Below are positions 1 to 64,000 of a DNA stretch of 64,000 nucleotides, piece by piece. The position numbers were made by a program, and so were the translations under genes. The stretch spans positions 23,765 through 87,764 of the forward strand of contig UQFQ01000004.1 in the NCBI GenBank assembly GCA_900540395.1, given 5' to 3'. The stretch comes from an uncultured Mollicutes bacterium. Lineage in GTDB: Bacteria > Bacillota_I > Bacilli_A > RFN20 > CAG-826. Under the pieces are notes generated by a model that worked only from the letters and a program-made list of their open reading frames with translations, was not told the DNA's origin and made no database searches. Numbering within the stretch: position 1 is the stretch's first letter; each line of letters opens with the position of its first letter.

Positions 1-580
1 TGAAAAATTAGCCGATTCATTTTCACTTTTTCCTTCAATCGGTGCAAAAACAGCGGAGCGTATGGCATACGCTCTTTTAGATATGGATGAAAATGATGTT
101 TCACTTCTTGTCAAAAACATCGAAGAAGTTAAAGAAAAAATTCATCCATGTCCAATTTGTGGAATTTTAACCGAAGAAGATAAATGTTCAATATGTGCTA
201 GCGAAGATAGAAATCATGAACATTGTATAGTTGTAGCTTATTCAAAAGATGTTTTACCTTTTGAAAAAATTGGTACATATAATGGGGTTTACCATGTTTT
301 AGGTGGATTAATAAACCCAAGTAAAAATTTAACACCTGAAAATTTAAAAATAGAAGAACTCGAAAAAAGAATTGAAGATGAGGGAATAAAAGAGTTAATT
401 ATAGCTACTAACGCTACTCCTGAAGGCGAAGTAACAGCTCTTTATCTTTCAAAAATCTTAGAAAAAAAGAATATAAATATTACAAGACTTGCTTATGGAA
501 TGCCTATTGGAGCTTCTTTTGACTATATCGATTCACTTACTTTAGATAAAGCTCTAAAAGGTCGTACAAAATTAAAATAG
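1..580 (+). CDS. recR: Recombination protein RecR, 5' partial. The reading frame is open to the window start and the upstream residues KLADSFSLFPSIGAKTAER match the RecR helix-hairpin-helix N-terminus.
   Basis: C4 zinc finger CPICGILTEEDKCSICAS and Toprim-like C-terminal half. recR-tmk-holB synteny. Confidence 0.9.
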   Translation, partial: EKLADSFSLFPSIGAKTAERMAYALLDMDENDVSLLVKNIEEVKEKIHPCPICGILTEEDKCSICASEDRNHEHCIVVAYSKDVLPFEKIGTYNGVYHVLGGLINPSKNLTPENLKIEELEKRIEDEGIKELIIATNATPEGEVTALYLSKILEKKNINITRLAYGMPIGASFDYIDSLTLDKALKGRTKLK

Positions 581-590
581 GAGAAAATTT

Positions 591-1217
591 ATGTTTATTA
601 CTTTTGAAGGTCCAGATGGTAGTGGAAAATCAACAATCATCAAAAAAGTATATGAAAAGCTCATTAATGATGGTTTTGATATTGTTTTAACTAGAGAACC
701 TGGCGGTACTCCTATTGCTGAAAAAATTAGAGATATTATTTTAGATAATTCTAATGTTGCACTTGACGCTAGAACCGAGGCTTTACTTTATGCTGCAAGC
801 AGAAGGCAACATTTAGTTGAGAAAATACGGCCTGCCTTAAAAGAAGGTAAGATTGTACTTTGTGATCGTTTTTTAGATTCCAGTCTTGCTTATCAAGGTG
901 GCGGCAGAAATTTAGGCGTTCAAAACGTTTTAAATATTAATTTATTTGCCACAGAAAACACCTACCCTGATTTAACTTTATTCTTTGATATTGATCCTGA
1001 ACTTGGATTAAAAAGAGTCAGCCAAGATAAAAAAAGAGTTGCTGATAGACTCGATAATGAAAATGAAAATTTTCATGAAAAAGTTTACTCAACATTTAAA
1101 GAAATAGTTAATACAAATAGGCAACGAATAATTACAATCGACGCTTCAAAATCTATTGAAGAAGTCACTGAATGTGCATATAAAACTATAAAAGAAAAAC
1201 TAAATGGATTACATTAA
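591..1217 (+). CDS. tmk: Thymidylate kinase
   Basis: P-loop FITFEGPDGSGKST and LTREPGGT motif. RBS GGAGAA precedes the ATG. The gene lies between recR and holB. Confidence 0.9.
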   Translation: MFITFEGPDGSGKSTIIKKVYEKLINDGFDIVLTREPGGTPIAEKIRDIILDNSNVALDARTEALLYAASRRQHLVEKIRPALKEGKIVLCDRFLDSSLAYQGGGRNLGVQNVLNINLFATENTYPDLTLFFDIDPELGLKRVSQDKKRVADRLDNENENFHEKVYSTFKEIVNTNRQRIITIDASKSIEEVTECAYKTIKEKLNGLH

Positions 1218-2172
1218 CTACTTAAAAACATATCAACCTATTCCATATCAAATTTTTGAAAATGCTTTTAAGCATCATAAAATTTTTCATGCCTATTTAC
1301 TTGTTGGTGAAAAAGGCACTCCACTTTTAAACATTGCCAAGTTTTTAGCAGCAAGTATTATTGATCCAAAAAGTTCTCCTTTTGCAGATCAAAATTCTTT
1401 AATTTTTGAACGAATTTTTAATGAAAATTATGTCGATTTGCGAGTTTTTGATTCTACAAAAGGCCAAATTAAAATTGATGAGATACGTCAGCTTGAGACT
1501 GACTTTGCAAAGACAAGTTCAGAAAAATATTCAAAAAGGGTCTACATTATTAACCTAGTAGAAAATCTTTCAATTGATGCCACTAATGCTTTATTAAAAT
1601 TTTTGGAAGAACCTCTTTCTGATACCTATGCTTTCTTAACCACTGAAAACGATAAAAGAATTCTTCCGACAGTTTTAAGTAGGGTTCAAACGGTTCATTT
1701 TTCGTTGCTCCCACAAGAAGATTTAATTCATCAAGCCTTGTCTCTTGAAGTTGATGAAAAAGAAGCCGAAATTTTATCTTTTTTCTATAACGATGCCGAA
1801 TTAATAAAAGAAAATAAAGATAACAATAAAATTAATAAAATAATTGAACTTGGTTTAAACACTCTTTCTTGTTCTTCTTATCCTGAACTACTTAATTATT
1901 TATTGAATACAGTCTTTAAAACTCTTCAAGGAAAAGAAGAATTCAGACAATTTTATGATTTACTAATTGTTATTTTTAAAGAAACAATAAAAGTTAAATA
2001 TAAAGCGCAAATAGTCCTATCAAATTATGATAAAATACTAAATAAGTTAATATCTTTAAATAACATCGAAGATAAGGTTTTGACTTTAATGGATGCCAGA
2101 AACGAGATTAATTTTAATTTAAATTTAAACTTATTAACTTATTCTACTTTTAATAAAATTTTTGGAAATTAA
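1204..2172 (+). CDS. holB: DNA polymerase III delta-prime subunit (clamp-loader AAA+ protein)
   Basis: Size, the HAYLLVGEKG degenerate Walker A, and its position after tmk. Confidence 0.75.
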   Translation: MDYINYLKTYQPIPYQIFENAFKHHKIFHAYLLVGEKGTPLLNIAKFLAASIIDPKSSPFADQNSLIFERIFNENYVDLRVFDSTKGQIKIDEIRQLETDFAKTSSEKYSKRVYIINLVENLSIDATNALLKFLEEPLSDTYAFLTTENDKRILPTVLSRVQTVHFSLLPQEDLIHQALSLEVDEKEAEILSFFYNDAELIKENKDNNKINKIIELGLNTLSCSSYPELLNYLLNTVFKTLQGKEEFRQFYDLLIVIFKETIKVKYKAQIVLSNYDKILNKLISLNNIEDKVLTLMDARNEINFNLNLNLLTYSTFNKIFGN

Positions 2173-3031
2173 TATGAAATATTGTATAAGTGTAAAATTC
2201 GACGAATCAAAGAAAAATTACTTTTTTCAAACCGAAGACGAAACTATTTCGTTAAATGATTTTGTTGTTGTTGAAACAATTGTTGGTAAAGAAGTTGGCC
2301 AAGTTGTTTCAAATAAACAAGATTTAGAAAAAATGACCTTTGAAAAAGAAATTAAGCCTATTTTAAGAAAAGCGACCAAAAAAGATCTTCAAATATTCAA
2401 AGAAAATAAAGAAAGTGCACTTAAAGCAGGCGAAATTTTTGAAAAACTAACCAAAGAATTAAACCTTGATATGAGGTTAGTCAAAAGTGAATACACTTTA
2501 GATAAAGAAAAAATTCTTTTTACCTATTTCAGCGAAGAAAGAGTAGATTTTAGAGAATTATTAAAGCGTTTAGCCTCTTTACTTAAATGTCGAATTGAAT
2601 TAAGACAAATAACAGCTAGAGAAAGAGCCGCTTTAGTTGGCGGTTATGGTGTTTGTGGATTGCCACTTTGTTGTTCATATATGTATTCCAATCAAGAAGG
2701 CATTTCTCTAAATAAAGCCAAAAATCAAATGCTTACAATTAATATCCCTAAACTAAGCGGTGTTTGTGGTAAATTGCTCTGCTGTTTAAAATATGAAGAT
2801 GATTTTTATACTGAAGCCAAAAAAGATTTTCCACCAATCAATACAACATTTAAATATAATGGTGAAGAATTTAAAGTTTCAAGTTATAACATCTTAACTA
2901 AAATTGTTAAATGTGTAAGCACTGAAAATGTTGAATTTTTGCCATTAGATGAAGTTAATAAATACGTTAAGGAAAGTGGTAAGTTTCCTCAAAAAAAGCA
3001 ACCAACAAAACCTGTAAATAAAAATGCCTAA
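2162..3031 (+). CDS. ricT: PSP1 C-terminal domain protein (YaaT/RicT-like)
   Basis: Cys-rich PSP1 motifs (GGYGVCGLPLCCSYM..GVCGKLLCCLKYE). Conserved position after holB. The true start may be the ATG at 2174. Confidence 0.8.
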   Translation: MEINMKYCISVKFDESKKNYFFQTEDETISLNDFVVVETIVGKEVGQVVSNKQDLEKMTFEKEIKPILRKATKKDLQIFKENKESALKAGEIFEKLTKELNLDMRLVKSEYTLDKEKILFTYFSEERVDFRELLKRLASLLKCRIELRQITARERAALVGGYGVCGLPLCCSYMYSNQEGISLNKAKNQMLTINIPKLSGVCGKLLCCLKYEDDFYTEAKKDFPPINTTFKYNGEEFKVSSYNILTKIVKCVSTENVEFLPLDEVNKYVKESGKFPQKKQPTKPVNKNA

Positions 3032-3842
3032 TACTTTATATCTAGTCGCTTCTCCTATCGGAAATTTAAATGATGTTTCACCAAGAGTAAAAGAGGTTTT
3101 ATCTTCTGTTTCTTTTGTTGCATGCGAAGATACAAGAAATACTTCTAAACTTTTAAGTTTAATTGGAATTTCTAAACCTTGCATTTCATGTCATGAACAT
3201 AACGAAAAAGAAGAAAGTTTAAAGATAATCAAAAAAATTCAAAATGGCGAAGATGCTGCTTATTTAAGTGATGCTGGCTATCCTTGTATTAGCGATCCAG
3301 GCTTTTTATTAACTCAGGAATGTATAAAAAATAATATCAAGGTCGTACCTATTAGCGGTCCAAATGCAGCTCTTTTAGCTTTAATTGCTAGCGGCTTAGA
3401 TACAACTCATTTCATGTTTTATAGTTTTTTAGATGCTAAAATTTCAAAAAAAGAAGCTGAAATTGCAGAGTTTTCAAAATTTCCATATACAATTTTGCTT
3501 TATGAAGCGCCTCATAGAATTAACGAAACTTTATCTTCTTTATATAAAGTTTTAGGTAATAGAAAAATTTGTATTGCTAGAGAACTAACTAAATATTATG
3601 AAGAGTTTATTCGTAGCGACCTTAAAACACTAGTCGAAGAAAATAAAGAATATAAAGGCGAACTCGTAATAGTTTTAGAAGGCAAAAAAGAAGAGAAGAA
3701 TTTTGAAATAAGTGACGAACTTTTACTTAAAGCGAAAGAATTTGAAAAACTTGGGTATTCAAAAAAAGATATCGCTTCTATTTTATCAACCTTCTATAAA
3801 GTTAATAAAAACAAAATATATAAAGAATTAATTAAGGATTAA
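3024..3842 (+). CDS. rsmI: 16S rRNA (cytidine1402-2'-O)-methyltransferase RsmI (tetrapyrrole-methylase fold)
   Basis: N-terminus LYLVASPIGNLNDVSPR..ACEDTR is typical of RsmI/YabC. It follows yaaT as in Bacillus. Confidence 0.85.
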   Translation: MPNTLYLVASPIGNLNDVSPRVKEVLSSVSFVACEDTRNTSKLLSLIGISKPCISCHEHNEKEESLKIIKKIQNGEDAAYLSDAGYPCISDPGFLLTQECIKNNIKVVPISGPNAALLALIASGLDTTHFMFYSFLDAKISKKEAEIAEFSKFPYTILLYEAPHRINETLSSLYKVLGNRKICIARELTKYYEEFIRSDLKTLVEENKEYKGELVIVLEGKKEEKNFEISDELLLKAKEFEKLGYSKKDIASILSTFYKVNKNKIYKELIKD

Positions 3843-6800
3843 TCGTTATATTTTTCAATCAAATAGTTATACTTTTTAATAATCTCTGGATTAACTTTTA
3901 ATACTTTTCGATCAAAAGTGTAAAGACCATTGTATTCAGTTTCACAATCAGCTAGTTGAGTATAAATAACTCCTTTTAATATTCCCTTATCTATAAGTTC
4001 AATAAATTTTTTATAAAGCTTTTCATAGTGAATTGTTAAATTGGCGCTTGTAAAGGAAACTGAGTGAGAGAAAAAACCTTTATATAGTGAGTGTCCTTTT
4101 ACTTTTAAACCGCGTCCACCGCATTCAGAAAGTATATAAGGTTTATTTTGCTTTTTATCTTTTCTAACTCTAGTTTGGAATATATAAGCGTGAATGGAGT
4201 AAAGGTCTCTCTTATTATTTATATACCAACCACTTGTTGAATCATAAATACGACTATCATCACATTCTTTTGCTAAATCATAAACTGCATCAGGATCGAA
4301 TTCTCCCCATCCTTCATTAAACAAGGTGTAGCAGATAATTGATGGATAATTATAAAGTTCAGTCAAAATTTCTTGAAGTTCCCATAAATACATTTTTTTC
4401 GATTTCTCGTTTTTTCGCCCAAGCTTCTCTTCATTCATCAAATTAAGTTTATTAAATAGTTTAATGTTAAATCTAGGGAAGGCAGTATTAAAGAACTTAT
4501 ATTTATATCCACCATTTGGAATATCTTGAATAACAAGCATTCCATGTTTATCACAAAGATAATAGAAGTAGTCCATTTCTACTTTTATATGTTTACGAAT
4601 CGTATTAAATCCTAAGCCTTTTAAATTTAAAATATCCTTTTCATAATCTGCATAACTGCTTGGTGTTAATGAATTAGGGTAATAATATCCTTGGTCTAAT
4701 AAACCATTTAAAATTACCTCTTTGTTATTTAAAAGCACTTTAGAACTGCCATTTTCTTCTTTAATTTCTATTTTTCTAAATCCAAAGTAGGATTTTACAA
4801 CATCCTTTTTATATCTAATTTCTACATTATATAAATAAGGATTCTTATAAGACCAAGAAATTGGATTTTCTAAAGTTATTAAATTTTCTTTATTGGTTTC
4901 TAGATTATACGCTTTGCCATCAAGGAAAATAGTCGCTTGTTCAAATCTAGTATTATTAGTCATTACAATAACGCCAACTTGATTTAAGTCGTAATGAATT
5001 TTAAACTTCACTCCTCTTATGTAGTCTTTTTCAACAACTTCCATCCAAACGTTTTTATAAATTCCACTACTTGAGCTATAAAAACAAGTTTGTGGATTTA
5101 AAACTTGTTTACCGCGACTATAATAAAGAAAATCTGTAAAGTCATGAACTTTAACTATAATCTCATTTTCTTCTTTTAAAAAAGAAGTAATATTAACTGA
5201 AGTTTTAGTATAACCGGAATCATGATAAGTAACAAAATTACCATTTATAAACAAATCAAATGTTTGATCAACGCCATCTAAATGAAGAATATAGTTTTTA
5301 TTTTTATCAAAATCATCAATTTTTAAAAATCGACGATAAACAAGCATCTCGTCTACTTCTAAAAGATGATTAATATTAGAAAAAGGAGATTCAACCGCAA
5401 ATGGAACATTTACCTTTTTATCAAAATCCTTGTCTCCACCTTTCTTAACAATTTTTAAATCCCACAAACCATTTAAATTAATAAAAGAATCTCTAACTAA
5501 GTTTGGGCGTGGATATTCTTTAAAAGATACCTGATTAACATCTCTAATTTCTTTATCTTGTTTTTTGAGAAGGTCATTAACTAGATGACCATTATTTTTT
5601 GGAAACTTCTTCGTATATTTAAAAACAAAATATAAAGGTATTAAAACAAGCATCAAAACTCCTAAGGCTACTAAATACCCATAATTTGAAGGCAAAGCGT
5701 TAGGGAAATTAAATTGATCATAATAAATTTCACCATAAGCATTATTAAGTGCGCTACCAATGAATGGTCCAATACACATTGGTAAAGCAACAACAAAAAT
5801 CATTCTTATGCCCATAAATATTCCTTCATTACCTTCAGGAATATATGATCTAATTAAGGAATTTAAAATTGCTGGAAAACTTACATAACCTAAAATCATT
5901 ATTAATCCGCTGATTGAAGCATAGATGATTTTAGCAATATCATTTTCAATATAAGGAGCAAAAAACATCATGAATAAGCCCAATGCTGTTATTAAAAGTG
6001 TTGGGATTAACATTTTAGTTTTGCCTTTTTTATCTGCTCTAAAGCCAATAAAAACACTTAAAACAGAACCAAATAGTAATGATATAGCCATAACTATTGC
6101 AAAAGGCGTTAAGAAGGAATCTCCAAGATTAGAAATCTCACATGTTCTTTCTACATAAATCATTAAATAAGGAAAATATATTTGAACCGAAACATTAAAG
6201 ATAAAATAAGCAATTAAAATGATATACAAAAGTTTATTTTTCTTTATAGTTGTAGGTTTGAATCCTTCAAGTAATAAAGAAAAATATTTCTGTTCGCTTC
6301 TTTCATCCTTCTTTTCTTTAGGGAGTAAGAATAAGGAAATGATACCAACAACAAAAACTATTCCACCAACGATATAGAAAAATAAGTCCCATCTATTTCC
6401 ATTAGCTTCCGTTGTTAAACCATTTAGCCCAACAAAAATAATAAGCATTGCAATAAGTGGAAGAACGCCTAAAACGCCTTCAACTTTTGCCCTGTTTTTG
6501 TCTTCAATATTTTTAGTTATATAAGCGTTAAAGGCTGCGTCATTACCTGTTGATCCAAAAAAGGTCATTATGCAATCAATTACAATGACCATAATGGCGG
6601 CAGTAATCGCACTCATAGAAATTGGAATAAGTTCAACAGCACCATAAACATTTAATAATCCAAATGAGGCTGTTGATATACCCCATAAAATATAGCCAAA
6701 AGAAATGAATATTTTTCTTTTTCTAAGCTTATCGCTTAATCCACCCATAAAAATGGTTGTCAAAGTTGCTGTAACTGCACTTAAAGCAGTTGTAATAGAA

Positions 6801-6991
6801 ATTAATAAATTATAATCAAACTTCTCTGAAACAGGAGCATTAAAATTCAAATAAGCTATATATGTATTTAAATACATATTTTCAATTGACCAAGCAAATT
6901 GTCCTGCTAAGCCAATTAAAATAACAATTATCCACATTCTTAAGCCAACTTTGTTGGCTTTATTCAAATTAGCTGTTTGTGCTTTCTTCAT
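3839..6991 (-). CDS. Fusion protein. The N-terminal ~480 aa form a 12-TM GPH-family (glycoside-pentoside-hexuronide) cation symporter. The C-terminal ~570 aa are glycoside hydrolase family 2 (beta-galactosidase, beta-glucuronidase or beta-mannosidase class).
   Basis: GPH signature GGLSDKLRKRKIF after TM2 and multiple hydrophobic helices. GH2 sugar-binding, immunoglobulin-like and TIM-barrel regions carry the candidate acid/base motif TLFNEGWGE and nucleophile motif ILSECGG. The likely start is the ATG at 6991, with a GGAGG RBS 9 nt upstream, rather than 7021. Confidence 0.7.
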   Translation of the reverse strand: MKKAQTANLNKANKVGLRMWIIVILIGLAGQFAWSIENMYLNTYIAYLNFNAPVSEKFDYNLLISITTALSAVTATLTTIFMGGLSDKLRKRKIFISFGYILWGISTASFGLLNVYGAVELIPISMSAITAAIMVIVIDCIMTFFGSTGNDAAFNAYITKNIEDKNRAKVEGVLGVLPLIAMLIIFVGLNGLTTEANGNRWDLFFYIVGGIVFVVGIISLFLLPKEKKDERSEQKYFSLLLEGFKPTTIKKNKLLYIILIAYFIFNVSVQIYFPYLMIYVERTCEISNLGDSFLTPFAIVMAISLLFGSVLSVFIGFRADKKGKTKMLIPTLLITALGLFMMFFAPYIENDIAKIIYASISGLIMILGYVSFPAILNSLIRSYIPEGNEGIFMGIRMIFVVALPMCIGPFIGSALNNAYGEIYYDQFNFPNALPSNYGYLVALGVLMLVLIPLYFVFKYTKKFPKNNGHLVNDLLKKQDKEIRDVNQVSFKEYPRPNLVRDSFINLNGLWDLKIVKKGGDKDFDKKVNVPFAVESPFSNINHLLEVDEMLVYRRFLKIDDFDKNKNYILHLDGVDQTFDLFINGNFVTYHDSGYTKTSVNITSFLKEENEIIVKVHDFTDFLYYSRGKQVLNPQTCFYSSSSGIYKNVWMEVVEKDYIRGVKFKIHYDLNQVGVIVMTNNTRFEQATIFLDGKAYNLETNKENLITLENPISWSYKNPYLYNVEIRYKKDVVKSYFGFRKIEIKEENGSSKVLLNNKEVILNGLLDQGYYYPNSLTPSSYADYEKDILNLKGLGFNTIRKHIKVEMDYFYYLCDKHGMLVIQDIPNGGYKYKFFNTAFPRFNIKLFNKLNLMNEEKLGRKNEKSKKMYLWELQEILTELYNYPSIICYTLFNEGWGEFDPDAVYDLAKECDDSRIYDSTSGWYINNKRDLYSIHAYIFQTRVRKDKKQNKPYILSECGGRGLKVKGHSLYKGFFSHSVSFTSANLTIHYEKLYKKFIELIDKGILKGVIYTQLADCETEYNGLYTFDRKVLKVNPEIIKKYNYLIEKYND

Positions 6992-7340
6992 TTGATAAGA
7001 CCTCCTTTTCCTCTCTTTCAAAAGGTGTAAGTCCTATAACGTCGCTGACTTTAACTGAAAAAGCAATGCCGCTACCTTTAGTATCTAAACCAACCTTTTT
7101 ATATATATTAAGCATAACGTCATCTTTTATTTCTTCATCAACTAAAATAAAAACAATTTCTTTTTCAGGTTGAATAACAATTCCAAAAAAGGTCCCAAGT
7201 TCTTTATTTCCTGTGCCATGAGCCACAAAAGTTGTTCCGCCTCTTGCTCCGCATTCCTTTGCAGCATCCATTACATCTCCAGTATAACCTTGGTTAACGA
7301 TAACAATAATTAATTCATAATTCTTTTTGTTTTCTTCCAT
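6969..7340 (-). CDS. P-II-like (GlnB superfamily) small signalling protein, paralog 2
   Basis: About 110 aa with a beta-alpha-beta ferredoxin-like pattern (ELIIVIVNQGYTGDVMDAAKECGARGGT..GTGNK). The start is taken at the ATG at 7340, preceded by AGGAGG. Translationally coupled to its neighbours. Confidence 0.6.
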   Translation of the reverse strand: MEENKKNYELIIVIVNQGYTGDVMDAAKECGARGGTTFVAHGTGNKELGTFFGIVIQPEKEIVFILVDEEIKDDVMLNIYKKVGLDTKGSGIAFSVKVSDVIGLTPFEREEKEVLSNEESTNS

Positions 7341-7761
7341 TATCGTTCCTCCTTTTATTTTCTCTAACATTAGCTAAATATTTATAAACTAAAACACCAG
7401 CTACTGAATCAATATCCATGCAGAAGCTGATTCCTTTTAATTTTTTGTTCGCCTCAAATCTAGTTTTAATAATTTCTTTTAAAGGTTCAATCTCGTCAGT
7501 TTTTACTAAAGACATAACGATATCTTTTTTAGTTTCGCCTATACCTAAAATATCATAAATATCTTTTGTGGCTGTCCCGGTTCCAAAAATTTTAAATGAA
7601 GCCGCAACTTTTTTCTTTTCAAAAGCACGAACAAAATAATCGCCTTGACCACGATCAACAATAATGACCATGATTTTCAATTTTGCTATTTCATAGTCTT
7701 TATCGTAATTTGCTGAGCCTTCTTTGACTTCTATTTCTTTCTTTTCTTTCTTAAAAAGCAT
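7315..7761 (-). CDS. P-II-like (GlnB superfamily) small protein, paralog 1, with a ~28-aa N-terminal extension
   Basis: KIMVIIVDRGQGDYFVRAFEKKKV..GTGTA pattern. Immediately downstream of the DUF1538-like membrane gene. Confidence 0.55.
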   Translation of the reverse strand: MLFKKEKKEIEVKEGSANYDKDYEIAKLKIMVIIVDRGQGDYFVRAFEKKKVAASFKIFGTGTATKDIYDILGIGETKKDIVMSLVKTDEIEPLKEIIKTRFEANKKLKGISFCMDIDSVAGVLVYKYLANVRENKRRNDNGRKQKEL

Positions 7762-7769
7762 AATTTCAC

Positions 7770-9326
7770 CTACAAATGAATAATTTGTGCATCGTTAGTT
7801 TCTTTAACTTGCTTTTGAACCATTTTGTGTCTAAGACGAATTTTAATTGTAGCTTGTAAGCCTAAAAGTTGAATGCAAATTACAGGAACAGCACTAATTA
7901 AACCAATTACACCAAATCCACTATTTTCTCCAACAATATTAGCAATGCCCATTACAAAAGGAAGAACAAAACAAGAAGACATTGTTCCACTAGCAACACC
8001 GCCAGAATCAAAAGCAATAGCTGTATAAATATCTGGAACTGCAAAAGATAAAGAAATACTTAATAAATATAAAGGCACATAATAATAAACAATTGAAAAA
8101 CTACCAAATAATTCACGAACAACCTCAAGAACAATAGCTAAAGCAACACCTAAACAAAGAGTTATTAACATCTTATATTTAGAAATTGTTCCTCCACTAA
8201 CTTCTTCGACTTGTTGATTTAAAATATGTACACCAGGTTCAACAAGAACAACAGCAAAACCAATTACGATTGCTAAAATAATTAAGAGATAATTGTAGGC
8301 TCCCCCATGTACTGGATCTCCTAAATTATTTCCTAAAGAAAAACCTACTGGAATTAAACCAAACTTTGCCGCAACCAAGAAAATCGTGAGTCCAAAGTAG
8401 GTATAAATAAAACCTAAAAGAATCTTTATAAGCTCTTTGATTGGTAATTTAATAAAAATAAATTGATAAATAATAAAGAATATAAATATAGGAACTATTG
8501 CAAGCAAAACTTCTAAACAAGTTGAACTTAAGACTTCAAAAAATGGAGTATCTACATCTATTGTATTTTTGAGTTGACTAAAATCAGTAAAACTACTTAA
8601 ACACAAGAATAGGATCATTGTGCTAATCAAGGGTCCAATAGAACAAATTCCAGTAATACCAAAGGAATCACTTGATGCGTTTTTACCACCTCTAACAGTA
8701 GCAACACCTGCTCCAAAAGTAAGCAAGAAAGGAACTGTGACTGGCCCTGTTGTTACACCGCCAGAATCAAAAGCAATCGAAATTATAGCTTCGCCGTTTT
8801 TTCCATCAAGCAAACATCCTAAAGCAAAAACTATAAAATAAAAGAAAATTAGCCATATTTTCAAGTTTTGTTGAAAGATAATTCTTAATAAGCCAATAAC
8901 TAAAAATATTCCAACGCCTAATCCTATGCAAATTTTTAATGTCCAAGGATTAATTGTAGAAGACAATAAGTCGCCTAAAACAGTCAAATCAGGTTCGGCA
9001 ATTGTTATCATTAAACCTAACAAAAAAGAAATTATAACCATGAAAAATATAGATTGTTTCTTAGTGATGCTAGAACCAATATATTGACCAACCTTGCTCA
9101 TCGATATTTCACTACCAAAAGAAAACATTGCCATTCCTAAAATCAAAAAGATAAGACATATCAAAAAGGTAATAAGCATGCTTACGGAAATGGTTTCTGA
9201 AGGCATCAAAAAAGAATATTGTAATCCAAAAATTACAATAACTATCAAAGAAATAGGCACAACACTAATGGCAGCTTCTAATAATTTTTGCCAGGCTTCT
9301 TTAAGCATATTATTATTATAATTCAA
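7770..9326 (-). CDS. DUF1538-family polytopic membrane protein made of two homologous halves
   Basis: About 14 predicted TM helices. The internal repeat AIAFDSGGVTTGPVTVPFLLTFGAGVA and AIAFDSGGVASGTMSSCFVLPFVMGIA is seen directly. Family assignment is from memory of the Pfam DUF1538 and P-II gene-neighbourhood association. Confidence 0.65.
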   Translation of the reverse strand: MNYNNNMLKEAWQKLLEAAISVVPISLIVIVIFGLQYSFLMPSETISVSMLITFLICLIFLILGMAMFSFGSEISMSKVGQYIGSSITKKQSIFFMVIISFLLGLMITIAEPDLTVLGDLLSSTINPWTLKICIGLGVGIFLVIGLLRIIFQQNLKIWLIFFYFIVFALGCLLDGKNGEAIISIAFDSGGVTTGPVTVPFLLTFGAGVATVRGGKNASSDSFGITGICSIGPLISTMILFLCLSSFTDFSQLKNTIDVDTPFFEVLSSTCLEVLLAIVPIFIFFIIYQFIFIKLPIKELIKILLGFIYTYFGLTIFLVAAKFGLIPVGFSLGNNLGDPVHGGAYNYLLIILAIVIGFAVVLVEPGVHILNQQVEEVSGGTISKYKMLITLCLGVALAIVLEVVRELFGSFSIVYYYVPLYLLSISLSFAVPDIYTAIAFDSGGVASGTMSSCFVLPFVMGIANIVGENSGFGVIGLISAVPVICIQLLGLQATIKIRLRHKMVQKQVKETNDAQIIHL

Positions 9327-9387
9327 CGAGTACTATTTTTATATAAAAAATTTATTAAATTTCTTTACAGTTTCTTTAAAATACTCA

Positions 9388-9405
9388 GCAAAACTCAATT
9401 ATTTT
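9388..9405 (+). repeat. Copy 1 of the dispersed intergenic motif GCAAAACTCAATTATTTT
   Basis: Exact 18-mer shared with 32581, 39168 and 42152 (reverse complement). Confidence 0.7.
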
Positions 9406-9424
9406 ACAAAATTTCAAAATTGTT

Positions 9425-9460
9425 AATTAAAAGAAAAAAGCGCGTTTATTTTGCGCCTTT
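9425..9460 (-). terminator. Rho-independent terminator after the RluA-family gene. It is bidirectional, with A/T runs on both sides.
   Basis: AAAAAAGCGCG-tttatttt-GCGCCTTTTTT GC-rich hairpin overlapping the stop codon. Confidence 0.5.
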
Positions 9461-10414
9461 TTTGTTTGATTTATTGAATAAACCTTCAAATTCATTAGGT
9501 ATTTTTGTTGATAGTTTATAAGTCTTTCCACTAATTGGATTTTTAATAATTAGTTCATAAGCGTGTAAACAAAGTCTGCCTATTGGGTTTTCTGGTTCGC
9601 CATATTTGTCATCGCCTAAAACGTAATGCCCTAAACTTCCAAGTGTTACTCTGATTTGATTTTTTCTACCGGTAAAAATAGAAACGTCTAAAAGTGAGCA
9701 TTTCTCATTTTCTTTTAAAACTTTGTAATCAGTAATACATCTTTGAGCTTTTTTATCTTTAGAGGAAACAACATACATTAAATTTAAGGCGTTCATTCTT
9801 AAATAATTAACGATATGTTTTTCTTTTTCGTCCATTACTCCTTCGACAACGGCATAATAACCTCTTTTTGAAACAAGATCATTCCAACTGTTTTGAAACT
9901 CCTCTTTTAACTTTTCGTTTTTAGCAAAAATTAATACACCACTTGTTTCTTTATCTAGTCTATGAACAACATAAATTCGATTATGCTTGTCTTTTGCCTG
10001 AACATAATCCATAACCATTCTATAGGCGGTTGAGGATTTTTCTTTATCACTTGCAACGCTTAATAAGCCAAAAGGTTTGTTTATTGCAATAATATCGCTA
10101 TCTTCATAAATTATCGGTAAATCTTTTCTTGGTTTTTTACGAATAGGTTTTTTAGAAATAATCAAAGAGTCGCCTTTTGTTAATCTAAAATTAAATTGAC
10201 TAACTGGCGCTCCATCGATTGAAATCAAATGATGTGATAAAAGTCCCTTTGCGTTATTTCTTGAAAAATGAAGTTCTTCAATAAGGTATGTTAAAAGTTC
10301 AGAATCTTTTTTAACAATAAATTCTTTTATATCAAGTTCTTTTTTTGATTGATATTCTTCTAAGCTTTTTCCTTTTAATCTATTTTTTAAATTTTCTTTA
10401 TAATTCTTATTCAT
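9446..10414 (-). CDS. rluD: RluA-family 23S rRNA pseudouridine synthase (RluD-like, N-terminal S4 domain)
   Basis: S4-like N-terminus and catalytic motif [15 protein letters not shown]. Confidence 0.85.
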
Positions 10415-12032
10415 CTTCTAATTTAATTTGGTTAGCTGCTTTAATAAATCCTAAAAATAATGGGTGTGGTTTGAGTGGTCTAGATAAAAACTCTGGGTGG
10501 AATTGACAAGCTACAAAATATGGATGATTTTTTAACTCAACAATTTCACAAAGATTAGTTTGTGGATTAACTCCACTAAATGTTAAGTTTCCATCAGAGA
10601 ATAATTCTTTATATTTGTTATTAAATTCATATCTATGTCTATGACGTTCTCTGATCAAATCTTGACCGTATAAATCATATGTTTTTGTACCTTTAACCAA
10701 AGCACAATCGTACTCACCAAGCCTCATAGTGCCGCCCATCTTAATTCCTTTATATTGGTCAGGTAAATAATCAATGATATTATTCTTGCAATTTTCATCA
10801 AATTCAGTGGAATTAGCATCTTCAAGTTTTAAAACATCACGAGCATACTCAATCAAAGCAAGTTGCATTCCTAAACAAAGACCTAAATAAGGCAAGTTGT
10901 TTTCTCTAGCATACTTAATGGCTTTCATTTTTCCTTCTACGCCTCTTTTTCCAAATCCACCAGGAACAATAATGCCTTGAACATCACCTAGCACTTCACC
11001 AACATTTTCATCAGTTAAGTTATCGCTATTAACCCACTTAATTTCTACCGATTTATCAATTGCATAACCAGCATACTTTAACGATTCAACAACAGAAATA
11101 TAAGCGTCATGTAAGGAAACATATTTTCCAACAAGGGCAATTTTTACGCTCTTTTTAAGTCTTCTAATTTTTTCTATAAGTTTGACCCAGTCGCTCATAT
11201 CGGCTGAAGGCAAACAATCTAAATTCATATGTTTTACGATTAAATCATCTAAGTGTTGCTTTTGTAAATTTAAAGCAACTTCGTAAATGATTGGGACATC
11301 TTTAACACTAATTACAGCTTCATCACTTAAATTGCAAAATAAAGCTACTTTTCTTTTTGATTCGACGTCAATATTAACTTCGCATCTTAATAAAAGGGCA
11401 TCTGGTTGAATTCCTAAACCCGTTAGTTCTTTAACACTATGTTGTGTTGGTTTTGTTTTTATTTCTCCAGTGGTTTTTAGATATGGAACAAGAGTGTTGT
11501 GGACGAAGAAAGTATTTTCATATCCTAATTCTCTTCTAAGCTGACGAATGGCCTCTAAAAATGGGAGAGATTCAATATCACCAACGGTTCCACCAATTTC
11601 AACAATACAAACATCGGTGTCGCCTTTTGCATTAAAAGCTTCAAATAATCTTGCTTTTATTTCATTAGTAATATGAGGAATGATTTGAATAGTTGCCCCT
11701 AAAAAGACTCCTCTTCTTTCTTTTTCTAATACTGCACTATAAACTTTACCACTAGTTACACTACTTTCTTTTGTTAAGGAAGTATTGATAATACGTTCAT
11801 AATGTCCTAAATCAAGGTCTGTTTCAGCACCATCTTTAGTAACAAAAACTTCGCCATGTTGATATGGAGACATAGTACCTGGGTCAATATTTAAATATGG
11901 ATCCAATTTCATGGAAAAAACATTAAGGCCTCTTCTTTTGAGTAATCTTCCTATACAGGCTGCACTAATTCCTTTGCCTAAACTTGAAACAACACCACCT
12001 GTAACAAATATAAATTTCATCTTTTTTTCCAT
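10407..12032 (-). CDS. pyrG: CTP synthase
   Basis: [16 protein letters not shown]-terminus and glutamine amidotransferase GLCLGMQ..HPEF motifs. Confidence 0.95.
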
Positions 12033-12083
12033 ATTTAAAACCCTCGTAATTAAGAAATATTAAAAATATATAAATGGGTAGCC

Positions 12084-12118
12084 CTTAATATTGTAAAAGA
12101 AAGGTCGGCCTATATCAA
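12084..12118 (-). promoter_or_regulatory. Sigma-A-type pyrG promoter (TTGATA-17-TACAAT) with predicted TSS at GGGC and a 52-nt leader
   Basis: Read on the minus strand. The GGGC initially transcribed sequence is the hallmark of CTP-sensing reiterative transcription at pyrG in Bacillus. Confidence 0.4.
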
Positions 12119-12203
12119 ACGATATCTTGTTAATTTTGTTCTTTAATTTGCGTCTTTAATTTCTTAAAAAATTAGTGAGTTAGAAACCATTAAGAATCAA
12201 AGA

Positions 12204-12263
12204 AAAAAAGCCTGTATAAATCTTGTATTTTACTAAAAGATGTAAGTTTTGCAGGCTTTTTTA
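12204..12263 (-). terminator. Long imperfect hairpin with flanking A and T runs downstream of glcK (bidirectional terminator candidate)
   Basis: AAAAAAA-GCCTG...CAGGC-TTTTTT. Confidence 0.4.
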
Positions 12264-12286
12264 AAAAATTATTATATTTTTTCTAT

Positions 12287-13252
12287 TTAATTTAAATTGT
12301 CCATTGCTAAACAAGCACATCCAATAATGCCTGCATCGTTTTTTAAACTAGCAATTTTAATTTCAACTTTTGGTGTATGACGATACCCGTAATGGTACTT
12401 TTCACAATAAGCTTTTACTTTATCTAAAAGATAGTCACCTTGATTAGAAATTCCACCGCCAATAAGAATAATTTGTGGTCTAAATATATTACAGAAATTT
12501 AAAATACCTTCACTTAAATATTTAACATAGGTATCGATGACTTTTATTGCTGCTTCATCACCTTTTTTAGAACATTCAAAGCTTGTTAATCCGGTTACTG
12601 ATTCAATATCGTGATCACAATAATCCCACATAATAGAATTTGGATTCTTTTTCATTTCTTCTTTTGTAAGTTTAAGAAGAGCACTTGCACTAGCATAAGC
12701 TTCAAAACAACCCCTTCTACCACATGCACATTCGTGTCCGTCGACAACAATTACTGTATGGCCAAGTTCAGCTCCTTTTCCATCAACACCTTCAAAAAGT
12801 TTATCATCGATAACAACTCCGCCACCAATTCCGGTACCTAAAGTGAGTAAAACAACATCAGTATAACCTTTAGCAGCACCAAATCTTTCTTCACCAAGTG
12901 CAGCAACGTTTGCATCATTTGATAAGAAAATAGGTAAATTTAAATCTTTCAAATAATCTTTTAATGGAACATCTTCAACATAAAGATTACAAGCATAATC
13001 AATTGTTCCAAGTTTATTATTAACAACGCCAGGAATACCAAATCCGATTGCAAGAGGTTTCATATTATTATCTTTTGCGTAATCAACCATCTCTACCATT
13101 AAAGCCTTAATATCTTTTAATAAAGCTTCTTTGCCACCATTAACACTGTTGGTCTTTATTGAACCTTTGTGCAAAATTTTGCCTTGTTCATTTACCAAAC
13201 CAGCTTTAATAGACATTCCTCCAACGTCGACACCAATATAAACATTTTCCAT
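12287..13252 (-). CDS. glcK: ROK-family glucokinase
   Basis: ROK signature and Zn-binding motif HECACGRRGCFEAY. N-terminal ATP-binding YIGVDVGG motif. Confidence 0.85.
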   Translation of the reverse strand: MENVYIGVDVGGMSIKAGLVNEQGKILHKGSIKTNSVNGGKEALLKDIKALMVEMVDYAKDNNMKPLAIGFGIPGVVNNKLGTIDYACNLYVEDVPLKDYLKDLNLPIFLSNDANVAALGEERFGAAKGYTDVVLLTLGTGIGGGVVIDDKLFEGVDGKGAELGHTVIVVDGHECACGRRGCFEAYASASALLKLTKEEMKKNPNSIMWDYCDHDIESVTGLTSFECSKKGDEAAIKVIDTYVKYLSEGILNFCNIFRPQIILIGGGISNQGDYLLDKVKAYCEKYHYGYRHTPKVEIKIASLKNDAGIIGCACLAMDNLN

Positions 13253-13261
13253 AAATAAAAA

Positions 13262-13292
13262 TCTCCTAAAAATATTTTACATTCTTAGGAGA
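13262..13292 (-). promoter_or_regulatory. Anti-Shine-Dalgarno hairpin in the glcK 5' leader
   Basis: Perfect 8-bp inverted repeat TCTCCTAA/TTAGGAGA with a 15-nt loop. One arm is the glcK RBS AGGAGA, 9 nt before the ATG. Confidence 0.35.
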
Positions 13293-13503
13293 TGTTTTTC
13301 TATTGCTTCAAATAACAAATCAGTATATAAGCCCAATAATCATTTAAGTAAAATCTCGCTTGAGAAGTTAAAGATTTAAAATTGAAACTAAACGTTATAA
13401 AGAATTGCTTAATTTAATTTAGCAAAATCTTAACTTTAGCGATAAGTAAAAGAACTATTTTGCTTAAAATAATTTATTTTTGCGACTTTTTTGAATAAAT
13501 TCC

Positions 13504-13861
13504 TGGTGGAGATGCGGAGAGTCGAACTCCGGTCCACATATCCCCCTACAAAGACCACTACAGTTTATTTGAGGTTATAAATTTCATGGTTTATCAATCT
13601 CAACGAACTTTACACCACTAGATTATATTTTTTCATTCTTGTCCCATAATCATCGAACAAGACCTAACTCCCTAAATTGAGAAGCGTTAATTAACCAGGA
13701 GTAAATTAATTAAGCCCCACGCAAACTCTATATAGAGTTACTGACTAAGCAGCAAAAGCGTAATTGAAATTTCTGTTGCCAGATAATTTTAAGTTTGTGA
13801 TTACGTCACAACTCGACTGCAATCTATGCCAAAGGATACATGTCGAAACCAGTACATCCCC
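13504..13861 (-). ncRNA. ssrA: tmRNA (SsrA)
   Basis: The 5' end GGGGATGTACTGGTTTCGACATG and the tRNA-like 3' end GGAGTTCGACTCTCCGCATCTCCACCA are both present (minus strand). An internal tag reading frame ends ...GNRNFNYAFAA followed by TAG. Confidence 0.85.
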
Positions 13862-13871
13862 AGGTGAAATA

Positions 13872-13900
13872 ATAATAATTAGTAATACTTCCTTTGTCAA
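13872..13900 (-). promoter_or_regulatory. ssrA promoter TTGACA-17-TATTAT
   Basis: Consensus -35 with 17-bp spacing, ending a few nt upstream of the mature tmRNA 5' end. Confidence 0.5.
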
Positions 13901-13981
13901 TTTTTAAACTAATAAATTCATTTGTTTATAAACTATTTATAGTTTATACTAATACATGCATTCGATTTAGAGGATAGTTAA

Positions 13982-15109
13982 ATGGCAAAAGACAAAGTAA
14001 AAATTATTAAAAACAAAAAGAAATTCAACTTTGCATCAGTTTGGAAATTTGTAAAAACTTTATTTAAAAACGACGCTGTTGTAGAAGTTGCAACCACAAC
14101 CAAATGGTATTGGTCACTTATAGTATTTGTATTTGCGCTTGTTATCTCAGTCTTACCTTCAACAGTAAGTCAAGCAACCGCACAAGGCAGAAATTTTGTA
14201 TCAGGAAGCAATACAAGTTATTCTGATCCTTATATTAATGGTCTTTATGATTATTATAATAGTGATGTAGAAAACGCAAACATTGTATTTGATACAGCAA
14301 CAAACAAACTTTCTTCAACTACAAATAGTAGTGATTATTATGATACAGCTGACTATGCATTAAGTGATGGAACAAGAGCACCTAAACCACTTTATTCATA
14401 CTCTAGACAAGTTGAAAATAGTGGTCTTACTACAACTACTAATTATTTAGATATTTATGTCTATTACACTGGTAGTAATGGCACTTTAGACTTAAACCTT
14501 TTGTTATCAAACATTCAAGCAACCAATACAAACTTTGCTGATGGTTATACAACAAATACTGATGTTAAATATACTCGTCAAACTCCATTTATTCTTTTTA
14601 CAGATGATGGATTCTATGCAGTAAATTACTCTTCACAAGGTTCAACATCAATCTCTGGAAATTTTGCTCACATGTTAGAAGCTTTCAATTTTACAGGGTC
14701 CACTTATACATTTAAAGATGTATTAGGCTATCAAATCGTTGACAATTTAAGCGTTTCTGATATGCAAACTGCAATCTTTAGCAATTTCTTAACATGGTGT
14801 GATTACACTTATTTAGATGCACGTTTCACTTCAACTTGGGTTACTTTTGGTATCTATTGTGGTGTTAATGGTTCAATCATGTTATTAATGGGCTTAATCA
14901 TTTGGCTTATGTGCAGAGGTAAAAACAATCCAAATAACAAACTCAAAATTTGGGAAACTTACTCAATGGGCTTCTGGGCTTCATTGTCCCCTGCAATTCT
15001 CTCATTATTTGGTTTCTTAATGCCAAGCCTTGGAATGATGTTATTCATTATGCTATATGCATTTAGAATTATGTTCCTTTCAATGAAACAATTAAGACCA
15101 ATGTATTAA
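13982..15109 (+). CDS. Hypothetical membrane-anchored surface protein. It has a basic cytoplasmic N-terminus, one TM helix, a ~240-aa Thr/Ser/Asn/Tyr-rich ectodomain and a C-terminal bundle of 3-4 TM helices.
   Basis: Composition and hydropathy read from the translation. No recognisable catalytic motif. Adjacent to ssrA. Confidence 0.55.
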   Translation: MAKDKVKIIKNKKKFNFASVWKFVKTLFKNDAVVEVATTTKWYWSLIVFVFALVISVLPSTVSQATAQGRNFVSGSNTSYSDPYINGLYDYYNSDVENANIVFDTATNKLSSTTNSSDYYDTADYALSDGTRAPKPLYSYSRQVENSGLTTTTNYLDIYVYYTGSNGTLDLNLLLSNIQATNTNFADGYTTNTDVKYTRQTPFILFTDDGFYAVNYSSQGSTSISGNFAHMLEAFNFTGSTYTFKDVLGYQIVDNLSVSDMQTAIFSNFLTWCDYTYLDARFTSTWVTFGIYCGVNGSIMLLMGLIIWLMCRGKNNPNNKLKIWETYSMGFWASLSPAILSLFGFLMPSLGMMLFIMLYAFRIMFLSMKQLRPMY

Positions 15110-15125
15110 TAAGATAAAACACAAT

Positions 15126-15157
15126 TTAAAATGGGCTGATAAGCAGCCCATTTTTTA
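15126..15157. terminator. Bidirectional intrinsic terminator between convergent genes
   Basis: AAAATGGGCTG-ataag-CAGCCCATTTTTT. Confidence 0.7.
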
Positions 15158-15496
15158 ATCTTTCCAATCGCTATCAGGATTACCTTTATTATCAAAGTAA
15201 AGGTTAATTTCTCCTAGCACATCTCCAATTTCCCTGTAATAATAATCATCTTTATAAACGACAGGATTTTCAAAATCAGCCGTAAAAATCATTTTTTTAT
15301 TTCTTTTAGCAATTTCGATTATTTTATTAATAATTTCATCATAATGATCTACAAAATGATCTCTAACATATTGAAGTTGAGTGTAAAAATTTGGTTCAAC
15401 AAAAAATCTTGAACCGTCTTCTAACTCATAAAGATTAATGTCTTTGTAATTTTCGTCTACTACTTTTTTAAATTTATCAAATTCATGCATTTCCAT
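15155..15496 (-). CDS. Hypothetical small acidic cytoplasmic protein (113 aa)
   Basis: ORF with an AGGAGA RBS and no recognisable motif. Last gene of the minus-strand rlmH operon. Confidence 0.45.
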   Translation of the reverse strand: MEMHEFDKFKKVVDENYKDINLYELEDGSRFFVEPNFYTQLQYVRDHFVDHYDEIINKIIEIAKRNKKMIFTADFENPVVYKDDYYYREIGDVLGEINLYFDNKGNPDSDWKD

Positions 15497-15508
15497 AAGA
15501 ATCTCCTT

Positions 15509-15979
15509 TTAATGATGATAATCTTCGTGATTTATAATTTTAAAAGCGCGATATATTTGCTCTAAAATAATCATTCGACACATTTGATGTGTAAAAGTCA
15601 TTTTAGAAATAGATAATTTAATATTCGCTCTTTGTCTTACTTCTTCGCTTAAACCGAGTGTCCCGCCAATAACAAACGAAATTGGCGAAACACCTTTAGA
15701 AATTAAAGTATCGATTTGAGTTGCAAGTTCTTCGCTTGAATAAAAACTTCCTTTTAAATCTAGTAAAACAACAAAATCGTCTTTAGCTAATCGTTTTAAT
15801 AATCGTTCACCTTCTTCTTTTTTAATCGCATCTTCAGATTTATTTTGAATTTTTGACTCTTCGACTTCAATTATTTCAACTTTAGCAAAACGACTAAGTC
15901 TTTTTAAATATTCAGCTATGCCATCTTTTAAAAATTTTTCTTTAATCGTTCCGACGGCCACTAATTTTATTTTAATCAT
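15509..15979 (-). CDS. rlmH: 23S rRNA (pseudouridine1915-N3)-methyltransferase RlmH (SPOUT)
   Basis: YbeA/YydA-type sequence and size. Confidence 0.85.
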   Translation of the reverse strand: MIKIKLVAVGTIKEKFLKDGIAEYLKRLSRFAKVEIIEVEESKIQNKSEDAIKKEEGERLLKRLAKDDFVVLLDLKGSFYSSEELATQIDTLISKGVSPISFVIGGTLGLSEEVRQRANIKLSISKMTFTHQMCRMIILEQIYRAFKIINHEDYHH

Positions 15980-16716
15980 AATTCAACGACCTCGTGCTGA
16001 GAGGCACATTTAATTTCAATATGATCTAAGTTAACCTTTCGAAGAGTCAAAACATTATGATAAGTATCTAATGCTTTTTCTGGTGTATTACATTCTTCAC
16101 TTAAATGAGCTAATACAATTTTTTTAGTATTTTCTCCAATTAAATTAGACATATAAAACGCACTATCTTCATTAGATAAATGCCCTTTATAAGAAAGTAT
16201 CCTGCTTTTTAAAATTGCTGGTCGGTTACTATTTAATAACATTTCTACATCATGATTAGACTCAACAATATAGTAGGTCTTGTTTTTAATTAAATTAAAT
16301 GTTCTTTTGCTGATTTGTCCAGTATCAGTTAAATAAACTAGCTCTTCACTATCACTCTTAAGCAAAAAGCCACAAGTTGGATTAGAATCATGAGAAGCTT
16401 TAATTGGCATAATTAAAAAACTACCTAATTGGTATTCTTTATAACAACTTAATTCGTGATTTTTTAATAAAGGAACAATGTTTTTTAGTGCATATCTTTT
16501 TTCAATTGGTGTGCATTCATAAGATTTAATGTGGTCACTATGAGCATGAGTAAATAAAAAATAATCAAGATTTGCAATGTTTTTACCAATAGAAGATAGT
16601 TTTTCTTCAATCTCTTTTTTACTAATTCCAAAATCAATTAATATAGATGTATCATTATTAAAAATTAGTGTAGCGTTGCCTTTTGAGCCGCTAGCTAAAA
16701 CATAAGCATTAATCAT
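15976..16716 (-). CDS. MBL-fold metallo-hydrolase (YycJ/WalJ-like)
   Basis: HAHSDH motif. Position between dnaB and rlmH as in Bacillus, but without walRK. The start is taken at MINAY to remove the overlap with dnaB. Confidence 0.75.
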   Translation of the reverse strand: MINAYVLASGSKGNATLIFNNDTSILIDFGISKKEIEEKLSSIGKNIANLDYFLFTHAHSDHIKSYECTPIEKRYALKNIVPLLKNHELSCYKEYQLGSFLIMPIKASHDSNPTCGFLLKSDSEELVYLTDTGQISKRTFNLIKNKTYYIVESNHDVEMLLNSNRPAILKSRILSYKGHLSNEDSAFYMSNLIGENTKKIVLAHLSEECNTPEKALDTYHNVLTLRKVNLDHIEIKCASQHEVVEL

Positions 16717-18202
16717 TGTTGTCAGCGTCTTTGAATTTATCAGAATAGTTTGAGCCAGGCATATCAGGTGTATATGCATGTTCTTTTGATGGAGTAAAAA
16801 ATCTTCCGTATGCAGTTATAAAATAAAGTTCAGTGCTTCCCGTACGGCCGTTTCTATTTTTAGCAACAATTACTTCAACTGGATCAGCCTTTTTGTCATC
16901 AGAAAGACCTCGTTCTTGAACTTGTGGAGTTGGTTCATTGCCTTCACTTCCTTTTCCTTTTTTATCTCCGCCAACAGAAATACCTTGGTTTTTATAGTAA
17001 TCAGGACGATAAAGGAATAAAACTTTGTCAGCGTCTTGCTCAATAGCACCAGAGCTTCTTAAATCAGCTAGTTGTGGTCTTTTATTTTCTCTAGCATCAG
17101 TTTGACGATTTAATTGGGAAAGAGATAAAACTGGGCAACCAAGTTCGCCTGAAAGCATTTTTAAACGACGGGAGAAATAAGCAACCTTAGCTTGTTCGTT
17201 GTCCTTATAAATGTTTTTAGGATCATTAATTAAACCAATGTAATCGATAACTATTAAAGCTAAATCTCCTCTTGATTCTTTAAGTTTTCTTGATTTTAAA
17301 ACAATGTCTTCAATTGAGGATCCACTATTATCATCTATATATAAAGGGACAGAAGCTATATCATCTTCAACCTCTTTTAATTTTTGTCTATCGTTAATTG
17401 ACAAAATTCCTTTTTGTATATTGTCGTACGAAATTGAACTTTGTGAAGCAAAAAGTCTCTTAATAATCATATCAGTTGCCATTTCCAAAGAGAAAATAGC
17501 TACAGGTCGATTTGTTTTAGAGGCTGCATTAAAAGCTATATTTAAAGCTAACGCCGACTTACCAACAGATGGTCTAGCTGCTAATATGATTAATTCGTTT
17601 TTATTTAACCCATTAATAATTCCATCAAGTCTAGTAAACCCGGTTGTAATACCAGTAATCGAGCCTTCAATACCATGGCTTTCTTGTATTTTGGCTCCAA
17701 CTAAACGAGCCGCTTCCTTTGCACTAATAAAATCACTAACTCTTCTTTGCTCAGTAATTTTGTTAATACGAGCTTCACATTCAGCAACAAAAGAATTAAC
17801 TTCTTTAATAGCTTTGTTATTATAGTCATCACGAATTCTATCGATTTCTTGAAGTAAATTACGTAAAAGAGTTTGATCTTTTAAATTTTTTACATAGTAT
17901 TCGACATTTTTAAAAGTTGTAACACATTTTGCTAAATTAACTAAATAATCAACGCCCCCGACTCTTGATAAGTCTTTAGTATTATTTAATTGATTAGCAA
18001 CAGTTGTAATATCGATGGCAGTTCCTGAATCATAGAGCATTTTCATCGCTCTAAAAATTAAAGAATTTTTTCTATTGTCAAAATAAAAATCATCCTCAGA
18101 TAAGGTTGCTAAAATTTCAGAAGCGTTTTTAGAATCTAACAAGCAAACGCCCAATACAGTATTTTCACTTATTTCATCATAAGGATAATTTAAACTAGCC
18201 AT
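16709..18202 (-). CDS. dnaB: Replicative DNA helicase (DnaB family), with a ~35-aa low-complexity insertion and a ~30-aa C-terminal tail
   Basis: Walker A GARPSVGKS, RecA-like core. rplI-dnaB synteny. Confidence 0.9.
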   Translation of the reverse strand: MASLNYPYDEISENTVLGVCLLDSKNASEILATLSEDDFYFDNRKNSLIFRAMKMLYDSGTAIDITTVANQLNNTKDLSRVGGVDYLVNLAKCVTTFKNVEYYVKNLKDQTLLRNLLQEIDRIRDDYNNKAIKEVNSFVAECEARINKITEQRRVSDFISAKEAARLVGAKIQESHGIEGSITGITTGFTRLDGIINGLNKNELIILAARPSVGKSALALNIAFNAASKTNRPVAIFSLEMATDMIIKRLFASQSSISYDNIQKGILSINDRQKLKEVEDDIASVPLYIDDNSGSSIEDIVLKSRKLKESRGDLALIVIDYIGLINDPKNIYKDNEQAKVAYFSRRLKMLSGELGCPVLSLSQLNRQTDARENKRPQLADLRSSGAIEQDADKVLFLYRPDYYKNQGISVGGDKKGKGSEGNEPTPQVQERGLSDDKKADPVEVIVAKNRNGRTGSTELYFITAYGRFFTPSKEHAYTPDMPGSNYSDKFKDADNND

Positions 18203-18208
18203 AATAAA

Positions 18209-18661
18209 CTACTTTGTTTCTTCTACTAAATGAACACGAATAGTGCCTATTACATCTTTATATAACTCAATTTTTAAATTAGTATAACCAAAAGCATTCA
18301 TTGGATATTTATCAATAAATTTACGTTTATCAATAATGATACCGTATTTATCTTTTAATTCTTTTTCTACTTCTTTTGTTGAAACGCTGCCAGCTGGAGT
18401 GTGATCAGCATGAGCTTTTAATTTAAATTCAACTACAATTGTTTCAAGTTTTTCTTTTGCTCTTAAGGCTTCTTCTTTCAAAGCTTCTTGTCTTTTTTCT
18501 TCTTCGGCTTGCTCTTTTTTAAGTTCAGCAAGACTTTCTTCAGTTTTTCTAACAACTAACTTTCTAGGAATTAAAAAGTTTTTAGCATAACCATCAGAAA
18601 CAGTTTTGCTTTCACCTTTCTTTCCTAATTCTTTTACATCTTTAAGTAAGATAACTTCCAT
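18209..18661 (-). CDS. rplI: 50S ribosomal protein L9
   Basis: MEVILLKDVKELGKKGE N-terminus. Confidence 0.9.
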   Translation of the reverse strand: MEVILLKDVKELGKKGESKTVSDGYAKNFLIPRKLVVRKTEESLAELKKEQAEEEKRQEALKEEALRAKEKLETIVVEFKLKAHADHTPAGSVSTKEVEKELKDKYGIIIDKRKFIDKYPMNAFGYTNLKIELYKDVIGTIRVHLVEETK

Positions 18662-18666
18662 TTTAA

Positions 18667-20694
18667 TTACCTCCCTTTATCACGTGAATTTCTCGCAGAA
18701 TCTGCATTTTCTAAAATTGTTTCAGTAATAAGCTGTTCAACTTCTTTCATTGACTTATCTTTAATTTGAGCGGCCGCCATAGCAAAGTGTCCGCCTCCAC
18801 CCATCTTTTCGCAAAGAATCTGGACATTAACTGTTCCATCGCTTCTTCCACTAATGTGAATTACATTATCACTGACTCTAGCAAAAGCAAAAGCTGCACT
18901 TATTCCATTTAATTGAGTGCAACCATTTGCCGCTTTAGCAATAGTTGTTGAATCATAATATTCATCTTCTTTTCCTTGGCAAAGAACAATACCATAAGAA
19001 ACTGTTTTTAAATTATTGAGGAATGAATTAACTGTAACAAATTCTTTATATTCATCTTTTAAGAAGTTGTCAGCGGCACCATTATCAGCACCACATTCTT
19101 TTAAAATTGATGAAGCTTCAAAAGTTCTAGCACCGACAGTTTTTGTTTTATAGAAATTAGTATCGACGAAAATACCCGCTAGCATAATTGTGGCAATCTT
19201 AGGCGAAAATCTAATTGTTTGTTTCTCGCTGTTATATTTAGAAATTTCAACAATAAGTTCTGAGGCACTAGAAGCGCTTGTTTCAATTAAATAAATAACT
19301 GGTTTTTCAATAAAGTCTTCAGCTCTTCTATGGTGATCAATTACACAAACTTTTTCGGTTTTCTCTAAAAGTTCAGGACACAAAGTCATCTTAGGTCTTG
19401 AAACATCACAAACAATAACAAGTGTGGTGTTCTTAACAACTTTTAAAGCTTCTGAACCAGTAATAAACGTATTTTTAAATTCTTCGCTAGTAAATTGACC
19501 TTTTAAAACGATGCTAGTTTTCTTTTCAATAGATTGAAAATCATAAACAACTCGGGACTTTTTGTCGCAATAATCACAAAGTTCTTTAACACCTAAGCAA
19601 CTTCCAAGCGAATCCATGTCGCTGTTTTTGTGACCCATAATAATAACATCGCTACTTTTTCTAATAAGATTTAATAAAGAGTTAGCAAAAACTCTAATTT
19701 TAACTTTAGATGTGTTTTCTTGAGCTTCAGTTTTTCCACCATAATATTCGATTTCACTACCGAACTTTTGAACAACCGCTTGATCACCACCTCTAGACAT
19801 AGCAATTTCAATAGCTGTGGAAGCCATTTCGTTTAATTTATTAACGTCAGGGAAATCATGAGCAAATCCGATTGATAAGGTTGGAGTTACGCTTGTTTTA
19901 TCTTCTTCACCAATTTGTCTTACCTTATCTAAAATTGAAAACTTATCTTTTTTAACTGCTTCTAAATCTTGATAATTACAAACAATAAAATAGGAATCAT
20001 TTCTAACCGATCTTAAAAGCAACTTATATTTGTTTGCATACTTACTAATTTCAAGTTTAACCTTTGCGATTAAGTCTGTATTTGACTCACTGGTTGCAGT
20101 TACATCGTTATAATTATCGATGTTCATGATACCAATACAGGTCGCTTGATTGATAAAACTTTTTCTTAAATCTTCATATTCAGAAACGTCTTTAAAAATA
20201 AATAACCCTGCATTTCTTAAGAATTTTACTGAATATGCGATTCCGTTTAAATTGATATTTATAACGTTTCCAACATCTTTATCTAATAAGTTTTTAAGTT
20301 GTGGACACCACTCATAAATTGACTCATCGATAATGTTTTCTTGTCTTTGAAGAAGTAAATCGCTTTCCCATAAAACTGTTCCGGTTTCATCAACAATCAT
20401 AAAACCTAAATTACCAAAAAGATAAGCTTCTTCGATTCCACTACCAATTGCATCGCCGGTAGTAATATCTCTTTTTTGACGATTATTTAAGATACCAAAA
20501 ATAATTCTCCAAATATAAAAACAATCAGCAATTGCTATAAATGAAAATATATAAGCCATGGTTTCTGGAAGAATAACATTATCCATATTCCATGTATCAA
20601 AAAGGTATAAAGTTAAAAATACACCAACAAAAGCAAGTTGAATTAATGTAACGACTAATACCTCTATTTTTAAACGTTTTAATTTCTTTTGCAT
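18667..20694 (-). CDS. gdpP: GdpP-type c-di-AMP phosphodiesterase (2 TM helices, degenerate PAS/GGDEF, DHH, DHHA1)
   Basis: Domain order and the DHH motif. gdpP-rplI-dnaB synteny. Confidence 0.8.
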   Translation of the reverse strand: MQKKLKRLKIEVLVVTLIQLAFVGVFLTLYLFDTWNMDNVILPETMAYIFSFIAIADCFYIWRIIFGILNNRQKRDITTGDAIGSGIEEAYLFGNLGFMIVDETGTVLWESDLLLQRQENIIDESIYEWCPQLKNLLDKDVGNVININLNGIAYSVKFLRNAGLFIFKDVSEYEDLRKSFINQATCIGIMNIDNYNDVTATSESNTDLIAKVKLEISKYANKYKLLLRSVRNDSYFIVCNYQDLEAVKKDKFSILDKVRQIGEEDKTSVTPTLSIGFAHDFPDVNKLNEMASTAIEIAMSRGGDQAVVQKFGSEIEYYGGKTEAQENTSKVKIRVFANSLLNLIRKSSDVIIMGHKNSDMDSLGSCLGVKELCDYCDKKSRVVYDFQSIEKKTSIVLKGQFTSEEFKNTFITGSEALKVVKNTTLVIVCDVSRPKMTLCPELLEKTEKVCVIDHHRRAEDFIEKPVIYLIETSASSASELIVEISKYNSEKQTIRFSPKIATIMLAGIFVDTNFYKTKTVGARTFEASSILKECGADNGAADNFLKDEYKEFVTVNSFLNNLKTVSYGIVLCQGKEDEYYDSTTIAKAANGCTQLNGISAAFAFARVSDNVIHISGRSDGTVNVQILCEKMGGGGHFAMAAAQIKDKSMKEVEQLITETILENADSARNSRDKGR

Positions 20695-20782
20695 ATTAAA
20701 AACCTAAAAATATTATACCTTAAATGGCAGTATTTAAAAACACTATCAATGAGCAATTAAATTTTTAAAGAATAAATTCTTT

Positions 20783-20811
20783 AAAAATAAAAGGGGCCGA
20801 TTTAGCCCCTA
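20783..20811 (-). terminator. Intrinsic terminator after rpsR
   Basis: AGGGGC-taaatcg-GCCCCT followed by TTTTATTTTT on the minus strand. Confidence 0.6.
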
Positions 20812-20828
20812 ACAATTTACTCTTTAAA

Positions 20829-21059
20829 TTAGTCTTGGATATATGGTAATAAAGCCATATAACGAGCATTTTTAATAGCTCTAGCAAGTTGTCTTTGATA
20901 TTTAGCACTAGTTCCAGTGATTCTTCTAGCACTAATTTTTCCGCTTGGGCTAATAAATTTCTTTAAGAGTTCAACATCTTTATAATCGATGTATTTAATC
21001 TTATTTTTTGTAAAATAACAAACCTTTTTCTTTGGTTTTTTCTTTAAAAAATTTGCCAT
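20829..21059 (-). CDS. rpsR: 30S ribosomal protein S18
   Basis: Sequence match. Confidence 0.95.
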
Positions 21060-21079
21060 TCTTAATCCTTTCTATTTAC

Positions 21080-21526
21080 CTAAAATGGTAAATCATCATC
21101 TGCTAAATCTCCATCGCCGCCAGCCATTACATCGTCTACAGGTTCTTCATCTGCAACATAACCTTGGCTTGCTGGTTCTGGTTGTGAGTTATATGTTGAT
21201 GAGCTACCTTTACTTCCTAAAAGTGCAACTTCATTAACGACTACTTCAATAACGCTTGCGTTTGTTCCATCTCTTCTTTGATATTTTCTTTCTTGTAAAG
21301 ACCCATCAATTCCGATTTGTGAACCCTTATGGCAATACTTTGCAATAATGTCAGCGTTATTTCTCCAAGCAGTGCAATTTATAAAGCTGCTTCCACGTGT
21401 TCCATCAGCGTTTTTGTTTTTGTTATCAAACGCTAAGGTAAAACTTAAAACATTAATACCACTTGCGGTTGTTCTAAGTTCAGGTTCTTTGGTAATTCTA
21501 CCAACTAAAATAACTCTGTTAATCAT
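21080..21526 (-). CDS. ssb: Single-stranded DNA-binding protein
   Basis: OB fold and acidic C-terminal tail DDDLPF. Confidence 0.9.
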   Translation of the reverse strand: MINRVILVGRITKEPELRTTASGINVLSFTLAFDNKNKNADGTRGSSFINCTAWRNNADIIAKYCHKGSQIGIDGSLQERKYQRRDGTNASVIEVVVNEVALLGSKGSSSTYNSQPEPASQGYVADEEPVDDVMAGGDGDLADDDLPF

Positions 21527-21541
21527 GTCTGTCTCCTTAAA

Positions 21542-21829
21542 CTATTGATGATCGACAGTAACTAATGTTCTTAAAACATTGTTGTCGAATCTTGTAATAC
21601 GATCAAATTCGTTAAGAGCGACATTGTCAGCTTCGATTTTGATAACTACATAATACCCTTTTGTTTCTTTTTTGATAGGGTAAGCGAATTCACGAAGTCC
21701 CCATTCGTTAACATCAGTAATCTTACCACCATTTGAAGTGATAATTCCGTGTAACTTGTCAACTTCTGCTTTTCTTGCAGCATCATCAAGGCCGGCTTTA
21801 AGAATGTACATAATTTCGTACTTTTTCAT
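21542..21829 (-). CDS. rpsF: 30S ribosomal protein S6
   Basis: The start is taken at MKKYEIMYIL, with a GGAGG RBS. The longer ORF to 21892 is an upstream in-frame extension. Confidence 0.9.
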   Translation of the reverse strand: MKKYEIMYILKAGLDDAARKAEVDKLHGIITSNGGKITDVNEWGLREFAYPIKKETKGYYVVIKIEADNVALNEFDRITRFDNNVLRTLVTVDHQ

Positions 21830-21960
21830 ATACCTTACCTCCCTCTGGACATCTGGCTCTAGTCTTTGTTTCAAGTTAGAGCAGAGAAGCACTTAAAGTG
21901 CTTTTGTATTATATACAAGTAGTCCGATAAAGTAAAGAAAAACCACTCTACTACTCTTAC

Positions 21961-22008
21961 GAAAAAGACCTCTCACTAATATAACTACTATGAGAGGTCT
22001 GATTTTTA
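21961..22008 (-). terminator. Intrinsic terminator after lysS
   Basis: AGACCTCTCA-15 nt-TGAGAGGTCT with flanking T-runs. Confidence 0.6.
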
Positions 22009-22017
22009 AATTTTTTA

Positions 22018-23538
22018 TTATTTTTCCTTAATTTTCTTTTCGGCTGGTTTTTCATCCTTCATACATGGGAACAAAATTACTTCTCTAATGCTAGCTTGAT
22101 TTAAAAGAAGCATACAGAGTCTATCAAAGCCAATTCCGATTCCGCCAGTTGGTGGCATACCATATTCGAGTGCTTCAATAAAATCGTTATCCATTTCATT
22201 AGCCTCATCATCACCTAATTCTTTGGCTTTAAGTTGAGCAATAAATCTTTCTTTTTGGTCAATAGGATCATTTAACTCACTATATGCGTTAGCATATTCT
22301 GTGCCATTAACATAAAACTCAAATCTTTCAGTAAATCTAGGATCTGCGGACTTTTTGGTTAAAGGAGATATTTCAATTGGATGTCCGTGAACAAATGTAG
22401 GTTGAATTAAATCTTTTTCACAGAACTCTTCAAACAAAGCATTTAAGATATAACCATTACTTGTCCAATGTGGTTCAATCTTAATTCCTTTTTCTTTAGC
22501 AAACTTAACTGCGTCTTCAAATTTAATATCTTGAGTAAAATCTAAACCAGTTTTTTCTTTTACGAGTTCTGCCATTGAGACCCATCTAAATTCAGGTTCA
22601 AAATCAATATCGATTCCTTGATAATTGATTTTTGTTGTATGTAAAACTTCTTTACAAACGTTTCTAATTACGCCTTCGCAAAGTTTACGCATACTCTCTA
22701 AATCACCATAAGCTTCATAAAGTTCGACGGTTGTAAATTCAGGGTTGTGTTTGGTATCCATTCCTTCGTTTCTAAATAAACGACCAAACTCATAAACTTT
22801 TTCTAAACCGCCAACAATTAATCTTTTAAGTTGAAGTTCGGTAGCAATTCTTAAATAGAAATCTTTATTTAATGTATTGTGGTGAGTAATAAATGGTCTA
22901 GCATTAGCACCACCAAGAATAGGTTGTAAAACACTTGTTTCTACTTCTACAAAACCTAATGAATCAAAATATCTTTGCATACTTCTTAAGATTTGAGGTC
23001 TTAAAAGAGCAGTACGTTTTGCATCTTGATTCATAATTAAATCGACATATCTATGTCTACATCTTTCTTCAACATCAGTTAAACCATGGAATTTTTCAGG
23101 TAATGGTCTTAAAGATTTGGTTAAGAAAGTAAATTTTTCGGCTTTAATGGTAAGTTCTCCTGTTCTTGTTAACATAAGTCTTCCATAAAAACCAACTATA
23201 TCACCAATATCACAAACTTTGAAAATGTTATATGCTTCTTCTCCAACTGTATCAATAGATATATAAATTTGAATTTTTCCAAATTTATCTTGAATGCTAA
23301 CAAAAGATGCCTTGCCCATCTTTCTTAAAAACATTATCCTACCAGCAACATTAACAAAAATAGGGCTGGCTTCAAGCTCTTCATTAGTTTTGCCTTCCGC
23401 TTTTGCTCGGCAAGTTTCACTTGTATCTGTTCTTTCGTAGGCTTCTCCCCATGGATTAACGCCCATTTCTTCAAGTTTAGCAAGTTTTTCTCTTCTTGCT
23501 TTTTCTTGATCCGTTAATTTCTCTAACATATTAATCAA
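22018..23538 (-). CDS. lysS: Lysine--tRNA ligase, class II
   Basis: Class II motifs and an OB anticodon-binding N-terminus. Confidence 0.95.
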   Translation of the reverse strand: MINMLEKLTDQEKARREKLAKLEEMGVNPWGEAYERTDTSETCRAKAEGKTNEELEASPIFVNVAGRIMFLRKMGKASFVSIQDKFGKIQIYISIDTVGEEAYNIFKVCDIGDIVGFYGRLMLTRTGELTIKAEKFTFLTKSLRPLPEKFHGLTDVEERCRHRYVDLIMNQDAKRTALLRPQILRSMQRYFDSLGFVEVETSVLQPILGGANARPFITHHNTLNKDFYLRIATELQLKRLIVGGLEKVYEFGRLFRNEGMDTKHNPEFTTVELYEAYGDLESMRKLCEGVIRNVCKEVLHTTKINYQGIDIDFEPEFRWVSMAELVKEKTGLDFTQDIKFEDAVKFAKEKGIKIEPHWTSNGYILNALFEEFCEKDLIQPTFVHGHPIEISPLTKKSADPRFTERFEFYVNGTEYANAYSELNDPIDQKERFIAQLKAKELGDDEANEMDNDFIEALEYGMPPTGGIGIGFDRLCMLLLNQASIREVILFPCMKDEKPAEKKIKEK

Positions 23539-23643
23539 ATCTCCTAATCGCGTGTATTATACAAAAATTAAGCCTTATTTTCATTATATTTAATAAGTCA
23601 TAATCTTAAGTTATTCATTTAAAATGTCACTATTTAAAACAAA

Positions 23644-24630
23644 CTATAAAGTTCCCTTATTTTTAAATCTTTGAACAATTTCTTTCATTGTTTTTAATGA
23701 GTCAATATCTCTAGATAAGGCGCTTCTTAAGGTCTTTATGTTTTGAACATCAAGATTTAAAAAGAATTTTGGAGCAATACCCTTTAGTATTGAAAAAGCA
23801 GATTTTTCGCCCTTTTCTTTAACGAGTAACTCAGTAAATTCATAAAGATATTTTGCTTGTGTATCAAAGTCAGTTTTTATAAAACTAGATTCTCCTTTTA
23901 TGGCTCTATTTATGTTTTCAATTAATAAAGGATTGCCAATTCCTCCTCGAGCAACCATAACAGCGTCAGCTCTTGTAAGTTTTAAAGCGTTAATAGCGTC
24001 TTCGGGCGTATAAATATCCCCACTGACACAAAAAGGAATTTTAATTTCATCTCTAATATTTTTTAATAAATCAAAATGTGGTTTACCTGAATATAGTTCT
24101 TTTTTCGTCCTAGCATGAATTGCTAAAAATGAAACGCCAGCTTTTTCAAGTAATGGAGCAATTTCATCAACATTTACACTATCATAACCAAGTCTAATTT
24201 TTGCACTTACTGGTTTTTCGCTTTTTTTAACAACAGCTTGAACCATATCAAACAATTCTTCTTTCCTTGTTAGCCATTTGCTTCCAGAATTGTTTTTTGT
24301 AACTTTTGGAACAGGACAAGCCAAATTTAAGTCTAAAATGTCATAGGAGATTTTTAAATCTTCTAAAACATCCATGGCTTGTAAAATAGTCTCTTTGCTT
24401 CCGCCAAATAATTGTATTGCTAAAGGTCGATCACTTCCGTCGGTATAAAGCATGTCAAATGTCTTTTTGTTATGATAAATCATAGCAAAATCACTTATCA
24501 TCTCAGTATAAGTTAATCCTGGATGAAATTGATTCATAAATTTCCTATAAGAAAAAGATGTTATCCCTGCCATTGGAGCAAGGATAACATTCTCTTTTAT
24601 TTCGATGTTTTTAATAAAAAAGCTCATCAA
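23644..24630 (-). CDS. dusB: tRNA-dihydrouridine synthase B
   Basis: VILAPMAGITSFSYR FMN-binding TIM-barrel motif. dusB-lysS synteny. Confidence 0.85.
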   Translation of the reverse strand: MMSFFIKNIEIKENVILAPMAGITSFSYRKFMNQFHPGLTYTEMISDFAMIYHNKKTFDMLYTDGSDRPLAIQLFGGSKETILQAMDVLEDLKISYDILDLNLACPVPKVTKNNSGSKWLTRKEELFDMVQAVVKKSEKPVSAKIRLGYDSVNVDEIAPLLEKAGVSFLAIHARTKKELYSGKPHFDLLKNIRDEIKIPFCVSGDIYTPEDAINALKLTRADAVMVARGGIGNPLLIENINRAIKGESSFIKTDFDTQAKYLYEFTELLVKEKGEKSAFSILKGIAPKFFLNLDVQNIKTLRSALSRDIDSLKTMKEIVQRFKNKGTL

Positions 24631-24636
24631 TCTTAA

Positions 24637-26838
24637 CTATTCTGTTTTATTCTCTTCTTTTGCCTCTTGTGACTTTTCTTCAGCATTTTTTTCTGCTTTT
24701 GTTTCCTCAGAAACTATAGGAGTTTCAGCATTATTAGCACCATTTTCTGCTTCATCTTTTTTATCAGAACCGCCTACTTCAGCTTTAGCTTCTTCTTTAT
24801 TTAAAATATGGAAACTTGCTTCATGAGCTGCTTGAGATTGAGTAACGGTTTCTTTAGGAAGTTCACGATGTTCAAGGAGATAAGCAATTTCTTCTTCACT
24901 AATTGTTTCGTGTTTAAGAAGTGTTTCAGCAATTAATATAACATCATCTTTTCTTTCTTGAATAATACGTAAAGCTTCTGCGTGTGCTCTTTCAACAATT
25001 TTTCTAACTTCTTTATCAATTTCATCAGCAACTGCAACTGAGAAATTCTTTTGAGCGTTAGTGTAGTCTCTACCTAAGAAGACGCTACCAGTATTTTTCT
25101 CATATTGAATAGGCCCAAGTGAAGACATACCATATTCAACAACCATACTTCTAGCAATTTGAGTTGCTCTTTCAATATCGTTACTTGCACCGGTTGAAAC
25201 ATCTTTAAAGAATATTTCTTCGCTACTTCTACCACCAAGAAGACCAGCAATTTCTGCTTCAAGTTCACTCTTAGTAAGTAAGAATCTGTCATCTTCTGGC
25301 CCCATAAGAACATGTCCACCAGTTTGACCACGAGGAATAATAGTAATCTTTCTAACTTTATCAGCATTAGGTAAAGTTAAACCGATAATAGCGTGTCCTG
25401 CTTCATGGTAAGCAACTTGTCTTCTTTCTCTTTCATTCATGCCTTTATTAGATTTAGCTGGACCTGCAATACGTCTATCTATAGCTTCATCAATATCAGC
25501 CATTGTAATCATCTCACGATTACCTCTAACGGCAAGAATTGCAGCTTCGTTTAAAATATTTGCAATATCAGCACCACTAAAACCAACAGTACGTTTTGCA
25601 AGTTGTCCAAAGTCAATGCTTGGATCAATCTTCTTATTTCTAGCGTGAACTTTAAAGATTGCTTCTCTACCTTCTTTATTAGGAAGGTTAACAGTAATTT
25701 GTCTATCAAAACGACCGGCTCTAAGTAAGGCTGGGTCTAAAACGTCAGCTCTGTTCGTAGCAGCAATTACGATAATTCCAGAATTTTCTTCAAAGCCATC
25801 TAATTCGACAAGCAATTGATTAAGAGTTTGTTCTCTTTCGTCGTTTCCGCCGCCTAAACCAGCGCCTCTTTGTCTACCAACGGCATCAATTTCATCAATG
25901 AAAATAACACAAGGTGCATTTTGTTTAGCTGTTTTAAAAAGATCTCTAACTCTACCAGCACCGGCACCAACAAACATTTCGACGAAGTCAGAACCTGAAA
26001 TTGAAAAGAATGGGACGCCAACTTCTCCAGCAACAGCCTTAGCCAATAAAGTTTTACCAGTACCTGGAGGACCAACAAGTAAGAATCCTTTTGGTAATTT
26101 AGCTCCACATTTTGTGTATTTCTTTGGATTCTTTAAGTAGTCGACGATTTCCATCATTTCGGCTTTTTCTTCATCGCATCCAGCAACATCTTTAAATCTT
26201 ACTTTACTATCATCAATTCTTCTTGCTTTTGACTTGCTAAAATCAAGAGCAGATTGATTACCGCCAGCACTAGCTGAAAGCATTTTAAAGAAGAAGACAC
26301 CAATAATAATGATAATTGCAACATATAAAATTGTTGGTAACCATGACCAAATTGGATTTTCTCTATAAATATAAGTGTTATATCCAATGTAACTTGAAAG
26401 TTGAGGATAAGCAACTTTACTTGCATCTACTTCTTGGCATAATTGATCAAAAAGAACAGGTGCAGGTTGTGGTGTTGAATTTTCTCCTCCTGTTACAACT
26501 TCATAACCAAAATTAGAATTAGTAAGTGTATCAGTAAGGACTGTGGTTGTGTAATAGTAAACATCATAAGTATTAATATCAGCGCCTTCTGTTACACTTG
26601 ATCTTTTTATAAGTTGAAGGTTAATAGTTGTTTCATCTCCGTTTTGAACTGTTTCAAAACTAAGAACATCATAATCATCTTCTTCATCGTAAACATAGTG
26701 AACTAAGTCACTTGTTGCAACAGAGACATATCTTTGATTCATTTGATTAACAATGAAATAAATCAAAAATACTGCAAGTACAAGAATGAAGAAATATATT
26801 AGGAAACTAAACCGTTTTGATTTCTTTTTATCTTTCAT
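24637..26838 (-). CDS. ftsH: ATP-dependent zinc metalloprotease FtsH
   Basis: AAA Walker [12 protein letters not shown] region and HEAGH zinc site. Acidic low-complexity C-terminal tail. Confidence 0.95.
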
Positions 26839-26983
26839 AATAACTCCTTTTCAATGAATTAGATCGCGTTCGTACAAAATATTTTATCTTATTTGCTTTA
26901 TTTCATAAAGCAGAGAACGAATATAATCTTTATAATTGTAAATTACTTTTACTTTTTTTCAATCAAAGTGATTTGATGGCGGA

Positions 26984-28213
26984 TCAACATAGAAGTTGTT
27001 TACATTTAAATCTAATTAACCCGTTCTTTTTAATTTTTTGCTGATATCTAGGCACAAAAATTAATATACCATTTTTATCATAAATTCCGGGCCAAACATC
27101 TCTTAAATAAGCAGGCATTTTCCAAGAGATAAATTCTCTATTAACTTTGAGAGTAAATCCTTTGTGTTCATAGGTTTTACCTTCTTTAGCTGGTTTGATA
27201 GTTATTGGAAAAGCCTCCTTTAGCAATTTAAACTCTTTAGCTTTTTTGTTGATGTGAAATATTTCGTTTTTGGAATCTGGGTTATCAAATTCGTAAACAT
27301 ATGGTTTCCCTTTTTTAAGAATTTGAATGACACCATAATCTAAATATAAAAAATAATCGGAATTGATTTTTTCCTTATGATTTCCCGCTTTGTTTTTAAT
27401 TATCTCCATTAAGTTCTTACATCTTCCTTCGGAAATTGGAGTAAAAACATTTTTATATTTAAGCAAATAAATAAGTAATAGATGAAATTCTTTAATGTCA
27501 ATCGAATCAAATAATTTAGAATTTGTATTGATATATTTAGGAATACCTAAATCTTTAAATTTTGATAAAATATCTAAGTTTTGAAGGTTTTTTATTTTTT
27601 TCTCCATTAAAATGTTTATAATTTGACTGTCATCTAGTTGACTCAGCTCTTTGCGAATTTTATTTCTTTTAAACTTAGAATCAAAATTTGATGGATCAAT
27701 AGAATAAGGAACATTGTTTTCCTCACAATATTTTTCAAGCTCGCTTTTTTTAACTTTTAATAGCGGACGGACGATTTTAATATTACCTCTTTTAGATATT
27801 TTCTCTAATCCATAATGAAAGAAAACTCCTCCTCTTTCTTTCTGTAATAAGTAGGTTTCAACATCGTCGCCTTCATTATGAGCAACAAGAACGTTTTTAA
27901 TTTTTGTTTTTTCACAAACTTCCTCAAAGAAATTATAACGAACATCTCGAGCCCAAATTTCTTCATTAACATTTTCAGGCATATTTGTAGAAAGCACATG
28001 AAGGGTTATCGAATATTTATCGCAAAATTCTTTAATTCCTCTCTCATCATCATCAGCCTGTTCCAAAATATGGTAATTTACATGAGCAACTTCAAAACTA
28101 TATCCATTTTCTAATAGATAGTAAAATAAAGCCATTGAATCTGGCCCATAGCTACAAGCTAATAAATACTTATGTTTCTTAGATAGTTTCGTTACTTTCT
28201 TCAATAAGTTCAT
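26984..28213 (-). CDS. tilS: tRNA(Ile)-lysidine synthetase
   Basis: PP-loop ATPase N-terminus (variant SYGPDS) plus TilS C-terminal domain. Position upstream of ftsH. Confidence 0.75.
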   Translation of the reverse strand: MNLLKKVTKLSKKHKYLLACSYGPDSMALFYYLLENGYSFEVAHVNYHILEQADDDERGIKEFCDKYSITLHVLSTNMPENVNEEIWARDVRYNFFEEVCEKTKIKNVLVAHNEGDDVETYLLQKERGGVFFHYGLEKISKRGNIKIVRPLLKVKKSELEKYCEENNVPYSIDPSNFDSKFKRNKIRKELSQLDDSQIINILMEKKIKNLQNLDILSKFKDLGIPKYINTNSKLFDSIDIKEFHLLLIYLLKYKNVFTPISEGRCKNLMEIIKNKAGNHKEKINSDYFLYLDYGVIQILKKGKPYVYEFDNPDSKNEIFHINKKAKEFKLLKEAFPITIKPAKEGKTYEHKGFTLKVNREFISWKMPAYLRDVWPGIYDKNGILIFVPRYQQKIKKNGLIRFKCKQLLC

Positions 28214-28454
28214 CCTTTAAAACCTCGTACAGTTTACTGGAATCCTCTTTCTTTGCATAATTAACAGTTTTTAAAACTTTAACTGTAAGTTTGTGCCTAC
28301 CAAGTTGCAAAGTCAAAATATCTCCCTCGTTAACTTCTGAAGATGGTTTCGCAACTCTATCATTAATTAAAAAAATCCCCCTATCTAATAGCTCTTTTGC
28401 TACCGTTCTTCTTTTAATTAATCTTGTAAGTTTTAAATACTTGTCAATTCTCAT
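28179..28454 (-). CDS. S4-domain RNA-binding protein (YabO/Hsp15-like)
   Basis: MRIDKYLKLTRLIKRRTVAKELLDRG S4 motif. Confidence 0.75.
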   Translation of the reverse strand: MRIDKYLKLTRLIKRRTVAKELLDRGIFLINDRVAKPSSEVNEGDILTLQLGRHKLTVKVLKTVNYAKKEDSSKLYEVLKDELIEESNETI

Positions 28455-31400
28455 CTTTTATCATCGCCCTCATCTTACTTTTATAAATTTTAGAAACGTT
28501 TTTTAATACATCTATAAGGGTTAGAATCCAATCCCCCTCTTTATTAATACTGATAAATATCAATTTATCATGGTAAGAAAGTTTAAGTTTATTAATAAAT
28601 TTTAAAAAACTAGTAAATAATGTCGTTCCTATACCTTTTATATCGCTAAATTTTTTACTTAAAACAATGTCAATTCTTTTTGGATACTCAGTGTAAGTTT
28701 CATACTCTTCTCCTTCAAGATATATTGAAATTTCTCTTTTTAAGAGCAAAAGTTCAACGCTTTGTGGTAAAGCGCCAAACTGATCTTTAAGAGTATCTTT
28801 TAATAAATAAAGTTTATCTAGTGTTTTGCAATCTAATATTTTTTGATATATTTCAATCTTTTCATCATTCTTTGCAAAACCCTTTGGTACATAAGCATCT
28901 AAGTCTTGTAAAGCTTTAATATCTTTTGTTGGGCTTTTATCAAGCTTCCCTTGCTTTTCTGCAATTGTTTCATTGAGTAATCGAATATACATATCAATTC
29001 CAACTTCATCAATAAAACCAGCTTGTTCTTTTCCCAAAATATCGCCTGCCCCACGTATTAAAAGATCTCTTTGAGCAATCTTATATCCACTTCCTAATTC
29101 CGTGAAATCTTGAATAGCTTTTAGTCTTTTTTTACTTTCTTCAGTAAGCGATTTGTTCCCTTTTATCATTAAATATGCATAGGCTATCTTATCGCTTCGG
29201 CCTACACGTCCTTTAATTTGATAAAGCTGAGATAAGCCAAAATGGTCAGCATCCTCAACTAAAAGCAGATTTGCGTTTCTTACATCGATTCCGTTTTCAA
29301 CAATGGTTGTTGCAAGTAAAACATCAATAGTACCTTCATAAAAATCATTCATTACAATATCAACATCTTCTTTATCCATCTTTCCGTGAATGATTCCGAT
29401 TTTTGCATCTGGTACTAATTTTTGTAATAAGAGCTGCTTTTCATAAATTCGATAAGTGTCATTAAAAATATAATAAACTTGTCCATTACGTGATAATTCA
29501 CGTTTAATAAGTTCCTTTATAATTTCTTCATCGTAATTTATTACATAAGTTTGAATTGGTAATCTTTCAACGGGAGCCGTTTCAATTCTAGAAATAGCTT
29601 TAAGACCAATCAAACTAGATTGAAGCGTTCTAGGTATTGGCGTAGCAGATAAAGTTAAAACATCAACATTAGGATACTTTTCTTTAATTCTTTCTTTTTG
29701 TTCAACACCAAATCGTTGCTCTTCATCAATTATCAATAAACCCAAATCTTTAAAAACAACTTTATCATTAAGCGCTTTATGTGTTCCAATTAATAAGTTA
29801 ACGCTACCATCTTTAAGTCCTCTTAAAGTTTCATTAACCTCTTTACTCGTACACATGCGGTTTAAAAGTTTTACGTTAATTCTAAAATCTCCAAAACGCT
29901 TTAATGCAACTTTATAGTGCTGCATAGAAAGTACTGTAGTTGGACAAAGAAAGCAAACTTGTTTTTCAGATAAAATAGCCTTCATACAAGCTTCAAGAGC
30001 CACTTCAGTTTTTCCAAAGCCCACATCGCCACATAAGAGTCTATCCATAGGATGTGGCGCTTCCATATCTTCTTTTATCTCTTTAATAGAAGTTTGCTGG
30101 TCTGGTGTTAGTTGATGCTTAAAATCTTCTTCAAATGCTTTTTGAATTTCATCGTCTTTTTTGAACGAAAACCCTGCAATAGTTGCTCTTTCTTGATAAA
30201 GTGTAAGCAATCTATCTGCTAAATCATTTACTCTTTCTTTAATTCTTTTTTTGGTTTTCTCCCATTGATTGGAGTTGAGGTTTGTAAGCCTGGGTGTGGT
30301 CCCCTCTTTACCAACAAATTTACGAATGAGATTAAATTGATAAAGCGGAACAAATAATTTGTCATTATTAGCATAAGAAATTTCTAAATAATCATTGTGC
30401 TTGCCCATGACTTCAATAGTATCGATTTTTACAAATCGGCCGATTCCATATTTTTCGTGAACAACATAATCTCCAGGTTCAAGCTCTTCATAACTTTCAA
30501 GAATCTTTCCCTTCTTAAAGTGTGTTGAATAAGCTCTAATTTTTCTTTTGTCGTATAAAAGATCATCACTAGCCAATAAAATAATGTTCTTGTTAGTTAA
30601 TTCAAAAGAGACATTAAATTTTCCTTGGCATATTGAAATAGTTGCATTCTCGTCTAAGGTGTAATTTTCGGTTTCAGAATACTTCACTTCTAAAGAATCA
30701 AGAATTTTTCTTATTTCTTTTCCTTCTTCCTCACTATGATATACGATCAAGATTTGATTACGTCCTTTTATTAATGTTTCAAGGATAATTAATGAGGTTG
30801 AGCCTTTTGGATCTAAATAGGCTAAACTTCTTAGCGGGATAGAAACATCATCTTTATTGTGATAAAAAGGTTCTAATATTGTTGTCTCTAGGGCGCCTTT
30901 AAAAATACTGGCACGATCATTAAAATAAGAAAGGCGTGATATATTTTTATTTTTTGCATGTAGGTCTAATAAAAATTTTGTAGCTTCTTCAAAAAGAAGT
31001 CCTTTTGCTTTATTAAAATCTTCTTGATTTGCAACAATAATTGAATAATTATCACAAAAATCTAGGAGTTCTGTGAACTTTTCTTGTAAAAACGATAAAT
31101 ATTTATAATATTTATTTGTAAAAGAATTATTTAAAATTTGATCAATATCGTCTTGAACGTTAGCTTCTAATTCTTCTTTTTCTTCTTCGTTTTTATTTAA
31201 TATGTCTTTGTTGAGCTGATAAGTAATTTTGTTTTTTGCCTTCTCTTTCTCTTCTTGACTTAACAAATTGATTGTAGCGGGTATTAAAAGAGCATTATCT
31301 AATTTCTTGTAAGAAGTTTGGGTCTCGATTTTAAAAAGCCTAATTGATTCGACAACAGTATCAAAAAACTCAATTCTTATTGGATCTTCATAATTTAAAG

Positions 31401-31932
31401 AAAAGACATCAAGTACTCCGCCTCTACTAGCATATTCCATCGACTGATCAATTTTAGAAACAGAAATATAACCTAACTCAGATAATTTATTCTTTAATTG
31501 ATTTACATCAATACCATCGCCAACATGAATATCAATAAAACTATTGTCAAAGGTTTCAACGCTTGGATAATATCGATATATTGTAGATGGCGTAGCAATA
31601 ATAATTGAATGGTGAGCGTGTCTTATTTTATATAGACCATAAATAAGTTCACTTCTGATTTCTTTAGATTCACTTATGTATTCGACACGAATTAAATCAT
31701 CTCCGGGTAAGAGAATTATTTTATCTTCATCAATCAAACTTGATAATTTGTTATAAATTTGATTAGCGTCATAATTATTTGCAGCGTATATTAAAATATT
31801 CGCTTCGGATTCATTATATTTTTTGATAGCGAGTAGTATTGTTCCAATAATTGAATCAACTATAAAAGAGGAATTTCTTTTTTTAGTATCTTCAGTAAAT
31901 AGTTCTTGTGCGGTTTTTAATAAATTAATCAA
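28444..31932 (-). CDS. mfd: Transcription-repair coupling factor
   Basis: UvrB-homology N-terminus, RNAP-interaction domain, SF2 helicase motifs GDVGFGKTEVA and DEEQRFG, TRG motif. Confidence 0.95.
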   Translation of the reverse strand: MINLLKTAQELFTEDTKKRNSSFIVDSIIGTILLAIKKYNESEANILIYAANNYDANQIYNKLSSLIDEDKIILLPGDDLIRVEYISESKEIRSELIYGLYKIRHAHHSIIIATPSTIYRYYPSVETFDNSFIDIHVGDGIDVNQLKNKLSELGYISVSKIDQSMEYASRGGVLDVFSLNYEDPIRIEFFDTVVESIRLFKIETQTSYKKLDNALLIPATINLLSQEEKEKAKNKITYQLNKDILNKNEEEKEELEANVQDDIDQILNNSFTNKYYKYLSFLQEKFTELLDFCDNYSIIVANQEDFNKAKGLLFEEATKFLLDLHAKNKNISRLSYFNDRASIFKGALETTILEPFYHNKDDVSIPLRSLAYLDPKGSTSLIILETLIKGRNQILIVYHSEEEGKEIRKILDSLEVKYSETENYTLDENATISICQGKFNVSFELTNKNIILLASDDLLYDKRKIRAYSTHFKKGKILESYEELEPGDYVVHEKYGIGRFVKIDTIEVMGKHNDYLEISYANNDKLFVPLYQFNLIRKFVGKEGTTPRLTNLNSNQWEKTKKRIKERVNDLADRLLTLYQERATIAGFSFKKDDEIQKAFEEDFKHQLTPDQQTSIKEIKEDMEAPHPMDRLLCGDVGFGKTEVALEACMKAILSEKQVCFLCPTTVLSMQHYKVALKRFGDFRINVKLLNRMCTSKEVNETLRGLKDGSVNLLIGTHKALNDKVVFKDLGLLIIDEEQRFGVEQKERIKEKYPNVDVLTLSATPIPRTLQSSLIGLKAISRIETAPVERLPIQTYVINYDEEIIKELIKRELSRNGQVYYIFNDTYRIYEKQLLLQKLVPDAKIGIIHGKMDKEDVDIVMNDFYEGTIDVLLATTIVENGIDVRNANLLLVEDADHFGLSQLYQIKGRVGRSDKIAYAYLMIKGNKSLTEESKKRLKAIQDFTELGSGYKIAQRDLLIRGAGDILGKEQAGFIDEVGIDMYIRLLNETIAEKQGKLDKSPTKDIKALQDLDAYVPKGFAKNDEKIEIYQKILDCKTLDKLYLLKDTLKDQFGALPQSVELLLLKREISIYLEGEEYETYTEYPKRIDIVLSKKFSDIKGIGTTLFTSFLKFINKLKLSYHDKLIFISINKEGDWILTLIDVLKNVSKIYKSKMRAMIKDEN

Positions 31933-31942
31933 TTTCTCCCTC

Positions 31943-32500
31943 TTATTTATTATACATTGTCATGGCTTTGTTAAAACTGTCGCTTAATGCAACTTTTAAG
32001 GCCTCTACTGCATTCTTTTGGGCTGTATAAATCAAAGGCTCTTCTTCTTTACTAGGTCTTTTTAAGACATAATCAATAATGTTATGAGAATCAGGGTGTC
32101 CTATTCCTACTTTTATTCGATTAAATTCTTCAGTTCCTAAATTAGCTATAATCGATTTTATTCCATTATGTCCGCCGCTAGATCCTTTAATTTTTAACTT
32201 AATATGCCCTAAAGGAGTATCCATGTCGTCGTAAACTACAATCATGTTTTCGATTGGAATCTTGTAAAAATTTAAAACTTGAATAATGCTCTCTCCGCTT
32301 AAATTCATATAAGTTTGTGGCTTTAAAATGATTAAGTCATTGTCCATGTAACGCGCCTTTACATACAAACCTTTAAAATCAGTTCTATCAAAAGCCACTC
32401 CTAACGAATCAGCGAATTTATCAACAACATCAAACCCCATGTTGTGATGTGTATGCTCATATTCCCTTCCAGGGTTTCCTAGTCCTACAATCAAATACAC
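31943..32500 (-). CDS. pth: Peptidyl-tRNA hydrolase
   Basis: YLIVGLGNPG..H motif. The GTG start at 32500 is preceded by GGAGGAG. The longer ATG ORF to 32584 has no RBS. Confidence 0.9.
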   Translation of the reverse strand: MYLIVGLGNPGREYEHTHHNMGFDVVDKFADSLGVAFDRTDFKGLYVKARYMDNDLIILKPQTYMNLSGESIIQVLNFYKIPIENMIVVYDDMDTPLGHIKLKIKGSSGGHNGIKSIIANLGTEEFNRIKVGIGHPDSHNIIDYVLKRPSKEEEPLIYTAQKNAVEALKVALSDSFNKAMTMYNK

Positions 32501-32580
32501 GTTTACTCCTCCACCAATAAATACAATTATAAATTTATTTTGTTGGAAAGAAAATACAATTTTTATGAAATAATTTCCTT

Positions 32581-32597
32581 GCAAAACTCAACTATTT
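32581..32597 (+). repeat. Copy 2 of the dispersed motif GCAAAACTCAACTATTT
   Basis: See finding. Confidence 0.7.
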
Positions 32598-32627
32598 ATT
32601 AAATAAATTAAAAATTTATGTTTTTAA

Positions 32628-32656
32628 TTGACAACGCAGTCAATATTTAATAATAT
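32628..32656 (+). promoter_or_regulatory. Promoter TTGACA-17-TAATAT for the TetR/ABC operon, with an overlapping inverted repeat TTGACaacgcaGTCAA (candidate TetR operator)
   Basis: Seen in the sequence about 25 nt upstream of the RBS AGGAGAAG. Confidence 0.5.
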
Positions 32657-32679
32657 TCTTTAACTAGGAGAAGATTTAG

Positions 32680-33324
32680 ATGCCAAGAACTTTTTTTGAA
32701 AACAAGGAATTGAAATTAAAGAGGATCGACAACATCATCAATGTATCATTAAGCCTATTTGCAACCTATGGTTATAAAAAAGTTACCATAGATATGATTA
32801 CAAAAGAGTGCCGTTATTCTCATGGTCTTTTTTATCACTACTTTTCTTCAAAATCAGAAGTATTAAGAGAGATAAGAAAAAGAAGTAATGCACTATTTTC
32901 AGAGAAATTTTTAGCGATTAGTAAAACATCTAGTTTAGGTTATGATTTTTTAAGAAGTTCTCTTTGCACTATTATTGATTTTATTAATAATGGTGGGGAG
33001 GAAAACTATTATGTCCATTTACTATTTTCGACAAAACTATCTGAATTAAATGATGGCGTTAAGATGGTTCATTTCAATAAAGAGGTATTTAATTTGTTTT
33101 CTGAATCAATCAAAATTGTTCGCTCTGAATTTGATGAATTTATCAAAAAAGAAAACTTCAAAAGATATTTAATTCTATTTCTAACAGTCATTGACGGATT
33201 ATCTTCTTCTAAAATCAATTATCCTAACTTATATAAAAAGAATATTGATGGAAATGTGTTTTTTGATCGACTTGTAGCTTTCTTAAAGGGGAAAACACCA
33301 CTTCACCAAAACTCAATTAATTAA
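32680..33324 (+). CDS. TetR/AcrR-family transcriptional regulator
   Basis: N-terminal HTH (VTIDMITKECRYSHGLFYHYF). Confidence 0.8.
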   Translation: MPRTFFENKELKLKRIDNIINVSLSLFATYGYKKVTIDMITKECRYSHGLFYHYFSSKSEVLREIRKRSNALFSEKFLAISKTSSLGYDFLRSSLCTIIDFINNGGEENYYVHLLFSTKLSELNDGVKMVHFNKEVFNLFSESIKIVRSEFDEFIKKENFKRYLILFLTVIDGLSSSKINYPNLYKKNIDGNVFFDRLVAFLKGKTPLHQNSIN

Positions 33325-33345
33325 GTTAAGAAGAAAGGAGTTTGT

Positions 33346-35163
33346 ATGTCAAAAGTTTTACATTTTTTATGGAAAAAGCGGCCCTTTTTACTTTTGATTG
33401 CTTGTGCGATTATTGCTCAATGTTATCTTCAACTCATGCTTCCAGAGTACATGGGTAAAATCACAACACTTATAACCTCTACAAGTCCCGATAAAATCAA
33501 TCAGATATGGATTAATGGCGGTTATATGATTTTAATTTCGGTTGGTGTTGTAATTTTAGCTACAATCCAAAACTTTACTGGAGCAATACTATCGGCTTAC
33601 GTTGGTAGGGAATTGCGCACAGAAATGTTTCATAAAGTAAATCATATTTCACTTACCGAATATAACAAATTTGGCACTGCTACTTTAATAACCAGGACAA
33701 CAAACGATATCGAACAAGTTAAGAACTACGTTTTAATGGCTGTCAGAATTATTGTTATGTCTCCAACATATATGATAATTGGTTTAATTAAAACACTGAC
33801 TCAAGACGCAATGCTATCAATTGTTTTAGCAATTTGTATACCTTTAATTCTTTTATTTATGGCAATCTTATTAAAATTTGCCACACCTTTATTTAAGAGC
33901 CTACAAACCAAAATCGATAATTTAACTATTGTTGTTAGAGAAAATTTAACAGGCGTAAGAGTAATTAGGGCTTACAATCAACAAGGAGTTGAATATAAAA
34001 AATTCGATAAAGCCAATAAAGACATGACACAAACTGTAACTAAGGTTGGAAAAATCATGTCTTTCACTAACCCTTTAATTTCCATAATTTTCAACCTTTG
34101 TTTTATTGGAATTTATGCTTTAGGGTTCTATTTATTAAACGGTTTAAATGCTGGTGATCCACAAATCGGTAATTTAATTTCTAATGTTGCTGTTGTTGCT
34201 CAATATAGTTTACAGATTATGCAATCATTCATGATGCTTGCAATGATTTTCGTTATGCTTCCTCAAGCTAGCGCTTGTTCTAAACGTATTGCTGAGGTTT
34301 TAGATGTTAAAGATAACGAACAAATTGATAACGTTGATAAAGAAGAGTATGAAAAGTTCAAAAACAAAACTACTAGAGGTGTTTTAGCTTTTAATAATGT
34401 CACTTTTACATATCCAGATAGTGATACTCCATGTATTGAAAATATTTCCTTTAAAACTAAACCAGGGAAAATGCTTGCTATTATTGGCTCAACAGGCGCT
34501 GGTAAATCAACAGTTATAAATTTAATACCTCGTTTTTATGATGCCACTAAAGGAAATATTACTTTAGATGGTGTTGATATAACAAAAATTCCAATTAAAG
34601 ATTTAAGAGACTCAATAGGCTTTGTCCCTCAAAAGGCTGTTTTGTTTAAAGGAACTATTAAGGATAACATCCGTTTTGGCAAAAAAGACGCCACAGACGA
34701 AGAAATAAACGAGGCATTATCTGTTGCTCAAACAGAACACTTTATTTCTAAATTGCCAAAAGGTCTCGATTCTTTCGTTTCTCAAGGTGGTAAAAACTTT
34801 TCAGGCGGTCAAAAGCAAAGATTATCTATTGCTCGAGCATTAGTAAAGAAACCAGAAGTATATGTTTTTGACGATTCTTTCTCTGCTTTAGATTTTAAAA
34901 CAGACGCCAAATTGAGAGCGGCCTTAAAAACTTACGTTGGCGATTCAACTATGATTGTTGTCGCGCAAAGAGTTTCTTCAATTCTTGACGCCGATACTAT
35001 TGTCGTTTTAAACGAAGGCAAAGTTGCAGGTATCGGTAATCATGAAGATTTACTTAAAAATTGTCCTATTTATCAAGACATTGTTAAATCACAACTTGAT
35101 CCTGATGAAGTCGAAAAAACTCTTAAAATGTCTCGCGAAGCCGAGAACGAAGGAGGTAAATAA
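33346..35163 (+). CDS. ABC exporter subunit (6-TM permease fused to NBD), type I exporter family
   Basis: Walker A GSTGAGKST, signature FSGGQKQR, Walker B VYVFDD. Confidence 0.85.
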   Translation: MSKVLHFLWKKRPFLLLIACAIIAQCYLQLMLPEYMGKITTLITSTSPDKINQIWINGGYMILISVGVVILATIQNFTGAILSAYVGRELRTEMFHKVNHISLTEYNKFGTATLITRTTNDIEQVKNYVLMAVRIIVMSPTYMIIGLIKTLTQDAMLSIVLAICIPLILLFMAILLKFATPLFKSLQTKIDNLTIVVRENLTGVRVIRAYNQQGVEYKKFDKANKDMTQTVTKVGKIMSFTNPLISIIFNLCFIGIYALGFYLLNGLNAGDPQIGNLISNVAVVAQYSLQIMQSFMMLAMIFVMLPQASACSKRIAEVLDVKDNEQIDNVDKEEYEKFKNKTTRGVLAFNNVTFTYPDSDTPCIENISFKTKPGKMLAIIGSTGAGKSTVINLIPRFYDATKGNITLDGVDITKIPIKDLRDSIGFVPQKAVLFKGTIKDNIRFGKKDATDEEINEALSVAQTEHFISKLPKGLDSFVSQGGKNFSGGQKQRLSIARALVKKPEVYVFDDSFSALDFKTDAKLRAALKTYVGDSTMIVVAQRVSSILDADTIVVLNEGKVAGIGNHEDLLKNCPIYQDIVKSQLDPDEVEKTLKMSREAENEGGK

Positions 35164-35165
35164 TT

Positions 35166-37271
35166 ATGCCAGGTCCAGGTAGAGCAAGAAGCATAGATAA
35201 ACCTCAAAACATGAAGCTTGTTTTTAAGCGCATGTTAAAAGATTTTAAGAAAGAGTATGTTGTATTAATTTTTGTAATCTTGTTTGCAATAGGCAGTGCC
35301 GTGTTAAATATTATCGCTCCTATCTTTCTTGGCGAGTTTTTAAACCATGCCTTACCTCAAGATATTGCAACTTCACCATTGTTCAACTTTGTTTTAGTAG
35401 ATGGGTCAACTGTTGTACAAATTAATTGGGGTTATTTTTTCTATAATTTCGGGGTTTTGCTTGGTTTTTATGTAGGAAGTGCATTACTTTCATGGCTTAG
35501 TGAATGGCTTTCAGTTGGAGTTGGAGCAAGATATGCCTATGAATTTAGAGATAAAATTCTTATTAAATTAGATAAACTTCCATTAAGTTATTTCGACCGT
35601 GTTCCATACGGAGATACACTCTCAGTTTGTACTAACGATGTTGATAATATATCAAGAAACTTACAATCAATTATCACTCAAACAACAAGCGGCGTTTCCT
35701 TATTCTTCGGCTCTTTAATCGCAATGTTTATTTACGACTATCGCTTAGCTTTTATCGCCTTAGCGGTTTTACCAATTACTCTTATTATTGTTTTGCTTAT
35801 TTCAAAACATTCACAAAAACAATTTGCATCTTATAGAAAAGAACTCGGAGATTTAAACGGAAAAGTAGAAGAAAATTATGCTGGCGTCTCTGTAATTAAG
35901 TTGTTTAATAAAGAAGATGATGTCGAGGCCGATTTTGATATTGTAAACAAAAGAATGGCGAAAGCTGATGGCTTATCACAGTTCTTATCAGGTTTTGTTT
36001 TCCCAACAACAATCTTTATTAACAACGTTGCTTATGTTGCCATCGCTGTTGTTGGAGGTATCATTGGACAAATAGGAACAATGATTTCTTTCTTTACACT
36101 TTTAAGTTTATTCACAAGACCTTTCCAACAAATTGGTCAAATTGCAAATATCATTCAATCTGTATTAGCTAGTGGAGAAAGAATCTACAATCTTCTTGAT
36201 GAAGTTGAAGAAATTCCAGATAAAGTCACTGCTGAAACCGAAGAAAACAAAATCCAAGGCGAATTTGATTTTGATCACGTATATTTCCAATATTCTATCG
36301 ACAAACCTCTTATCGAAGATTTCACACTTCATGTAAATAAAGGCGATATGGTTGCTATTGTTGGTCCAACAGGTGCAGGAAAAACAACGATGGTTAATCT
36401 TATTATGAGATTTTACGAAATAACCAATATAGCTAACATTGATGATTTAAAAACTAAATCCTTAAAATTCCGAAATTCAATTAACCAAATTTTAGGATAT
36501 GAGGAAGTCAAAGACATAGATATTAATTCTTCCTTAGATATTCGTGAAGCAACTCGTTTAGAAAGAGAAAAACTAGAAGACTTTTACCAATCAGCTATTA
36601 AAAACAATAAAAAGATTTTAGGTGATGATGATATCAAAAAACTAGATTATATTCATTCTTTAATACCTAATATCTTTAATAACGGTAATATTAAATTAGA
36701 TGGGAAAACCATATTCAACTATACAAGAAATTGCTTAAGAGGCTCAATAGGTATGGTTCTCCAAGATACTTGGTTATTTAAAGGTACAATTAAAGAAAAT
36801 CTTCTTTATGGCGATCCTAACGCAACCGATGAAGAGATTGAAAAAGCTTGTAAAGAAGCACACATTGATCATTTCATTCACACTTTACCAGGTGGTTACA
36901 ACTTTGTTTTAAACGAAGATGGTAGCAACGTTTCTCAAGGTCAAAGACAACTCCTCACAATCGCTAGAGCAATTATTTCTAAACCACGAATTATGATTTT
37001 AGATGAAGCAACTTCTTCTGTTGATACTCGAACCGAGCAACAAATTCAAGACGCTTTAAATAAAATTATAGAAAATAGAACTTCCTTTGTTATTGCTCAT
37101 AGACTTTCAACAATTAAAAACGCCAAACTTATTATTGTTATGAAAAAAGGCCATATTGTTGAAACCGGTACCCACTATGAACTCCTCAAAAAAGGCGGTT
37201 TCTATGCTGAGCTTTATAACTCACAATTCGCTGGAAATAATCCAATGTCAAAAGAAGTTGAAGAAAGCTAA
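35166..37271 (+). CDS. ABC exporter subunit (permease-NBD), partner of the preceding gene. It carries a ~85-aa insertion in the NBD between Walker A and the Q-loop.
   Basis: Walker A GPTGAGKTT, signature VSQGQRQLL, Walker B IMILDEATS. Confidence 0.85.
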   Translation: MPGPGRARSIDKPQNMKLVFKRMLKDFKKEYVVLIFVILFAIGSAVLNIIAPIFLGEFLNHALPQDIATSPLFNFVLVDGSTVVQINWGYFFYNFGVLLGFYVGSALLSWLSEWLSVGVGARYAYEFRDKILIKLDKLPLSYFDRVPYGDTLSVCTNDVDNISRNLQSIITQTTSGVSLFFGSLIAMFIYDYRLAFIALAVLPITLIIVLLISKHSQKQFASYRKELGDLNGKVEENYAGVSVIKLFNKEDDVEADFDIVNKRMAKADGLSQFLSGFVFPTTIFINNVAYVAIAVVGGIIGQIGTMISFFTLLSLFTRPFQQIGQIANIIQSVLASGERIYNLLDEVEEIPDKVTAETEENKIQGEFDFDHVYFQYSIDKPLIEDFTLHVNKGDMVAIVGPTGAGKTTMVNLIMRFYEITNIANIDDLKTKSLKFRNSINQILGYEEVKDIDINSSLDIREATRLEREKLEDFYQSAIKNNKKILGDDDIKKLDYIHSLIPNIFNNGNIKLDGKTIFNYTRNCLRGSIGMVLQDTWLFKGTIKENLLYGDPNATDEEIEKACKEAHIDHFIHTLPGGYNFVLNEDGSNVSQGQRQLLTIARAIISKPRIMILDEATSSVDTRTEQQIQDALNKIIENRTSFVIAHRLSTIKNAKLIIVMKKGHIVETGTHYELLKKGGFYAELYNSQFAGNNPMSKEVEES

Positions 37272-37331
37272 ACTAGAATTTTTTAGAATTAAAAGCATAG
37301 GTAAAATCCCACCGCTTTTTTTAATTTCCTT

Positions 37332-37349
37332 GCAAATCTTAAGTATTTT
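37332..37349 (+). repeat. Degenerate copy (15/18) of the dispersed motif GCAAATCTTAAGTATTTT
   Basis: See finding. Confidence 0.4.
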
Positions 37350-38911
37350 TATTTTTTCTTTGCGTTTTTAACATCTATATCGGTAAGTTCTTTATAGATG
37401 TTATGAAGATTTGGATAAACCTTTATATAGACTTTTTCGTATAATTCTTTGTATTCTTTTACATCCTTCTTATTAGGAGTAAAAACTTTAACATAACGAA
37501 TCATATTTTTCTTAATTTCGTCGAGTGAATTATATCTTTTCAAAGCTAAAAACTGAGCACATGCACAACCCAAGGAAGAATTTTCACAAGTTTCGCTTTT
37601 GTAAACAGGAAGGTTAAATAAATCTGCGGTGATTTGACAAATAGCATCACTTCTAGATCCACCACCAGCAATAGTTAAATATTTAATTTTTTTATGACTT
37701 CTTTTTTCAATGCTTTCTAAGCCTTCTTTTAAAGCAAAGCCGATACCTTCAATAATTGCCCTATAAAAATGATATTTTGTATGAACATCGAAAAAACCAA
37801 TTACAGCACCCTTTGCTAAAGGCCTGCTTAAGCCAGGTCCCCAATATGGTTGCAAAATCAATCCATCGCTTCCAGGCGGAATGTCCATTAACTTTTCATT
37901 CAAAACTTCTTCAGGAGCCACTTTTTCAATTTGTGCTTCGATTGATTCATTTTGACCAAATTGTTGTACAAACCAAGTCAACATCCAATAGCCTCTATAA
38001 ATTTGTACTTCGCCGCTGTACCATCCTGGAAAAGAAGCAATATAAGATGGTAAGAATCTTTCTGGTTCAAAATAATTTTTACTAATAACAGCTATTGAAG
38101 AACTAGTCCCATAACTAATATGTGCACTATCTGAATCAACTTGTCCGCTTCCTAAAGCTTCACACGATTTATCGTTACCTGTTGTTATATATTTAAGTCC
38201 TTCAGGAAACCCTGTTTCTAATGAGCATTTATTTGTAATTGTACCAATTACTTCACCTACCGGAGCAATCTCTGGCATTAGCTTTGGATCGATATTATAT
38301 AATTCACCTTTTAATGCGCCTTTTTTATACCACTTCCCTTTTTTAAAATTCAAAGGGTAGTGACCAATCATGTTTGATGCACAATCAGTTAAAACTCCAA
38401 GCATTCTATAATTTAAATAAGCGTTTAATGGTACATAGTGTTTAATCTTTTTCCGGTTTTCTGGTTCGTTTTCTTGCAGCCAAATAGCCGGTGTTCTTTT
38501 ACGGTTCAAATTAACTGTCTTTGTCATATTAACAAACCAAAATGCAATATTTTGCCACCAAGGAAGTTTCTTTTTTAAATCAGCTTGCCTTTGATCTAAC
38601 CAGATTATTGAAGGTCTAACGATATTTAGTTTTTCATCCAAATAAACAGCTGTATCTCTAAAACAAGTAGAAGAAATACTAACTACGTTTTTTAATAGTT
38701 CCGGATTTTTTTCTGTTAATCTTTTAGCAGCACGACACATATGGTCGTAATAGTAGTTAGGATCTTGTTCACAATATCCAGGTTTTGGAGAAAAATATGG
38801 CGATTTATATCTTTCTTGCTCAAAGGCTAAAAATTTTCCTTTATCATCAATTATTGAAACTCTAACACTTTGTGTTCCATAATCAATCGCTATTACATAA
38901 TTATTTTCCAT
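37349..38911 (-). CDS. FGGY-family carbohydrate kinase
   Basis: N-terminal AIDYGTQSVR actin-fold ATPase motif and C-terminal GGGSRS motif. Confidence 0.75.
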   Translation of the reverse strand: MENNYVIAIDYGTQSVRVSIIDDKGKFLAFEQERYKSPYFSPKPGYCEQDPNYYYDHMCRAAKRLTEKNPELLKNVVSISSTCFRDTAVYLDEKLNIVRPSIIWLDQRQADLKKKLPWWQNIAFWFVNMTKTVNLNRKRTPAIWLQENEPENRKKIKHYVPLNAYLNYRMLGVLTDCASNMIGHYPLNFKKGKWYKKGALKGELYNIDPKLMPEIAPVGEVIGTITNKCSLETGFPEGLKYITTGNDKSCEALGSGQVDSDSAHISYGTSSSIAVISKNYFEPERFLPSYIASFPGWYSGEVQIYRGYWMLTWFVQQFGQNESIEAQIEKVAPEEVLNEKLMDIPPGSDGLILQPYWGPGLSRPLAKGAVIGFFDVHTKYHFYRAIIEGIGFALKEGLESIEKRSHKKIKYLTIAGGGSRSDAICQITADLFNLPVYKSETCENSSLGCACAQFLALKRYNSLDEIKKNMIRYVKVFTPNKKDVKEYKELYEKVYIKVYPNLHNIYKELTDIDVKNAKKK

Positions 38912-39167
38912 ACGTATAATTATAAGTTAAAACACCAAGTATATAAATTAAATATTTACATTCAAAAAGCAGTTTTTCGGAGGGCTTAATTTATTCAAAT
39001 ATCTTTTTTTGGAATATAATATTTTTCATATTTGTCTCTCAAAAAAATAAGTTTCCAGTTATTTTTAAAGTTTACTTAAAATTACAAGACAGTATTACTC
39101 AAATTTTATTGAGCCTAATAGTTAGAAATTTACTTTATAAAAAAGTATTAAAATTCACTAAAATGCT

Positions 39168-39185
39168 GCAAAACTCAACTATTTT
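39168..39185 (+). repeat. Copy 3 of the dispersed motif GCAAAACTCAACTATTTT
   Basis: See finding. Confidence 0.7.
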
Positions 39186-39301
39186 TTGTTTTTTATTATT
39201 ACAATGCGTTTTTAATTAGTATTTCTTTCGTTGCTTAACTGATTTTTTTAAAACTTTAGTTTTAACTTTTTAATTATCTACATTTAACCTTGCTTAAATT
39301 A

Positions 39302-39333
39302 TGTTATAATCTAGTCAGTTGTTAAAACAACTG
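39302..39333 (+). promoter_or_regulatory. ppdK promoter with an extended -10 (TGtTATAAT) followed by the 18-bp perfect palindrome CAGTTGTTAAAACAACTG (operator candidate)
   Basis: Seen in the sequence. RBS GGAGG at 39343. Confidence 0.5.
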
Positions 39334-39356
39334 CCAAAATTTGGAGGTTTATTTAA

Positions 39357-42044
39357 ATGGCTAAAAAGTATGTTTACCTCTTTAAAGAAGCACACGGCTT
39401 AGGCAAAGAGCTTCTCGGAGGAAAAGGTGCAGGCTTAGCAGAGATGACCTATATCGGCGTCCCTATTCCACAAGGTTTCACAATTACAACAGAAGCATGC
39501 ACACTTTATTATGAGAGTGGTAAAGTTTTACCAGAAAGTTTAATCAAAGAAATCGATAAAGGCATTCACGCTGTCGAAAAAGAATCTGGAAAATCATTCG
39601 GTGGAATTGATCCAACCAAGACACCACTTTTAGTTTCAGTTAGATCTGGCGCAAGAGTTTCTATGCCAGGTATGATGGATACCATTTTAAATTTAGGTTT
39701 AAATGATACATCTGTTGAAACACTCGCAAAAGTTAGCAACAATGAAAGATTTGCTTACGATTCATATCGTAGATTCATCCTTATGTTCACCAACATTGCA
39801 AAAGGTTGGCCAAGAACTGATATGGATAGAATGCTTGACAAAATCAAAGAAGACAACGGCTATAAACTTGATACCGAAGTTACAACCGAACAATTAAAAG
39901 AATTAGTTAAAGCATATAAAGCATATTATAAAGAAAAATTCGGTGAAGAGTTCCCATCAGACCCATATGTTCAATTACATGCTGCAGTTGAAGCAGTTTT
40001 CAGATCATGGGATAACCCAAGAGCTAACGTCTATAGACAAATGAACTCAATTCCATATGAATGGGGTACTGCTGTTAACGTTCAATCAATGGTTTTCGGT
40101 AACTTAAACGCTAACTCTGGTACTGGTGTTGCTTTCTCCAGAGACCCATCAAGCGGTGAAAAGAAAGTTTATGCTGAATACTTACCACAAGCTCAAGGTG
40201 AAGACGTCGTTGCTGGTATTAGAACTCCTTACCACATCGATTACTTAAAAGAGCAAATGCCAGATGTCTACAATCAATTTGAAAAGACAATCAAAGCAAT
40301 GGAAGCTCACTATAAAGATATGCAAGATATGGAATACACCGTTGAAGACGGCAAACTCTATTTCTTACAAACAAGAAACGGTAAGAGAACCGCTGCTGCT
40401 TCATTAAAGATTGCTCTTGATTTATTAGACGAAGGCGTCATTACAGAAGATGAAGCTGTTGTTAGAGTTGAACCAAAATTACTTGATTCATTACTCCACC
40501 CAACATTCGATCCAGCAGCTTTAAAAACTGCTACCCCAATCGCTAAAGGTAACCCAGCATCTCCAGGTGCAGGCGTTGGTCACTTAAGCTTTGATGCAGA
40601 AGATGCAAAAGCAAGAAGAGCAAATGGCGAAAGAGTAATTCTTGTTAGAGCTGAAACATCACCAGAAGATATTGAAGGTATGGTTTCCGCTGAAGCTATT
40701 TTAACTATGAGAGGTGGTATGACTTCTCACGCAGCAGTTGTTGCTCGTGGTATGGGTAAATGCTGTGTCACAGGTTGCTCTGCAGCTATTGTTGATGAAG
40801 AAAACAAAACATTAACTATCAACGGTAAAGTTTTCCACGAAAACGACACAATTTCTGTTGATGGTTCAACAGGTTCAGTCTACGAAGGTGCTATGGCTCT
40901 TATTCCAGCTGATACAAAAGCAGGAAACTTCGGCAGAATTATGAAACTTGCTGATAAGTATAGAAGACTTTCAATCAGAACTAATGCTGATACTCCAAAA
41001 GACGCAAAACAAGCTGCTGAATTTGGTGCTGAAGGTATTGGTCTTTGTAGAACAGAACATATGTTCTTCTCCGGCGACAGAATCTTCCACATGAGAAGAA
41101 TGATTCTCGCTGATACAGTTGAAGAAAGAGAACAAGCTTTAAGCGAACTTCTCCCATATCAAAGAGAAGACTTCTACGGATTATTCATGTCAATGAAGGA
41201 TCTTGAACATATCAACGTTAACGTTAGATTACTCGATCCACCTCTACATGAATTCTTACCAACAGAAGAAGATAAGATTAAAGAATTAGCTGATTCTTTA
41301 AATAAATCAGTTGAACAAATCAAAGCAAGAATTGAATATCTCCATGAATTCAACCCAATGATGGGACACAGAGGATGTAGATTAGACGTCACTTACCCAG
41401 AAATCGGAAGAATGCAAGCAAGAGCTATTGTTGAAGCTGCTATCAAAGCAAGCAAAGATACTGGTAAAGAAATCGAACCAGAAATCATGATTCCTTTAAC
41501 TCTTGATATTAAAGAATTCAAGTTCGTTAAGAAGATCATTGTTGAAGAAGTTGAAAAAGTTTTAAAAGAAAACAACATTTCAATGAAATATCACGTTGGT
41601 ACAATGATTGAAATCCCAAGAGCTGCTTTACTCTCTGGTGAAATCGCTTCTGAAGCTGAATTCTATTCATTCGGTACTAACGACTTAACACAAATGACCT
41701 TTGGTTTCTCAAGAGACGATGCTTCTAAGTTCTTAGGCGCATACTATGAAAACAAGATTCTTGAAGAAGATCCATTCCAACACGTTGATCAAAAAGGTGT
41801 CGGTAAATTAATTAAGATGGCAGTTGCTGATGGAAAAGCTACAAGACCAGATTTACTTTGTGGTGTTTGTGGTGAACACGGCGGCGATCCAGAATCAATT
41901 CACTTCTTCAATAAAGTTGGATTAGATTATGTTTCTTGCTCACCATTCAGAGTCCCAATTGCTAGACTTGCTGCAGCTCAAGCTGAAATCTTATTAAAGA
42001 GAGAAGAAGCAAAAGCCAAAAAAGGAAGCAAAAAATCTAAATAA
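39357..42044 (+). CDS. ppdK: Pyruvate, phosphate dikinase
   Basis: Full three-domain architecture with phospho-His GGMTSHAAVVARG and PEP-utilising C-terminal domain. Confidence 0.95.
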   Translation: MAKKYVYLFKEAHGLGKELLGGKGAGLAEMTYIGVPIPQGFTITTEACTLYYESGKVLPESLIKEIDKGIHAVEKESGKSFGGIDPTKTPLLVSVRSGARVSMPGMMDTILNLGLNDTSVETLAKVSNNERFAYDSYRRFILMFTNIAKGWPRTDMDRMLDKIKEDNGYKLDTEVTTEQLKELVKAYKAYYKEKFGEEFPSDPYVQLHAAVEAVFRSWDNPRANVYRQMNSIPYEWGTAVNVQSMVFGNLNANSGTGVAFSRDPSSGEKKVYAEYLPQAQGEDVVAGIRTPYHIDYLKEQMPDVYNQFEKTIKAMEAHYKDMQDMEYTVEDGKLYFLQTRNGKRTAAASLKIALDLLDEGVITEDEAVVRVEPKLLDSLLHPTFDPAALKTATPIAKGNPASPGAGVGHLSFDAEDAKARRANGERVILVRAETSPEDIEGMVSAEAILTMRGGMTSHAAVVARGMGKCCVTGCSAAIVDEENKTLTINGKVFHENDTISVDGSTGSVYEGAMALIPADTKAGNFGRIMKLADKYRRLSIRTNADTPKDAKQAAEFGAEGIGLCRTEHMFFSGDRIFHMRRMILADTVEEREQALSELLPYQREDFYGLFMSMKDLEHINVNVRLLDPPLHEFLPTEEDKIKELADSLNKSVEQIKARIEYLHEFNPMMGHRGCRLDVTYPEIGRMQARAIVEAAIKASKDTGKEIEPEIMIPLTLDIKEFKFVKKIIVEEVEKVLKENNISMKYHVGTMIEIPRAALLSGEIASEAEFYSFGTNDLTQMTFGFSRDDASKFLGAYYENKILEEDPFQHVDQKGVGKLIKMAVADGKATRPDLLCGVCGEHGGDPESIHFFNKVGLDYVSCSPFRVPIARLAAAQAEILLKREEAKAKKGSKKSK

Positions 42045-42062
42045 TTTAAAAGCCATTTAATT

Positions 42063-42091
42063 AAAAAGAGGAGCGAAAGTTCCTCTTTTTA
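42063..42091 (+). terminator. Intrinsic terminator after ppdK
   Basis: AGAGGA-gcgaaagt-TCCTCTTTTT. Confidence 0.7.
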
Positions 42092-42151
42092 AATGCTCAA
42101 AATTAAGCAAAATAGATATTATATATGAATTATTTTTTCTTAAATTTATTA

Positions 42152-42169
42152 AAAATAATTGAGTTTTGC
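42152..42169 (-). repeat. Copy 4 (reverse orientation) of the dispersed motif GCAAAACTCAATTATTTT
   Basis: See finding. Confidence 0.7.
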
Positions 42170-42180
42170 AGCTTTTTTCT

Positions 42181-42432
42181 TTATTTTATATACTTTGGTG
42201 AAAAATATAAATCGTTATTTTCGGTAATGTGACCAACTTTTTTATTGTTTAAATATATATCTCCATTATCATCTAGATAACCTGCTTTAAATTTTTCGAC
42301 ATATATTTCGCCTTCTTGTGTTAGCGTTGCAACCCTTTTACTATTAATATAAATAACGCCGTTGTGACTTATATAACCAACGAGCTTGTCTCCAATATAA
42401 ACATTTTTGTTATAACACTCTAAAAACAACAT
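42181..42432 (-). CDS. Small (83 aa) protein built of four tandem ~15-aa repeats
   Basis: Repeats DKLVGYISHNGVIY / SKRVATLTQEGEIY / EKFKAGYLDDNGDIY / NKKVGHITENNDLY. Placed 2 nt upstream of ispE on the same strand. Confidence 0.5.
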   Translation of the reverse strand: MLFLECYNKNVYIGDKLVGYISHNGVIYINSKRVATLTQEGEIYVEKFKAGYLDDNGDIYLNNKKVGHITENNDLYFSPKYIK

Positions 42433-42434
42433 AA

Positions 42435-43292
42435 TTATTTACCTAAAAACTTTGTCGCACATACTTGATAATGGTCAAGCGTATATTTCTTCTCTGCTCT
42501 TCGCCAGAGTTTTTTGTTATTGGTTAAAGCAAAAACACAACTACCTGATCCGCTCATTCTTACGCATTCAAAGCCATCATCTCTCAAATTTTCGATGATA
42601 TTAGAAATCGATGGAAGTAGCTCAATTGCTGGATTTTCTAAAGAATTAAACACATTATGACCAAGTCCTTCTAAATCATCTTTTAAATATAAATCCTTAA
42701 TAAGATTGATATCTCCGTGAGCTACATCCTCGCATCTATCTGCTACTTCAAAAACATCTTTTGTTGATAAGCCATCAAAAGGTTTTACTAAAAGAACATA
42801 AAAAGGGGCAACATGATCAAAAAATTCTAAAACTTCGCCCTTTCTTTTTAATAAAGTTGGTGAATTGAATATTGCCCAAGGAACATCGCTTCCAATCGCA
42901 ATTCCAATATCGATTAAATCCTCTTTTTTAGGCTTTAATTTTAATAATTTAATTACAGCTCTTAAAGCAGCACCAGCGTCTGCACTTCCTCCGCCTAGGC
43001 CAGCTTGTAGAAAGATATTCTTATGGATATTAATTAAAAAGTGTTCTCTAAAGCCCCGCTTTTCTCTGGCTTCATCAATAATTCTATGTACTAAATTATA
43101 TTTAGTAATTTTTAAAGAATAGTCGTCACATGTAACAAAATCATCTGTTGCATGTGGAGGAAGAATTTGAACTTCCAAAGAATCGTGCATTTCTAAAGGA
43201 AGCATAATTGTTTCTAAATTATGGTATCCGTCGTCTCTTAAATTTTTAATATCTAAAGATAAATTTATCTTTGCGTGTGCTTTTTCAATCAT
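42435..43292 (-). CDS. ispE: 4-diphosphocytidyl-2-C-methyl-D-erythritol kinase (GHMP kinase)
   Basis: KINLSLDI N-terminus and GHMP motif AGLGGGSADAGAAL. Confidence 0.85.
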   Translation of the reverse strand: MIEKAHAKINLSLDIKNLRDDGYHNLETIMLPLEMHDSLEVQILPPHATDDFVTCDDYSLKITKYNLVHRIIDEAREKRGFREHFLINIHKNIFLQAGLGGGSADAGAALRAVIKLLKLKPKKEDLIDIGIAIGSDVPWAIFNSPTLLKRKGEVLEFFDHVAPFYVLLVKPFDGLSTKDVFEVADRCEDVAHGDINLIKDLYLKDDLEGLGHNVFNSLENPAIELLPSISNIIENLRDDGFECVRMSGSGSCVFALTNNKKLWRRAEKKYTLDHYQVCATKFLGK

Positions 43293-43322
43293 ATAAAAAT
43301 TATATCTTTTCTCCCTTTATAT

Positions 43323-44156
43323 TCAATTAATGATTTTGAGTAGTTCCATAGATAATCTTTCAAAATCTTGAACTGTTAGTTCTTCAGCTCGTTTTGTTGG
43401 TAAAATATTTGCCTTATTAAAAACTTCAAGAAGAGAGTCTTTATTAGCAACTAAAGAAGAAAGATTATTTTGTAATGTTTTACGTCTATTTTGAAAAGCA
43501 ATTTTGCTTACTTTAAATAAAAACCTTGCAAAACCAATGTTTTTTTCTTGTTTTTTTGTTAAAGAAAACACTAAAGAATCAACATTAGGCACAGGAAAGA
43601 AGTTGCCTCTATCGACAACTAATTCTTGTTTTATATCAAATAAATAAGCCAGCAAAACATTTAAAGCATTGTAATCTTTTCCTGTTTTTGCGACTATTCG
43701 CTTGTAACATTCTTTCTGCACCATAAAAACAACTTTAGTTAATTTTTCATCTTCAAGGACCATTTTTAAGATTATTTCGCTTGTTATGTAATAAGGCAAA
43801 TTGCCGATAATTTTGTTTGCAGAAATTTCTTTAATCTTCAGGATGTTGTTTTTTGTAATTTTAATTTTCTTCTCATCAAAACTTCGAATAAGAAATTCAA
43901 CAAACTTTTGATCATATTCTACTACTTCGTATGAAGTATATTTCTTATCAAAAACAAATCCAGTTAAAGCTCCTAACCCAGGACCAATTTCGAGAACATT
44001 GTCTTCTTCGTTTATATCTAGCAAGTTTACTATCGAACTAGCAACACTTTGATTTACCAAAAAGTTTTGACCCAGTTCTTTTTTAGCGTGTGAATTAACC
44101 AATTTAAAGTAATCAATAATTTCATCTTTATTTAACATTTTTGACAACCTCTTCAA
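43323..44156 (-). CDS. rsmA: 16S rRNA (adenine1518/1519-N6)-dimethyltransferase
   Basis: KsgA motifs LGQNFL, EIGPGLGALT and NLPY. Confidence 0.9.
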   Translation of the reverse strand: MKRLSKMLNKDEIIDYFKLVNSHAKKELGQNFLVNQSVASSIVNLLDINEEDNVLEIGPGLGALTGFVFDKKYTSYEVVEYDQKFVEFLIRSFDEKKIKITKNNILKIKEISANKIIGNLPYYITSEIILKMVLEDEKLTKVVFMVQKECYKRIVAKTGKDYNALNVLLAYLFDIKQELVVDRGNFFPVPNVDSLVFSLTKKQEKNIGFARFLFKVSKIAFQNRRKTLQNNLSSLVANKDSLLEVFNKANILPTKRAEELTVQDFERLSMELLKIIN

Positions 44157-44676
44157 GCTCTTCTATTGTTATTTCTAGCATGTTCAACTTCTTAAGTAAA
44201 GTTTTGCAGTTTGAAAATCCAATGTGTAAATTTTCAGAAACCTTTTTTCTCAACTTAAAAGAGTTTTGGTTTCCTGTTAACCCTAACTCAACCAAGTCGC
44301 TCATTGTTATAGTATTACAATCTGCTCTTTTTGATGAAAATACTTTTGCATTCTGTAAAGCTGATTTAACTTCATCAACAGTAGACTCAGCAACCCCGAC
44401 TTTATTATGCTTGATTGAATTCTCTTTTCTAACAAAAGCATTTTTTAAGCCTGGTATTTTTTCGTTTAAATAATTCCTTATTTTCAAACCAGGAAAATCT
44501 GGATCAGTCAAGACAACAACTTCGCCCTTTTTTAAATATTCTTTAATAAAGGCAATATCTTTATCAGAAACAGCTGAACCGTTAACGCTATAAAAATCGC
44601 AATCTAAAAATGTAGATAAAAAATCAATGTCGGTTTTTCCTTCAACAACAATTAGAGTTTTCACAAATCTAGACAC
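44128..44676 (-). CDS. rnmV: Ribonuclease M5 (Toprim domain)
   Basis: IVVEGKTD..LTDPD Toprim motifs. Synteny with ksgA and tatD. Confidence 0.85.
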   Translation of the reverse strand: MSRFVKTLIVVEGKTDIDFLSTFLDCDFYSVNGSAVSDKDIAFIKEYLKKGEVVVLTDPDFPGLKIRNYLNEKIPGLKNAFVRKENSIKHNKVGVAESTVDEVKSALQNAKVFSSKRADCNTITMSDLVELGLTGNQNSFKLRKKVSENLHIGFSNCKTLLKKLNMLEITIEELEEVVKNVK

Positions 44677-45466
44677 TTTCTTTCACGTGTAAAATTTTGC
44701 AAGAATTATGAAAAGTTATTTTTTGAATCTCTTCATAACTTAAATTTAGCGATTCTGATGCATATTTTACAGTTTCTACAATATATTTAGGGATATTAAT
44801 TTTTCCACGGTATGGGACAGGAGCAAGATAAGGTGCGTCGGTTTCAAAAACAACAGAATCTAGAGGTATAGAGTGTAAAACCTCTTTTGCTTCCTTGGCG
44901 TTTTTAAAAGTTAATACACCACCAAAAGCTATTTTAAAATTGAGTTTTATAAACTCTTTCGCCATTTCTTTGCTCCCTGAGAAGCAATGCATTATTCCTG
45001 CCTCTTTAACTTTATTCGCTTTTAAAATATTAAATGTATCTTGAATCGCATCACGACAATGAATAGAGACTGGTAAGTTGTATTTATTAGCGAGTTCTAT
45101 TTGTTCAAGAAACATTTTAGTTTGTTTTTCTTTTATTTCTTGATCTTTTTCCCAATAATAATCCAAGCCTATTTCGCCTATAGCTTTTATTTTAGAAGAA
45201 GTGGATAAAAGTCTTTCTAATTGGTTAATTGTAGGGCAATCAGAATCTTTTAGATTGTATTGTTTATGTTCTGTTGGAATAACACCAATTGCACAGAAAA
45301 CATTTTCATACTTTTCTGAAAGTTTTATAGCGACCTTGGAACTTTCCAAATCCCACCCCACACATAAAAAATGTGTGACATTTTTATCTATAGCGCTTTT
45401 AACATAAAAATCTAAATTTTCTAATAACTTAGTATCATTTAAATGGATATGAGTATCAAAAATCAT
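44669..45466 (-). CDS. tatD: TatD-family metal-dependent deoxyribonuclease/hydrolase
   Basis: MIFDTHIHLN start and HCF..ETDAPY motifs. Confidence 0.85.
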   Translation of the reverse strand: MIFDTHIHLNDTKLLENLDFYVKSAIDKNVTHFLCVGWDLESSKVAIKLSEKYENVFCAIGVIPTEHKQYNLKDSDCPTINQLERLLSTSSKIKAIGEIGLDYYWEKDQEIKEKQTKMFLEQIELANKYNLPVSIHCRDAIQDTFNILKANKVKEAGIMHCFSGSKEMAKEFIKLNFKIAFGGVLTFKNAKEAKEVLHSIPLDSVVFETDAPYLAPVPYRGKINIPKYIVETVKYASESLNLSYEEIQKITFHNSCKILHVKESV

Positions 45467-45471
45467 AAAAA

Positions 45472-46797
45472 TTATTTCCCTACACAAAAACGAGAGAAAA
45501 TTTCTTTTGCTATATCAAAATCGTTATCTTCTCCAGTTATGGATAAAGTTTTTAAATATGCTTCTTTTAATTCGCTATTAATTAAATCGATAGGAATCTC
45601 AGACTTAACATCTATCAAAACTTGTTCAAGAATAGTTTTTATGTTTTCAAGAATCCCTATTTCTCTAGTGTTAGCAATAGAAGGATTGTCGTAGTTTTCT
45701 TTGCTTAATCCTAATTTTTCTATAATAGCTTTCTTAAGTGGTTCAACATCTTTATTTAATGCTGATACATATAATTTGTCGCCTAAATTGTTTTGCACAA
45801 GATCTTTTTTGTTATATACAAAAATTGTGTTTTTGCCTTCAACAAGTTTGGTTATTTCTTTGTCTTCTTCATCATATTCTTGGCTGTCAAAAACACAAAG
45901 AACTATGTCGCTGTCTTTCAACTTAGAAATACTCTTTTCAATTCCAATCGATTCGACTTCGTCAGAAGATTCGCGTATTCCGGCGGTATCGAATAGATTA
46001 ATCACAACGCCATTTAAATTAATTTTGCCTTCGACTATATCTCTAGTGGTACCTTTTACGTCAGTAACTATAGCTTTGTTTTCGTTAAGCAGCGCATTTA
46101 GAATAGACGATTTTCCAACGTTTGGCTTACCAACAATAGCAACATTTATTCCATCTTTAATGATGTTTCCTTTAACACCATCTTTAATCAATTTCTTTAT
46201 ATATTTAATATTTTCCTTGCAAACCTCAACTATTTTTTCATTATTTGCTTCTTCAATATCTAAATATTCAGGGTAATCAATATTTACTTCAATTAATGAT
46301 AAAATATCACCTAAGCTCTTTTTTAATGGATCAATAAGTTTGGCTGTATCTCCTTTTAAAGCCATTAAAGATAGTTTTTTGCTTTCTTCAGTTTCCGCAT
46401 TAATAAGGTCATTTATTGATTCTGCTTGCATTAAATTAAGTTTGCCGTGAGCATAAGCTCTAGAAGAATATTCTCCATTTGTGGCAAGTCTTGCCCCATT
46501 TTTTAAAGCAACTTTAATAATTCGATTAAAAATAAGTGGTGAACCATGACACATTATCTCAACGCTGTCTTCACCTGTAAAAGATCTAGGGCCTTTATAA
46601 GCTAGCAAGACAACTTCGTCAATAAGTTCTTCTTCATCCTTAATAAAACCATGATAAATAGTGTTTTTTTCTACCTTTGTTATATCCTTTGTAAAGAATT
46701 TTGAAACAATAAAAAAACAATCGTCACCACTAAGTCTGACGATTGCTAAGGCACTTCTTAACGGTGGAGTAGCTAAAGCGACGATTGTTTCAAACAT
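45472..46797 (-). CDS. mnmE: tRNA modification GTPase MnmE
   Basis: G-domain GKPNVGKSS, DTAG and C-terminal CVGK. Confidence 0.9.
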   Translation of the reverse strand: MFETIVALATPPLRSALAIVRLSGDDCFFIVSKFFTKDITKVEKNTIYHGFIKDEEELIDEVVLLAYKGPRSFTGEDSVEIMCHGSPLIFNRIIKVALKNGARLATNGEYSSRAYAHGKLNLMQAESINDLINAETEESKKLSLMALKGDTAKLIDPLKKSLGDILSLIEVNIDYPEYLDIEEANNEKIVEVCKENIKYIKKLIKDGVKGNIIKDGINVAIVGKPNVGKSSILNALLNENKAIVTDVKGTTRDIVEGKINLNGVVINLFDTAGIRESSDEVESIGIEKSISKLKDSDIVLCVFDSQEYDEEDKEITKLVEGKNTIFVYNKKDLVQNNLGDKLYVSALNKDVEPLKKAIIEKLGLSKENYDNPSIANTREIGILENIKTILEQVLIDVKSEIPIDLINSELKEAYLKTLSITGEDNDFDIAKEIFSRFCVGK

Positions 46798-46801
46798 TTA
46801 A

Positions 46802-47449
46802 TTACTCGGCCTTTTCTTCTTCGGAAGAAGTGGTGTTTACTTCTTTATCGAAAGGAGCATATTTAATGACAACAGCTCTATTTTTACCATCACCAACTGA
46901 TTCTGTTTTAATATTTTTCCAATTGGTTAATGCGTTATGAACTTTCTTTCTTTCATCTGGTGTCATTGGTTCAAGTTTAGCATCAACGTGTGTTGATAAA
47001 ACTTCTTTAGCAACCTTCTTAGCTTCATGAATAACTCTAGAGTATTTCTTATCTTTATAATTACCAATATCAAGAAGGATTCTGAATTTTCTTCTGAATT
47101 TTTGAGAAACAGCAAGCTTGACTAATTCGTTTAAAGATTCAAGTGATTTTCCGTTGTTTCCGATTAAGATAGAATTGTGATTTGTCTCAATTAAAACCTT
47201 AATAAGATTGTCGCGATAGAAAGTCTTTAAACTTGCGTCAAGATTTAAAGCGTGACATATATCTTTAATATATTCTTCTACAAAAAGAATAACATCGCTT
47301 GTTTCTTCAACAGAAATAGTAGTCTTTTTTGAAAATAAACCTTTCTTTTCTTCAACAATTTTATAAATTAATTCTTCTTCGGAAACATTTAATTCTTCGC
47401 TTGCTTGTTTTAAACAATCAGCAAGTGTTTTACCTGAATATAGTTTCAT
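46802..47449 (-). CDS. khpB: Jag/KhpB RNA-binding protein (KH plus R3H)
   Basis: Size, KH and R3H pattern. Position between mnmE and yidC. Confidence 0.8.
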   Translation of the reverse strand: MKLYSGKTLADCLKQASEELNVSEEELIYKIVEEKKGLFSKKTTISVEETSDVILFVEEYIKDICHALNLDASLKTFYRDNLIKVLIETNHNSILIGNNGKSLESLNELVKLAVSQKFRRKFRILLDIGNYKDKKYSRVIHEAKKVAKEVLSTHVDAKLEPMTPDERKKVHNALTNWKNIKTESVGDGKNRAVVIKYAPFDKEVNTTSSEEEKAE

Positions 47450-49335
47450 TATTGGACACTCCCTTCTTTCTTTTTAGTAAATAGTCTTTTAACTTTATCG
47501 TTAAACCCTTCTTTATTATTATCTTTATATTTACCATTACGTTTATTTGATCTAGCAATAAAAATGTAATGAATAATAACTGATTGAATAATTGAAATAA
47601 TAGCACCAGCAAACCAGTAAACACCCATAGCACTTGGAAGTGTGAAGCCCATGAAAATAATGAATATAGTCATTATCCATTGAGTGTATTTAAGTGTTTT
47701 GTTTTGTTGATTCATAGAAGAACTGTTATTTAATTTAGTAACAGATTTCATTTTCTTCTTATTTAGCCAATTAGGAATAAGCATAGAAACAATTTGTGCA
47801 GCACTCATTAAAATAACAAGAACAAGTGCAGTCCACCATCCTGGATTGCTTGGCCACCCACTAAAGTTGCTTAAAACAGACCATATGGTATCTGAAAGTC
47901 TTAATCCTAATACCGCATCTCTACTTAAGGAAGCGCTACCTTGTAAAGCATTCCAAACACAAATAAAGACAGGGAATTGGACAAAAATAATAAGAAGTGA
48001 AGCAAATGGGTGAACTTTATATTTTTTATAAAGCGCCATTTGAGCGGCTGCTAATTTTTGCTTTTCATAATCGTTTGAATTAGCATTTGGATATTTTTGT
48101 TGAAGTTTTGCAATTTCAGGTTGTAACAAAGTCATTTTTTGTTGTGACAATGTTGATGGCATTGTAACAAGCATAAAGAGGACTCTAATAATAAGAGTTG
48201 CAAGTAAAACAGCAAAGATTTGTCCATAACCATTCATTCCAAAGATATGAGCAAAGTTTTCAACCATTGTACCGATTGGATAAACTAAAAGACCTTCTAA
48301 GAATCCATGTTCAGAGAATGCTCTGCCCCATCCTTCATAAAAATCTTCGCCTTTTCCTTCAATTAAAACAGTATCGTTAAGTGGATCGTTAGATATATGA
48401 CCATAGAAACCATCATTAACAGTGATACAAGTTCTTAAATTAGCAGTTTGAGTATTTAATGTGGTTGACATTAAATTTAAGAAATTACTACTTAATCCGT
48501 CATCAAAAGAAAAACCTTCAGAAGTAACAATTTCATTATTCCAATTTTTAATATTTAAAAACTTATCAGTTGGGTTTTCTTCGTTATAGTATTTTACAAA
48601 GCCTGTGCGTGCTAAAAGAGCGTTATTTCTACCAATGTTATTTTCGCCACCTTCTAACATTTCATTAAGCAATTCTTCGTTAGTTGTATCGTTTTTATAT
48701 TCGCTTAACTGTGTGCTTGTATAACCATAAACTTGTTCATAAGTTAAAGTTTCAAGAGATAAGTTTGTTAAATTTTCTAATGAGGAAGCGTTTGCTTCTT
48801 CAATCATTGCATTTAAAACTTTACGATCTAGCTCTTCCCAATAAGAAGTGGAAGGAGTGATTATATTGTAGTTAGCTGCATTAGTAATAAGTGTTTTAGT
48901 GAAGTCATTTAAACCAAATGTATAACTAACACCGTTGGTATTTTCAACAGTAGAAATTCCCTTAGCATAAATAGTTACATTTTTTAATGCAAAAAGATTG
49001 TCATTGACTTTATAAAAGAACAACTCATGATTGTTTTGACCGTCCTCTCCAACATAAGGTAAGTCATCATTTGTATCATTTGCATTCTTTTCTAAAACAA
49101 GACAATTTAAATTAACTTTCTCCACATCAACGTTTGATTGAGCTTTGAAGGTGTCTAAAATATATTGTTCACCTTGTTCATAACTTTCAAAATAAGTAGT
49201 GTTCATGCCGTTATAGCCGAACATGTAGTTAGAAGTATCTAAATTTGAACAAAATGAGTTACAACTTGTAAGAAGTAATACCGCTCCTAATACGGCTGTT
49301 CCCCCAAAGACCTTTGTTAAACTTTTTTTATTCAT
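47449..49335 (-). CDS. yidC: YidC/Oxa1 membrane insertase with a lipoprotein signal (LLTSC lipobox) and an unusually large (~330-aa) N-terminal ectodomain
   Basis: C-terminal 5-TM insertase core (IFAVLLATLIIRVLFMLVTMPSTLSQQKM..LQPEI..LQQKY). rnpA-yidC-jag synteny. Confidence 0.8.
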   Translation of the reverse strand: MNKKSLTKVFGGTAVLGAVLLLTSCNSFCSNLDTSNYMFGYNGMNTTYFESYEQGEQYILDTFKAQSNVDVEKVNLNCLVLEKNANDTNDDLPYVGEDGQNNHELFFYKVNDNLFALKNVTIYAKGISTVENTNGVSYTFGLNDFTKTLITNAANYNIITPSTSYWEELDRKVLNAMIEEANASSLENLTNLSLETLTYEQVYGYTSTQLSEYKNDTTNEELLNEMLEGGENNIGRNNALLARTGFVKYYNEENPTDKFLNIKNWNNEIVTSEGFSFDDGLSSNFLNLMSTTLNTQTANLRTCITVNDGFYGHISNDPLNDTVLIEGKGEDFYEGWGRAFSEHGFLEGLLVYPIGTMVENFAHIFGMNGYGQIFAVLLATLIIRVLFMLVTMPSTLSQQKMTLLQPEIAKLQQKYPNANSNDYEKQKLAAAQMALYKKYKVHPFASLLIIFVQFPVFICVWNALQGSASLSRDAVLGLRLSDTIWSVLSNFSGWPSNPGWWTALVLVILMSAAQIVSMLIPNWLNKKKMKSVTKLNNSSSMNQQNKTLKYTQWIMTIFIIFMGFTLPSAMGVYWFAGAIISIIQSVIIHYIFIARSNKRNGKYKDNNKEGFNDKVKRLFTKKKEGSVQ

Positions 49336-49677
49336 TTATTTCTCCTTGATGGAAGTGATTTGTTTTAGCAAATCGTGTAAAAGTTTTTTGTTTTTATCAA
49401 ATTCGTTAGTGTTGTATTTTGGTGAAATAACAACAATTAAATCTAGTCCGTTTGTTTTATATTCGAGATATGAGTCTAAAATCGCTCTGACTTGACGTTT
49501 AATTTTTACTCTAGTTACAGCAATCCCATTTCGTTTTGAGACATGAATTCCAACCCTAGTGAATCCGAATTCGTTTTTACGATAATAAACAGTATAGATT
49601 TCGTTTCTTTTAAACTTTTTAAGGTTGAAAATTTCTTTGAATTCTCGATATTTTTTAACGCGATTAATGACTTTCAT
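49336..49677 (-). CDS. rnpA: Ribonuclease P protein component
   Basis: Basic 113-aa protein directly after rpmH. Confidence 0.85.
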   Translation of the reverse strand: MKVINRVKKYREFKEIFNLKKFKRNEIYTVYYRKNEFGFTRVGIHVSKRNGIAVTRVKIKRQVRAILDSYLEYKTNGLDLIVVISPKYNTNEFDKNKKLLHDLLKQITSIKEK

Positions 49678-49680
49678 TAA

Positions 49681-49827
49681 TTAGTGTTTAGTATTGACGA
49701 CTAAAACTTTTCTACCTTTCTTTCTTCTTAAAGCTAAAACTTTTCTACCATGACCAGTTGCCATTCTTGCTCTAAATCCGTGGACTCTTGCTTTGTGTAA
49801 TTTACTTGGTTGGTAAGTTCTTTTCAT
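49681..49827 (-). CDS. rpmH: 50S ribosomal protein L34 (48 aa, too short for the ORF track)
   Basis: Manual translation gives [57 protein letters not shown] upstream. Confidence 0.85.
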
Positions 49828-50026
49828 AAATATATTCCTCCTAAAAATATGCAAAACAAATTATATATGTATATATACATATAAGTCAACTAAATGTCGT
49901 CTTGCTTAATTGTGTCATACTTCGTAAAAAGTCTAGAAATAGTCTTGCTTTCAACATAGTGTGTAATGCTCGTTTTTTTAATGTGTAGAAGTAGAAAAAC
50001 TATCGATAAAATCAATACTTTTTCTG

Positions 50027-50180
50027 TGTGGATTAATCAGACTTATGTGGAAAGCAATCCACAAAACACACAAAATCCACATGGACAAAAGTTTTCCACA
50101 TACTTTTCCACATAAAAATTGTGTATAACTTTTTCTTGTTCGGTGGTTGTCGCTTTTTATTTGTTTTTTAATGTGGAAAA
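50027..50180. repeat. oriC DnaA-box cluster of about seven 9-mers matching TTATCCACA with 0-2 mismatches, in both orientations, followed by an AT-rich unwinding region up to the dnaA start
   Basis: Boxes at 50027, 50046, 50055, 50073, 50092, 50104 and 50172 (TTTTCCACA, AATCCACA, TGTGGAAAA, etc.). Confidence 0.75.
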
Positions 50181-50244
50181 CTCACTTTATCAAATATTCA
50201 AGTCTATATATTTTTATATTTTTAATATAAAATAATCACGCATT

Positions 50245-51606
50245 ATGAATACGAATACAGTTAGTCAAAACGCGGAACTTTGGAACACTATTTTATCGAC
50301 AGTATCGGAAGAAAAAGAAAAAACTATCTTCGATGCTTTTTTTAGAAATACAAAAATTTACGATGTAGATGGAAATAAAATTTATATTCTTTGTGAATCA
50401 AAATTAACAAAAGAAATTTTGCGTGATCGTTTCTCTGATTACCTCTCGCAAAAACTTCTTCAACACACTTCAACAAATTATGTTCCAGTTTTTGTTACTA
50501 GTGACGATATCAAAGAAAAAAGGAAATTCGTTGATTCTTCCACAGAAGAGTTATCTTATTTCAAAAATTCTATTTTAGATCCTAATTATACTTTTGATAC
50601 TTTTGTTGTTGGGCCTTGTAATTCAGAAGCTCAAAAAGCTTCTTTATACACAGCAACAGCACCTGGCGGTATTTATCAAACACTCTTTATTTACGGCGGA
50701 AGCGGGCTTGGTAAAACTCACCTTTTAAACGCAATAGGTAATTATATAAAAACTAACATGCCAGAAAAGAAAGTTCTTTATTTTTCAAGCCAAGATTTTT
50801 TGAATGAATACATTGATTTCGTTAACGGAGATACACGTAAAGAACAACTTTATAAATTCCTTAAAAAGTTTGACGTTTTACTTATCGATGACATTCAAAT
50901 GTTAAAAGACAAAAGAAAAACTCAAGAATTTTTCTTTAACATTTACGAGGATTTTCGTCAAAATCATAAGCAAATTTGTTTTACTAGTGATCGTCTTCCT
51001 GGCGAGTTAGAAGGTATTGATCAACGTATTTTAACACGTTTTACAAGTGGTTTAAGTGTTTCAGTCACTAAGCCAGATACCGAGACTTGTTTTAACATTT
51101 TAAAATCAAAAATTACTGCTTCAGGTAGTGATTTATCTAATTATGATGAAGATGTACTATTCTTCATGGCGGACAAATTCAAAGATTCTATTAGAAGCCT
51201 TGAAGGTGCTTTAATTAGACTTAATTTTTACGCTTCGATTAACAAAGCAACTCACATCGATATCAATTTATGCGCTGAAGCTTTACAATCCATGGTTGAT
51301 TGTAGCGACGCTAAGAATAAAGTCAGCGAGCAAAAGATTTTAAGTGTTGTTAGCTCTTATTACTCGCTAAGCATTTCTCAAATAACAGGCAAAATCAAAG
51401 TTGGAAACATCGTTAACGCTCGCCATATTGCAATTTATTTAATGAGAGATTTATTAGATCTTCCTTTAAAGAAAATCGGAACAATTTTTAGTGGTAGAGA
51501 TCATACAACCATCATGCATTCCATAGAAAAAATTGATAAGTTGTTGAAAACTGATGAACAAACTCAAACCGCTATTCGCGAGTTAAAAAAGCGATTAGCA
51601 TCGTAA
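50245..51606 (+). CDS. dnaA: Chromosomal replication initiator DnaA
   Basis: AAA+ Walker A GGSGLGKTHLL and C-terminal HTH (DnaA signature). Confidence 0.95.
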   Translation: MNTNTVSQNAELWNTILSTVSEEKEKTIFDAFFRNTKIYDVDGNKIYILCESKLTKEILRDRFSDYLSQKLLQHTSTNYVPVFVTSDDIKEKRKFVDSSTEELSYFKNSILDPNYTFDTFVVGPCNSEAQKASLYTATAPGGIYQTLFIYGGSGLGKTHLLNAIGNYIKTNMPEKKVLYFSSQDFLNEYIDFVNGDTRKEQLYKFLKKFDVLLIDDIQMLKDKRKTQEFFFNIYEDFRQNHKQICFTSDRLPGELEGIDQRILTRFTSGLSVSVTKPDTETCFNILKSKITASGSDLSNYDEDVLFFMADKFKDSIRSLEGALIRLNFYASINKATHIDINLCAEALQSMVDCSDAKNKVSEQKILSVVSSYYSLSISQITGKIKVGNIVNARHIAIYLMRDLLDLPLKKIGTIFSGRDHTTIMHSIEKIDKLLKTDEQTQTAIRELKKRLAS

Positions 51607-51707
51607 AAATTAGAAAGTATAAAAATGTAAGAATTAAAGTATAAGTGAGTTTTCCACAATATCCGCAGAGCTTATTATTATAAAATTTAAAAAAAGGTAA
51701 ATAAATT
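51607..51707. promoter_or_regulatory. dnaA-dnaN intergenic region with one DnaA box (TTTTCCACA at 51650) and an AT-rich stretch (second oriC module or DUE)
   Basis: Seen in the sequence. Confidence 0.5.
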
Positions 51708-52832
51708 ATGAAATTTAATATTAAACGAAATGAATTTCTCAAAGCCGTTACAACAGCATCCAGATTTATTCCAACAAGTTCTCCTAATCCTATTCTTCTT
51801 GATGTTGCTTTAGTTTTAAATGAAGAAGGATTAATTCTTTATGGTGGCAATGGAGACGTTTATTTAGAAGTTGTTGTCCCGTTTATTATTGATGGAAAAG
51901 AAGTAATCCGTGATTATAAAGAAGGCTCAATCTTAATCAACGCAAAGATATTAAATGAAATTGTTAAAGCGATTGATGGAGAAGAGATTAACTTTGAAAT
52001 AGTTGAAGAAGGACTTGCTAAACTTGAAAACGATAGCAATACAAAATATTCATTAACTGTTACCCGTTTTGAAGAATATCCTGATTGTAATTTTGAAGAA
52101 AATGGAACAAGAGTTGTTTTAGATTCAAAGTTATTCCAACAAGCAGTCAATCAAGTCGCTTTTGCAGCGTCACAAAAAAATACAAGACAGCAATTAAAAG
52201 CTGTTAATTTTGAAAATAATGGTACAAACTTAATTTTAACAGCTACAGACGGTTCAAGACTTGCTAAAAAAGAACTTCCTAGTGATTGTGTAAACATGTT
52301 TTCGATTAATATTGACGCAAAAACACTTTTAGAAGCCGCTAGAACGATTGAAAACGAAAAAGAGATTGAAATATATGCAAGTGATAAAAAAGTGCTTTTT
52401 AAGTACGCTAACACTAAAATTATCACCAATTTAATTGGTGGTGATTATCCAAATGTTAAAAATATCGTTCCAAAAACTTACTATTATTTCTTAGAAGTTA
52501 ATGCAAATGATTTCTTAAATGCTATTAATAGTGTCGCTATGCTTACTTTAGATAGAGAAAACATTGTTAAAGTAACAATGGTTGAAGGAAACGTTGTTGT
52601 TTCTTCTAAATCTCAGCTTTCTGGAAGCGGAGAAAAGATTTTAAGCTTATTTAGATACACTGGCGAGAGATTAGAAATAAGTTTTAATTATCACTTTGTT
52701 GTAGATGCGATTAAAGCTTTAGGATCACAAGATGTTTTACTTTCATTTGTTGGTGAAATGAAGCCATTCACAATCACTGATAAAAATGATCCGAGCAATA
52801 TTCACCTAATAACACCGGTTAGAACGTATTAG
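51708..52832 (+). CDS. dnaN: DNA polymerase III beta sliding clamp
   Basis: Three-domain clamp of ~374 aa after dnaA. Confidence 0.95.
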   Translation: MKFNIKRNEFLKAVTTASRFIPTSSPNPILLDVALVLNEEGLILYGGNGDVYLEVVVPFIIDGKEVIRDYKEGSILINAKILNEIVKAIDGEEINFEIVEEGLAKLENDSNTKYSLTVTRFEEYPDCNFEENGTRVVLDSKLFQQAVNQVAFAASQKNTRQQLKAVNFENNGTNLILTATDGSRLAKKELPSDCVNMFSINIDAKTLLEAARTIENEKEIEIYASDKKVLFKYANTKIITNLIGGDYPNVKNIVPKTYYYFLEVNANDFLNAINSVAMLTLDRENIVKVTMVEGNVVVSSKSQLSGSGEKILSLFRYTGERLEISFNYHFVVDAIKALGSQDVLLSFVGEMKPFTITDKNDPSNIHLITPVRTY

Positions 52833-52853
52833 GGCAATAAAATTTAATGTATC

Positions 52854-52882
52854 GACTACCTATACCAAGGTAGTCTTTTTTC
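52854..52882 (+). terminator. Intrinsic terminator after dnaN
   Basis: GACTACCT-atacca-AGGTAGTC-TTTTTT. Confidence 0.7.
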
Positions 52883-52927
52883 TTTAAAATGGGCTTCCTT
52901 TAATATATAATATTAAAGGAGTCGGAA

Positions 52928-53149
52928 ATGAATAAATTTAAAGAAGTAAAAATAACAAGTGAGTACATTACCTTAGGCCAATTCTTAAAATTTGCAGATA
53001 TTATTGCAAATGGAGGAGAAGCAAAAGAGTTCATTGCTGAACATGATATTTTTGTTAATGGAACTGTTTGCAAAATGAGAGGTAAAAAACTTTATGCTTC
53101 TGATCAAATAGTCATTGATGATTCTTTGTTCTTTGAAATTGGCAAATGA
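52928..53149 (+). CDS. yaaA: S4-domain RNA-binding protein YaaA
   Basis: Small S4 protein conserved between dnaN and recF. Confidence 0.8.
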   Translation: MNKFKEVKITSEYITLGQFLKFADIIANGGEAKEFIAEHDIFVNGTVCKMRGKKLYASDQIVIDDSLFFEIGK

Positions 53150-54210
53150 TAGTTGAAGAGCTTGAATTACATAATTTACGTAATTATGAGTTTTTAAAAG
53201 TATCTTTTAAACCAGGAATAAATTATATCTACGGAGAGAATGCTAGCGGAAAAACAAACATTCTTGAAGCGATATACTTTTTGTCTTTAACGAGGTCTTT
53301 TAGAACAAGCGAAATTAGTGAGTTAGTTAGAAAAGATGCAGGATTTGCGGTGATTTTAGCAAAAATTAAGGATGAAAAATCAACAAAAACCCTAGAAATT
53401 AAGTTTAACGATAAAGGTAAAAAAATCTTATTGAACAACAAAACAGTCTCAAAAATAAGTGAGCTAAATTCCTTGATAAATGTCTTAAGCTTTATTCCTA
53501 GAAATACAAATCTATTAAAAGATGCACCAAAAGAAAGAAGAAAGTTTTTAAACATTTACTTGTCAAAATTTTCAAATAATTATTTAAAAACTTTATCTCT
53601 TTACGAGAAGATTCTTAAAGAAAGAAATGATGCTTTTAAAGCTTACAAAATCAATTACACCTTAATTGGTATTCTTACGAATCAAATTATTAATTTAAAC
53701 AAAGAAATCTATATTTATAGGAAAAAGTTTATTAATGAAATTAATAAATATCTTAATGATGTTTATAAAAATGTGTCATTAAAAGATGAAAAACTTCTTA
53801 TGACTTACGAAAGTTTCATCAAAGATTATGAAAATATAGAAAACTTTCTGAAAGACGAATTTCAAAAAGTGAAAGAAGAAGAATTAAAGAGAAAACAAAC
53901 TTTGATTGGTGTTCATAAAGATGATTTTAAACTCTTCCTTGATGGTAGAGATGTAAGCTTATATGGCTCTCAAGGTGAAAATCGTATTTCAGTTATTTCA
54001 CTAATACTATCGCTTTATTTTTTGAATAAAGATAAAAGTCCAATTATAGTTCTTGATGATGTTCTTAGTGAACTTGATTCAAAACACGAACAAAATTTAA
54101 TTAATTATCTTGAAAATTTTACACAAGTTTTCATAACAAACACTGCAAAAAGTCAATATTTCAATAAAAATTATTATCATTTAGAGAATAGAACGATGAA
54201 GGAGGAATGA
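53146..54210 (+). CDS. recF: DNA replication and repair protein RecF
   Basis: Walker A GENASGKTN and SMC-like signature. Confidence 0.9.
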   Translation: MIVEELELHNLRNYEFLKVSFKPGINYIYGENASGKTNILEAIYFLSLTRSFRTSEISELVRKDAGFAVILAKIKDEKSTKTLEIKFNDKGKKILLNNKTVSKISELNSLINVLSFIPRNTNLLKDAPKERRKFLNIYLSKFSNNYLKTLSLYEKILKERNDAFKAYKINYTLIGILTNQIINLNKEIYIYRKKFINEINKYLNDVYKNVSLKDEKLLMTYESFIKDYENIENFLKDEFQKVKEEELKRKQTLIGVHKDDFKLFLDGRDVSLYGSQGENRISVISLILSLYFLNKDKSPIIVLDDVLSELDSKHEQNLINYLENFTQVFITNTAKSQYFNKNYYHLENRTMKEE

Positions 54211-56324
54211 AGATGGAAGAAGAAAAGAAAGAGCAAGAAAAAGTAGTCGAAACTTCTGAAGAAACTGAGAGTGAAAAAATCGACATCAATGAAGGGTTTG
54301 ACGCTCAAGAAGAAAGTATCGACTCTAAAATTTCTAACGAAATCATTGATATTAATGATGAAAGAGTTCTAGAAAAAGGTGATGAAAAATATAACAGTGA
54401 TTCTATTCAAGTTTTAGAAGGACTTGAAGCTGTTAGAAAAAGACCTGGTATGTATATCGGATCTACATCTTCCACTGGTCTTCATCATTTAGTTTGGGAA
54501 ATCGTTGATAATGGTATCGATGAAGCTTTAGCTGGATATTGCGATACTATTAACGTTGATATTAACCCAGATAACACAATCACAGTTACTGATAATGGTA
54601 GAGGTATTCCTGTAGATGTCGTTGACAAGACAAAATTAAGTGGTGTTGAAACTGTCTACACTGTTTTACACGCTGGTGGAAAGTTTGGCCAAGGAAGCGT
54701 ATATAAGGTTAGTGGTGGTCTCCATGGTGTTGGAGCTTCTGTTGTTAACGCACTTTCCTCTTGGCTTGAAGTCACTGTTAAAAAAGATGGTGGTGTTTAT
54801 TTTATCCGCTTTGAAAACGGAGGACATACAGTTGAACCTTTAAAAAGAATTGGTGATTGTTCATCAAAAGAACACGGGACAAAAGTCACTTTCAAACCAG
54901 ACCCAACTATTTTTAAAGAAACAACTATCTATAGTTACGAAACAATCAAAAATAGACTTAGACAAATGGCTTTCTTAAACAAAGGAGTTACAATTGTACT
55001 TCGTGATTTAAGAATGGATCCAATCTTAGAAGATAAATTCCATTTTGAAGGCGGCATTAAAGAATACGTCACATATGTAAATAGAAACGGAGAAGCTTTA
55101 TTCCCTAACGTTTTTTATTCAGAAGGGGCTCAGATCTTTGACGACAACGGAACAAAAGAAACAATTTATTGTGAAATCGCACTTCAGTATACAAAGAGCT
55201 ACACTCATAACGTTTATTCTTTTTGTAACAATGTTTCTACTGGAAATGGTGGCATGCATGTTGATGGCTTTAATTTAGCTTTAGTTAGAGTAATAAATAA
55301 TTACGCAAGAGATAACAAAATTTTAAAAGACAGTGATAAAGAAAGAATTACTCTTGAAGATTGCTTAGAAGGGTTAACAGCTATTATTTCAGTTAAGCAC
55401 CCAAATCCACAATATGAAGGTCAAACTAAAGGAAAATTAGGAAACCTTGAAGTTAAAAAGATTGTTAATACAGTTTTTGGCGATCAATTACAAAGATACT
55501 TACTCGAAAACAAAGATGTTGCTTTAGCAATCGCTAAGAAAGTTAAAAGCGCTTATGATGGGCGTTTAGCTGCTCGTGCTGCTAAAGAAAATATGAGAAG
55601 AAAGGATGTACTTGAACCAACTACACTCCCTGGAAAATTAGCCGATTGTAGTTCTAACAATCCTGAAGAATGTGAATTATTTATTGTTGAGGGTAATTCT
55701 GCAGGTGGAAGCGCAAAGCAAGGAAGAGACCCAAAAACTCAAGCTATTATGCCTTTAAGAGGCAAAATCTTAAATGTTCAAAAAGCTCAAGCCCATCGTA
55801 TTTTTGAAAATGCCGAAATTGGAAATATGATAAGTGCAATCGGAGCAGGTTATGGTGAAGAATTTGATATAACTAAAATCAGATATCACAAAATTGTCAT
55901 CATGACTGATGCTGATGTTGACGGTTCTCATATCAGAATCTTACTTTTAACATTCTTCCACAGATTTATGAAACCATTAATTGAACATGGTTGTGTTTAT
56001 ATCGCTCAACCTCCTTTATATAAAGTTGAATATAAAGGAAAAGCATATTATGCATATAACGACGAACAACTTAATGTAATTAGAAAAGAACTCGCTTTAA
56101 AACCTGGTTATCCATACCAAAGATATAAAGGTCTTGGTGAAATGGATCCTTCACAACTTGAAGAGACAACTATGGACCCTAAAGTTAGAAAAATGTTAAG
56201 AGTTACCGTGGATGATGCTGTTGCAGCAGATCAAGTATTTAACGATCTAATGGGTGAAGACGTTGAACCACGTTCAACATTCATTGAAGAAAACGCAAAA
56301 TTTGTTAAGAATCTTGATATTTAA
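54207..56324 (+). CDS. gyrB: DNA gyrase subunit B, with a ~55-aa acidic N-terminal extension
   Basis: GHKL ATPase, Toprim EGDSAGG and PLRGKILNV motifs. Confidence 0.95.
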   Translation: MKMEEEKKEQEKVVETSEETESEKIDINEGFDAQEESIDSKISNEIIDINDERVLEKGDEKYNSDSIQVLEGLEAVRKRPGMYIGSTSSTGLHHLVWEIVDNGIDEALAGYCDTINVDINPDNTITVTDNGRGIPVDVVDKTKLSGVETVYTVLHAGGKFGQGSVYKVSGGLHGVGASVVNALSSWLEVTVKKDGGVYFIRFENGGHTVEPLKRIGDCSSKEHGTKVTFKPDPTIFKETTIYSYETIKNRLRQMAFLNKGVTIVLRDLRMDPILEDKFHFEGGIKEYVTYVNRNGEALFPNVFYSEGAQIFDDNGTKETIYCEIALQYTKSYTHNVYSFCNNVSTGNGGMHVDGFNLALVRVINNYARDNKILKDSDKERITLEDCLEGLTAIISVKHPNPQYEGQTKGKLGNLEVKKIVNTVFGDQLQRYLLENKDVALAIAKKVKSAYDGRLAARAAKENMRRKDVLEPTTLPGKLADCSSNNPEECELFIVEGNSAGGSAKQGRDPKTQAIMPLRGKILNVQKAQAHRIFENAEIGNMISAIGAGYGEEFDITKIRYHKIVIMTDADVDGSHIRILLLTFFHRFMKPLIEHGCVYIAQPPLYKVEYKGKAYYAYNDEQLNVIRKELALKPGYPYQRYKGLGEMDPSQLEETTMDPKVRKMLRVTVDDAVAADQVFNDLMGEDVEPRSTFIEENAKFVKNLDI

Positions 56325-56343
56325 AAAAAGATGAGGTATTTGC

Positions 56344-58956
56344 ATGGAAAACGAAGAAAAGAAAGCAGAAATTACTGAAAATACAAACGATAGCGAAGAA
56401 GAATTAAGAGAAGAAAACGCTGAACTTGAAGCCGGAATAGTCCCATCTTTAACAAATACTGAAATAGTTACTCAAGTTCAAGATTCTTTCTTGGATTATG
56501 CGATGAGCGTCATTGTTTCAAGAGCTCTTCCTGATGTAAGAGATGGTTTAAAACCAGTTCATAGAAGAGTCATTTATGCAATGTACGATGCTGGCTATAC
56601 ACCAAGTAAACCATTTGTTAAATCAGCAAAAATTGTTGGTGAAGTTATGGGTAAATATCACCCACACGGCGATAGCGCAATTTATCAAACATTAGTTAGA
56701 CTTGCTCAACCTTTCTCTATGAGATATTGCTTAGCAACAGGACACGGAAACTTTGGTTCAATGGATGGCGATGAAGCAGCAGCTCCTCGTTATACTGAAG
56801 CAAGAATGTCAAAAATATCATTAGAGCTTGTTAAAGATATTAATTACAATACTGTTGATTTTGCACCAAACTATGATGGCAGTTTAGAAGAACCAACTAT
56901 TTTACCAGCTAGATTTCCTAATTTACTTGTAAATGGTAGTGATGGTATTGCTGTTGGTATGGCTACAAAGATGCCTCCACATAACTTAACAGAAATTTGT
57001 GAAGGTATTGAATTTGTTGCTCATAATCCAGATTGTTCAATCGAAGAATTAATGAAGATTGTTAAAGCTCCTGATTTCCCAACCGGTGGCATTATTTATG
57101 GTTTAGGTGGAGTAAGAGATGCTTATTTAACAGGTAGAGGAACTTTCAGACTAAGAGGTAAAACTGAAATTCATGAAAATCCAAATGGAAAATCAAAAAT
57201 TATCATTACTGAGATTCCATATCAAGTTAATAAATCAACTTTAGTTGCTAAAATTGGCGAATTAGCTAGAGACAAGGTTATTGATGGAATTACTTCTGTT
57301 AAAGATTTTTCCAAAACCGATGTTAGAATCGAAATTGAAACAAGAAGAGATGTTGTTCCTCAAGTAATTCTTAATCAATTATTTAAAAATACTCAACTTG
57401 AAATTAGTTACGGTATTATAAATCTTTGCATTTTAAATGGTGTACCTAGAGTTTTAGGTTTAAAAGAATTAATTAATCAATATATTAATTTCCAAATCGA
57501 AATTGTTGAAAGAAGAACTAAATTCTTAAAAGCAAAAGATGAAGCTAGACAACATATTATTGAAGCTTTAATTAAAGTACATGACCTATTAGATGTTTCT
57601 AAACTTGGTGGAAAAGAAAGCAGAGATGAATTTATTGATCTTGCTACATCTTCACCAAACCAAGCAGTCTTAACTCAAAGACTTATGGAAAGATATGGTT
57701 TCAGTCAAGTTCAAGCCGAAGCTGTTGTTGCAATGACTATTGGTCGTTTGACAGGACTTGAAACACAAAAACTCCATGATGAATATGACGAACTTGCTAA
57801 GAATATTGAAAGATATGTTTATATTCTTGAATCAAGAGAACATATGCTTGAAGTTGTTTTAAGTGAACTTAACGAAATTAAAGAAAAATTCGGCGACGAA
57901 AGAAGAACTCAAGTTTCAACTGCAATCTCATCAATTGATGATGAAGATTTGATTCCAGAAGAAGATATCGTTATTACTTTAACTAATAAAGGATATATTA
58001 AACGTATGTCTACCTCAGAATTCAAGCTTCAAAATAGAGGCGGAACAGGTGTTAAAGGAATGAGTGTTTATAATGATGATGAAGTCATGATTGTCTTATC
58101 ATCAAAAACCCATACAGACGTTTTATTCTTTACTAATTTAGGACGAGTTTATAGAAAAAGAGGACATGAAATTCCTGAATTTAGCAGAACAGGTAAAGGA
58201 ATTCCAGTTCTCAATCTTTTAAGCCTCGATAAAGAAGAAAAAGTTGTTGCTTTAATTAGTGCAGACGAATATGAAAACCACTATTTATTCTTCGCAACCG
58301 AACAAGGCGTTGTAAAAAGAACTGATTTAAGTGAGTTTAAACGTATTAATCGTAATGGTAAAAACGCTATTTCCTTTAAAGAAGGAGATAACTTACTTGA
58401 TGTTAGAGTAACTAATGGTTCAGCAAAAATTCTTCTTGCTAGTAACGATGGTAAACTTTGTATGTTTAATGAAGAAGACGTTAGAGCTATGGGAAGAAAT
58501 GCGGCCGGTGTTAGAGGTATGAAATTGAGAGATGAAGATAAACTTGTCGGCTTATCAACTGATCTCACTGGACACCTTGTATTCGCATTAAGTGAAAACG
58601 GCCTTGGAAAACTTTCTGAAATCGAAGACTATAGATTAACAAATAGAGGAGCTGGTGGTGTTATTACTATTAAAATCACCGAAAAAACTGGAAAACTTAT
58701 CGGCATGAAAGTTATTAACGGTGATGAAGATTATCTTGTTATGACTAACAACGGACAAGTTATTAGATCACCAATTTCCCAAGTTAGACTCTGTGGCAGA
58801 AATTCGTCTGGTGTTAAAATTATTAACTTAAAAGAAGGTGAAAAAGTTTCTAGCTTTACAATTCTTCCTCACGAAGAACAAGAAGAAACTGCTCCAGTAA
58901 ATGAAGAAAATTCAAATTCTGAAGCTTCCAATACAAACATAGAAGAAGTTAAGTAA
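56344..58956 (+). CDS. gyrA: DNA gyrase subunit A, with ~30-aa acidic N-terminal and C-terminal tails
   Basis: Active-site Tyr region AAMRYTEARM and beta-pinwheel C-terminal domain. Confidence 0.95.
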   Translation: MENEEKKAEITENTNDSEEELREENAELEAGIVPSLTNTEIVTQVQDSFLDYAMSVIVSRALPDVRDGLKPVHRRVIYAMYDAGYTPSKPFVKSAKIVGEVMGKYHPHGDSAIYQTLVRLAQPFSMRYCLATGHGNFGSMDGDEAAAPRYTEARMSKISLELVKDINYNTVDFAPNYDGSLEEPTILPARFPNLLVNGSDGIAVGMATKMPPHNLTEICEGIEFVAHNPDCSIEELMKIVKAPDFPTGGIIYGLGGVRDAYLTGRGTFRLRGKTEIHENPNGKSKIIITEIPYQVNKSTLVAKIGELARDKVIDGITSVKDFSKTDVRIEIETRRDVVPQVILNQLFKNTQLEISYGIINLCILNGVPRVLGLKELINQYINFQIEIVERRTKFLKAKDEARQHIIEALIKVHDLLDVSKLGGKESRDEFIDLATSSPNQAVLTQRLMERYGFSQVQAEAVVAMTIGRLTGLETQKLHDEYDELAKNIERYVYILESREHMLEVVLSELNEIKEKFGDERRTQVSTAISSIDDEDLIPEEDIVITLTNKGYIKRMSTSEFKLQNRGGTGVKGMSVYNDDEVMIVLSSKTHTDVLFFTNLGRVYRKRGHEIPEFSRTGKGIPVLNLLSLDKEEKVVALISADEYENHYLFFATEQGVVKRTDLSEFKRINRNGKNAISFKEGDNLLDVRVTNGSAKILLASNDGKLCMFNEEDVRAMGRNAAGVRGMKLRDEDKLVGLSTDLTGHLVFALSENGLGKLSEIEDYRLTNRGAGGVITIKITEKTGKLIGMKVINGDEDYLVMTNNGQVIRSPISQVRLCGRNSSGVKIINLKEGEKVSSFTILPHEEQEETAPVNEENSNSEASNTNIEEVK

Positions 58957-58979
58957 AATATAGTTTTCAAGTAAAAACC

Positions 58980-60008
58980 ATGCAAAATCCCAATATTTTA
59001 AATATTTACTTCTATGATAACATCAAAAATGATCTCTATAATTTTGAGTCAAGCAGCTTGAGAAAAAATCTTAAAGCATCGCTTGAACTCAACGATTATA
59101 GATATTTAACAAACGCAATTGATGAAAGAATCGAAGCTGTTTGTTACATAAATTTTAATGACGTAAACAAGTTTAATTATTTTAGAGGGAAAGACTTCAA
59201 AAAAATTACCTTTGCTTTTTACTCAGAGTTTGAACAAGATTTTAAAGTTTTAGCTTTTAATAAAGACAAAAATAAAAAGTATCAAATAAAAGAAAGTTAC
59301 TTAAAAAACTTTTCTGAATACGATTTAATTTTTGTACCATCAGAAGAAGCTAAAACTTTACTAAAAGAAAGCAAAGTGGAAAGCAATATCGAAGTCTTGT
59401 TACCACCTATAAAAAGAACTAAGTTTGAACTTAAAGACAGTGAATTATCAAAACTTATTTATATTTATTTTCATATAGAAGAAAATAGTAAATACGTATA
59501 TACATTTTTAGATTCAAAAGATGAACAAGCAGCCAAAAGAATTATTGAATTAGCTCGAATTTTTTCAAATATAAAATTTATTGTTATTATACCTGATTAT
59601 CACACCAAAGAAGCAAAGGCAGTAAGTAAATATTTTAAAAGATGTGGTCAAAACTTGTTTGTAAGCAGTATTTTAAGTGAAGACATTTATGATTCGTTAG
59701 TTTATAACGCGAGTGCGTTTATTTTACTTAATTCTTTATATACCGCGAGCGTGGAACTTTTAGAAGCCTACACTTGTGGTGTACCAGTGCTTTCTTTATC
59801 ATCTAGTGCGTTTAAAGATATATTAATTGATAAAGAAAATTCATGTGTTTATAATGATTTCGACGCTTTTATCAATGGTTTTAATGACTTTTTAGCCGGA
59901 AAATTACCTGACTTAAAAGACAATCAAAAAACCTTTATGAAGACGAATGATATCAAAAGAATCGGTAAGAAATTTATCGATTATTATCGAGAATATTTTG
60001 GAGAGTGA
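58980..60008 (+). CDS. GT-B-fold glycosyltransferase (GT4-like), candidate glycolipid synthase
   Basis: C-terminal EX7E-like motif ELLEAYTCGVPVLSLSSSAFKDIL. No signal peptide. Translationally coupled to serS (4-nt overlap). Confidence 0.5.
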   Translation: MQNPNILNIYFYDNIKNDLYNFESSSLRKNLKASLELNDYRYLTNAIDERIEAVCYINFNDVNKFNYFRGKDFKKITFAFYSEFEQDFKVLAFNKDKNKKYQIKESYLKNFSEYDLIFVPSEEAKTLLKESKVESNIEVLLPPIKRTKFELKDSELSKLIYIYFHIEENSKYVYTFLDSKDEQAAKRIIELARIFSNIKFIVIIPDYHTKEAKAVSKYFKRCGQNLFVSSILSEDIYDSLVYNASAFILLNSLYTASVELLEAYTCGVPVLSLSSSAFKDILIDKENSCVYNDFDAFINGFNDFLAGKLPDLKDNQKTFMKTNDIKRIGKKFIDYYREYFGE

Positions 60009-61291
60009 CTATGTTAGACGTTAATTATATTATTGAAAATAAAGAACATGTTAAAGAACTTTTAAAAAGAAAGTTATATGAAGCTGATATCGATGGTCTT
60101 GTTAAAAATGTAGAAGAAAAAAGAAGACTACAAAAAGCAACAGAAGACAATAAAGCTGAACAAAACAAATTATCAAAATCAGTTCCACAAGTTAAAAAAG
60201 AAGGCGGCGATGTAAATGCTATTTTTGCTAAAGTTAAAGCATTAGCTGCCGAAAACAAAGAAAATGAAGAAAAGCTGAAGGTTTTAGAAAGTAAAATTAA
60301 TGAAGTTTTATATGCTCTTCCTAATTTACCTGATGAAGATTTGCTAGAGGGTGGAAAAGAAAATAACAAACCAATTTATTACTATAAGGATAAACCAGAA
60401 TTTAACTTTAAAATTAAAAATCATGTCGAACTTGCCGAATCTTTAGGTTTAATTGATTACGATAGAGCCGCAAAAGTCAGCGGGCACGGAACATGGTTTT
60501 ATACAAATTTAGGTGCTAGATTAGAATGGGCTTTATTAAATTTCTTTATTAATGAGCACATTAATGATGGCTTCGAATTTATGCTCCCACCTCATATTTT
60601 AAATTACGAGAGTGGATTTACTGCTGGACAATTCCCAAAATTTGAAGGTGATGTTTTTGAACTTAAAGGAATGGACCCTGCAAAATTCTTACTTCCAACC
60701 GCTGAAACAGCTTTAGTTAACTATTATCGTAATGAAATTTTAGATGGGAAAGAACTTCCAAAGAAATTCTTTGCTTACTCACCTTGCTATAGAAAAGAAG
60801 CTGGATCTTATCGTACTGAAGAAAGAGGTATGATTAGAGGATATCAATTTAACAAAGTTGAAATGTTTGAATACACTAAAGAAGATGAAAGTGATGCAGC
60901 TTTTGAAGAGTTACTTAAGAAAGCAAAATCTTTAGTAGAAAAACTCGGTTTGCATTATAGAGTTTCAAAATTAGCTGCCGCGGATTGCTCCCATTCAATG
61001 GCAAGAACATACGATATTGAAGTCTTTTTACCATCAATTGGTATTTATAAAGAAGTATCTTCTGTATCAAACGCTAGAAGTTATCAAGCAAGGAGAGGAA
61101 TGATGAGATATAGAGGAGAAGATGGAAAACTTCACTATATGCACACATTAAACGGAAGTGGTCTTGCAACTTCTCGTGTATTCCCTGCAATTCTTGAACA
61201 ATATCAACAAGAAGATGGTTCAGTTATTATTCCAGAGGTTCTTAGATCATATATGGGTGGAATTTCTGTAATTAAACCTATCAAAAAATAA
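60005..61291 (+). CDS. serS: Serine--tRNA ligase
   Basis: Coiled-coil N-terminal arm and class II catalytic motifs. Confidence 0.95.
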   Translation: MTMLDVNYIIENKEHVKELLKRKLYEADIDGLVKNVEEKRRLQKATEDNKAEQNKLSKSVPQVKKEGGDVNAIFAKVKALAAENKENEEKLKVLESKINEVLYALPNLPDEDLLEGGKENNKPIYYYKDKPEFNFKIKNHVELAESLGLIDYDRAAKVSGHGTWFYTNLGARLEWALLNFFINEHINDGFEFMLPPHILNYESGFTAGQFPKFEGDVFELKGMDPAKFLLPTAETALVNYYRNEILDGKELPKKFFAYSPCYRKEAGSYRTEERGMIRGYQFNKVEMFEYTKEDESDAAFEELLKKAKSLVEKLGLHYRVSKLAAADCSHSMARTYDIEVFLPSIGIYKEVSSVSNARSYQARRGMMRYRGEDGKLHYMHTLNGSGLATSRVFPAILEQYQQEDGSVIIPEVLRSYMGGISVIKPIKK

Positions 61292-61312
61292 AAAATTCAA
61301 TTATAATTATTA

Positions 61313-61396
61313 AGCCGTTACGAGCAATCTTTTCGAACCAGGTCAGGATAGAAATATAGCAGCCTTAAGATTATGATTGTCTGTGTAACGGTTTTA
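61313..61396 (+). ncRNA. ffs: Candidate small (4.5S-type) SRP RNA
   Basis: The segment CCAGGTCAGGATAGAAATATAGCAGCC resembles the SRP RNA domain IV core of E. coli 4.5S RNA (CCAGGUCAGGUCCGGAAGGAAGCAGCC). It is closed by a terminal helix GCCGTTAC/GTAACGGT, preceded by TATAAT at 61302 and followed by a T-run. Confidence 0.55.
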
Positions 61397-61430
61397 TTTT
61401 GCTCAAAAATGCGATACTATTACTTTAATT

Positions 61431-61892
61431 ATGAAAACGTTTAGTGATGAGTATTATCTAGAAATAGCTTGCAAAGAAGCTTTAAAAGCTTATAAACATA
61501 ATGAAATTCCTGTAGGAGCGGTTTTAGTGGATAATACCACTCATAAAATAATAACTAAAAGTTATAACAAAAAAGAAAAAAATAACGATGTTACCAGCCA
61601 TGCTGAAATTAACGTTATTAGGAAGGCTTCAAAGAAAATTAATAATTGGCGATTAGAAGGACACACGCTTTATGTCACATTAGAACCTTGTTCTATGTGC
61701 ATGAGTGCTATTTTGCAAGCTAGAATCTCTCGTGTTGTCTATATATTAAATGAAGACTTTATGGGCGCGTGTGGAAGCAAAATTGACTTAACAAAAATAT
61801 ACGATTCAAAAACAACAGTTTTTAAGAGTGACGATATTTTCACATATAAAAAACTATTAGAAAAATTCTTTTTAACTAAGAGAGAAAAGTAG
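61431..61892 (+). CDS. tadA: tRNA-specific adenosine-34 deaminase
   Basis: HAE...PCxxC zinc motifs (SHAEINVI, LEPCSMC). Confidence 0.9.
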   Translation: MKTFSDEYYLEIACKEALKAYKHNEIPVGAVLVDNTTHKIITKSYNKKEKNNDVTSHAEINVIRKASKKINNWRLEGHTLYVTLEPCSMCMSAILQARISRVVYILNEDFMGACGSKIDLTKIYDSKTTVFKSDDIFTYKKLLEKFFLTKREK

Positions 61893-62256
61893 AAGCAGAT
61901 TTCTTGACGTGTTACGCGAGAGCAGCGCATTGAAAATATACGATATTTATCAAAAAAACTGCAAAAACCTATTTAAATTTTTAAATTAAAATAAATAAAC
62001 CTGAATGAAAATAAATCAGTTCTCTCTCTTTTTTTATCAAACAAAATTTTAAGAAAAACAGTATTAATTTACGTAGGGGCAAACTTAAGTATTGTTTCTT
62101 TACTTTTCATAGATAGTGGAGGATCCTTGGGAAGTAGGTCTATATTTATTTTATTGCTAAATTTTCCTACTTATTGTCGTTTTTACAATGTTAAAAAATC
62201 TTTAAAATTGTAATGTATTATAATAAAATTTTGTTGTTAATTATGGGGATTGGTTG

Positions 62257-64000
62257 ATGCTCGAATTAAAAGATATTATTAAAGATTATTATGTGGATAA
62301 GGAACCTTTCAGAGCACTGAAGGGCATCAATTTATACTTCCCAAAACAGCAATTCTGTTCTATTTTAGGTCCATCTGGCTGCGGTAAAACTACAACTTTA
62401 AATATAATTGGTGGGCTTGACCATTATACTAGCGGCGACCTTGTTATTGAGGGTCAATCAACAAAAGAATATGGCGATAAAGAATGGGATAACTATCGTA
62501 ACAAGCGAATAGGGTTTGTTTTCCAATCTTATAATTTAATTCCACAACTTACTATAGTTGAAAACGTCGCGATGTCTTTAACGCTTAATGGAGTTTCAAA
62601 AAAAGAAAAGATAGAGAAAGCTAAAAAAGCATTAACTATTGTTGGATTAAACAAAGCTTTTAATAAAAAACCAAACCAATTAAGTGGCGGACAAATGCAA
62701 AGAGTTGCAATTGCTCGTGCTATCATTAATGATCCTGAAATAATTTTAGCGGATGAACCAACAGGCGCTCTTGATTCGACAACATCGGTTCAGGTTATGG
62801 ATATTTTAAAAGAGATATCTAAAGATAGACTTGTCATCATGGTTACCCACAACCAAGAGCTAGCGTATAAATATTCAGATAGAATCATTAGATTCAAAGA
62901 TGGCGAAGTAGAATCAGATACGTGGAGTACTGAAAAAATTAAAGCTAATAAAGAATCTGAAGATAAGATTTTTCAAGCAAAAAGAGAAGAAGAAGTCAAA
63001 AAGCTTGAAATAATAGATGAAACTAAAAAAGAGAAAAAAGCGAAAAAACGCAAAGAAAAGCTTAGTTCTATGAGCTTTTTTACCGCATTAAACCTTTCTT
63101 TTAAAAATCTTTTAACCAAAAAAGGAAGAACTATTATGACAAGTATTGCTGGCTCATTTGGCATAATTGGTGTAGCACTTGTCCTTGCAGTTAATAACGG
63201 TTTTTCTTTATGGATTGATAATATGGAAGAAGAAACCGCTTCTCAAATGCCTCTTACTGTTTCTTCTTATAGTGTTTCTTATGAAGCAAATGAGGACTAT
63301 GATAAAAATCCTGAGTACTCTGACGAAGAACTTGTTTATCCTTATATAAGTAATATTGGTAAACAAACGATTTCTTATAACAACATAACTCAAAAATATA
63401 TTAATTATATTGACTACCTTAAAGAAACGACTGACCTTATTAATGATTATGTTGTTAATTATGGTGAACAATATGCTTTTAATTTAACAACAACCGATCC
63501 AGTAACTGATGAAGCGTATCTTGTTCAAAACGGAACATTTACTTCTGTATCAAATGTTCTTTATTCGATTACCGGTTTACCAACAAACTATTTTCATGTG
63601 TTATTTGGTCAAGAAGAATATATAACTGAATCTTATGATGTAATCGCAGGGGATTATCCTGACGAAAACGATATGACGCAAATGGCATTAATTGTTGATT
63701 CAAGAAACCAAATTCCATTAGAAGCTTTAAAAGAACTTGGTTTTTATCAAAACATAGACGATGTTGATGATAAATATGCTGAAGAAAACCCGATAACTTT
63801 TGATGAAATACTTAATAAAAAGTATAAGGTTTTTACTAATTCTGATTTTTATAATGAAAATTCGACCACAAACAATAATGGCGATACGATTTATTATTAT
63901 ACAAACGATGATTTACAAAGCACATATGAAGACTCTTCTAAAGGAATAGAAGTAACAATTTCAGGAATTTTACGTCCAAAAAAAGAAAGCACTATGACCT
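62257..64000 (+). CDS. ABC transporter ATP-binding domain fused to an FtsX/MacB-type permease, 3' partial. The ORF is open to the window end and so is absent from the ORF track.
   Basis: Manual translation gives [46 protein letters not shown], then a Lys/Glu-rich linker and the first permease TM. Preceded by TATTATAAT and a GGGGA RBS. Confidence 0.8.

Follow-up and report, generated by a model that had tools for sequence, protein, structure and literature searches.

Tandem P-II paralogues are known from NifI1 and NifI2, which act jointly as a hetero-oligomer; going by the title of a 2006 paper by Dodsworth and Leigh, their target is reportedly dinitrogenase, a soluble enzyme, and their signal 2-oxoglutarate. 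The well-studied pairs of a P-II protein and a transporter, AmtB–GlnK and SbtA–SbtB, move nitrogen or carbon species (bioRxiv 10.1101/2023.08.10.552651), and a P-II-like domain, DUF2179, is found joined to a membrane protein (PMC6516651). The sole characterised member of the DUF1538 family, UmpAB, is an Na+(Li+,K+)/H+ antiporter of Halomonas zhaodongensis (PMC5484666). We found no paper in the literature that connects DUF1538 with P-II. We analysed a window, the whole stretch of 64,000 nucleotides from an uncultured Mollicutes bacterium of the gut, in which a DUF1538 gene is followed by two P-II-like genes (PII-A and PII-B) and a gene encoding a permease fused to a glycosidase (MFS::GH2). By analogy with GlnK–AmtB and SbtB–SbtA, we propose with moderate confidence that the module may be a P-II-gated cation/proton transporter. 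The general idea that P-II proteins gate a membrane transporter here, put forward in an earlier note on this DNA, gains support, with gating as the presumed mode of action.

The four genes lie closely spaced on the minus strand (3839–9326) in the order DUF1538, PII-A, PII-B and MFS::GH2, the compact cluster that the earlier note had described. The DUF1538 open reading frame (9326..7770) encodes 518 amino acids from a TTG start, or 512 from the ATG at 9308, the latter being the length of most close homologues. PII-A (7761..7315, minus strand, 148 amino acids) begins with an ATG 8 nt past the DUF1538 stop at 7770, and an AGGTGA spans that stop codon. The PII-B frame (7370..6969, minus strand) has its likely start at the ATG at 7340, after AAAGGAGG, giving 123 amino acids; this start overlaps the end of PII-A (stop 7315) by 26 nt and is preceded by an AGGAGG ribosome-binding site. 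The MFS::GH2 frame (7021..3839, minus strand) likewise has a likely start, at the ATG at 6991 after AAGGAGG, a strong ribosome-binding site, which yields 1050 amino acids and a 23-nt overlap with PII-B (stop 6969). In relatives, gene calls place comparably tight or overlapping junctions, so the spacing is not a chance feature of the window. A terminator scan found no internal terminator-like site on the minus strand between 3839 and 9326. A single operon, as previously suggested, is supported, and its translational coupling is probable.

Upstream, the 137-nt gap between a pseudouridine-synthase gene and the DUF1538 gene holds a promoter-like site, TTAACA-17 nt-AATAAT (9398..9426, minus strand), which scored 10/12 in a consensus scan and, as a consensus match only, is a likely candidate for the operon promoter. 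Directly after the pseudouridine-synthase stop (9446), the terminator scan found a GC-rich hairpin (9440..9456) with T-runs on both strands, reading GGCGCAAAATAAACGCGC followed by TTTTTTC on the minus strand, which probably insulates the operon from transcription arriving upstream. At the other end, the MFS::GH2 stop overlaps a convergent rsmI-like gene (3024–3842) by 4 nt.

The conserved unit is DUF1538, PII-A and PII-B alone, and the P-II pair belongs to the DUF1538 gene rather than to the sugar permease. This three-gene cassette is widespread: among the 80 best GTDB species matches, PII-A and then PII-B directly follow DUF1538 at 77 loci, and at the remaining three the contigs end too early. 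Among the best metagenome matches, PII-A lies directly upstream of PII-B at 66 of the 67 loci with at least 500 nt of upstream sequence, and where this sequence extends to 2.1 kb or more (51 loci), DUF1538 is always present upstream of PII-B. Each survey used the best 80 of about 470–590 confirmed matches and is therefore biased towards sequences resembling the window proteins. The genes that flank the cassette in Bacillota, Bacteroidota, Fibrobacter and Sphaerochaetaceae are unrelated; the cassette stands alone, and does not support the earlier picture of a P-II pair sandwiched between a transporter and a sugar permease-hydrolase. Alphaproteobacteria carry split DUF1538 pairs and a single P-II gene, of the PII-B type. 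Natural fusions point the same way as gene order: many proteins of 214–307 amino acids join PII-A to PII-B (including those of L070, L086 and Peptoclostridium), and a 654-amino-acid DUF1538::PII-A fusion (P0266) is followed by a separate PII-B gene. One orphan PII-B was seen outside the cassette, in a NUDIX::PII-B protein (L152). No nitrogen- or carbon-assimilation genes were consistently linked to the cassette among the neighbourhoods examined. In RefSeq, neighbours of this kind carry the names ‘DUF1538 domain-containing protein' and ‘P-II family nitrogen regulator', with no function given.

Both small proteins are supported as having the P-II fold. PII-B (6969..7340) matches the Pfam P-II model (32 bits, cut-off 25), has 1685 homologues (about 58% identity in Fibrobacter) and, as a conserved, non-canonical P-II protein, carries the hallmarks GARGGT, GTGN, QPEKE and G-x-G-I-A-F. 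Its profile matches solved GlnB/GlnK chains at E values of 7e-5 and weaker, the best solved match being a 105-amino-acid ‘P-II family nitrogen regulatory protein' (9p1x), and Foldseek matched GlnK/GlnB with probability 1.0 and TM scores of 0.6–0.75. PII-A (7315..7761) is a divergent P-II-like protein with a Lys-rich N-terminal and a helical C-terminal extension; it matches no Pfam model over threshold and none covers it. Alignment of its family (1684 representative clusters) with that of PII-B by hhalign (probability 96.4%, E 1.3e-9) identifies it as a true paralogue, and in an AF2 model built for a naturally occurring PII-A::PII-B fusion, its half takes the form of a twice-repeated beta-alpha-beta unit. 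The two divergent P-II paralogues of the earlier note stand. A relationship to DUF970 (PstA) is not supported: Pfam scans of the window proteins and family members gave no DUF970/CdAMP_rec match. DUF2179 appears below threshold in 6 of 12 PII-A family members.

Neither paralogue has a canonical T-loop or ATP-binding signature. The stretch corresponding to the T-loop is reduced in length and forms a short helix in the model, and canonical ligand-site residues are not kept (K90 is Ile, R38 is Asn, and R101/R103 are absent). With these residues lost, PII-A and PII-B might be constitutive components of the DUF1538 transporter on its cytoplasmic side, serving as a scaffold for structure or assembly rather than as ligand switches, as their near-obligate co-occurrence in both directions (best 80 loci per survey) and the proteins in which they are covalently joined to the transporter or to one another would allow. 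We consider this unlikely. The most conserved segments in both paralogues, GARGGT, GTG(N/T) and (Q)PEKE or GETKKD, are those lining the pocket and equivalent to the T-loop, a pattern usual where a ligand or a target binds, and to our knowledge every characterised P-II superfamily member binds small ligands. Moreover, UmpAB alone gave antiport in E. coli vesicles from a clone without any P-II gene (PMC5484666), as expected if P-II regulates the transporter without belonging to its core.

The transporter itself (7770..9308, minus strand) matches Pfam DUF1538 over two stretches (E 8e-107), and its halves align with 24% identity over 202 residues (E 2e-15), in agreement with the 14-TM, internally duplicated protein noted before. 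Each repeat has one AEP motif and one FDSGGV(T/A)(T/S)G motif; across 96 homologues, E105, D181 and D434 never vary and E357 hardly does. The AF2 model (pLDDT 85.6, pTM 0.85) is all-helical, with helices broken at the motifs, where the four conserved membrane carboxylates would be placed. The predicted fold matched no solved structure, and among its best partial matches are the Na+/H+ exchangers NHA2 and SLC9C1. DUF1538 is also one of the features of cation transport from which growth pH can be predicted (PMC13255231). The protein is most likely a monovalent-cation/proton antiporter of the UmpAB family. The earlier description of an uncharacterised transporter-like protein holds only with a reservation: the transporter is poorly understood, but one DUF1538 pair, UmpAB, has been characterised as an antiporter (PMC5484666).

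The cation/H+ assignment stands on one distant homologue, and the NCBIfam UmpA and UmpB models score 132–136 bits on the window protein, far under their equivalog cut-offs of 490–500. It is accordingly possible, if doubtful, that the module is P-II-regulated but carries ammonium, bicarbonate, an organic acid or another metabolite, antiport by UmpAB being a side activity. Such substrates would suit the nitrogen and carbon species moved by the well-studied P-II pairs, and no solved structure restricts the choice. Going by the titles of its papers, the UmpAB laboratory has used the same KNabc screen to report Na+/H+ antiport in several families that are unrelated, so the assay may detect secondary activities. 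Against this, UmpAB antiport is the sole experimental datum for the family, paired conserved carboxylates suit cation/proton coupling, and the cassette lacks consistent links to nitrogen- or carbon-assimilation genes in the neighbourhoods examined.

The fourth gene encodes, as the earlier note held, a permease::GH2 fusion of 1050 amino acids, with Pfam MFS_1 and GH2 N, middle and C domains in one protein. The permease half (5621..6991, minus strand; residues 1–457, about 12 hydrophobic segments) matches MFS_1 (E 1.8e-35) and not the GPH (MFS_2) model, so the GPH symporter proposed is not supported, and it is 69% identical to a separate 464-amino-acid MFS gene in relatives (L002–L004). A linker of about 30 residues leads to the GH2 half (3839..5524, minus strand; residues about 490–1050), predicted to be cytoplasmic, which keeps the NE acid/base motif and nucleophile Glu. 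Its best solved relative, over the full length, is 7SF2 (uncharacterised BACCELL_01794; E 9e-76), followed by the beta-D-galactofuranosidase 9J6N.

That the P-II pair couples or gates this sugar uptake and hydrolysis, alone or with DUF1538, as a metabolite- or energy-charge-gated carbohydrate module, we regard as improbable. The overlap of its start with the PII-B stop and the strong ribosome-binding site would fit such a role, as would persistence of the four-gene order in relatives at 81–98% identity (L001, L011 and L096) and of five genes, with MFS and GH2 separate, at 65%. However, only 1 of the best 80 species genomes and 1 of the best 80 metagenome loci have MFS-GH2 behind the cassette; these two are almost identical to the window, and within these surveys the arrangement is confined to its clade. 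In a relative at 52% identity, the same slot, between pseudouridine-synthase and rsmI genes, holds the cassette without MFS-GH2. The fusions sampled join PII-A and PII-B to each other or to DUF1538, and none joins either to an MFS or GH2 protein. MFS::GH2 is most likely a passenger on a shared transcript rather than a P-II target, although it may be a lineage-specific second target, given its overlap with PII-B.

The P-II-gated antiporter that we favour would work as follows. A single-chain, duplicated DUF1538 protein would act as a secondary transporter, likely exchanging monovalent cations for protons. PII-B would be the conserved ancestral partner and PII-A a divergent duplicate, and the two may assemble on its cytoplasmic face in the 1:1:1 stoichiometry that the natural fusions imply. 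On binding a small-molecule ligand, the pair would open, close or one-way-valve transport, as GlnK does with AmtB and SbtB with SbtA. In the window's lineage, a gene pair for an MFS permease and a GH2 exo-glycosidase presumably entered the operon behind PII-B and became a single gene afterwards, and its product would be made from the same transcript, probably by translational coupling.

As in GlnK–AmtB and SbtB–SbtA, genes for small P-II-fold proteins here come right after a secondary transporter gene and point the same way, a linkage that holds from phylum to phylum, and a cytoplasmic sensor gating transport is the logic to be expected by analogy. This locus differs in that the transporter is DUF1538, with a fold lacking a solved structure, and in having two paralogous P-II proteins, not one, with a shorter, predicted helical T-loop equivalent, no canonical ATP/2-oxoglutarate residues, fusions implying equal stoichiometry and no consistently linked nitrogen- or carbon-assimilation genes. 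UmpAB is of the same Pfam family, with two homologous 7-TM units as counterparts of the two repeats in the window protein; yet UmpA and UmpB are separate polypeptides, distant in NCBIfam score from the single 512-amino-acid chain, and their paper does not mention a P-II partner (PMC5484666). The GH2 half aligns over its full length with 7SF2 and shares the catalytic NE and nucleophile Glu of the clade containing 7SF2, the Streptomyces beta-D-galactofuranosidase and BtGUS, whose substrate specificity is mixed or unknown (PMC11627007), but is fused to the C terminus of an MFS permease. PstA/DarA (DUF970) and the DUF2179 domain of YitT-family proteins are likewise non-canonical P-II folds with altered loops, although DUF970 is unmatched here and DUF2179 matches are sub-threshold. 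With NifI1 and NifI2 the locus shares divergent P-II paralogues side by side, presumably forming one regulatory unit, whose partner here is a membrane transporter instead of dinitrogenase.

Four open reading frames (ORFs) that the earlier note placed on the minus strand at 3839–9326 are present exactly as claimed: a gene for a DUF1538 transporter (7770–9308), genes for the small proteins PII-A (148 aa, 7315–7761) and PII-B (123 aa, 6969–7340), and a gene for a 1050-aa permease–glycosidase fusion, MFS::GH2. Within this window of ~30% G+C the genes are tightly packed. The DUF1538 gene stops at 7770 and the PII-A ORF starts at 7761, with AGGTGA across the stop; the likeliest start of the PII-B ORF is ATG 7340, behind AAAGGAGG, which gives a 26-nt overlap with the PII-A ORF (stop 7315); that of the large ORF is ATG 6991, behind AAGGAGG, which gives a 23-nt overlap with the PII-B stop (6969). 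Upstream of the cluster, a pseudouridine-synthase gene ends at 9446; next come a GC hairpin flanked by T-runs (9440–9456) and, between it and the DUF1538 gene, a promoter-like TTAACA-17-AATAAT (9426–9398). At the far end, a convergent rsmI-like gene (3024–3842) abuts the cluster. A terminator scan found no minus-strand terminator-like site inside the four genes. Given the junctions, the upstream hairpin and promoter-like site and the absence of an internal terminator, the natural reading of the sequence is a single transcription unit with translational coupling. Rfam searches at gathering thresholds identified no riboswitch or leader near the operon in the window, and nine diverse loci likewise showed none ahead of the DUF1538, PII-A and PII-B genes (the cassette); across the whole 64-kb window Rfam matched only a tmRNA (134 bits, 13504–13861, minus strand) and a small SRP RNA (51 bits, 61309–61400, plus strand).

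Comparison with relatives separates the cassette from the sugar genes. The metagenome-assembled genome (MAG) 'uncultured Bacillales bacterium ERR321628-bin.40' (L011), whose DUF1538 protein shares 94% identity with the window's, represents the window's own species, and an 81%-identical relative (L001) has the same four genes, fusion included. At 65% identity (L002–L004) separate genes with an 11-nt overlap encode the MFS protein (464 aa) and the GH2 protein (583 aa), and at 52% identity the 'Bacilli bacterium' loci L005 and L006 encode only DUF1538, a 138-aa protein and a 109-aa P-II, in the slot that the four genes occupy in the window, with the pseudouridine-synthase and rsmI genes on either side. 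Because the order of the flanking housekeeping genes is kept down to 52% identity (L001–L006), the MFS–GH2 genes can be recognised as an insertion. These flanks comprise, in the window, recR, tmk, holB, a PSP1-domain gene and rsmI on one side (62–3842) and the pseudouridine-synthase gene, pyrG and a ROK kinase gene on the other (9446–13252). The three-gene cassette also occurs with unrelated surroundings in Fibrobacter and another lineage.

Two wider surveys point the same way. We scanned GTDB species genomes with a DUF1538 profile and kept the best 80 matches as loci, which are labelled Clostridia, Bacilli, Bacteroidales, Fibrobacter and Sphaerochaetaceae. Judged by HMMs of the two families, PII-A and then PII-B follow directly downstream of DUF1538 in 77 of these best 80 loci (as one fused ORF in two of the 77), and the remaining three reach a contig end within 900 nt; MFS–GH2 genes follow the cassette only in L011. 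Conversely, among the best 80 metagenome matches to PII-B, PII-A lies upstream at 66 of the 67 loci with at least 500 nt of upstream sequence and DUF1538 at all 51 with at least 2.1 kb, both surveys being biased towards relatives of the window's proteins because the best 80 matches were kept. The sole exception was a truncated-NUDIX::PII-B protein (L152). Co-oriented adjacency of P-II and DUF1538 genes spans at least five phyla or classes, including alphaproteobacterial plasmids, where split DUF1538 pairs precede a single P-II of the PII-B type, and Peptoclostridium, where a fused DUF1538 gene precedes a tandem P-II. These neighbourhoods define the functional unit as DUF1538 plus its P-II protein or proteins, in which PII-B accompanies DUF1538 universally and PII-A is a diverged duplicate; MFS–GH2 is a lineage-specific addition to the cassette. 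The proposal of a P-II pair set between a transporter and a sugar permease–hydrolase describes the gene order in the window correctly, but as a functional link it is not supported: in the loci surveyed, MFS–GH2 follows the cassette only in the window's clade.

Two loci in this collection deserve separate mention. A contig of a 'Candidatus Scatosoma sp.' MAG carries two copies of the cassette that face each other head to head as an inverted repeat and have the same HMM scores (L024:5551-10408), which is probably an assembly palindrome rather than biology. On a Chelativorans plasmid (L091:3783-4055), the first DUF1538 gene is annotated at 90 aa and the second at 244 aa; beside an intact P-II gene, the shorter copy may have been truncated or have decayed.

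The appended sugar protein combines an MFS_1 domain (half at 5621–6991) with three GH2 domains (half at 3839–5524) in Pfam searches. Compared with the separate genes of the split relatives, identity is 69% for its MFS half and 51% for its GH2 half, and a linker of ~30 residues (window ~5525–5620) takes the place of the 11-nt gene overlap (L002:11739-11749). The in-frame linker is also found in the window's closer relatives. Split genes at 65% identity and an in-frame linker in closer relatives make the fusion datable within the clade. The permease::GH2 fusion is real, but its assignment to the GPH symporters is not borne out: MFS_1 matches with E = 1.8e-35, MFS_2 (PF13347) finds no match on the window protein at E up to 0.01, and in the split MFS homolog MFS_2 is flagged merely as 'weak'. 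The best solved match of the GH2 half, spanning its full length, is the uncharacterised protein BACCELL_01794 (7SF2; E = 9e-76); a Streptomyces beta-D-galactofuranosidase (9J6N) ranks second. The GH2 half retains the N-E acid/base motif and the nucleophile Glu, and its 'FNEGWGEF' and 'LSECGGRGL' segments line up with the equivalent motifs in 7SF2 and 9J6N, with catalytic roles as defined for ORF1110 (PMC11627007). Since ~12 hydrophobic segments precede it, the glycosidase half should sit in the cytoplasm, and the fusion would import a glycoside and cleave it on arrival. MFS::GH2 offers a clean, datable case in which a permease and a cytoplasmic glycosidase joined an unrelated operon and later fused.

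The internal duplication proposed for the membrane protein is clear: Pfam matches DUF1538 twice on the 512/518-aa protein (E = 8e-107), and the two halves align with 24% identity over 202 aa (E = 2e-15). The family's sole functional study describes UmpAB of Halomonas zhaodongensis, in which two 7-TM DUF1538 proteins form a heterodimer that exchanges Na+(Li+,K+) for H+ in a pH-dependent manner; UmpAB was cloned without any P-II gene, and the paper does not mention P-II (PMC5484666). The window protein likewise has two DUF1538 units, fused in one chain here whereas UmpAB has them as two subunits. Its scores against the UmpAB families NF041627 and NF041628 of NCBIfam (136 and 132 bits; equivalog cut-offs 500 and 490) place it in the same superfamily, as a distant member and not an equivalog. 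Across an alignment of 96 homologs, A-E-P and F-D-S-G-G-V motifs are kept in each repeat, E105, D181 and D434 never vary and E357 hardly does; an AF2 model (pLDDT 85.6, pTM 0.85) puts the motifs at helix breaks. Foldseek returned no solved structure resembling this model at E ≤ 1e-3, and the sequence profile had no match in the PDB. Cation/proton antiport is the best available guess for the function of the protein, and remains a guess.

The same 96 homologs, all at least 41% identical, share an invariant or nearly invariant C-terminal tail, D-x-Q-I-I-H-(F/L) (window 7770–7800), modelled at low confidence (pLDDT 41–55). This tail could be a docking peptide for a separate PII-A/PII-B pair. As a universal docking motif it was rejected, since the Peptoclostridium and Methylocystis proteins lack it and the tail is not general. 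Some DUF1538 ORFs look very long (L074; also L015, L018 and L033); the upstream extensions in L074 and L018 have no Pfam match and are probably open frame or masked sequence and not fusions.

Regarding the small proteins, PII-B matches the Pfam P-II family (PF00543) with 32 bits (cut-off 25), as do 34 of 34 members of its family, and its profile matches many solved GlnB/GlnK chains with E-values of 7e-5 and weaker. PII-A has no Pfam match and, as a single sequence, only a chance match in the PDB. Its alignment with PII-B reaches 22% identity (E = 0.001), and its homology is detectable only by profile–profile comparison (hhalign probability 96.4%, E = 1.3e-9); because of this link to PII-B, PII-A is counted as P-II. 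For structure we used P0263, a homologous natural PII-A::PII-B fusion, as a stand-in for the window's pair. Either half of its AF2 model (pLDDT 79.5, pTM 0.69) has the order E-H-E-(h)-E-H-E, a double beta-alpha-beta, ferredoxin-like arrangement, and Foldseek aligns the model with GlnK/GlnB chains (probability 1.0, TM 0.6–0.75). On the PII-B profile matches, this model and the Foldseek result, both small proteins are predicted to have the P-II fold, which upholds their designation as P-II paralogs. The suggested DUF970/PstA relationship fell away, as Pfam gave no such match for either protein or family, with the E-value limit set at 1 (PII-A) or 0.1 (PII-B).

Canonical P-II proteins have a flexible T-loop of ~20 residues with a Tyr51/Ser49 modification site, and a nucleotide signature consisting of [ST]-x3-G-[DY]-G-[KR]-[IV]-[FW] together with R38, Q39, R101 and R103. 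Alignment gaps indicate that the beta2–beta3 segment is ~5 residues shorter here than in canonical P-II; the T-loop equivalent lacks a Y-[KR]-G-[AS]-[AE]-Y motif and is modelled in P0263 as a short helix. The B-loop of PII-B reads G-(S/Q)-G-I-A-F against the canonical G-D-G-K-I-F, an invariant Ile stands in for K90 and Asn for R38, and the C-terminal Arg residues are missing; PII-A has K-G-I-S-F at this position; neither protein keeps R38, Q39, R101 and R103 in the alignments. By these sequence features, PII-A and PII-B are not canonical P-II proteins.

Natural fusions tie the three components together. An exhaustive profile search placed 1684 representative clusters in the PII-A family, many of whose members are 214–307 aa long with two matched stretches; because Pfam P-II falls on the C-terminal half, these are PII-A::PII-B fusions in gene order. 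P0266 (654 aa, on two contigs) consists of two DUF1538 units with PII-A at the C-terminus, and a separate PII-B gene is next to it. Such fusions argue for physical association of DUF1538, PII-A and PII-B in equal (1:1:1) stoichiometry; canonical GlnB and GlnK form homotrimers. They also suggest that the transporter's C-terminus lies in the cytoplasm and is where P-II attaches.

By analogy with GlnK, which controls AmtB, and SbtB, which controls SbtA (bioRxiv 10.1101/2023.08.10.552651), we infer that PII-A and PII-B would bind the DUF1538 transporter on its cytoplasmic face and tune its activity according to a small ligand. The natural DUF1538::PII-A fusion indirectly backs such a ligand-dependent complex. 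That both proteins have lost the canonical nucleotide-binding residues would also suit a purely structural role as transporter subunits, and we keep this explanation alive. It sits less easily with the activity of UmpAB without P-II and with conservation, which in both paralogs is best in the pocket-lining and T-loop-equivalent segments; these two observations fit regulators rather than core subunits. For a regulatory ligand, the L152 protein gives a faint hint of a nucleotide. This 166-aa ORF (L152:1038-1538, plus strand) joins a truncated NUDIX domain, Nudix box present, to an orphan PII-B-type domain; its neighbours are a gene for an FtsX/MacB-like permease and a convergent one for a P-type ATPase. 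L152 is the only sampled locus with PII-B but without PII-A and DUF1538.

Our literature search, with subscription journals mostly outside its coverage, found no paper connecting DUF1538 with P-II, and for DUF1538, PF07556 or UmpAB it returned only the UmpAB paper and its citations; a methanogen RB-TnSeq study and a Borrelia BB0017 study were set aside as irrelevant. RefSeq annotates the adjacent genes as 'DUF1538 domain-containing protein' and 'P-II family nitrogen regulator'. A P-II protein beside a transporter is a known principle, but not with this partner family, with two paired non-canonical P-II proteins or with the stoichiometry implied here.

Few signalling proteins are as widespread as those of the P-II family, and only a small number of their transporter partners (AmtB, SbtA) are understood. 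The cassette identifies a near-obligate partner family, DUF1538/UmpAB, with thousands of members, many from gut or rumen, one characterised representative and no solved structure, together with a duplicated, non-canonical P-II regulator. The controlling signal, the true cargo and the docking of a P-II hetero-pair on a two-repeat transporter are now directly testable. We consider it quite possible, at a little short of an even chance for the three propositions jointly, that the cassette represents a third widespread class of P-II–transporter complex after GlnK–AmtB and SbtB–SbtA, that a non-canonical P-II hetero-pair associates 1:1:1 with a pseudo-symmetric transporter of unsolved fold, and that its ligand lies outside the classical ATP/ADP/2-oxoglutarate set. 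If true, P-II signalling would be tied to cation/pH homeostasis, or to another substrate, in many gut and rumen anaerobes.

Follow-up and report, generated by a model that had tools for sequence, protein, structure and literature searches.

In the window, the whole 64-kb stretch of DNA analysed here, an MFS transporter and a GH2 glycoside hydrolase are genuinely fused in a single polypeptide. The protein may be a self-contained uptake-and-cleavage unit that imports a furanoside and hydrolyzes it in the cytoplasm, a reading to which we assign a probability of about 65% on the basis of sequence comparisons and structure models. The fusion family is common in gut bacteria, yet unstudied; we found no published description of an MFS–GH2 fusion in the literature. 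The gene and its upstream region comprise the following features.

3839..6991, minus strand: MFS–GH2 fusion CDS, ATG at 6991, stop TAA at 3839-3841, 1050 aa, with full-length homologues
7001..7007, minus strand: Shine-Dalgarno-like AAGGAGG, 9 nt 5' of ATG 6991, within the 3' end of the P-II gene
6969..9326, minus strand: same-strand upstream genes, namely the three below
7770-9326, minus strand: DUF1538 membrane protein gene
7315-7761, minus strand: unassigned 148-aa ORF
6969-7370, minus strand: P-II protein gene, overlapping the fusion start by 23 nt

The minus-strand frame 3839-6991 has no internal stop and forms a continuous 1050-aa ORF containing Pfam MFS_1 and three GH2 domains. Thus, the fused transporter–hydrolase pair of the original prediction is real, and the two parts lie in one frame without stop or frameshift. 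The motifs named there were found at residues 83-95 (GGLSDKLRKRKIF), 892-894 (NEG) and 955-959 (SECGG). A second NEG, at residue 388, is unrelated to the catalytic motif. A TTG at 7021 is a possible alternative start for a longer protein; ATG 6991 is favored because of its 9-nt spacing from AAGGAGG and because the close homologues are all 1043-1050 aa long. The DUF1538/148-aa ORF/P-II arrangement is repeated in locus L081 and apparently in an 85% relative (L001), which has ORFs of matching size and position. These upstream genes are context outside the conserved system, possibly co-transcribed with the fusion.

The 90%-identity cluster of the window protein has 279 members. The 15 listed members derive from separate records in ENA, NCBI and Logan, and all but one are exactly 1050 aa long. 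Orthologues with 69-85% identity have 1043-1050 aa. The same architecture occurs in more than 120 clusters (~1000 aa each, 35-99% identity), so that such a fusion is common, contrary to the earlier supposition that it is rare. It occurs, among others, in Bacilli, Erysipelotrichaceae, Lachnospiraceae (including the cultured Acetatifactor muris DSM 23669), Oscillospiraceae and Christensenellaceae. In our survey of the best 80 genome loci, both halves are present in 38: as a single ORF in 22 and as adjacent genes, in the order MFS then GH2, in 16. Several split pairs show an RBS together with stop and start codons that overlap as ATGA, and a single indel in such a pair could therefore mimic a fusion. 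However, a sequencing or assembly error joining two neighboring genes by stop loss or frameshift is refuted for practical purposes by the constant lengths in independent records, by the open frame in the 22 species-level genomes and by the high-confidence model of the linker region; neither a hidden stop nor a merged gene pair accounts for the ORF. At the sequence level, the two halves are shown to be functionally linked (a Rosetta-stone relation) by recurrent fusion and fission (about 8 fused/split changes by parsimony, 6-9 over 100 bootstraps) and by their co-divergence (r = 0.84 between the pairwise distances of the MFS and GH2 halves). The neighbors of the paired loci gave no clue to the substrate: no Pfam family occurs more than three times among 130 neighbors, and no regulator, kinase or further GH is enriched among them. 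The neighborhoods of stand-alone GH2 loci are likewise uninformative about the substrate.

The N-terminal half and the linker are composed as follows.

5612..6949, minus strand: MFS transporter domain, residues 15-460, 12 TM (Pfam MFS_1, hydropathy with K/R distribution, AlphaFold2 helices)
6866..6904, minus strand: TM1 clade signature GQFAWSIENMYLN, residues 30-42 (alignments A1 and A4)
6707..6745, minus strand: MFS motif A GGLSDKLRKRKIF, residues 83-95, TM2-TM3 loop (sequence; hhalign against GusB)
6527..6577, minus strand: TM4-TM5 clade signature DCIMTFFGSTGNDAAFN, residues 139-155 (alignments A1 and A4)
5525..5611, minus strand: predicted cytoplasmic linker, residues 461-489, 29 residues (AlphaFold2 pLDDT 73-90, short helix 471-477)

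By hydropathy, the protein has 12 TM segments, and the K/R-rich parts (the N-terminus, the even-numbered loops and the segment after TM12) lie on one side; the AlphaFold2 model (mean pLDDT 89.3, pTM 0.71) contains the same 12 helices. The window protein lacks a signal peptide. Both ends of the MFS domain are predicted to be cytoplasmic, and 12 TM segments obeying the positive-inside rule would therefore place the GH2 domain in the cytoplasm, in support of the topology first proposed.

Pfam MFS_1 matches residues 41-409 with 123 bits (cut-off 33.4; E 1.5e-35). The assignment of this half to the GPH family is unsupported: the Pfam search gave no MFS_2 match to the window protein at E<=0.01, TIGR00792 (GPH) matches no more than 7 of 33 relatives, and the hhalign alignment with Escherichia coli GusB indicates remote kinship only (75% probability, 17% identity). 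GGLSDKLRKRKIF, previously quoted as the transporter's signature, is the generic MFS motif A, and aligning it with the GusB version requires a 4-residue gap inside it. In the TM1 signature, both alignments show G30, Q31, A33, W34, E37 and N38 without variation, while M39 and Y40 do not vary in A1 and hardly vary in A4; this signature is also present in DUF2804-fused relatives. In the TM4-TM5 signature, D139, M142, G146, S147, D151 and A152 are invariant in both, C140 and N150 in A4 only and T143 in A1 only. It aligns weakly with AmpG (9C3F). The transporter half belongs to a narrow, unnamed MFS clade that is not demonstrably GPH.

The C-terminal half has the following domains and active-site residues.

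5027..5524, minus strand: GH2 N-terminal jelly-roll (sugar-binding) domain, residues 490-655, including K628 and Y638 (Pfam)
4721..5026, minus strand: GH2 immunoglobulin-like middle domain, residues 656-757 (Pfam PF00703; AlphaFold2 strands)
3842..4720, minus strand: GH2 TIM-barrel catalytic domain, residues 758-1050 (Pfam PF02836; Foldseek TMt 0.88-0.89 to 7SF2 and 9J6M)
4313..4318, minus strand: N892-E893, NE motif; E893, the predicted acid/base, corresponds to E464 (ORF1110) and E413 (E. coli GUS)
4124..4126, minus strand: E956, predicted catalytic nucleophile, equal to E530 of ORF1110 and E504 of GUS
4064..4066, minus strand: H976, the counterpart of Y551 in ORF1110
3926..3961, minus strand: TQLADCETEYNG, residues 1011-1022, holding T1011 and E1019

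The Pfam matches Glyco_hydro_2_N (526-649), Glyco_hydro_2 (674-739) and Glyco_hydro_2_C (750-999) are all above cut-off. In phmmer searches, the GH2 half matches 7SF2 (1.6e-75), the galactofuranosidase 9J6N (1.3e-58) and 7XYR (2e-49) far better than glucuronidases (~1e-14) or LacZ (~1e-8), and Foldseek with the AlphaFold2 model gives the same ranking (TMt 0.84-0.89 for the top matches versus 0.67-0.76 for glucuronidases). These top matches fall in CAZy group III (GH2_18/19), whose characterized members are β-D-galactofuranosidases and α-L-arabinofuranosidases; about 90% of GH2_19 proteins are non-secreted (PMC12243196). Sequence and structure comparisons thus show the GH2 half to group with the furanosidase clade, group III; it is not GusA- or LacZ-like, and the earlier gusA/lacZ analogy is unsupported as a guide to specificity.

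The catalytic Glu pair expected from the motifs is intact in alignment: N892, E893 and E956 are invariant across 86 homologues. ORF1110 contacts a galactofuranose mimic through K212, Y228, H401, N463, E464, E530 and E594, of which K212 and Y228 bind O3/O6 and E594 binds O5/O6 (PMC11627007). These residues map to K628, Y638, H801, N892, E893, E956 and E1019, which are invariant both in 86 fused proteins and in 81 GH2 sequences from fused, split and stand-alone loci. The O6-binding triad is thereby conserved, and seven of the eight galactofuranose-contacting residues are invariant. The eighth, Y551, corresponds to H976, a position with 46 Tyr and 38 His among 86 family members; the replacement of this ring-contacting Tyr by His in the window protein's subclade is a point against the proposed function. 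Group III reportedly has Thr in place of the stacking Trp of GUS and LacZ (PMC12243196), and the invariant T1011 is likely this Thr. The Mg-site residues D157, D201 and Q213 of ORF1110 correspond to D575 and D617, nearly invariant, and Q629, invariant. Overall, the enzyme half looks like a galactofuranosidase.

In the proposed mechanism, the 12-TM domain would import a small glycoside with a furanose at its non-reducing end, most likely β-D-galactofuranose, with α-L-arabinofuranose as the main alternative. The short linker would tether the C-terminal GH2, a putative retaining exo-furanosidase of group III using E893 as acid/base and E956 as nucleophile, to the cytoplasmic membrane face, where the arriving substrate could be cleaved immediately. 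We infer import rather than export solely from the cytoplasmic position of the hydrolase. The tether might confer a kinetic benefit through direct hand-over of the substrate, as in the channelling originally suggested, or by keeping its cytoplasmic concentration low and so pulling uptake.

The same overall logic of a permease with a cytoplasmic GH2 would hold for a unit of the GusB/GusA or LacY/LacZ kind, with a GPH symporter taking up glucuronides or galactopyranosides and a β-glucuronidase or β-galactosidase splitting them. In line with it are the MFS_2 matches in 19 of 33 relatives of the transporter half and weak, partial matches to the NCBIfam β-galactosidase and β-glucuronidase models. 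However, the NCBIfam scores are 64-94 bits where the cut-offs are 544-2000, E. coli UidA is 20% identical, the GUS loop with the carboxylate-binding motif N566/K568 lies in a gap of 9 residues and Pfam finds no LacZ C-terminal domains. Together with the furanosidase ranking, the probable Thr at the stacking position and the poor MFS_2 and GusB matches of the window protein itself, this makes such a unit very improbable. Recycling of putative galactofuranose-containing polymers of the cell's own envelope, like that of muropeptides by AmpG and NagZ, rather than nutrient scavenging, would fit the housekeeping neighbors, with no regulator or catabolic cluster. The MFS half has no close relative that is characterized; among solved structures, its profile best matches the anhydromuropeptide permease AmpG, but this match is marginal (E 3e-4, 22.6 bits). 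A UDP-galactopyranose mutase gene (glf) lies less than 10 kb away in L068 and L071, although these are only 2 of the 38 paired loci (chance expectation about 0.3, a rough estimate), and neither glf nor a galactofuranosyltransferase is visible in the 64-kb window. We consider recycling quite unlikely.

A processor of glycolipids or amphipathic glycosides is also unlikely, if somewhat less so. Here, an LplT/LtaA-like MFS would flip a glycoside with a hydrophobic aglycone, such as a galactofuranosyl-glycerolipid fragment or a plant glycoside, to the inner leaflet, where the tethered GH2 would cleave off the sugar; in other species, the aglycone would be dealt with by DUF2804. Enzyme-fused MFS lipid flippases are known, LplT-Aas being a precedent. 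In P0187 and P0203, a transporter of this same MFS clade is joined to DUF2804, and the clade also occurs in MFS–DUF2804–GH2 operons (L093/L094 and L095), in an MFS–GH2–DUF2804 operon (L107) and beside a convergent DUF2804 gene (L087). However, the MFS clade adjoins only 8 of 80 DUF2804 loci, and the window genome fragment has no DUF2804. The DUF2804 model (pLDDT 95) resembles AttH-like double β-barrels whose ligands are hydrophobic (kievitone hydratase, decalin Diels-Alderases and 25-phosphosteroid lyase), but the Foldseek likeness is weak (TM 0.45-0.53, ~10% identity). A Pseudomonas aeruginosa DUF2804 gene, PA3342, is induced within the GliR glycerolipid regulon (PMC8151288). On the other hand, identical active sites are found in 42 stand-alone GH2 homologues that are soluble and have no MFS in their vicinity, suggesting soluble substrates, and polar residues (Q, W, E, N, D) predominate among the invariant positions of the transporter, in keeping with sugar binding.

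Among known systems, the β-D-galactofuranosidase ORF1110 of Streptomyces sp. JHA19 (GH2_18; PDB 9J6M/9J6N) and Aspergillus GfgA/GfgB have the same three-domain group III GH2. ORF1110 resembles the window GH2 in sequence and fold (E 1.3e-58, TMt 0.88), with the catalytic Glu pair and 7/8 contact residues kept, but it is a soluble secreted enzyme with an AbfB binding module at its C-terminus, whereas the window enzyme, with ~27% identity and His for Y551, is predicted to face the cytoplasm behind a 12-TM transporter. The closest solved structure to the whole GH2 half is BACCELL_01794 of Bacteroides cellulosilyticus (7SF2; ~30% identity, E 1.6e-75, TMt 0.88-0.89), which shares the NE and nucleophile motifs. 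This soluble protein stands alone, was deposited by a structural-genomics effort and has no published activity, and therefore gives no basis for transferring a function. E. coli UidB/UidA (GusB/GusA) and LacY/LacZ likewise pair an MFS-type permease with a cytoplasmic retaining GH2, encoded side by side but as separate polypeptides; the window GH2 belongs to another clade, lacking the GUS NxK loop and the LacZ C-terminal domains, and its transporter is only remotely related to GusB. The split MFS + GH2 pairs and MFS–DUF2804(–GH2) operons (L024, L035, L071, L087, L093, L095 and L107), from other Firmicutes and one actinobacterial-looking contig, have the orthologous transporter clade (TM1 motif GQxxWxxEN) and an orthologous group III GH2 in the same gene order, but they are encoded by separate genes, or else DUF2804 takes the place of GH2 as the fusion partner of the transporter. 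LacS is a GPH carrier with a IIA domain (PMC8990778). Like the window protein, LacS and LplT-Aas are MFS-type carriers with a C-terminal cytoplasmic domain that handles or regulates the transported molecule; sequence kinship is limited to the MFS fold, and the appended domain is regulatory (IIA) in LacS, an acyltransferase/ligase in LplT-Aas and a glycoside hydrolase in the window protein.

We found that the MFS transporter and the GH2 hydrolase are encoded by a single open frame on the minus strand, which runs from an ATG at 6991 to a TAA at 3839–3841 and specifies 1050 aa, with 0 internal stops in the ORF listing and the translation. The coordinates 3839–6991 of the original prediction are correct, and the motifs it quoted are all present: GGLSDKLRKRKIF at residues 83–95, the catalytic NEG at 892–894 and SECGG at 955–959. 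An AAGGAGG box (7001–7007) lies 9 nt upstream of the ATG. Translation could also begin at a TTG at 7021, but this is unlikely, as close homologues are uniformly 1043–1050 aa long. Pfam searches identified the following domains.

Residues 41–409: MFS_1 (PF07690), E = 1.5e-35, 123.2 bits (cut-off 33.4)
Residues 526–649, 674–739 and 750–999: three GH2 domains

The continuous MFS–GH2 frame is genuine. Its 90%-identity cluster has 279 members, 14 of the 15 listed being exactly 1050 aa long, and the listed members come from separate ENA, NCBI and Logan records. A hidden stop or frameshift merging two genes was rejected on these lengths, and the chance that an error joined adjacent genes is practically negligible. 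Nor is the fusion rare, as had been supposed: MFS and GH2 domains occur together in over 120 other clusters, whose proteins are about 1000 aa long, with identity down to 35%. The few clusters with a name (Erysipelotrichaceae, Bacilli) carry the label ‘MFS transporter’. The GC content is 28–30% in the fusion gene and its neighbours alike, and so gives no sign of recent horizontal transfer.

We compared the hydrolase half (residues 488–1050) by sequence with all PDB chains. The best matches were 7SF2 (the uncharacterised BACCELL_01794 of Bacteroides cellulosilyticus; E = 1.6e-75, full length), ORF1110, a β-D-galactofuranosidase of Streptomyces sp. JHA19 (9J6N/9J6M; E = 1.3e-58), and 7XYR (E = 2e-49). 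The E-values of 7SF2, 9J6M and 7XYR are over 30 orders of magnitude better than those of all other GH2 structures; glucuronidases reach about 1e-14 and LacZ about 1e-8. The order was the same in Foldseek with an AlphaFold2 model of the fusion protein (pLDDT 89.3, pTM 0.71), the TM-scores being 0.84–0.89 for these three against 0.67–0.76 for glucuronidases. PF02837, PF00703 and PF02836 each exceed their cut-offs, and the model superposes on GH2 structures, as expected of a member of GH2 (clan GH-A). In the 2025 CAZy subdivision, 9J6M (GH2_18) and 7XYR (GH2_19) belong to group III, the sole GH2 group with furanosidase activities (β-D-galactofuranosidase and α-L-arabinofuranosidase); about 90% of GH2_19 is non-secreted, and the subfamily of 7SF2 is not stated (PMC12243196). 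The E-values and TM-scores of these nearest relatives, used here instead of CAZy subfamily HMMs, place the GH2 half in the group III clade.

The catalytic glutamate pair is intact, as originally predicted. N892/E893 and E956 correspond in the alignments to E464/E530 of ORF1110 and to E413/E504 of E. coli GUS, and they do not vary among 86 aligned fused homologues. In the ORF1110–iminogalactitol complex, galactofuranose is held by K212, Y228, H401, N463, E464 (the acid/base), E530 (the nucleophile), Y551 and E594 (PMC11627007). These sites map, in order, to K628, Y638, H801, N892, E893, E956, H976 and E1019 in the PDB-search alignment, and all except 976 are invariant in the 86 fused proteins and in all 81 GH2 sequences taken from the three kinds of locus (fused, split and stand-alone). 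At position 976, 46/86 proteins have Tyr and 38/86 have His, and His marks the subclade of the window protein. The counterpart of H976 (window 4064–4066) is Tyr in all 42 stand-alone GH2 homologues. Tyr551 of ORF1110 touches the ring nitrogen and O5 of the inhibitor (PMC11627007), and His at 976 could shift the specificity or pH optimum. Among the Mg-site counterparts, D575 and D617 are nearly invariant and Q629 is invariant. T1011 is also invariant; judging from the conserved YT(Q/E) motif, we infer that it is the Thr that replaces the −1 stacking Trp in group III (PMC12243196).

The earlier comparison of the enzyme half with GusA and LacZ does not hold. Identity to E. coli UidA is 20%; the catalytic Glu residues align in the pairwise comparison, and the GUS segment with NKK (the NxK loop) falls in a 9-residue gap. 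The NxK motif (N566/K568 in E. coli GUS) binds the glucuronate carboxylate. The β-glucuronidase equivalog model NF007538 scored 72 bits against a cut-off of 544, and the LacZ-type NCBIfam models scored 64–94 bits against cut-offs of 999–2000. Pfam detected neither the LacZ five-domain build nor Bgal_small_N; the TIM barrel is the last domain of the protein, whose final residue is 1050. Because of its group III relatives, its conserved active site and these poor GUS and LacZ scores, the enzyme is an intact retaining GH2 and most probably an exo-furanosidase, and not an analogue of GusA or LacZ.

A scan of one genome per GTDB species yielded at least 599 relatives. Among the best 80 of these loci, 38 contain both halves and 42 contain GH2 alone, with a related MFS absent within 10 kb. 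The carriers include uncultured Bacilli, Erysipelotrichaceae, Lachnospiraceae (among them the cultured Acetatifactor muris DSM 23669), Oscillospiraceae and Christensenellaceae, and the split form is found in a Sphaerochaetaceae genome. Where both halves are present, they form one frame in 22/38 loci and separate adjoining MFS and GH2 genes, in the same order, in 16/38. Several split pairs have a ribosome-binding site and an ATGA stop/start overlap (for example, loci L064, L067 and L071), and the overlap in L063 is also of the ATGA type. In another split pair (L004), an in-frame TGA at 3238–3240 lies between the halves and GH2 goes on in the same frame. Therefore, one point change or indel would toggle between the split and fused forms.

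The pairwise distances of the MFS half and the GH2 half correlate with r = 0.84. Parsimony on a neighbour-joining tree of the concatenated halves gave 8 fused/split changes (6–9 over 100 bootstraps). The tree is a rough one, and frameshift errors could account for a few of the split cases in MAGs. Even so, this is the classic Rosetta-stone pattern, with fusion or fission having occurred repeatedly, and the functional link between transporter and hydrolase is therefore well supported, in line with the original prediction. A split MFS/GH2 pair with a 4-nt overlap also occurs in L087 (GCA_010550585.1, JAAGNE010001047.1). The proteins of this contig have an actinobacterial look and a high-GC-type composition, so the pair may extend beyond Firmicutes.

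The transporter half forms a small, distinct clade of the MFS. MFS_1 is the top Pfam model in all 33 relatives of this half. Hydropathy gives 12 TM segments, which recur as helices in the AlphaFold2 model; a K/R-rich loop (224–253) separates the six-helix halves, as in the MFS layout. K/R residues are abundant at the N-terminus, in loops 2–3, 4–5, 6–7 and 8–9, and in the stretch that follows TM12. Both termini are predicted to be cytoplasmic and hence the GH2 domain as well; the topology proposed earlier agrees with hydropathy, the K/R distribution and the modelled helices. The 29-residue linker contains a short helix in the model (pLDDT 73–90), which hints at fixed docking of the two halves.

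The assignment to the GPH family (TC 2.A.2) is not supported. The query gave no MFS_2 match at E ≤ 0.01 and no NCBIfam match for the MFS half, TIGR00792 included. Among the 33 relatives, MFS_2 matches 19 and TIGR00792 matches 7, always below MFS_1, and a generic metabolite/H+ symporter model matches 24. The transporter signature cited for GPH is indeed present at residues 83–95, but it is the generic MFS motif A (GxxxD[RK]xGR[RK] type; GGLSDKLRKRK at 83–93). In an hhalign comparison, E. coli GusB matched with a probability of 75.5% (E = 2.4e-5; 282 columns, 17% identity) and a gap of 4 residues within motif A, which is a superfamily-level resemblance. A phmmer search of PDB sequences with the MFS half found nothing below E = 0.97. 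The 33-sequence profile matched AmpG (E = 3e-4), YajR, LmrP, a lactate transporter and GlcP (E = 3e-4 to 1e-2); these best matches are marginal, and none is a close solved relative. Of 1.84 billion cluster representatives, all of which were searched, only 155 matched at E ≤ 1e-30 and 783 at E ≤ 1e-3. The clade is considered small and distinct because of the 155 close matches, the scattered NCBIfam matches and the marginal solved relatives. Its signatures are GQxAWxxENxY in TM1 and DCxMTFFGSxxNDAAFN in TM4–5.

We investigated the genetic loci of the fusion gene and its relatives. The upstream genes in the window are as follows.

7770–9326, minus strand: DUF1538 membrane protein
7315–7761, minus strand: unassigned 148-aa ORF
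6969–7370, minus strand: P-II protein, with its stop 23 nt inside the start of the fusion gene

A near-identical contig (L081) shares this upstream arrangement, and an 85% relative (L001) has upstream ORFs matching in size and position. These three genes and the fusion gene may comprise a lineage-specific operon. A scan of 3400–9700 found fewer promoter-like sites than in shuffles, none convincing directly upstream of 6991, and no minus-strand terminator, hence none between DUF1538 and the fusion gene. The best minus-strand promoter-like site (9398–9426), a consensus match only, lies upstream of the DUF1538 gene. The scan is consistent with, and is not evidence for, co-transcription from upstream of DUF1538. 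A TP_methylase (RsmI-like) gene at 3024–3842 is convergent with the fusion gene; the two stops overlap in TTAA (3839–3842), leaving no intergenic room for a terminator. The window also contains a ROK-family protein gene (12287–13252) and, on the plus strand, a 375-aa ORF (13982–15109) with predicted membrane segments and a Ser/Thr/Asn-rich middle, for which Pfam gave no match at E ≤ 0.001.

The window neighbourhood is not kept elsewhere; for example, the gene of one relative (P0040) is preceded by an Opp-type ABC transporter. No Pfam family occurs more than 3 times among 130 neighbours of the 38 paired loci, and none is enriched among 147 neighbours of the 42 stand-alone GH2 loci, so the neighbours give no clue to the substrate. 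The MFS/GH2 pair thus stands on its own as a unit and usually lacks a dedicated regulator and catabolic partners.

The MFS clade has a further partner, DUF2804. In two relatives, P0187 (795 aa) and P0203 (771 aa), a C-terminal DUF2804 (PF10974; E = 2.4e-92 and 1.8e-88) replaces GH2, and the TM1 and TM4–5 signatures are the same as in the clade of the fusion. DUF2804 also accompanies MFS and GH2 at the following loci of other genomes or metagenomes.

L093/L094, 4613–8797: MFS–DUF2804–GH2 (group III) operon
L095, 6633–10782: MFS–DUF2804–GH2 (group III) operon
L107, 4807–9011: MFS–GH2–DUF2804 operon
L087, 8068–9048: convergent DUF2804 beside the split MFS/GH2 pair
L064, 16029–16985: DUF2804 at 3 kb from the MFS/GH2 pair

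Among 80 metagenomic DUF2804 loci, many of them on short contigs, an MFS of the clade adjoins in 8 and GH2 as well in 3. No solved homologue of DUF2804 was found by sequence. Its AlphaFold2 model (pLDDT 95) is an all-beta, AttH-like double barrel, weakly resembling AttH, kievitone hydratase, decalin Diels-Alderases and 25-phosphosteroid lyase (TM 0.45–0.53). Such folds accommodate hydrophobic ligands and differ from those of glycosidases. In the sole paper found to mention DUF2804, PA3342 of Pseudomonas aeruginosa is assigned to a glycerolipid regulon (PMC8151288). This weakly suggests that the substrates of the MFS clade may carry a hydrophobic or glycerol-type aglycone.

Taken together, we favor, with a probability of about 0.65, a reading in which the MFS domain would import a small furanoside and the tethered cytoplasmic exo-furanosidase would hydrolyse it at once. 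A β-D-galactofuranoside is the leading candidate substrate and an α-L-arabinofuranoside the main alternative. Here we infer the direction of transport and the substrate, as well as any channelling (raised in the original prediction) or hydrolysis-driven pull. Another reading, to which we give a small chance, is that the MFS clade is a docking carrier that repeatedly recruited cytoplasmic enzymes by fusion (group III GH2, DUF2804 or both) for the hydrolysis-driven, vectorial uptake of aglycone-bearing furanosides. Uptake would then resemble group translocation without phosphorylation, and the substrates would be furanosyl glycosides with glycerol, lipid or another hydrophobic aglycone, such as fragments of galactofuranosyl-glycerol(lipid) type that gut bacteria and fungi release. 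If true, this would be a new mode of uptake and would give DUF2804 a physiological role.

Hydrophobic aglycones would also suit a flippase for glycolipids or amphipathic glycosides acting with a deglycosylase, which we consider unlikely. That the cell recycles its own envelope, much as with AmpG/NagZ, is rather improbable. A gene for UDP-galactopyranose mutase (glf), 58–62% identical to E. coli Glf, lies within 3–7 kb of the MFS/GH2 pair in L068 (15577–16671) and L071 (2594–3682), suggesting that those organisms make galactofuranose themselves. L068 and L071 are the only paired loci with glf within 10 kb, which is too weak to support self-recycling; the window has no glf, and the surroundings of the 42 stand-alone GH2 loci have none either. 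The Gus/Lac-type reading of the original prediction is very improbable on the model scores of both halves. Galactofuranose, which mammals lack, is common in the surface glycans of fungi and bacteria; most of the galactofuranosidases known so far are either secreted enzymes of soil actinomycetes and fungi or enzymes of Bacteroidota. A cytoplasmic group III GH2 wired to its own transporter in many lineages of gut and rumen Firmicutes would imply an unrecognised route of furanoside harvest or recycling in the gut.

The fusion proteins are already in public databases under uninformative names, either ‘MFS transporter’ or ‘beta-galactosidase/beta-glucuronidase’ only, and both labels miss the nature of the protein. 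We found no published description of an MFS–GH2 fusion in the literature on transporter–glycosidase fusions, intracellular galactofuranosidases and DUF2804. Of interest are the furanosidase identity, the wide spread of the family among Firmicutes of the gut and rumen, its recurrent fusion and fission, and the DUF2804 link. Nature provides an experiment here, since the two proteins are found fused, translationally coupled or unlinked, and the effect of tethering a hydrolase on uptake kinetics is therefore directly testable. The logic of a permease with a cytoplasmic GH2 is classical, and the nearest published chimera is LacS, in which an MFS transporter is joined to a IIA domain and not to GH2.

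Follow-up and report, generated by a model that had tools for sequence, protein, structure and literature searches.

Few hard-wired, sequence-specific chromosomal signals are known (parS, matS, NBS, KOPS, Chi, USS/DUS, and REP), and each of them opened a mechanism of chromosome handling. In IHF sites, an A-tract is followed by N8 and then by WATCAANNNNTTR. The gyrase motif of E. coli covers 130 bp, made up of a 36-bp center and two flanks, and is symmetric, with a G/C periodicity of 10.75 bp; cleavage sites lie preferentially beyond transcribed operons, and BIME-2 elements act as strong gyrase sites independent of transcription (PMC6379681). Gyrase sites in S. pneumoniae show the same symmetric phasing (PMC12630141).

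The stretch of DNA analyzed here (the window; 64,000 nucleotides) is the oriC region of an uncultured gut Bacilli MAG ("Mollicutes"/Onthovivens-like), in which a preliminary description had pointed to a recurring 18-nt motif. This 18-mer, GCAAAACTCAAYTATTTT, is the core of a longer, asymmetric 27-nt motif, AAAAACCYTGCAAAACTCAAYTATTTT, whose consensus we derived from 71 copies in the clade. Among these 71 copies, information content is at background level beyond positions -9 to +18, and no sequence similarity extends past the 27 nt. The recurrence had been judged far beyond chance, and the counts bear this out: with up to 3 mismatches, GCAAAACTCAAYTATTTT matches the window 10 times against 1.21 expected, a number reached in 0 of 100 shuffles, and the extended 27-mer, with up to 5/27 mismatches, occurs at 11 sites where 0.03 are expected, with no more than 1 site in any of 60 Markov-2 simulations. 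A chance origin is ruled out by these comparisons, and the 27-base motif is confirmed as real. The original list of copies needs some revision. Three of the four copies given as exact are so (9388 to 9405 and 39168 to 39185 on the + strand and 42152 to 42169 on the - strand), but the one at 32581 to 32598 (+) matches at 17 of 18 positions. The degenerate copy at 37332 to 37349 (+) matches at 15 of 18 positions, as claimed, and what was listed as possible at 61961 is an indel variant, aaaaaaaCTGCAAAAACCTATTTAaatt, whose membership is plausible but unproven. Copies at 46219 (+, 1 mismatch) and 13466 (-, 2 mismatches) had been missed. All copies had been placed outside genes, which is true of the four just named as exact or given as such, but not of those at 16558, 27567, 43519, and 46210. 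The 10-mer GTTTTTAATT, reported about 22 nt 3′ of copies 2 and 3 (32581 and 39168), is present there but not significant (6 occurrences against 2.3 expected, with 5 of 100 shuffles as high), and since it is not conserved beside the motif in the 71 clade copies, we regard it as a coincidence.

At least about 25 species-level MAGs of the clade carry the motif, with several copies per genome. These uncultured, genome-reduced gut bacteria come from human, pig, chicken, and ruminant hosts and belong to several named genera and to unclassified lineages, between which copy number differs. The window holds 11 copies per 64 kb, the density in the rest of the clade is about one secondary copy for every 13 kb, and spacing on clade chromosomes is about 5 to 13 kb. 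Among 2.9 million viral contigs (IMG/VR, a set that may lack phages of the clade), the 21-mer that includes the clade prefix has 0 matches and the 18-mer has 14, none of them with the clade prefix, which argues against a phage origin. A tie to contig ends or assembly breaks was also rejected (5 copies within 300 nt against 2.6 expected, not significant). In the literature, the sequence, searched as either strand, was found in unrelated eukaryotic papers only, and the motif goes unmentioned in papers that name Onthovivens; it is apparently undescribed.

Table 1. Copies of the 27-nt motif in the window
Feature	Position	Strand	Match to motif	Location
Motif copy	9379..9405	+	18-nt core exact; 3/27 mismatches, all in A-rich prefix	Intergenic
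Degenerate copy	12235..12261	-	5/27 mismatches	5′ arm and loop of ROK-gene terminator hairpin
Degenerate copy	13466..13492	-	5/27 mismatches; core 2 mismatches	11 nt 3′ of tmRNA end
Copy	16558..16584	-	4/27 mismatches	Within MBL-fold (Lactamase_B) gene, sense; encodes KNIANLDYF
Copy	27567..27593	-	5/27 mismatches	Within tilS, sense; encodes KNLQNLDIL
Copy	32572..32598	+	Core 17/18 (last base differs)	Between divergent pth and tetR-like genes
Degenerate copy	37323..37349	+	6/27 mismatches; core 15/18	Between convergent ABC-transporter and FGGY-kinase genes
Copy	39159..39185	+	Core exact; 3/27 mismatches	Between divergent FGGY-kinase and PPDK (pyruvate phosphate dikinase) genes
Copy	42152..42178	-	Core exact; 2/27 mismatches, best in window	Between 83-aa ORF and PPDK terminator
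Copy	43519..43545	+	5/27 mismatches	Within ksgA/rsmA, antisense; position conserved in sister species
Copy	46210..46236	+	Core 17/18	Within mnmE, antisense; gene reads KIVEVCKEN
Copy	58973..58999	+	5/27 mismatches	16 nt past gyrA stop codon
Putative indel variant AAAAAAACTGCAAAAACCTATTTAAA	61953..61978	+	Membership uncertain	Spacer after deaminase (tadA-like) gene

The sites persist between strains and species. Orthologous positions are occupied in sister species (79 to 84% identity) at 8 of the 8 testable window sites. The 9379 copy, which lies 3′ of a hairpin behind an rluD-like gene, with a DUF1538 gene about 250 nt further downstream, shows no difference in a second strain (L122); the 32572 copy is invariant across 8 strains; the 46210 copy is almost invariant over lineages of 79 to 100% identity; and the 16558 copy has orthologous counterparts in every strain and also in the sister species. 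In the tilS gene of another genus-level MAG, a 1-mismatch copy occupies the same codon position as the 27567 copy. The 12235 position carries a near-consensus version (2/27) in some strains, and the 58973 copy, which includes the ATG of the next, glycosyltransferase-like gene, has a 3/27 version in a sister species. The 42152 copy lies 2 nt past the stop codon of the 83-aa ORF, and its central 5 nt vary between lineages; its position is occupied in three sister-species loci (L155, L157, and L160; 4 to 5/27 mismatches), and in two others (L152 and L159) the left half alone is retained (>6/27 overall). The 37323 copy shares 1 nt with the FGGY stop codon and is polymorphic between strains, one of which has a group II intron inserted at the edge of the copy. 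Strains differ freely in the central pentamer of degenerate sites, which may mean that some copies are in decay. Orientation can change while a site is kept: it is flipped between species at the trmD/ffh spacer and at the tmRNA site, where the 13466 position is occupied in the opposite orientation in a sister species (L138/L146) and in UMGS732 (L026). What counts is where a site lies, not which way it points, a behavior expected of a two-fold symmetric enzyme.

Of the 12 copies in the window, 4 are genic, as are roughly one in four across the clade. Genic copies lie in tilS, mnmE, ksgA, mnmG, ispD, and other genes, in both sense and antisense and in every open frame, and those within mnmG and ispD include perfect matches. 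Three species share a 28-nt block without a single difference, set in flanking coding sequence that is only ~50% identical. The mnmG copy involves no length change when the L057 peptide is aligned to what we take to be the E. coli MnmG sequence; where checked, genic copies arose without a change in length.

We found no orientation preference relative to genes or to replication. Between co-oriented genes, 22 intergenic copies are forward and 23 reversed, with a further 12 between convergent and 8 between divergent genes, and window copies left of oriC are split 6 to 5 between the + and - strands. A stop codon directly adjoins about 45% of intergenic copies. Copies occur behind tmRNA, gyrBA, and the 83-aa ORF, opposite the PPDK terminator, and in gaps between convergent genes; at L097, the 27-mer is the entire spacer between convergent trmD and ffh. 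No neighbor gene, transposase or other, recurs beside the copies, the largest cluster of neighbor proteins being a large paralogous family. Terminators had been noted next to several copies, and hairpins are indeed present near 9388, 37332, and 42152. The motif itself sometimes takes part in such structures: the ROK-gene terminator hairpin, AAAAAAGCCTG...CAGGCTTTTTT, is overlapped by the 12235 copy; the left half, AAAAACCYTGCAAAA, sometimes serves as a terminator stem arm; and inverted or left-half pairs now and then make terminator hairpins. Inverted doublets are rare. One in L122 (9771/9801) folds into a long hairpin, of which 12205/12235 in the window is the decayed counterpart, and the PPDK gene has inverted copies on either side.

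Outside the conserved 27 nt, A/T content is phased at ~11 bp over ~50 bp on either side of the core. Relative to the first base of the motif, the left flank has A/T peaks at -42, -29, -17.5, and -7.5 and the right flank has them at +33, +43.5, and +55, with W reaching 0.99 at -17 and +32, and the peaks extend to about ±55 bp from the motif center. The periodogram peaks at 11 to 11.5 bp on both sides (power of 0.044 and 0.038; none of 200 random-anchor controls exceeded 0.016). The phasing is absent at control anchors of the form A5SS or A5S..T4 and is present in 15 genic copies too. Mirror correlation of the flanks is 0.62 at center 12.5 and 0.64 at center 18, leaving the symmetry center ambiguous. 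About motif position 13, the inner peaks fall at ±11.5, 20, and 30.5, compared with ±11.5, 19, and 29.5 in the E. coli gyrase consensus. The flank-only correlation with the E. coli gyrase template is best at r = 0.41, centered on motif position 12 (|d| of 16 to 45), and with the outer flanks included (|d| of 16 to 66) it is r ~0. By the general geometry of DNA wrapping, a period above 10.5 bp would fit a right-handed wrap. The motif is thus the core of a ~120-bp double-stranded DNA element that is indifferent to orientation and to the surrounding genes.

Taken together, these features suggest that the element is probably a double-stranded site wrapped or bent by a protein of some kind. Among the functions first proposed was a site for a global regulator or nucleoid protein; the nucleoid or architectural half of that proposal is the best supported, because placement is strand neutral, copies occur within genes, and the A/T flanks are phased, whereas a transcriptional regulon is unsupported. 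As to which protein might do the wrapping, we tentatively put forward gyrase as the leading candidate, which would make the element a hard-wired strong gyrase site. A protein complex would recognize the 27-bp core AAAAACCYTGCAAAACTCAAYTATTTT and bend or wrap ~45 to 55 bp of flank on each side, with A/T-rich positions every 11 to 11.5 bp turning narrow minor grooves toward the protein. The element would then be a functional counterpart of REP/BIME-2 and of the phage Mu SGS, its sites lying mostly just beyond transcription-unit ends, where positive supercoils would build up; sites might be tolerated within genes because they would have no effect on transcription or translation. GyrA and GyrB of the window both have acidic N-terminal extensions, and no extra DNA-binding domain was found in either.

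Several observations fit gyrase poorly. The enzyme is symmetric and its preference degenerate, and E. coli and pneumococcal sites lack a strictly conserved asymmetric core of 18 to 27 bp; that such a core is shared across genera may instead indicate a dedicated sequence-specific protein. The motif has neither a central GxxC nor a G at the would-be cut position, its period is 11 to 11.5 bp rather than 10.75 bp, its symmetry center is ambiguous, and the correlation with the E. coli consensus is lost in the outer flanks. In addition, 8 copies lie between divergent genes, and the placement at stop codons could simply reflect the least harmful spot for a 27-bp, insertion-free motif.

A dedicated, sequence-specific architectural or nucleoid protein, not a topoisomerase, could instead read the asymmetric core and bend the phased flanks, a reading that is doubtful but well worth considering. 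All of the DNA-level evidence for wrapping applies to it equally, and the strict asymmetric core suits a specific reader better than it suits gyrase. Candidates would be an IHF-like DNABII bender, a nucleoid-occlusion factor, or a condensin-loading factor. Written as A5-CCYTGCAA-ACTCAAYTATTTT, the motif agrees with what we take to be the IHF consensus at 7 of 9 specified positions, with an A-tract spacing that is presumably that of lambda H′. The origin region is devoid of parAB and noc, so another organizer may be needed. Against this, the IHF footprint is ~35 bp with a one-sided A-tract, whereas the phasing here covers ~50 bp on both sides, and parS, NBS, matS, and SBS are palindromic, whereas the motif is not. 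IHF is not known from Bacillota. A sparse sample of clade loci (~1 Mb) yielded no DNABII (HU-type) gene in a regex search, and no candidate protein was found.

A DNA uptake signal, that is, a USS/DUS-like self-recognition tag accumulating through biased uptake and recombination, is an unlikely explanation, although the element shares many features with such tags. Both strands are used equally, genic copies occur in all permissive frames without indels, intergenic copies are enriched directly after stop codons, and occasional inverted or left-half pairs form terminator hairpins. One sequence is common to several genera, the A/T tracts are helically phased, and perfect cores (3) outnumber one-mismatch cores (2) in the window. 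The absence of the clade-prefixed motif from the 2.9 million viral contigs, which may not represent phages of the clade, would also fit, as would a DprA-like ORF at one clade locus; apart from that ORF, a regex search of ~560 kb of sparsely sampled clade DNA showed no com pilus or ComGA genes. However, the preliminary suggestion of an uptake or recombination signal falters on density, which at ~1 per 6 to 13 kb, compared with ~1 per kb, is 5 to 10 times below that of USS/DUS, and on the flanks, which are phased symmetrically on both sides where USS tracts are one-sided. At strain and species loci taken without bias, copies with 4 to 6 mismatches far outnumber near-consensus ones and are long-lived at fixed positions. 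We know of no sequence-specific uptake in any Bacillota.

A relic or active miniature mobile element (REPIN/MITE type) or a solo transposon end, the former of which had been suggested as a miniature-repeat remnant, is quite improbable. The motif is short, dispersed, and variable in copy number between lineages, and the inverted doublet with its long hairpin and the inverted copies around the PPDK gene would also speak for such an element. Yet nothing is similar past 27 nt, doublets are rare, and the motif forms no inverted repeat or hairpin of its own; a MITE or IS end was rejected for the lack of extended similarity and the few doublets, and the motif was found to be part of neither a known IS nor a terminal inverted repeat. 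The same sites are kept in species of ~80% identity, ~25 species share the sequence with no recurring transposase or other neighbor, and the mnmG copy, in the alignment to the presumed E. coli protein, adds no length. The flank phasing is specific to position and is not something that an insertion would carry along.

A transcription or RNA signal (an alternative-sigma promoter, a hairpin-less or protein-dependent bidirectional terminator, or a 3′-UTR element) is barely plausible. The frequent placement at stop codons, the trmD/ffh spacer made up wholly of the 27-mer, and an A5...T5 frame like that of a bidirectional terminator without a stem would speak for it, as would a mild enrichment of -10-like hexamers 16 nt after YTGCAA (13 against ~4.5 per offset). 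These hexamers, however, do not track with a co-oriented downstream gene (10/20 against 17/31), and a promoter scan (sigma-70 type) gave no consistent match at the copies; together with the random orientation, the negative -10 tests led us to reject a sigma-70 or alternative promoter. Genic copies in both senses, including perfect ones in mnmG and ispD, a 1-mismatch one in tilS, and a 17/18 core in mnmE, also argue against a signal of this kind. The consensus has a minimum free energy of 0 to -0.2 kcal/mol and in-context z-scores of ≥0. An Rfam 15 search of the window returned tmRNA and SRP RNA only and left the motif unmatched. The motif has no complementarity to either of these RNAs, and no tRNA-related element was found. 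A known or structured RNA is therefore ruled out by the lack of an Rfam match, of a fold, and of tmRNA or SRP RNA complementarity. An intrinsic terminator is excluded by the absence of a hairpin, the random orientation, and the coexistence of separate hairpin terminators, and a substitute for one by the lack of any depletion of terminator hairpins around copies (15/42 against 94/374). Finally, an operator through which a global transcription factor governs a regulon is scarcely credible: there are tens of sites per genome, some in divergent promoter regions (32572 and 39159), and the reverse strand, GTTTT-N5-GTTTT, resembles the tandem half-sites of response regulators, but the neighbor genes do not recur and their proteins do not cluster, copies in either orientation lie after stop codons and within genes, their distance from start codons is not fixed, and exact conservation over 18 nt is far above what is usual for operators.

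The element survives within essential genes and appears to bear a clear wrapping signature. Should it prove to be a strong gyrase site, supercoil management would be encodable by a precise motif outside the enterobacteria, and the motif would offer a defined substrate for gyrase targeting and for fluoroquinolone cleavage hot spots. A new DNA-binding protein or uptake system would open a way into the biology of a clade that has not been cultured. An uptake tag would be, to our knowledge, the first sequence-specific transformation signal outside the Proteobacteria, in a cell-wall-reduced, genome-reduced lineage of Bacillota, and its 27-bp core with two-sided phased flanks would imply a receptor unlike ComP or the USS receptor. 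Either way, the motif can serve as a simple marker of the clade in binning and in separating host from phage DNA.

Compared with known systems, the element resembles USS/DUS in its equal use of strands, its genic and intergenic copies, its enrichment near terminators with occasional hairpin pairs, its unusually frequent perfect copies, its sharing by related genera, and the phasing of A/T tracts with the core. It differs in being 5 to 10 times sparser, in having a core of 27 bp rather than 9 to 12 bp, in its two-sided phasing, in its Bacillota host, and in the long persistence of degenerate copies at fixed positions. Like parS, the Noc NBS, the SlmA SBS, and the MatP matS, it is a near-exact, short double-stranded site conserved across genera, genic as well as intergenic, in tens of copies per genome. 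Those chromosome-organizing sites are palindromes bound by dimers and confined to chromosome domains, whereas the motif lacks symmetry, is spread over many contigs, and probably has wrapped flanks. IHF sites are likewise asymmetric, ~30 bp long, with an A-tract one helical turn 5′ of a TCAA-N4-TT core, and often lie in extragenic repeats at gene ends (e.g., RIP/BIME-1), but two consensus positions differ and the phased flanks far exceed the IHF footprint. Unlike REP/BIME, which is strictly extragenic and often clustered in alternating orientation, the motif is partly genic, not palindromic, predicted to form no stem-loop, and rarely doubled. Strong gyrase sites differ in their center, which is a degenerate symmetric pattern and not a strictly conserved asymmetric 27-mer. 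The element is otherwise like them in its length of ~120 to 130 bp, in being built of a central block between two flanks of ~45 to 50 bp that are phased in A/T versus G/C, in its use of either orientation, in its apparent preference for positions beyond the 3′ ends of transcription units together with its tolerance within genes, and in its dispersal at roughly one site per 5 to 15 kb.

The 18-mer GCAAAACTCAAYTATTTT picked out in the preliminary description is the core of a 27-mer that occurs in the window at 11 sites with five or fewer mismatches, where 0.03 were expected, together with one site at six mismatches and one possible indel variant; the site density is 1 per ~6 kb. The window, part of a 110-kb metagenome scaffold, covers the replication origin of an uncultured gut bacterium: it carries the gene strings rpmH-rnpA and dnaA-dnaN-recF-gyrB-gyrA, and its GC skew switches near 50 kb. 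Three of the four 18-mer copies described as exact are so, and the fourth has one mismatch. That the 18-mer recurs beyond chance was borne out: at up to three mismatches it has 10 matches where chance predicts 1.21, a count that no shuffle out of 100 attained. The copies first listed are intergenic, as stated, and some lie near hairpins; the further claim that none lie inside genes holds for those copies and fails for the family, about a quarter of which is truly genic. The proposed companion sequence, GTTTTTAATT, has no significance and is not conserved elsewhere.

Motif copies and neighboring features in the window
Position	Strand	Feature	Observation
9388	+	18-mer	Exact
12235		27-mer site	Orthologous site in sister species
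13466	-	27-mer site	Core with two mismatches; orthologous site in sister species
16558		27-mer site	Orthologous site in sister species
27567		27-mer site	Orthologous site in sister species
32572 (core 32581)	+	27-mer site	Core with one mismatch; invariant in eight strains
37323 (core 37332)	+	27-mer site	Core with three mismatches, as at a few other places in the window
39159 (core 39168)	+	27-mer site	Core exact
42152	-	27-mer site	Core exact; orthologous site in sister species
43519		27-mer site	Orthologous site in sister species
46210 (core 46219)	+	27-mer site	Core with one mismatch; orthologous site in sister species
58973		27-mer site	Orthologous site in sister species
3839-7021		ORF of ~1050 aa	MFS transporter domain and glycoside hydrolase family 2 domains in one ORF
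~12040-12290		pyrG-ROK spacer	
39357-42044		Pyruvate phosphate dikinase gene	G+C 0.385 versus 0.30 for the window
45472-50245		Origin-proximal genes	
47449-49335		YidC-like membrane insertase ORF	628 aa; sole match PF02096
54207-56324		GyrB	
56344-58956		GyrA	

Several other features of the window were recorded. Its origin-proximal genes do not include mnmG, rsmG, noc, parA, or parB, and tatD, rnmV, ksgA, and ispE come immediately after jag-mnmE; mnmG is located elsewhere in a related genome (L057). Bacillota YidC is usually ~260 to 300 aa, about half the length of the YidC-like ORF. GyrB and GyrA each carry an acidic, probably disordered N-terminal extension before the first Pfam domain (~55 aa, MKMEEEKKEQEKVVETSEETESEK..., and ~30 aa, MENEEKKAEITENTNDSEEELREEN..., respectively), and their genes adjoin a motif copy (58973). 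The dikinase gene is flanked by inverted copies (39159 and 42152) with 38-nt arms that are 84% complementary. A 12-mer, GAAGAGCTTGAA / TTCAAGCTCTTC, occurs four times in the window versus 0.02 expected under a first-order model. ORFs were translated with standard table 11, under which CGG codons are mistranslated if the window's organism shares the reassignment of CGG from arginine to tryptophan predicted for genomes of the genus Onthovivens (PMC13092985).

A scan of 185,579 species-representative genomes placed the motif in at least 119 DNA stretches among the matches listed. About half of these listed matches are single chance matches in unrelated taxa; the other half come from at least ~25 metagenome-assembled genomes of human, pig, chicken, or ruminant gut origin that are labeled as Candidatus Onthovivens or as uncultured Mollicutes, Bacilli, or Bacillales, with up to eight separate contigs from one genome among the matches listed. 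Some sister lineages, such as the genomes CASDWE01 and CASDYC01 (24 to 25% GC), are motif-poor and carry zero to two copies. Alignment of 71 copies gave the consensus AAAAACCYTGCAAAACTCAAYTATTTT(t), with no base-specific conservation outside these 27 nt, and secondary copies in other loci of the clade occur at ~1 per 13 kb. The 21-mer with the clade prefix had no match in 2.9 million viral contigs, and the bare 18-mer had 14 viral matches, in unrelated and mostly high-GC contigs. One high-GC (0.53 to 0.58) family of IMG/VR contigs (L125-L127, L130, L131, and L134-L136) has a conserved block, gggtcaagtgGCAAAACTCAAYTATTTTtagttgcgtaaaaacaacgc, in which the bare 18-mer is present and the clade prefix is absent; this block appears unrelated to the clade motif. 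No description of the motif sequence was found in the searchable literature.

Averaging of A/T content over 67 to 73 non-redundant copies, with the 27-mer's first base as the reference point, gave flank peaks at -42, -29, -17.5, and -7.5 and at +33, +43.5, and +55, reaching 0.99 at -17 and +32, with troughs of ~0.6 between peaks. On both sides the periodogram peaked at 11 to 11.5 bp, with power of 0.044 and 0.038; 200 random-anchor controls averaged 0.007 and did not exceed 0.016. Other A5SS or A5S-N17-T4 anchors in the same genomes showed no periodicity, and 15 genic copies showed it as strongly as intergenic ones. When the A5, A4, and T5 tracts within the core are counted as well, ~10 A/T tracts stand in helical phase over ~110 to 120 bp, in a pattern that appears roughly mirror-symmetric around the core's midpoint. 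Helically phased tracts are a hallmark of DNA that a protein surface bends or wraps by indirect readout, and we consider it probable that the motif is a protein-wrapped double-stranded DNA site.

We compared syntenic 20-kb pieces, anchored on ribosomal proteins S18 and L34 and an S4-domain protein, from many strains and three to four sister species (79 to 84% nucleotide identity). Within the stretches covered lie eight window sites, and for each of them the orthologous position is occupied in sister species. The central pentamer varies even among strains; AAAAAsCYTGCAAAA, which forms the left half, is stable, as is the T-run at the end. Orientation is not conserved: the copy after the tmRNA gene is forward in the window and reversed in a sister species and in the related genome UMGS732, and the trmD/ffh convergent spacer holds oppositely oriented motifs in two species, in one of which the 27-mer is the whole spacer and provides both stop-codon contexts. 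Of the intergenic copies, some 45% touch or overlap a stop codon, which may be on either strand. Some ordinary terminators also use the left half by itself as one arm of their stem, and at one site in some strains two inverted copies form a hairpin; this site lies in the pyrG-ROK spacer, which shows 81% identity plus indels between strains otherwise 97 to 98% identical. In a strain counterpart of window ~37270-37350 (L166:1-1130), a group II intron (RVT_1 plus GIIM ORF; 5' end GTGTGACAGG) sits after the T-run of an ABC-transporter terminator hairpin. Comparison with locus L163 places the insertion at the 5' boundary of the strain's counterpart of the copy at window 37323, the motif side lying beyond the end of L166. 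Class C introns habitually target terminators, and the L166 intron looks like a case of such targeting rather than of a link to the motif.

The genic copies, found in tilS, mnmE, ksgA, an MBL-fold gene, mnmG, ispD, and genes for membrane proteins, occur in sense and antisense and in every frame that the sequence leaves open, which argues against any transcriptional signal. In our own alignment to E. coli MnmG, the segment that carries a perfect copy appears to be equally long in both proteins, so the motif was presumably written into mnmG by substitutions and not inserted. An identical 28-nt block, TGCAAAACTCAATTATTTTTTTAGTTTT, is common to three species in a membrane-protein gene whose flanks are ~50% identical.

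In E. coli, the gyrase motif spans 130 bp, with a 36-bp center and flanks (-63 to -17 and +20 to +66) whose 10.75-bp G/C periodicity is symmetric about the cleavage site and has been explained by wrapping of DNA around the C-terminal domains of GyrA (PMC6379681). In the same study, regions downstream of transcribed operons are rich in cleavage sites, and REP/BIME-2 elements act as strong gyrase sites independently of transcription (PMC6379681); S. pneumoniae shows the same symmetric gyrase-site phasing (PMC12630141). The element shares the overall dimensions, two-sidedness, and orientation independence of the E. coli motif and may be similarly placed. Its inner A/T peaks about motif position 13 (±11.5, 20, and 30.5) nearly match the E. 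coli consensus peaks (±11.5, 19, and 29.5), and the flank-only correlation with the E. coli template is highest when centered on the motif (r = 0.41). Because of these likenesses, the most likely function that we propose, tentatively and from anatomy, is that the element would be a hard-wired strong gyrase site. However, its core is strictly conserved and asymmetric and has no central GxxC, its period is slightly longer, and register with the E. coli consensus is lost in the outer flanks.

It is also possible that a dedicated architectural protein reads the motif, an IHF-like bender being one option: the core resembles the IHF-type arrangement A-tract-N8-WATCAANNNNTTR. An uptake-signal-like tag would accord with the strand symmetry, the genic copies in all frames, the inverted pairs forming terminators, the frequency of perfect copies, and the lack of a match in viral contigs; it is nevertheless unlikely, since the motif is sparser than such tags by a factor of 5 to 10 and has phased tracts in both flanks.

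Promoter and terminator readings were rejected. Intergenic copies between co-oriented genes are forward in 22 cases and reversed in 23, in agreement with the earlier remark that orientation is not consistently promoter-like, and 12 copies lie between convergent and 8 between divergent genes. Consensus promoter scans at copies gave no consistent match; -10-like hexamers are slightly enriched 16 nt after YTGCAA, unrelated to the presence of a co-oriented downstream gene. Gene ends that bear the motif show no shortage of nearby terminator hairpins (15/42 versus 94/374). A structured RNA was likewise rejected, as neither strand, with or without its surroundings, folds better than shuffled sequence; an Rfam search of the window found tmRNA and SRP RNA only. 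The suggested miniature-repeat remnant, like a MITE or IS end, fell because similarity is confined to 27 nt and inverted doublets are rare, and a regulon mark because the proteins of 177 neighbors do not cluster, save for one large paralogous family.

We file the motif, a candidate gyrase site, among dispersed chromosomal protein-recognition signals. It differs from REP elements and parS-type sites, which are palindromic, in not being so, and from USS/DUS in how densely it occurs, in its host, and in being phased on both sides.
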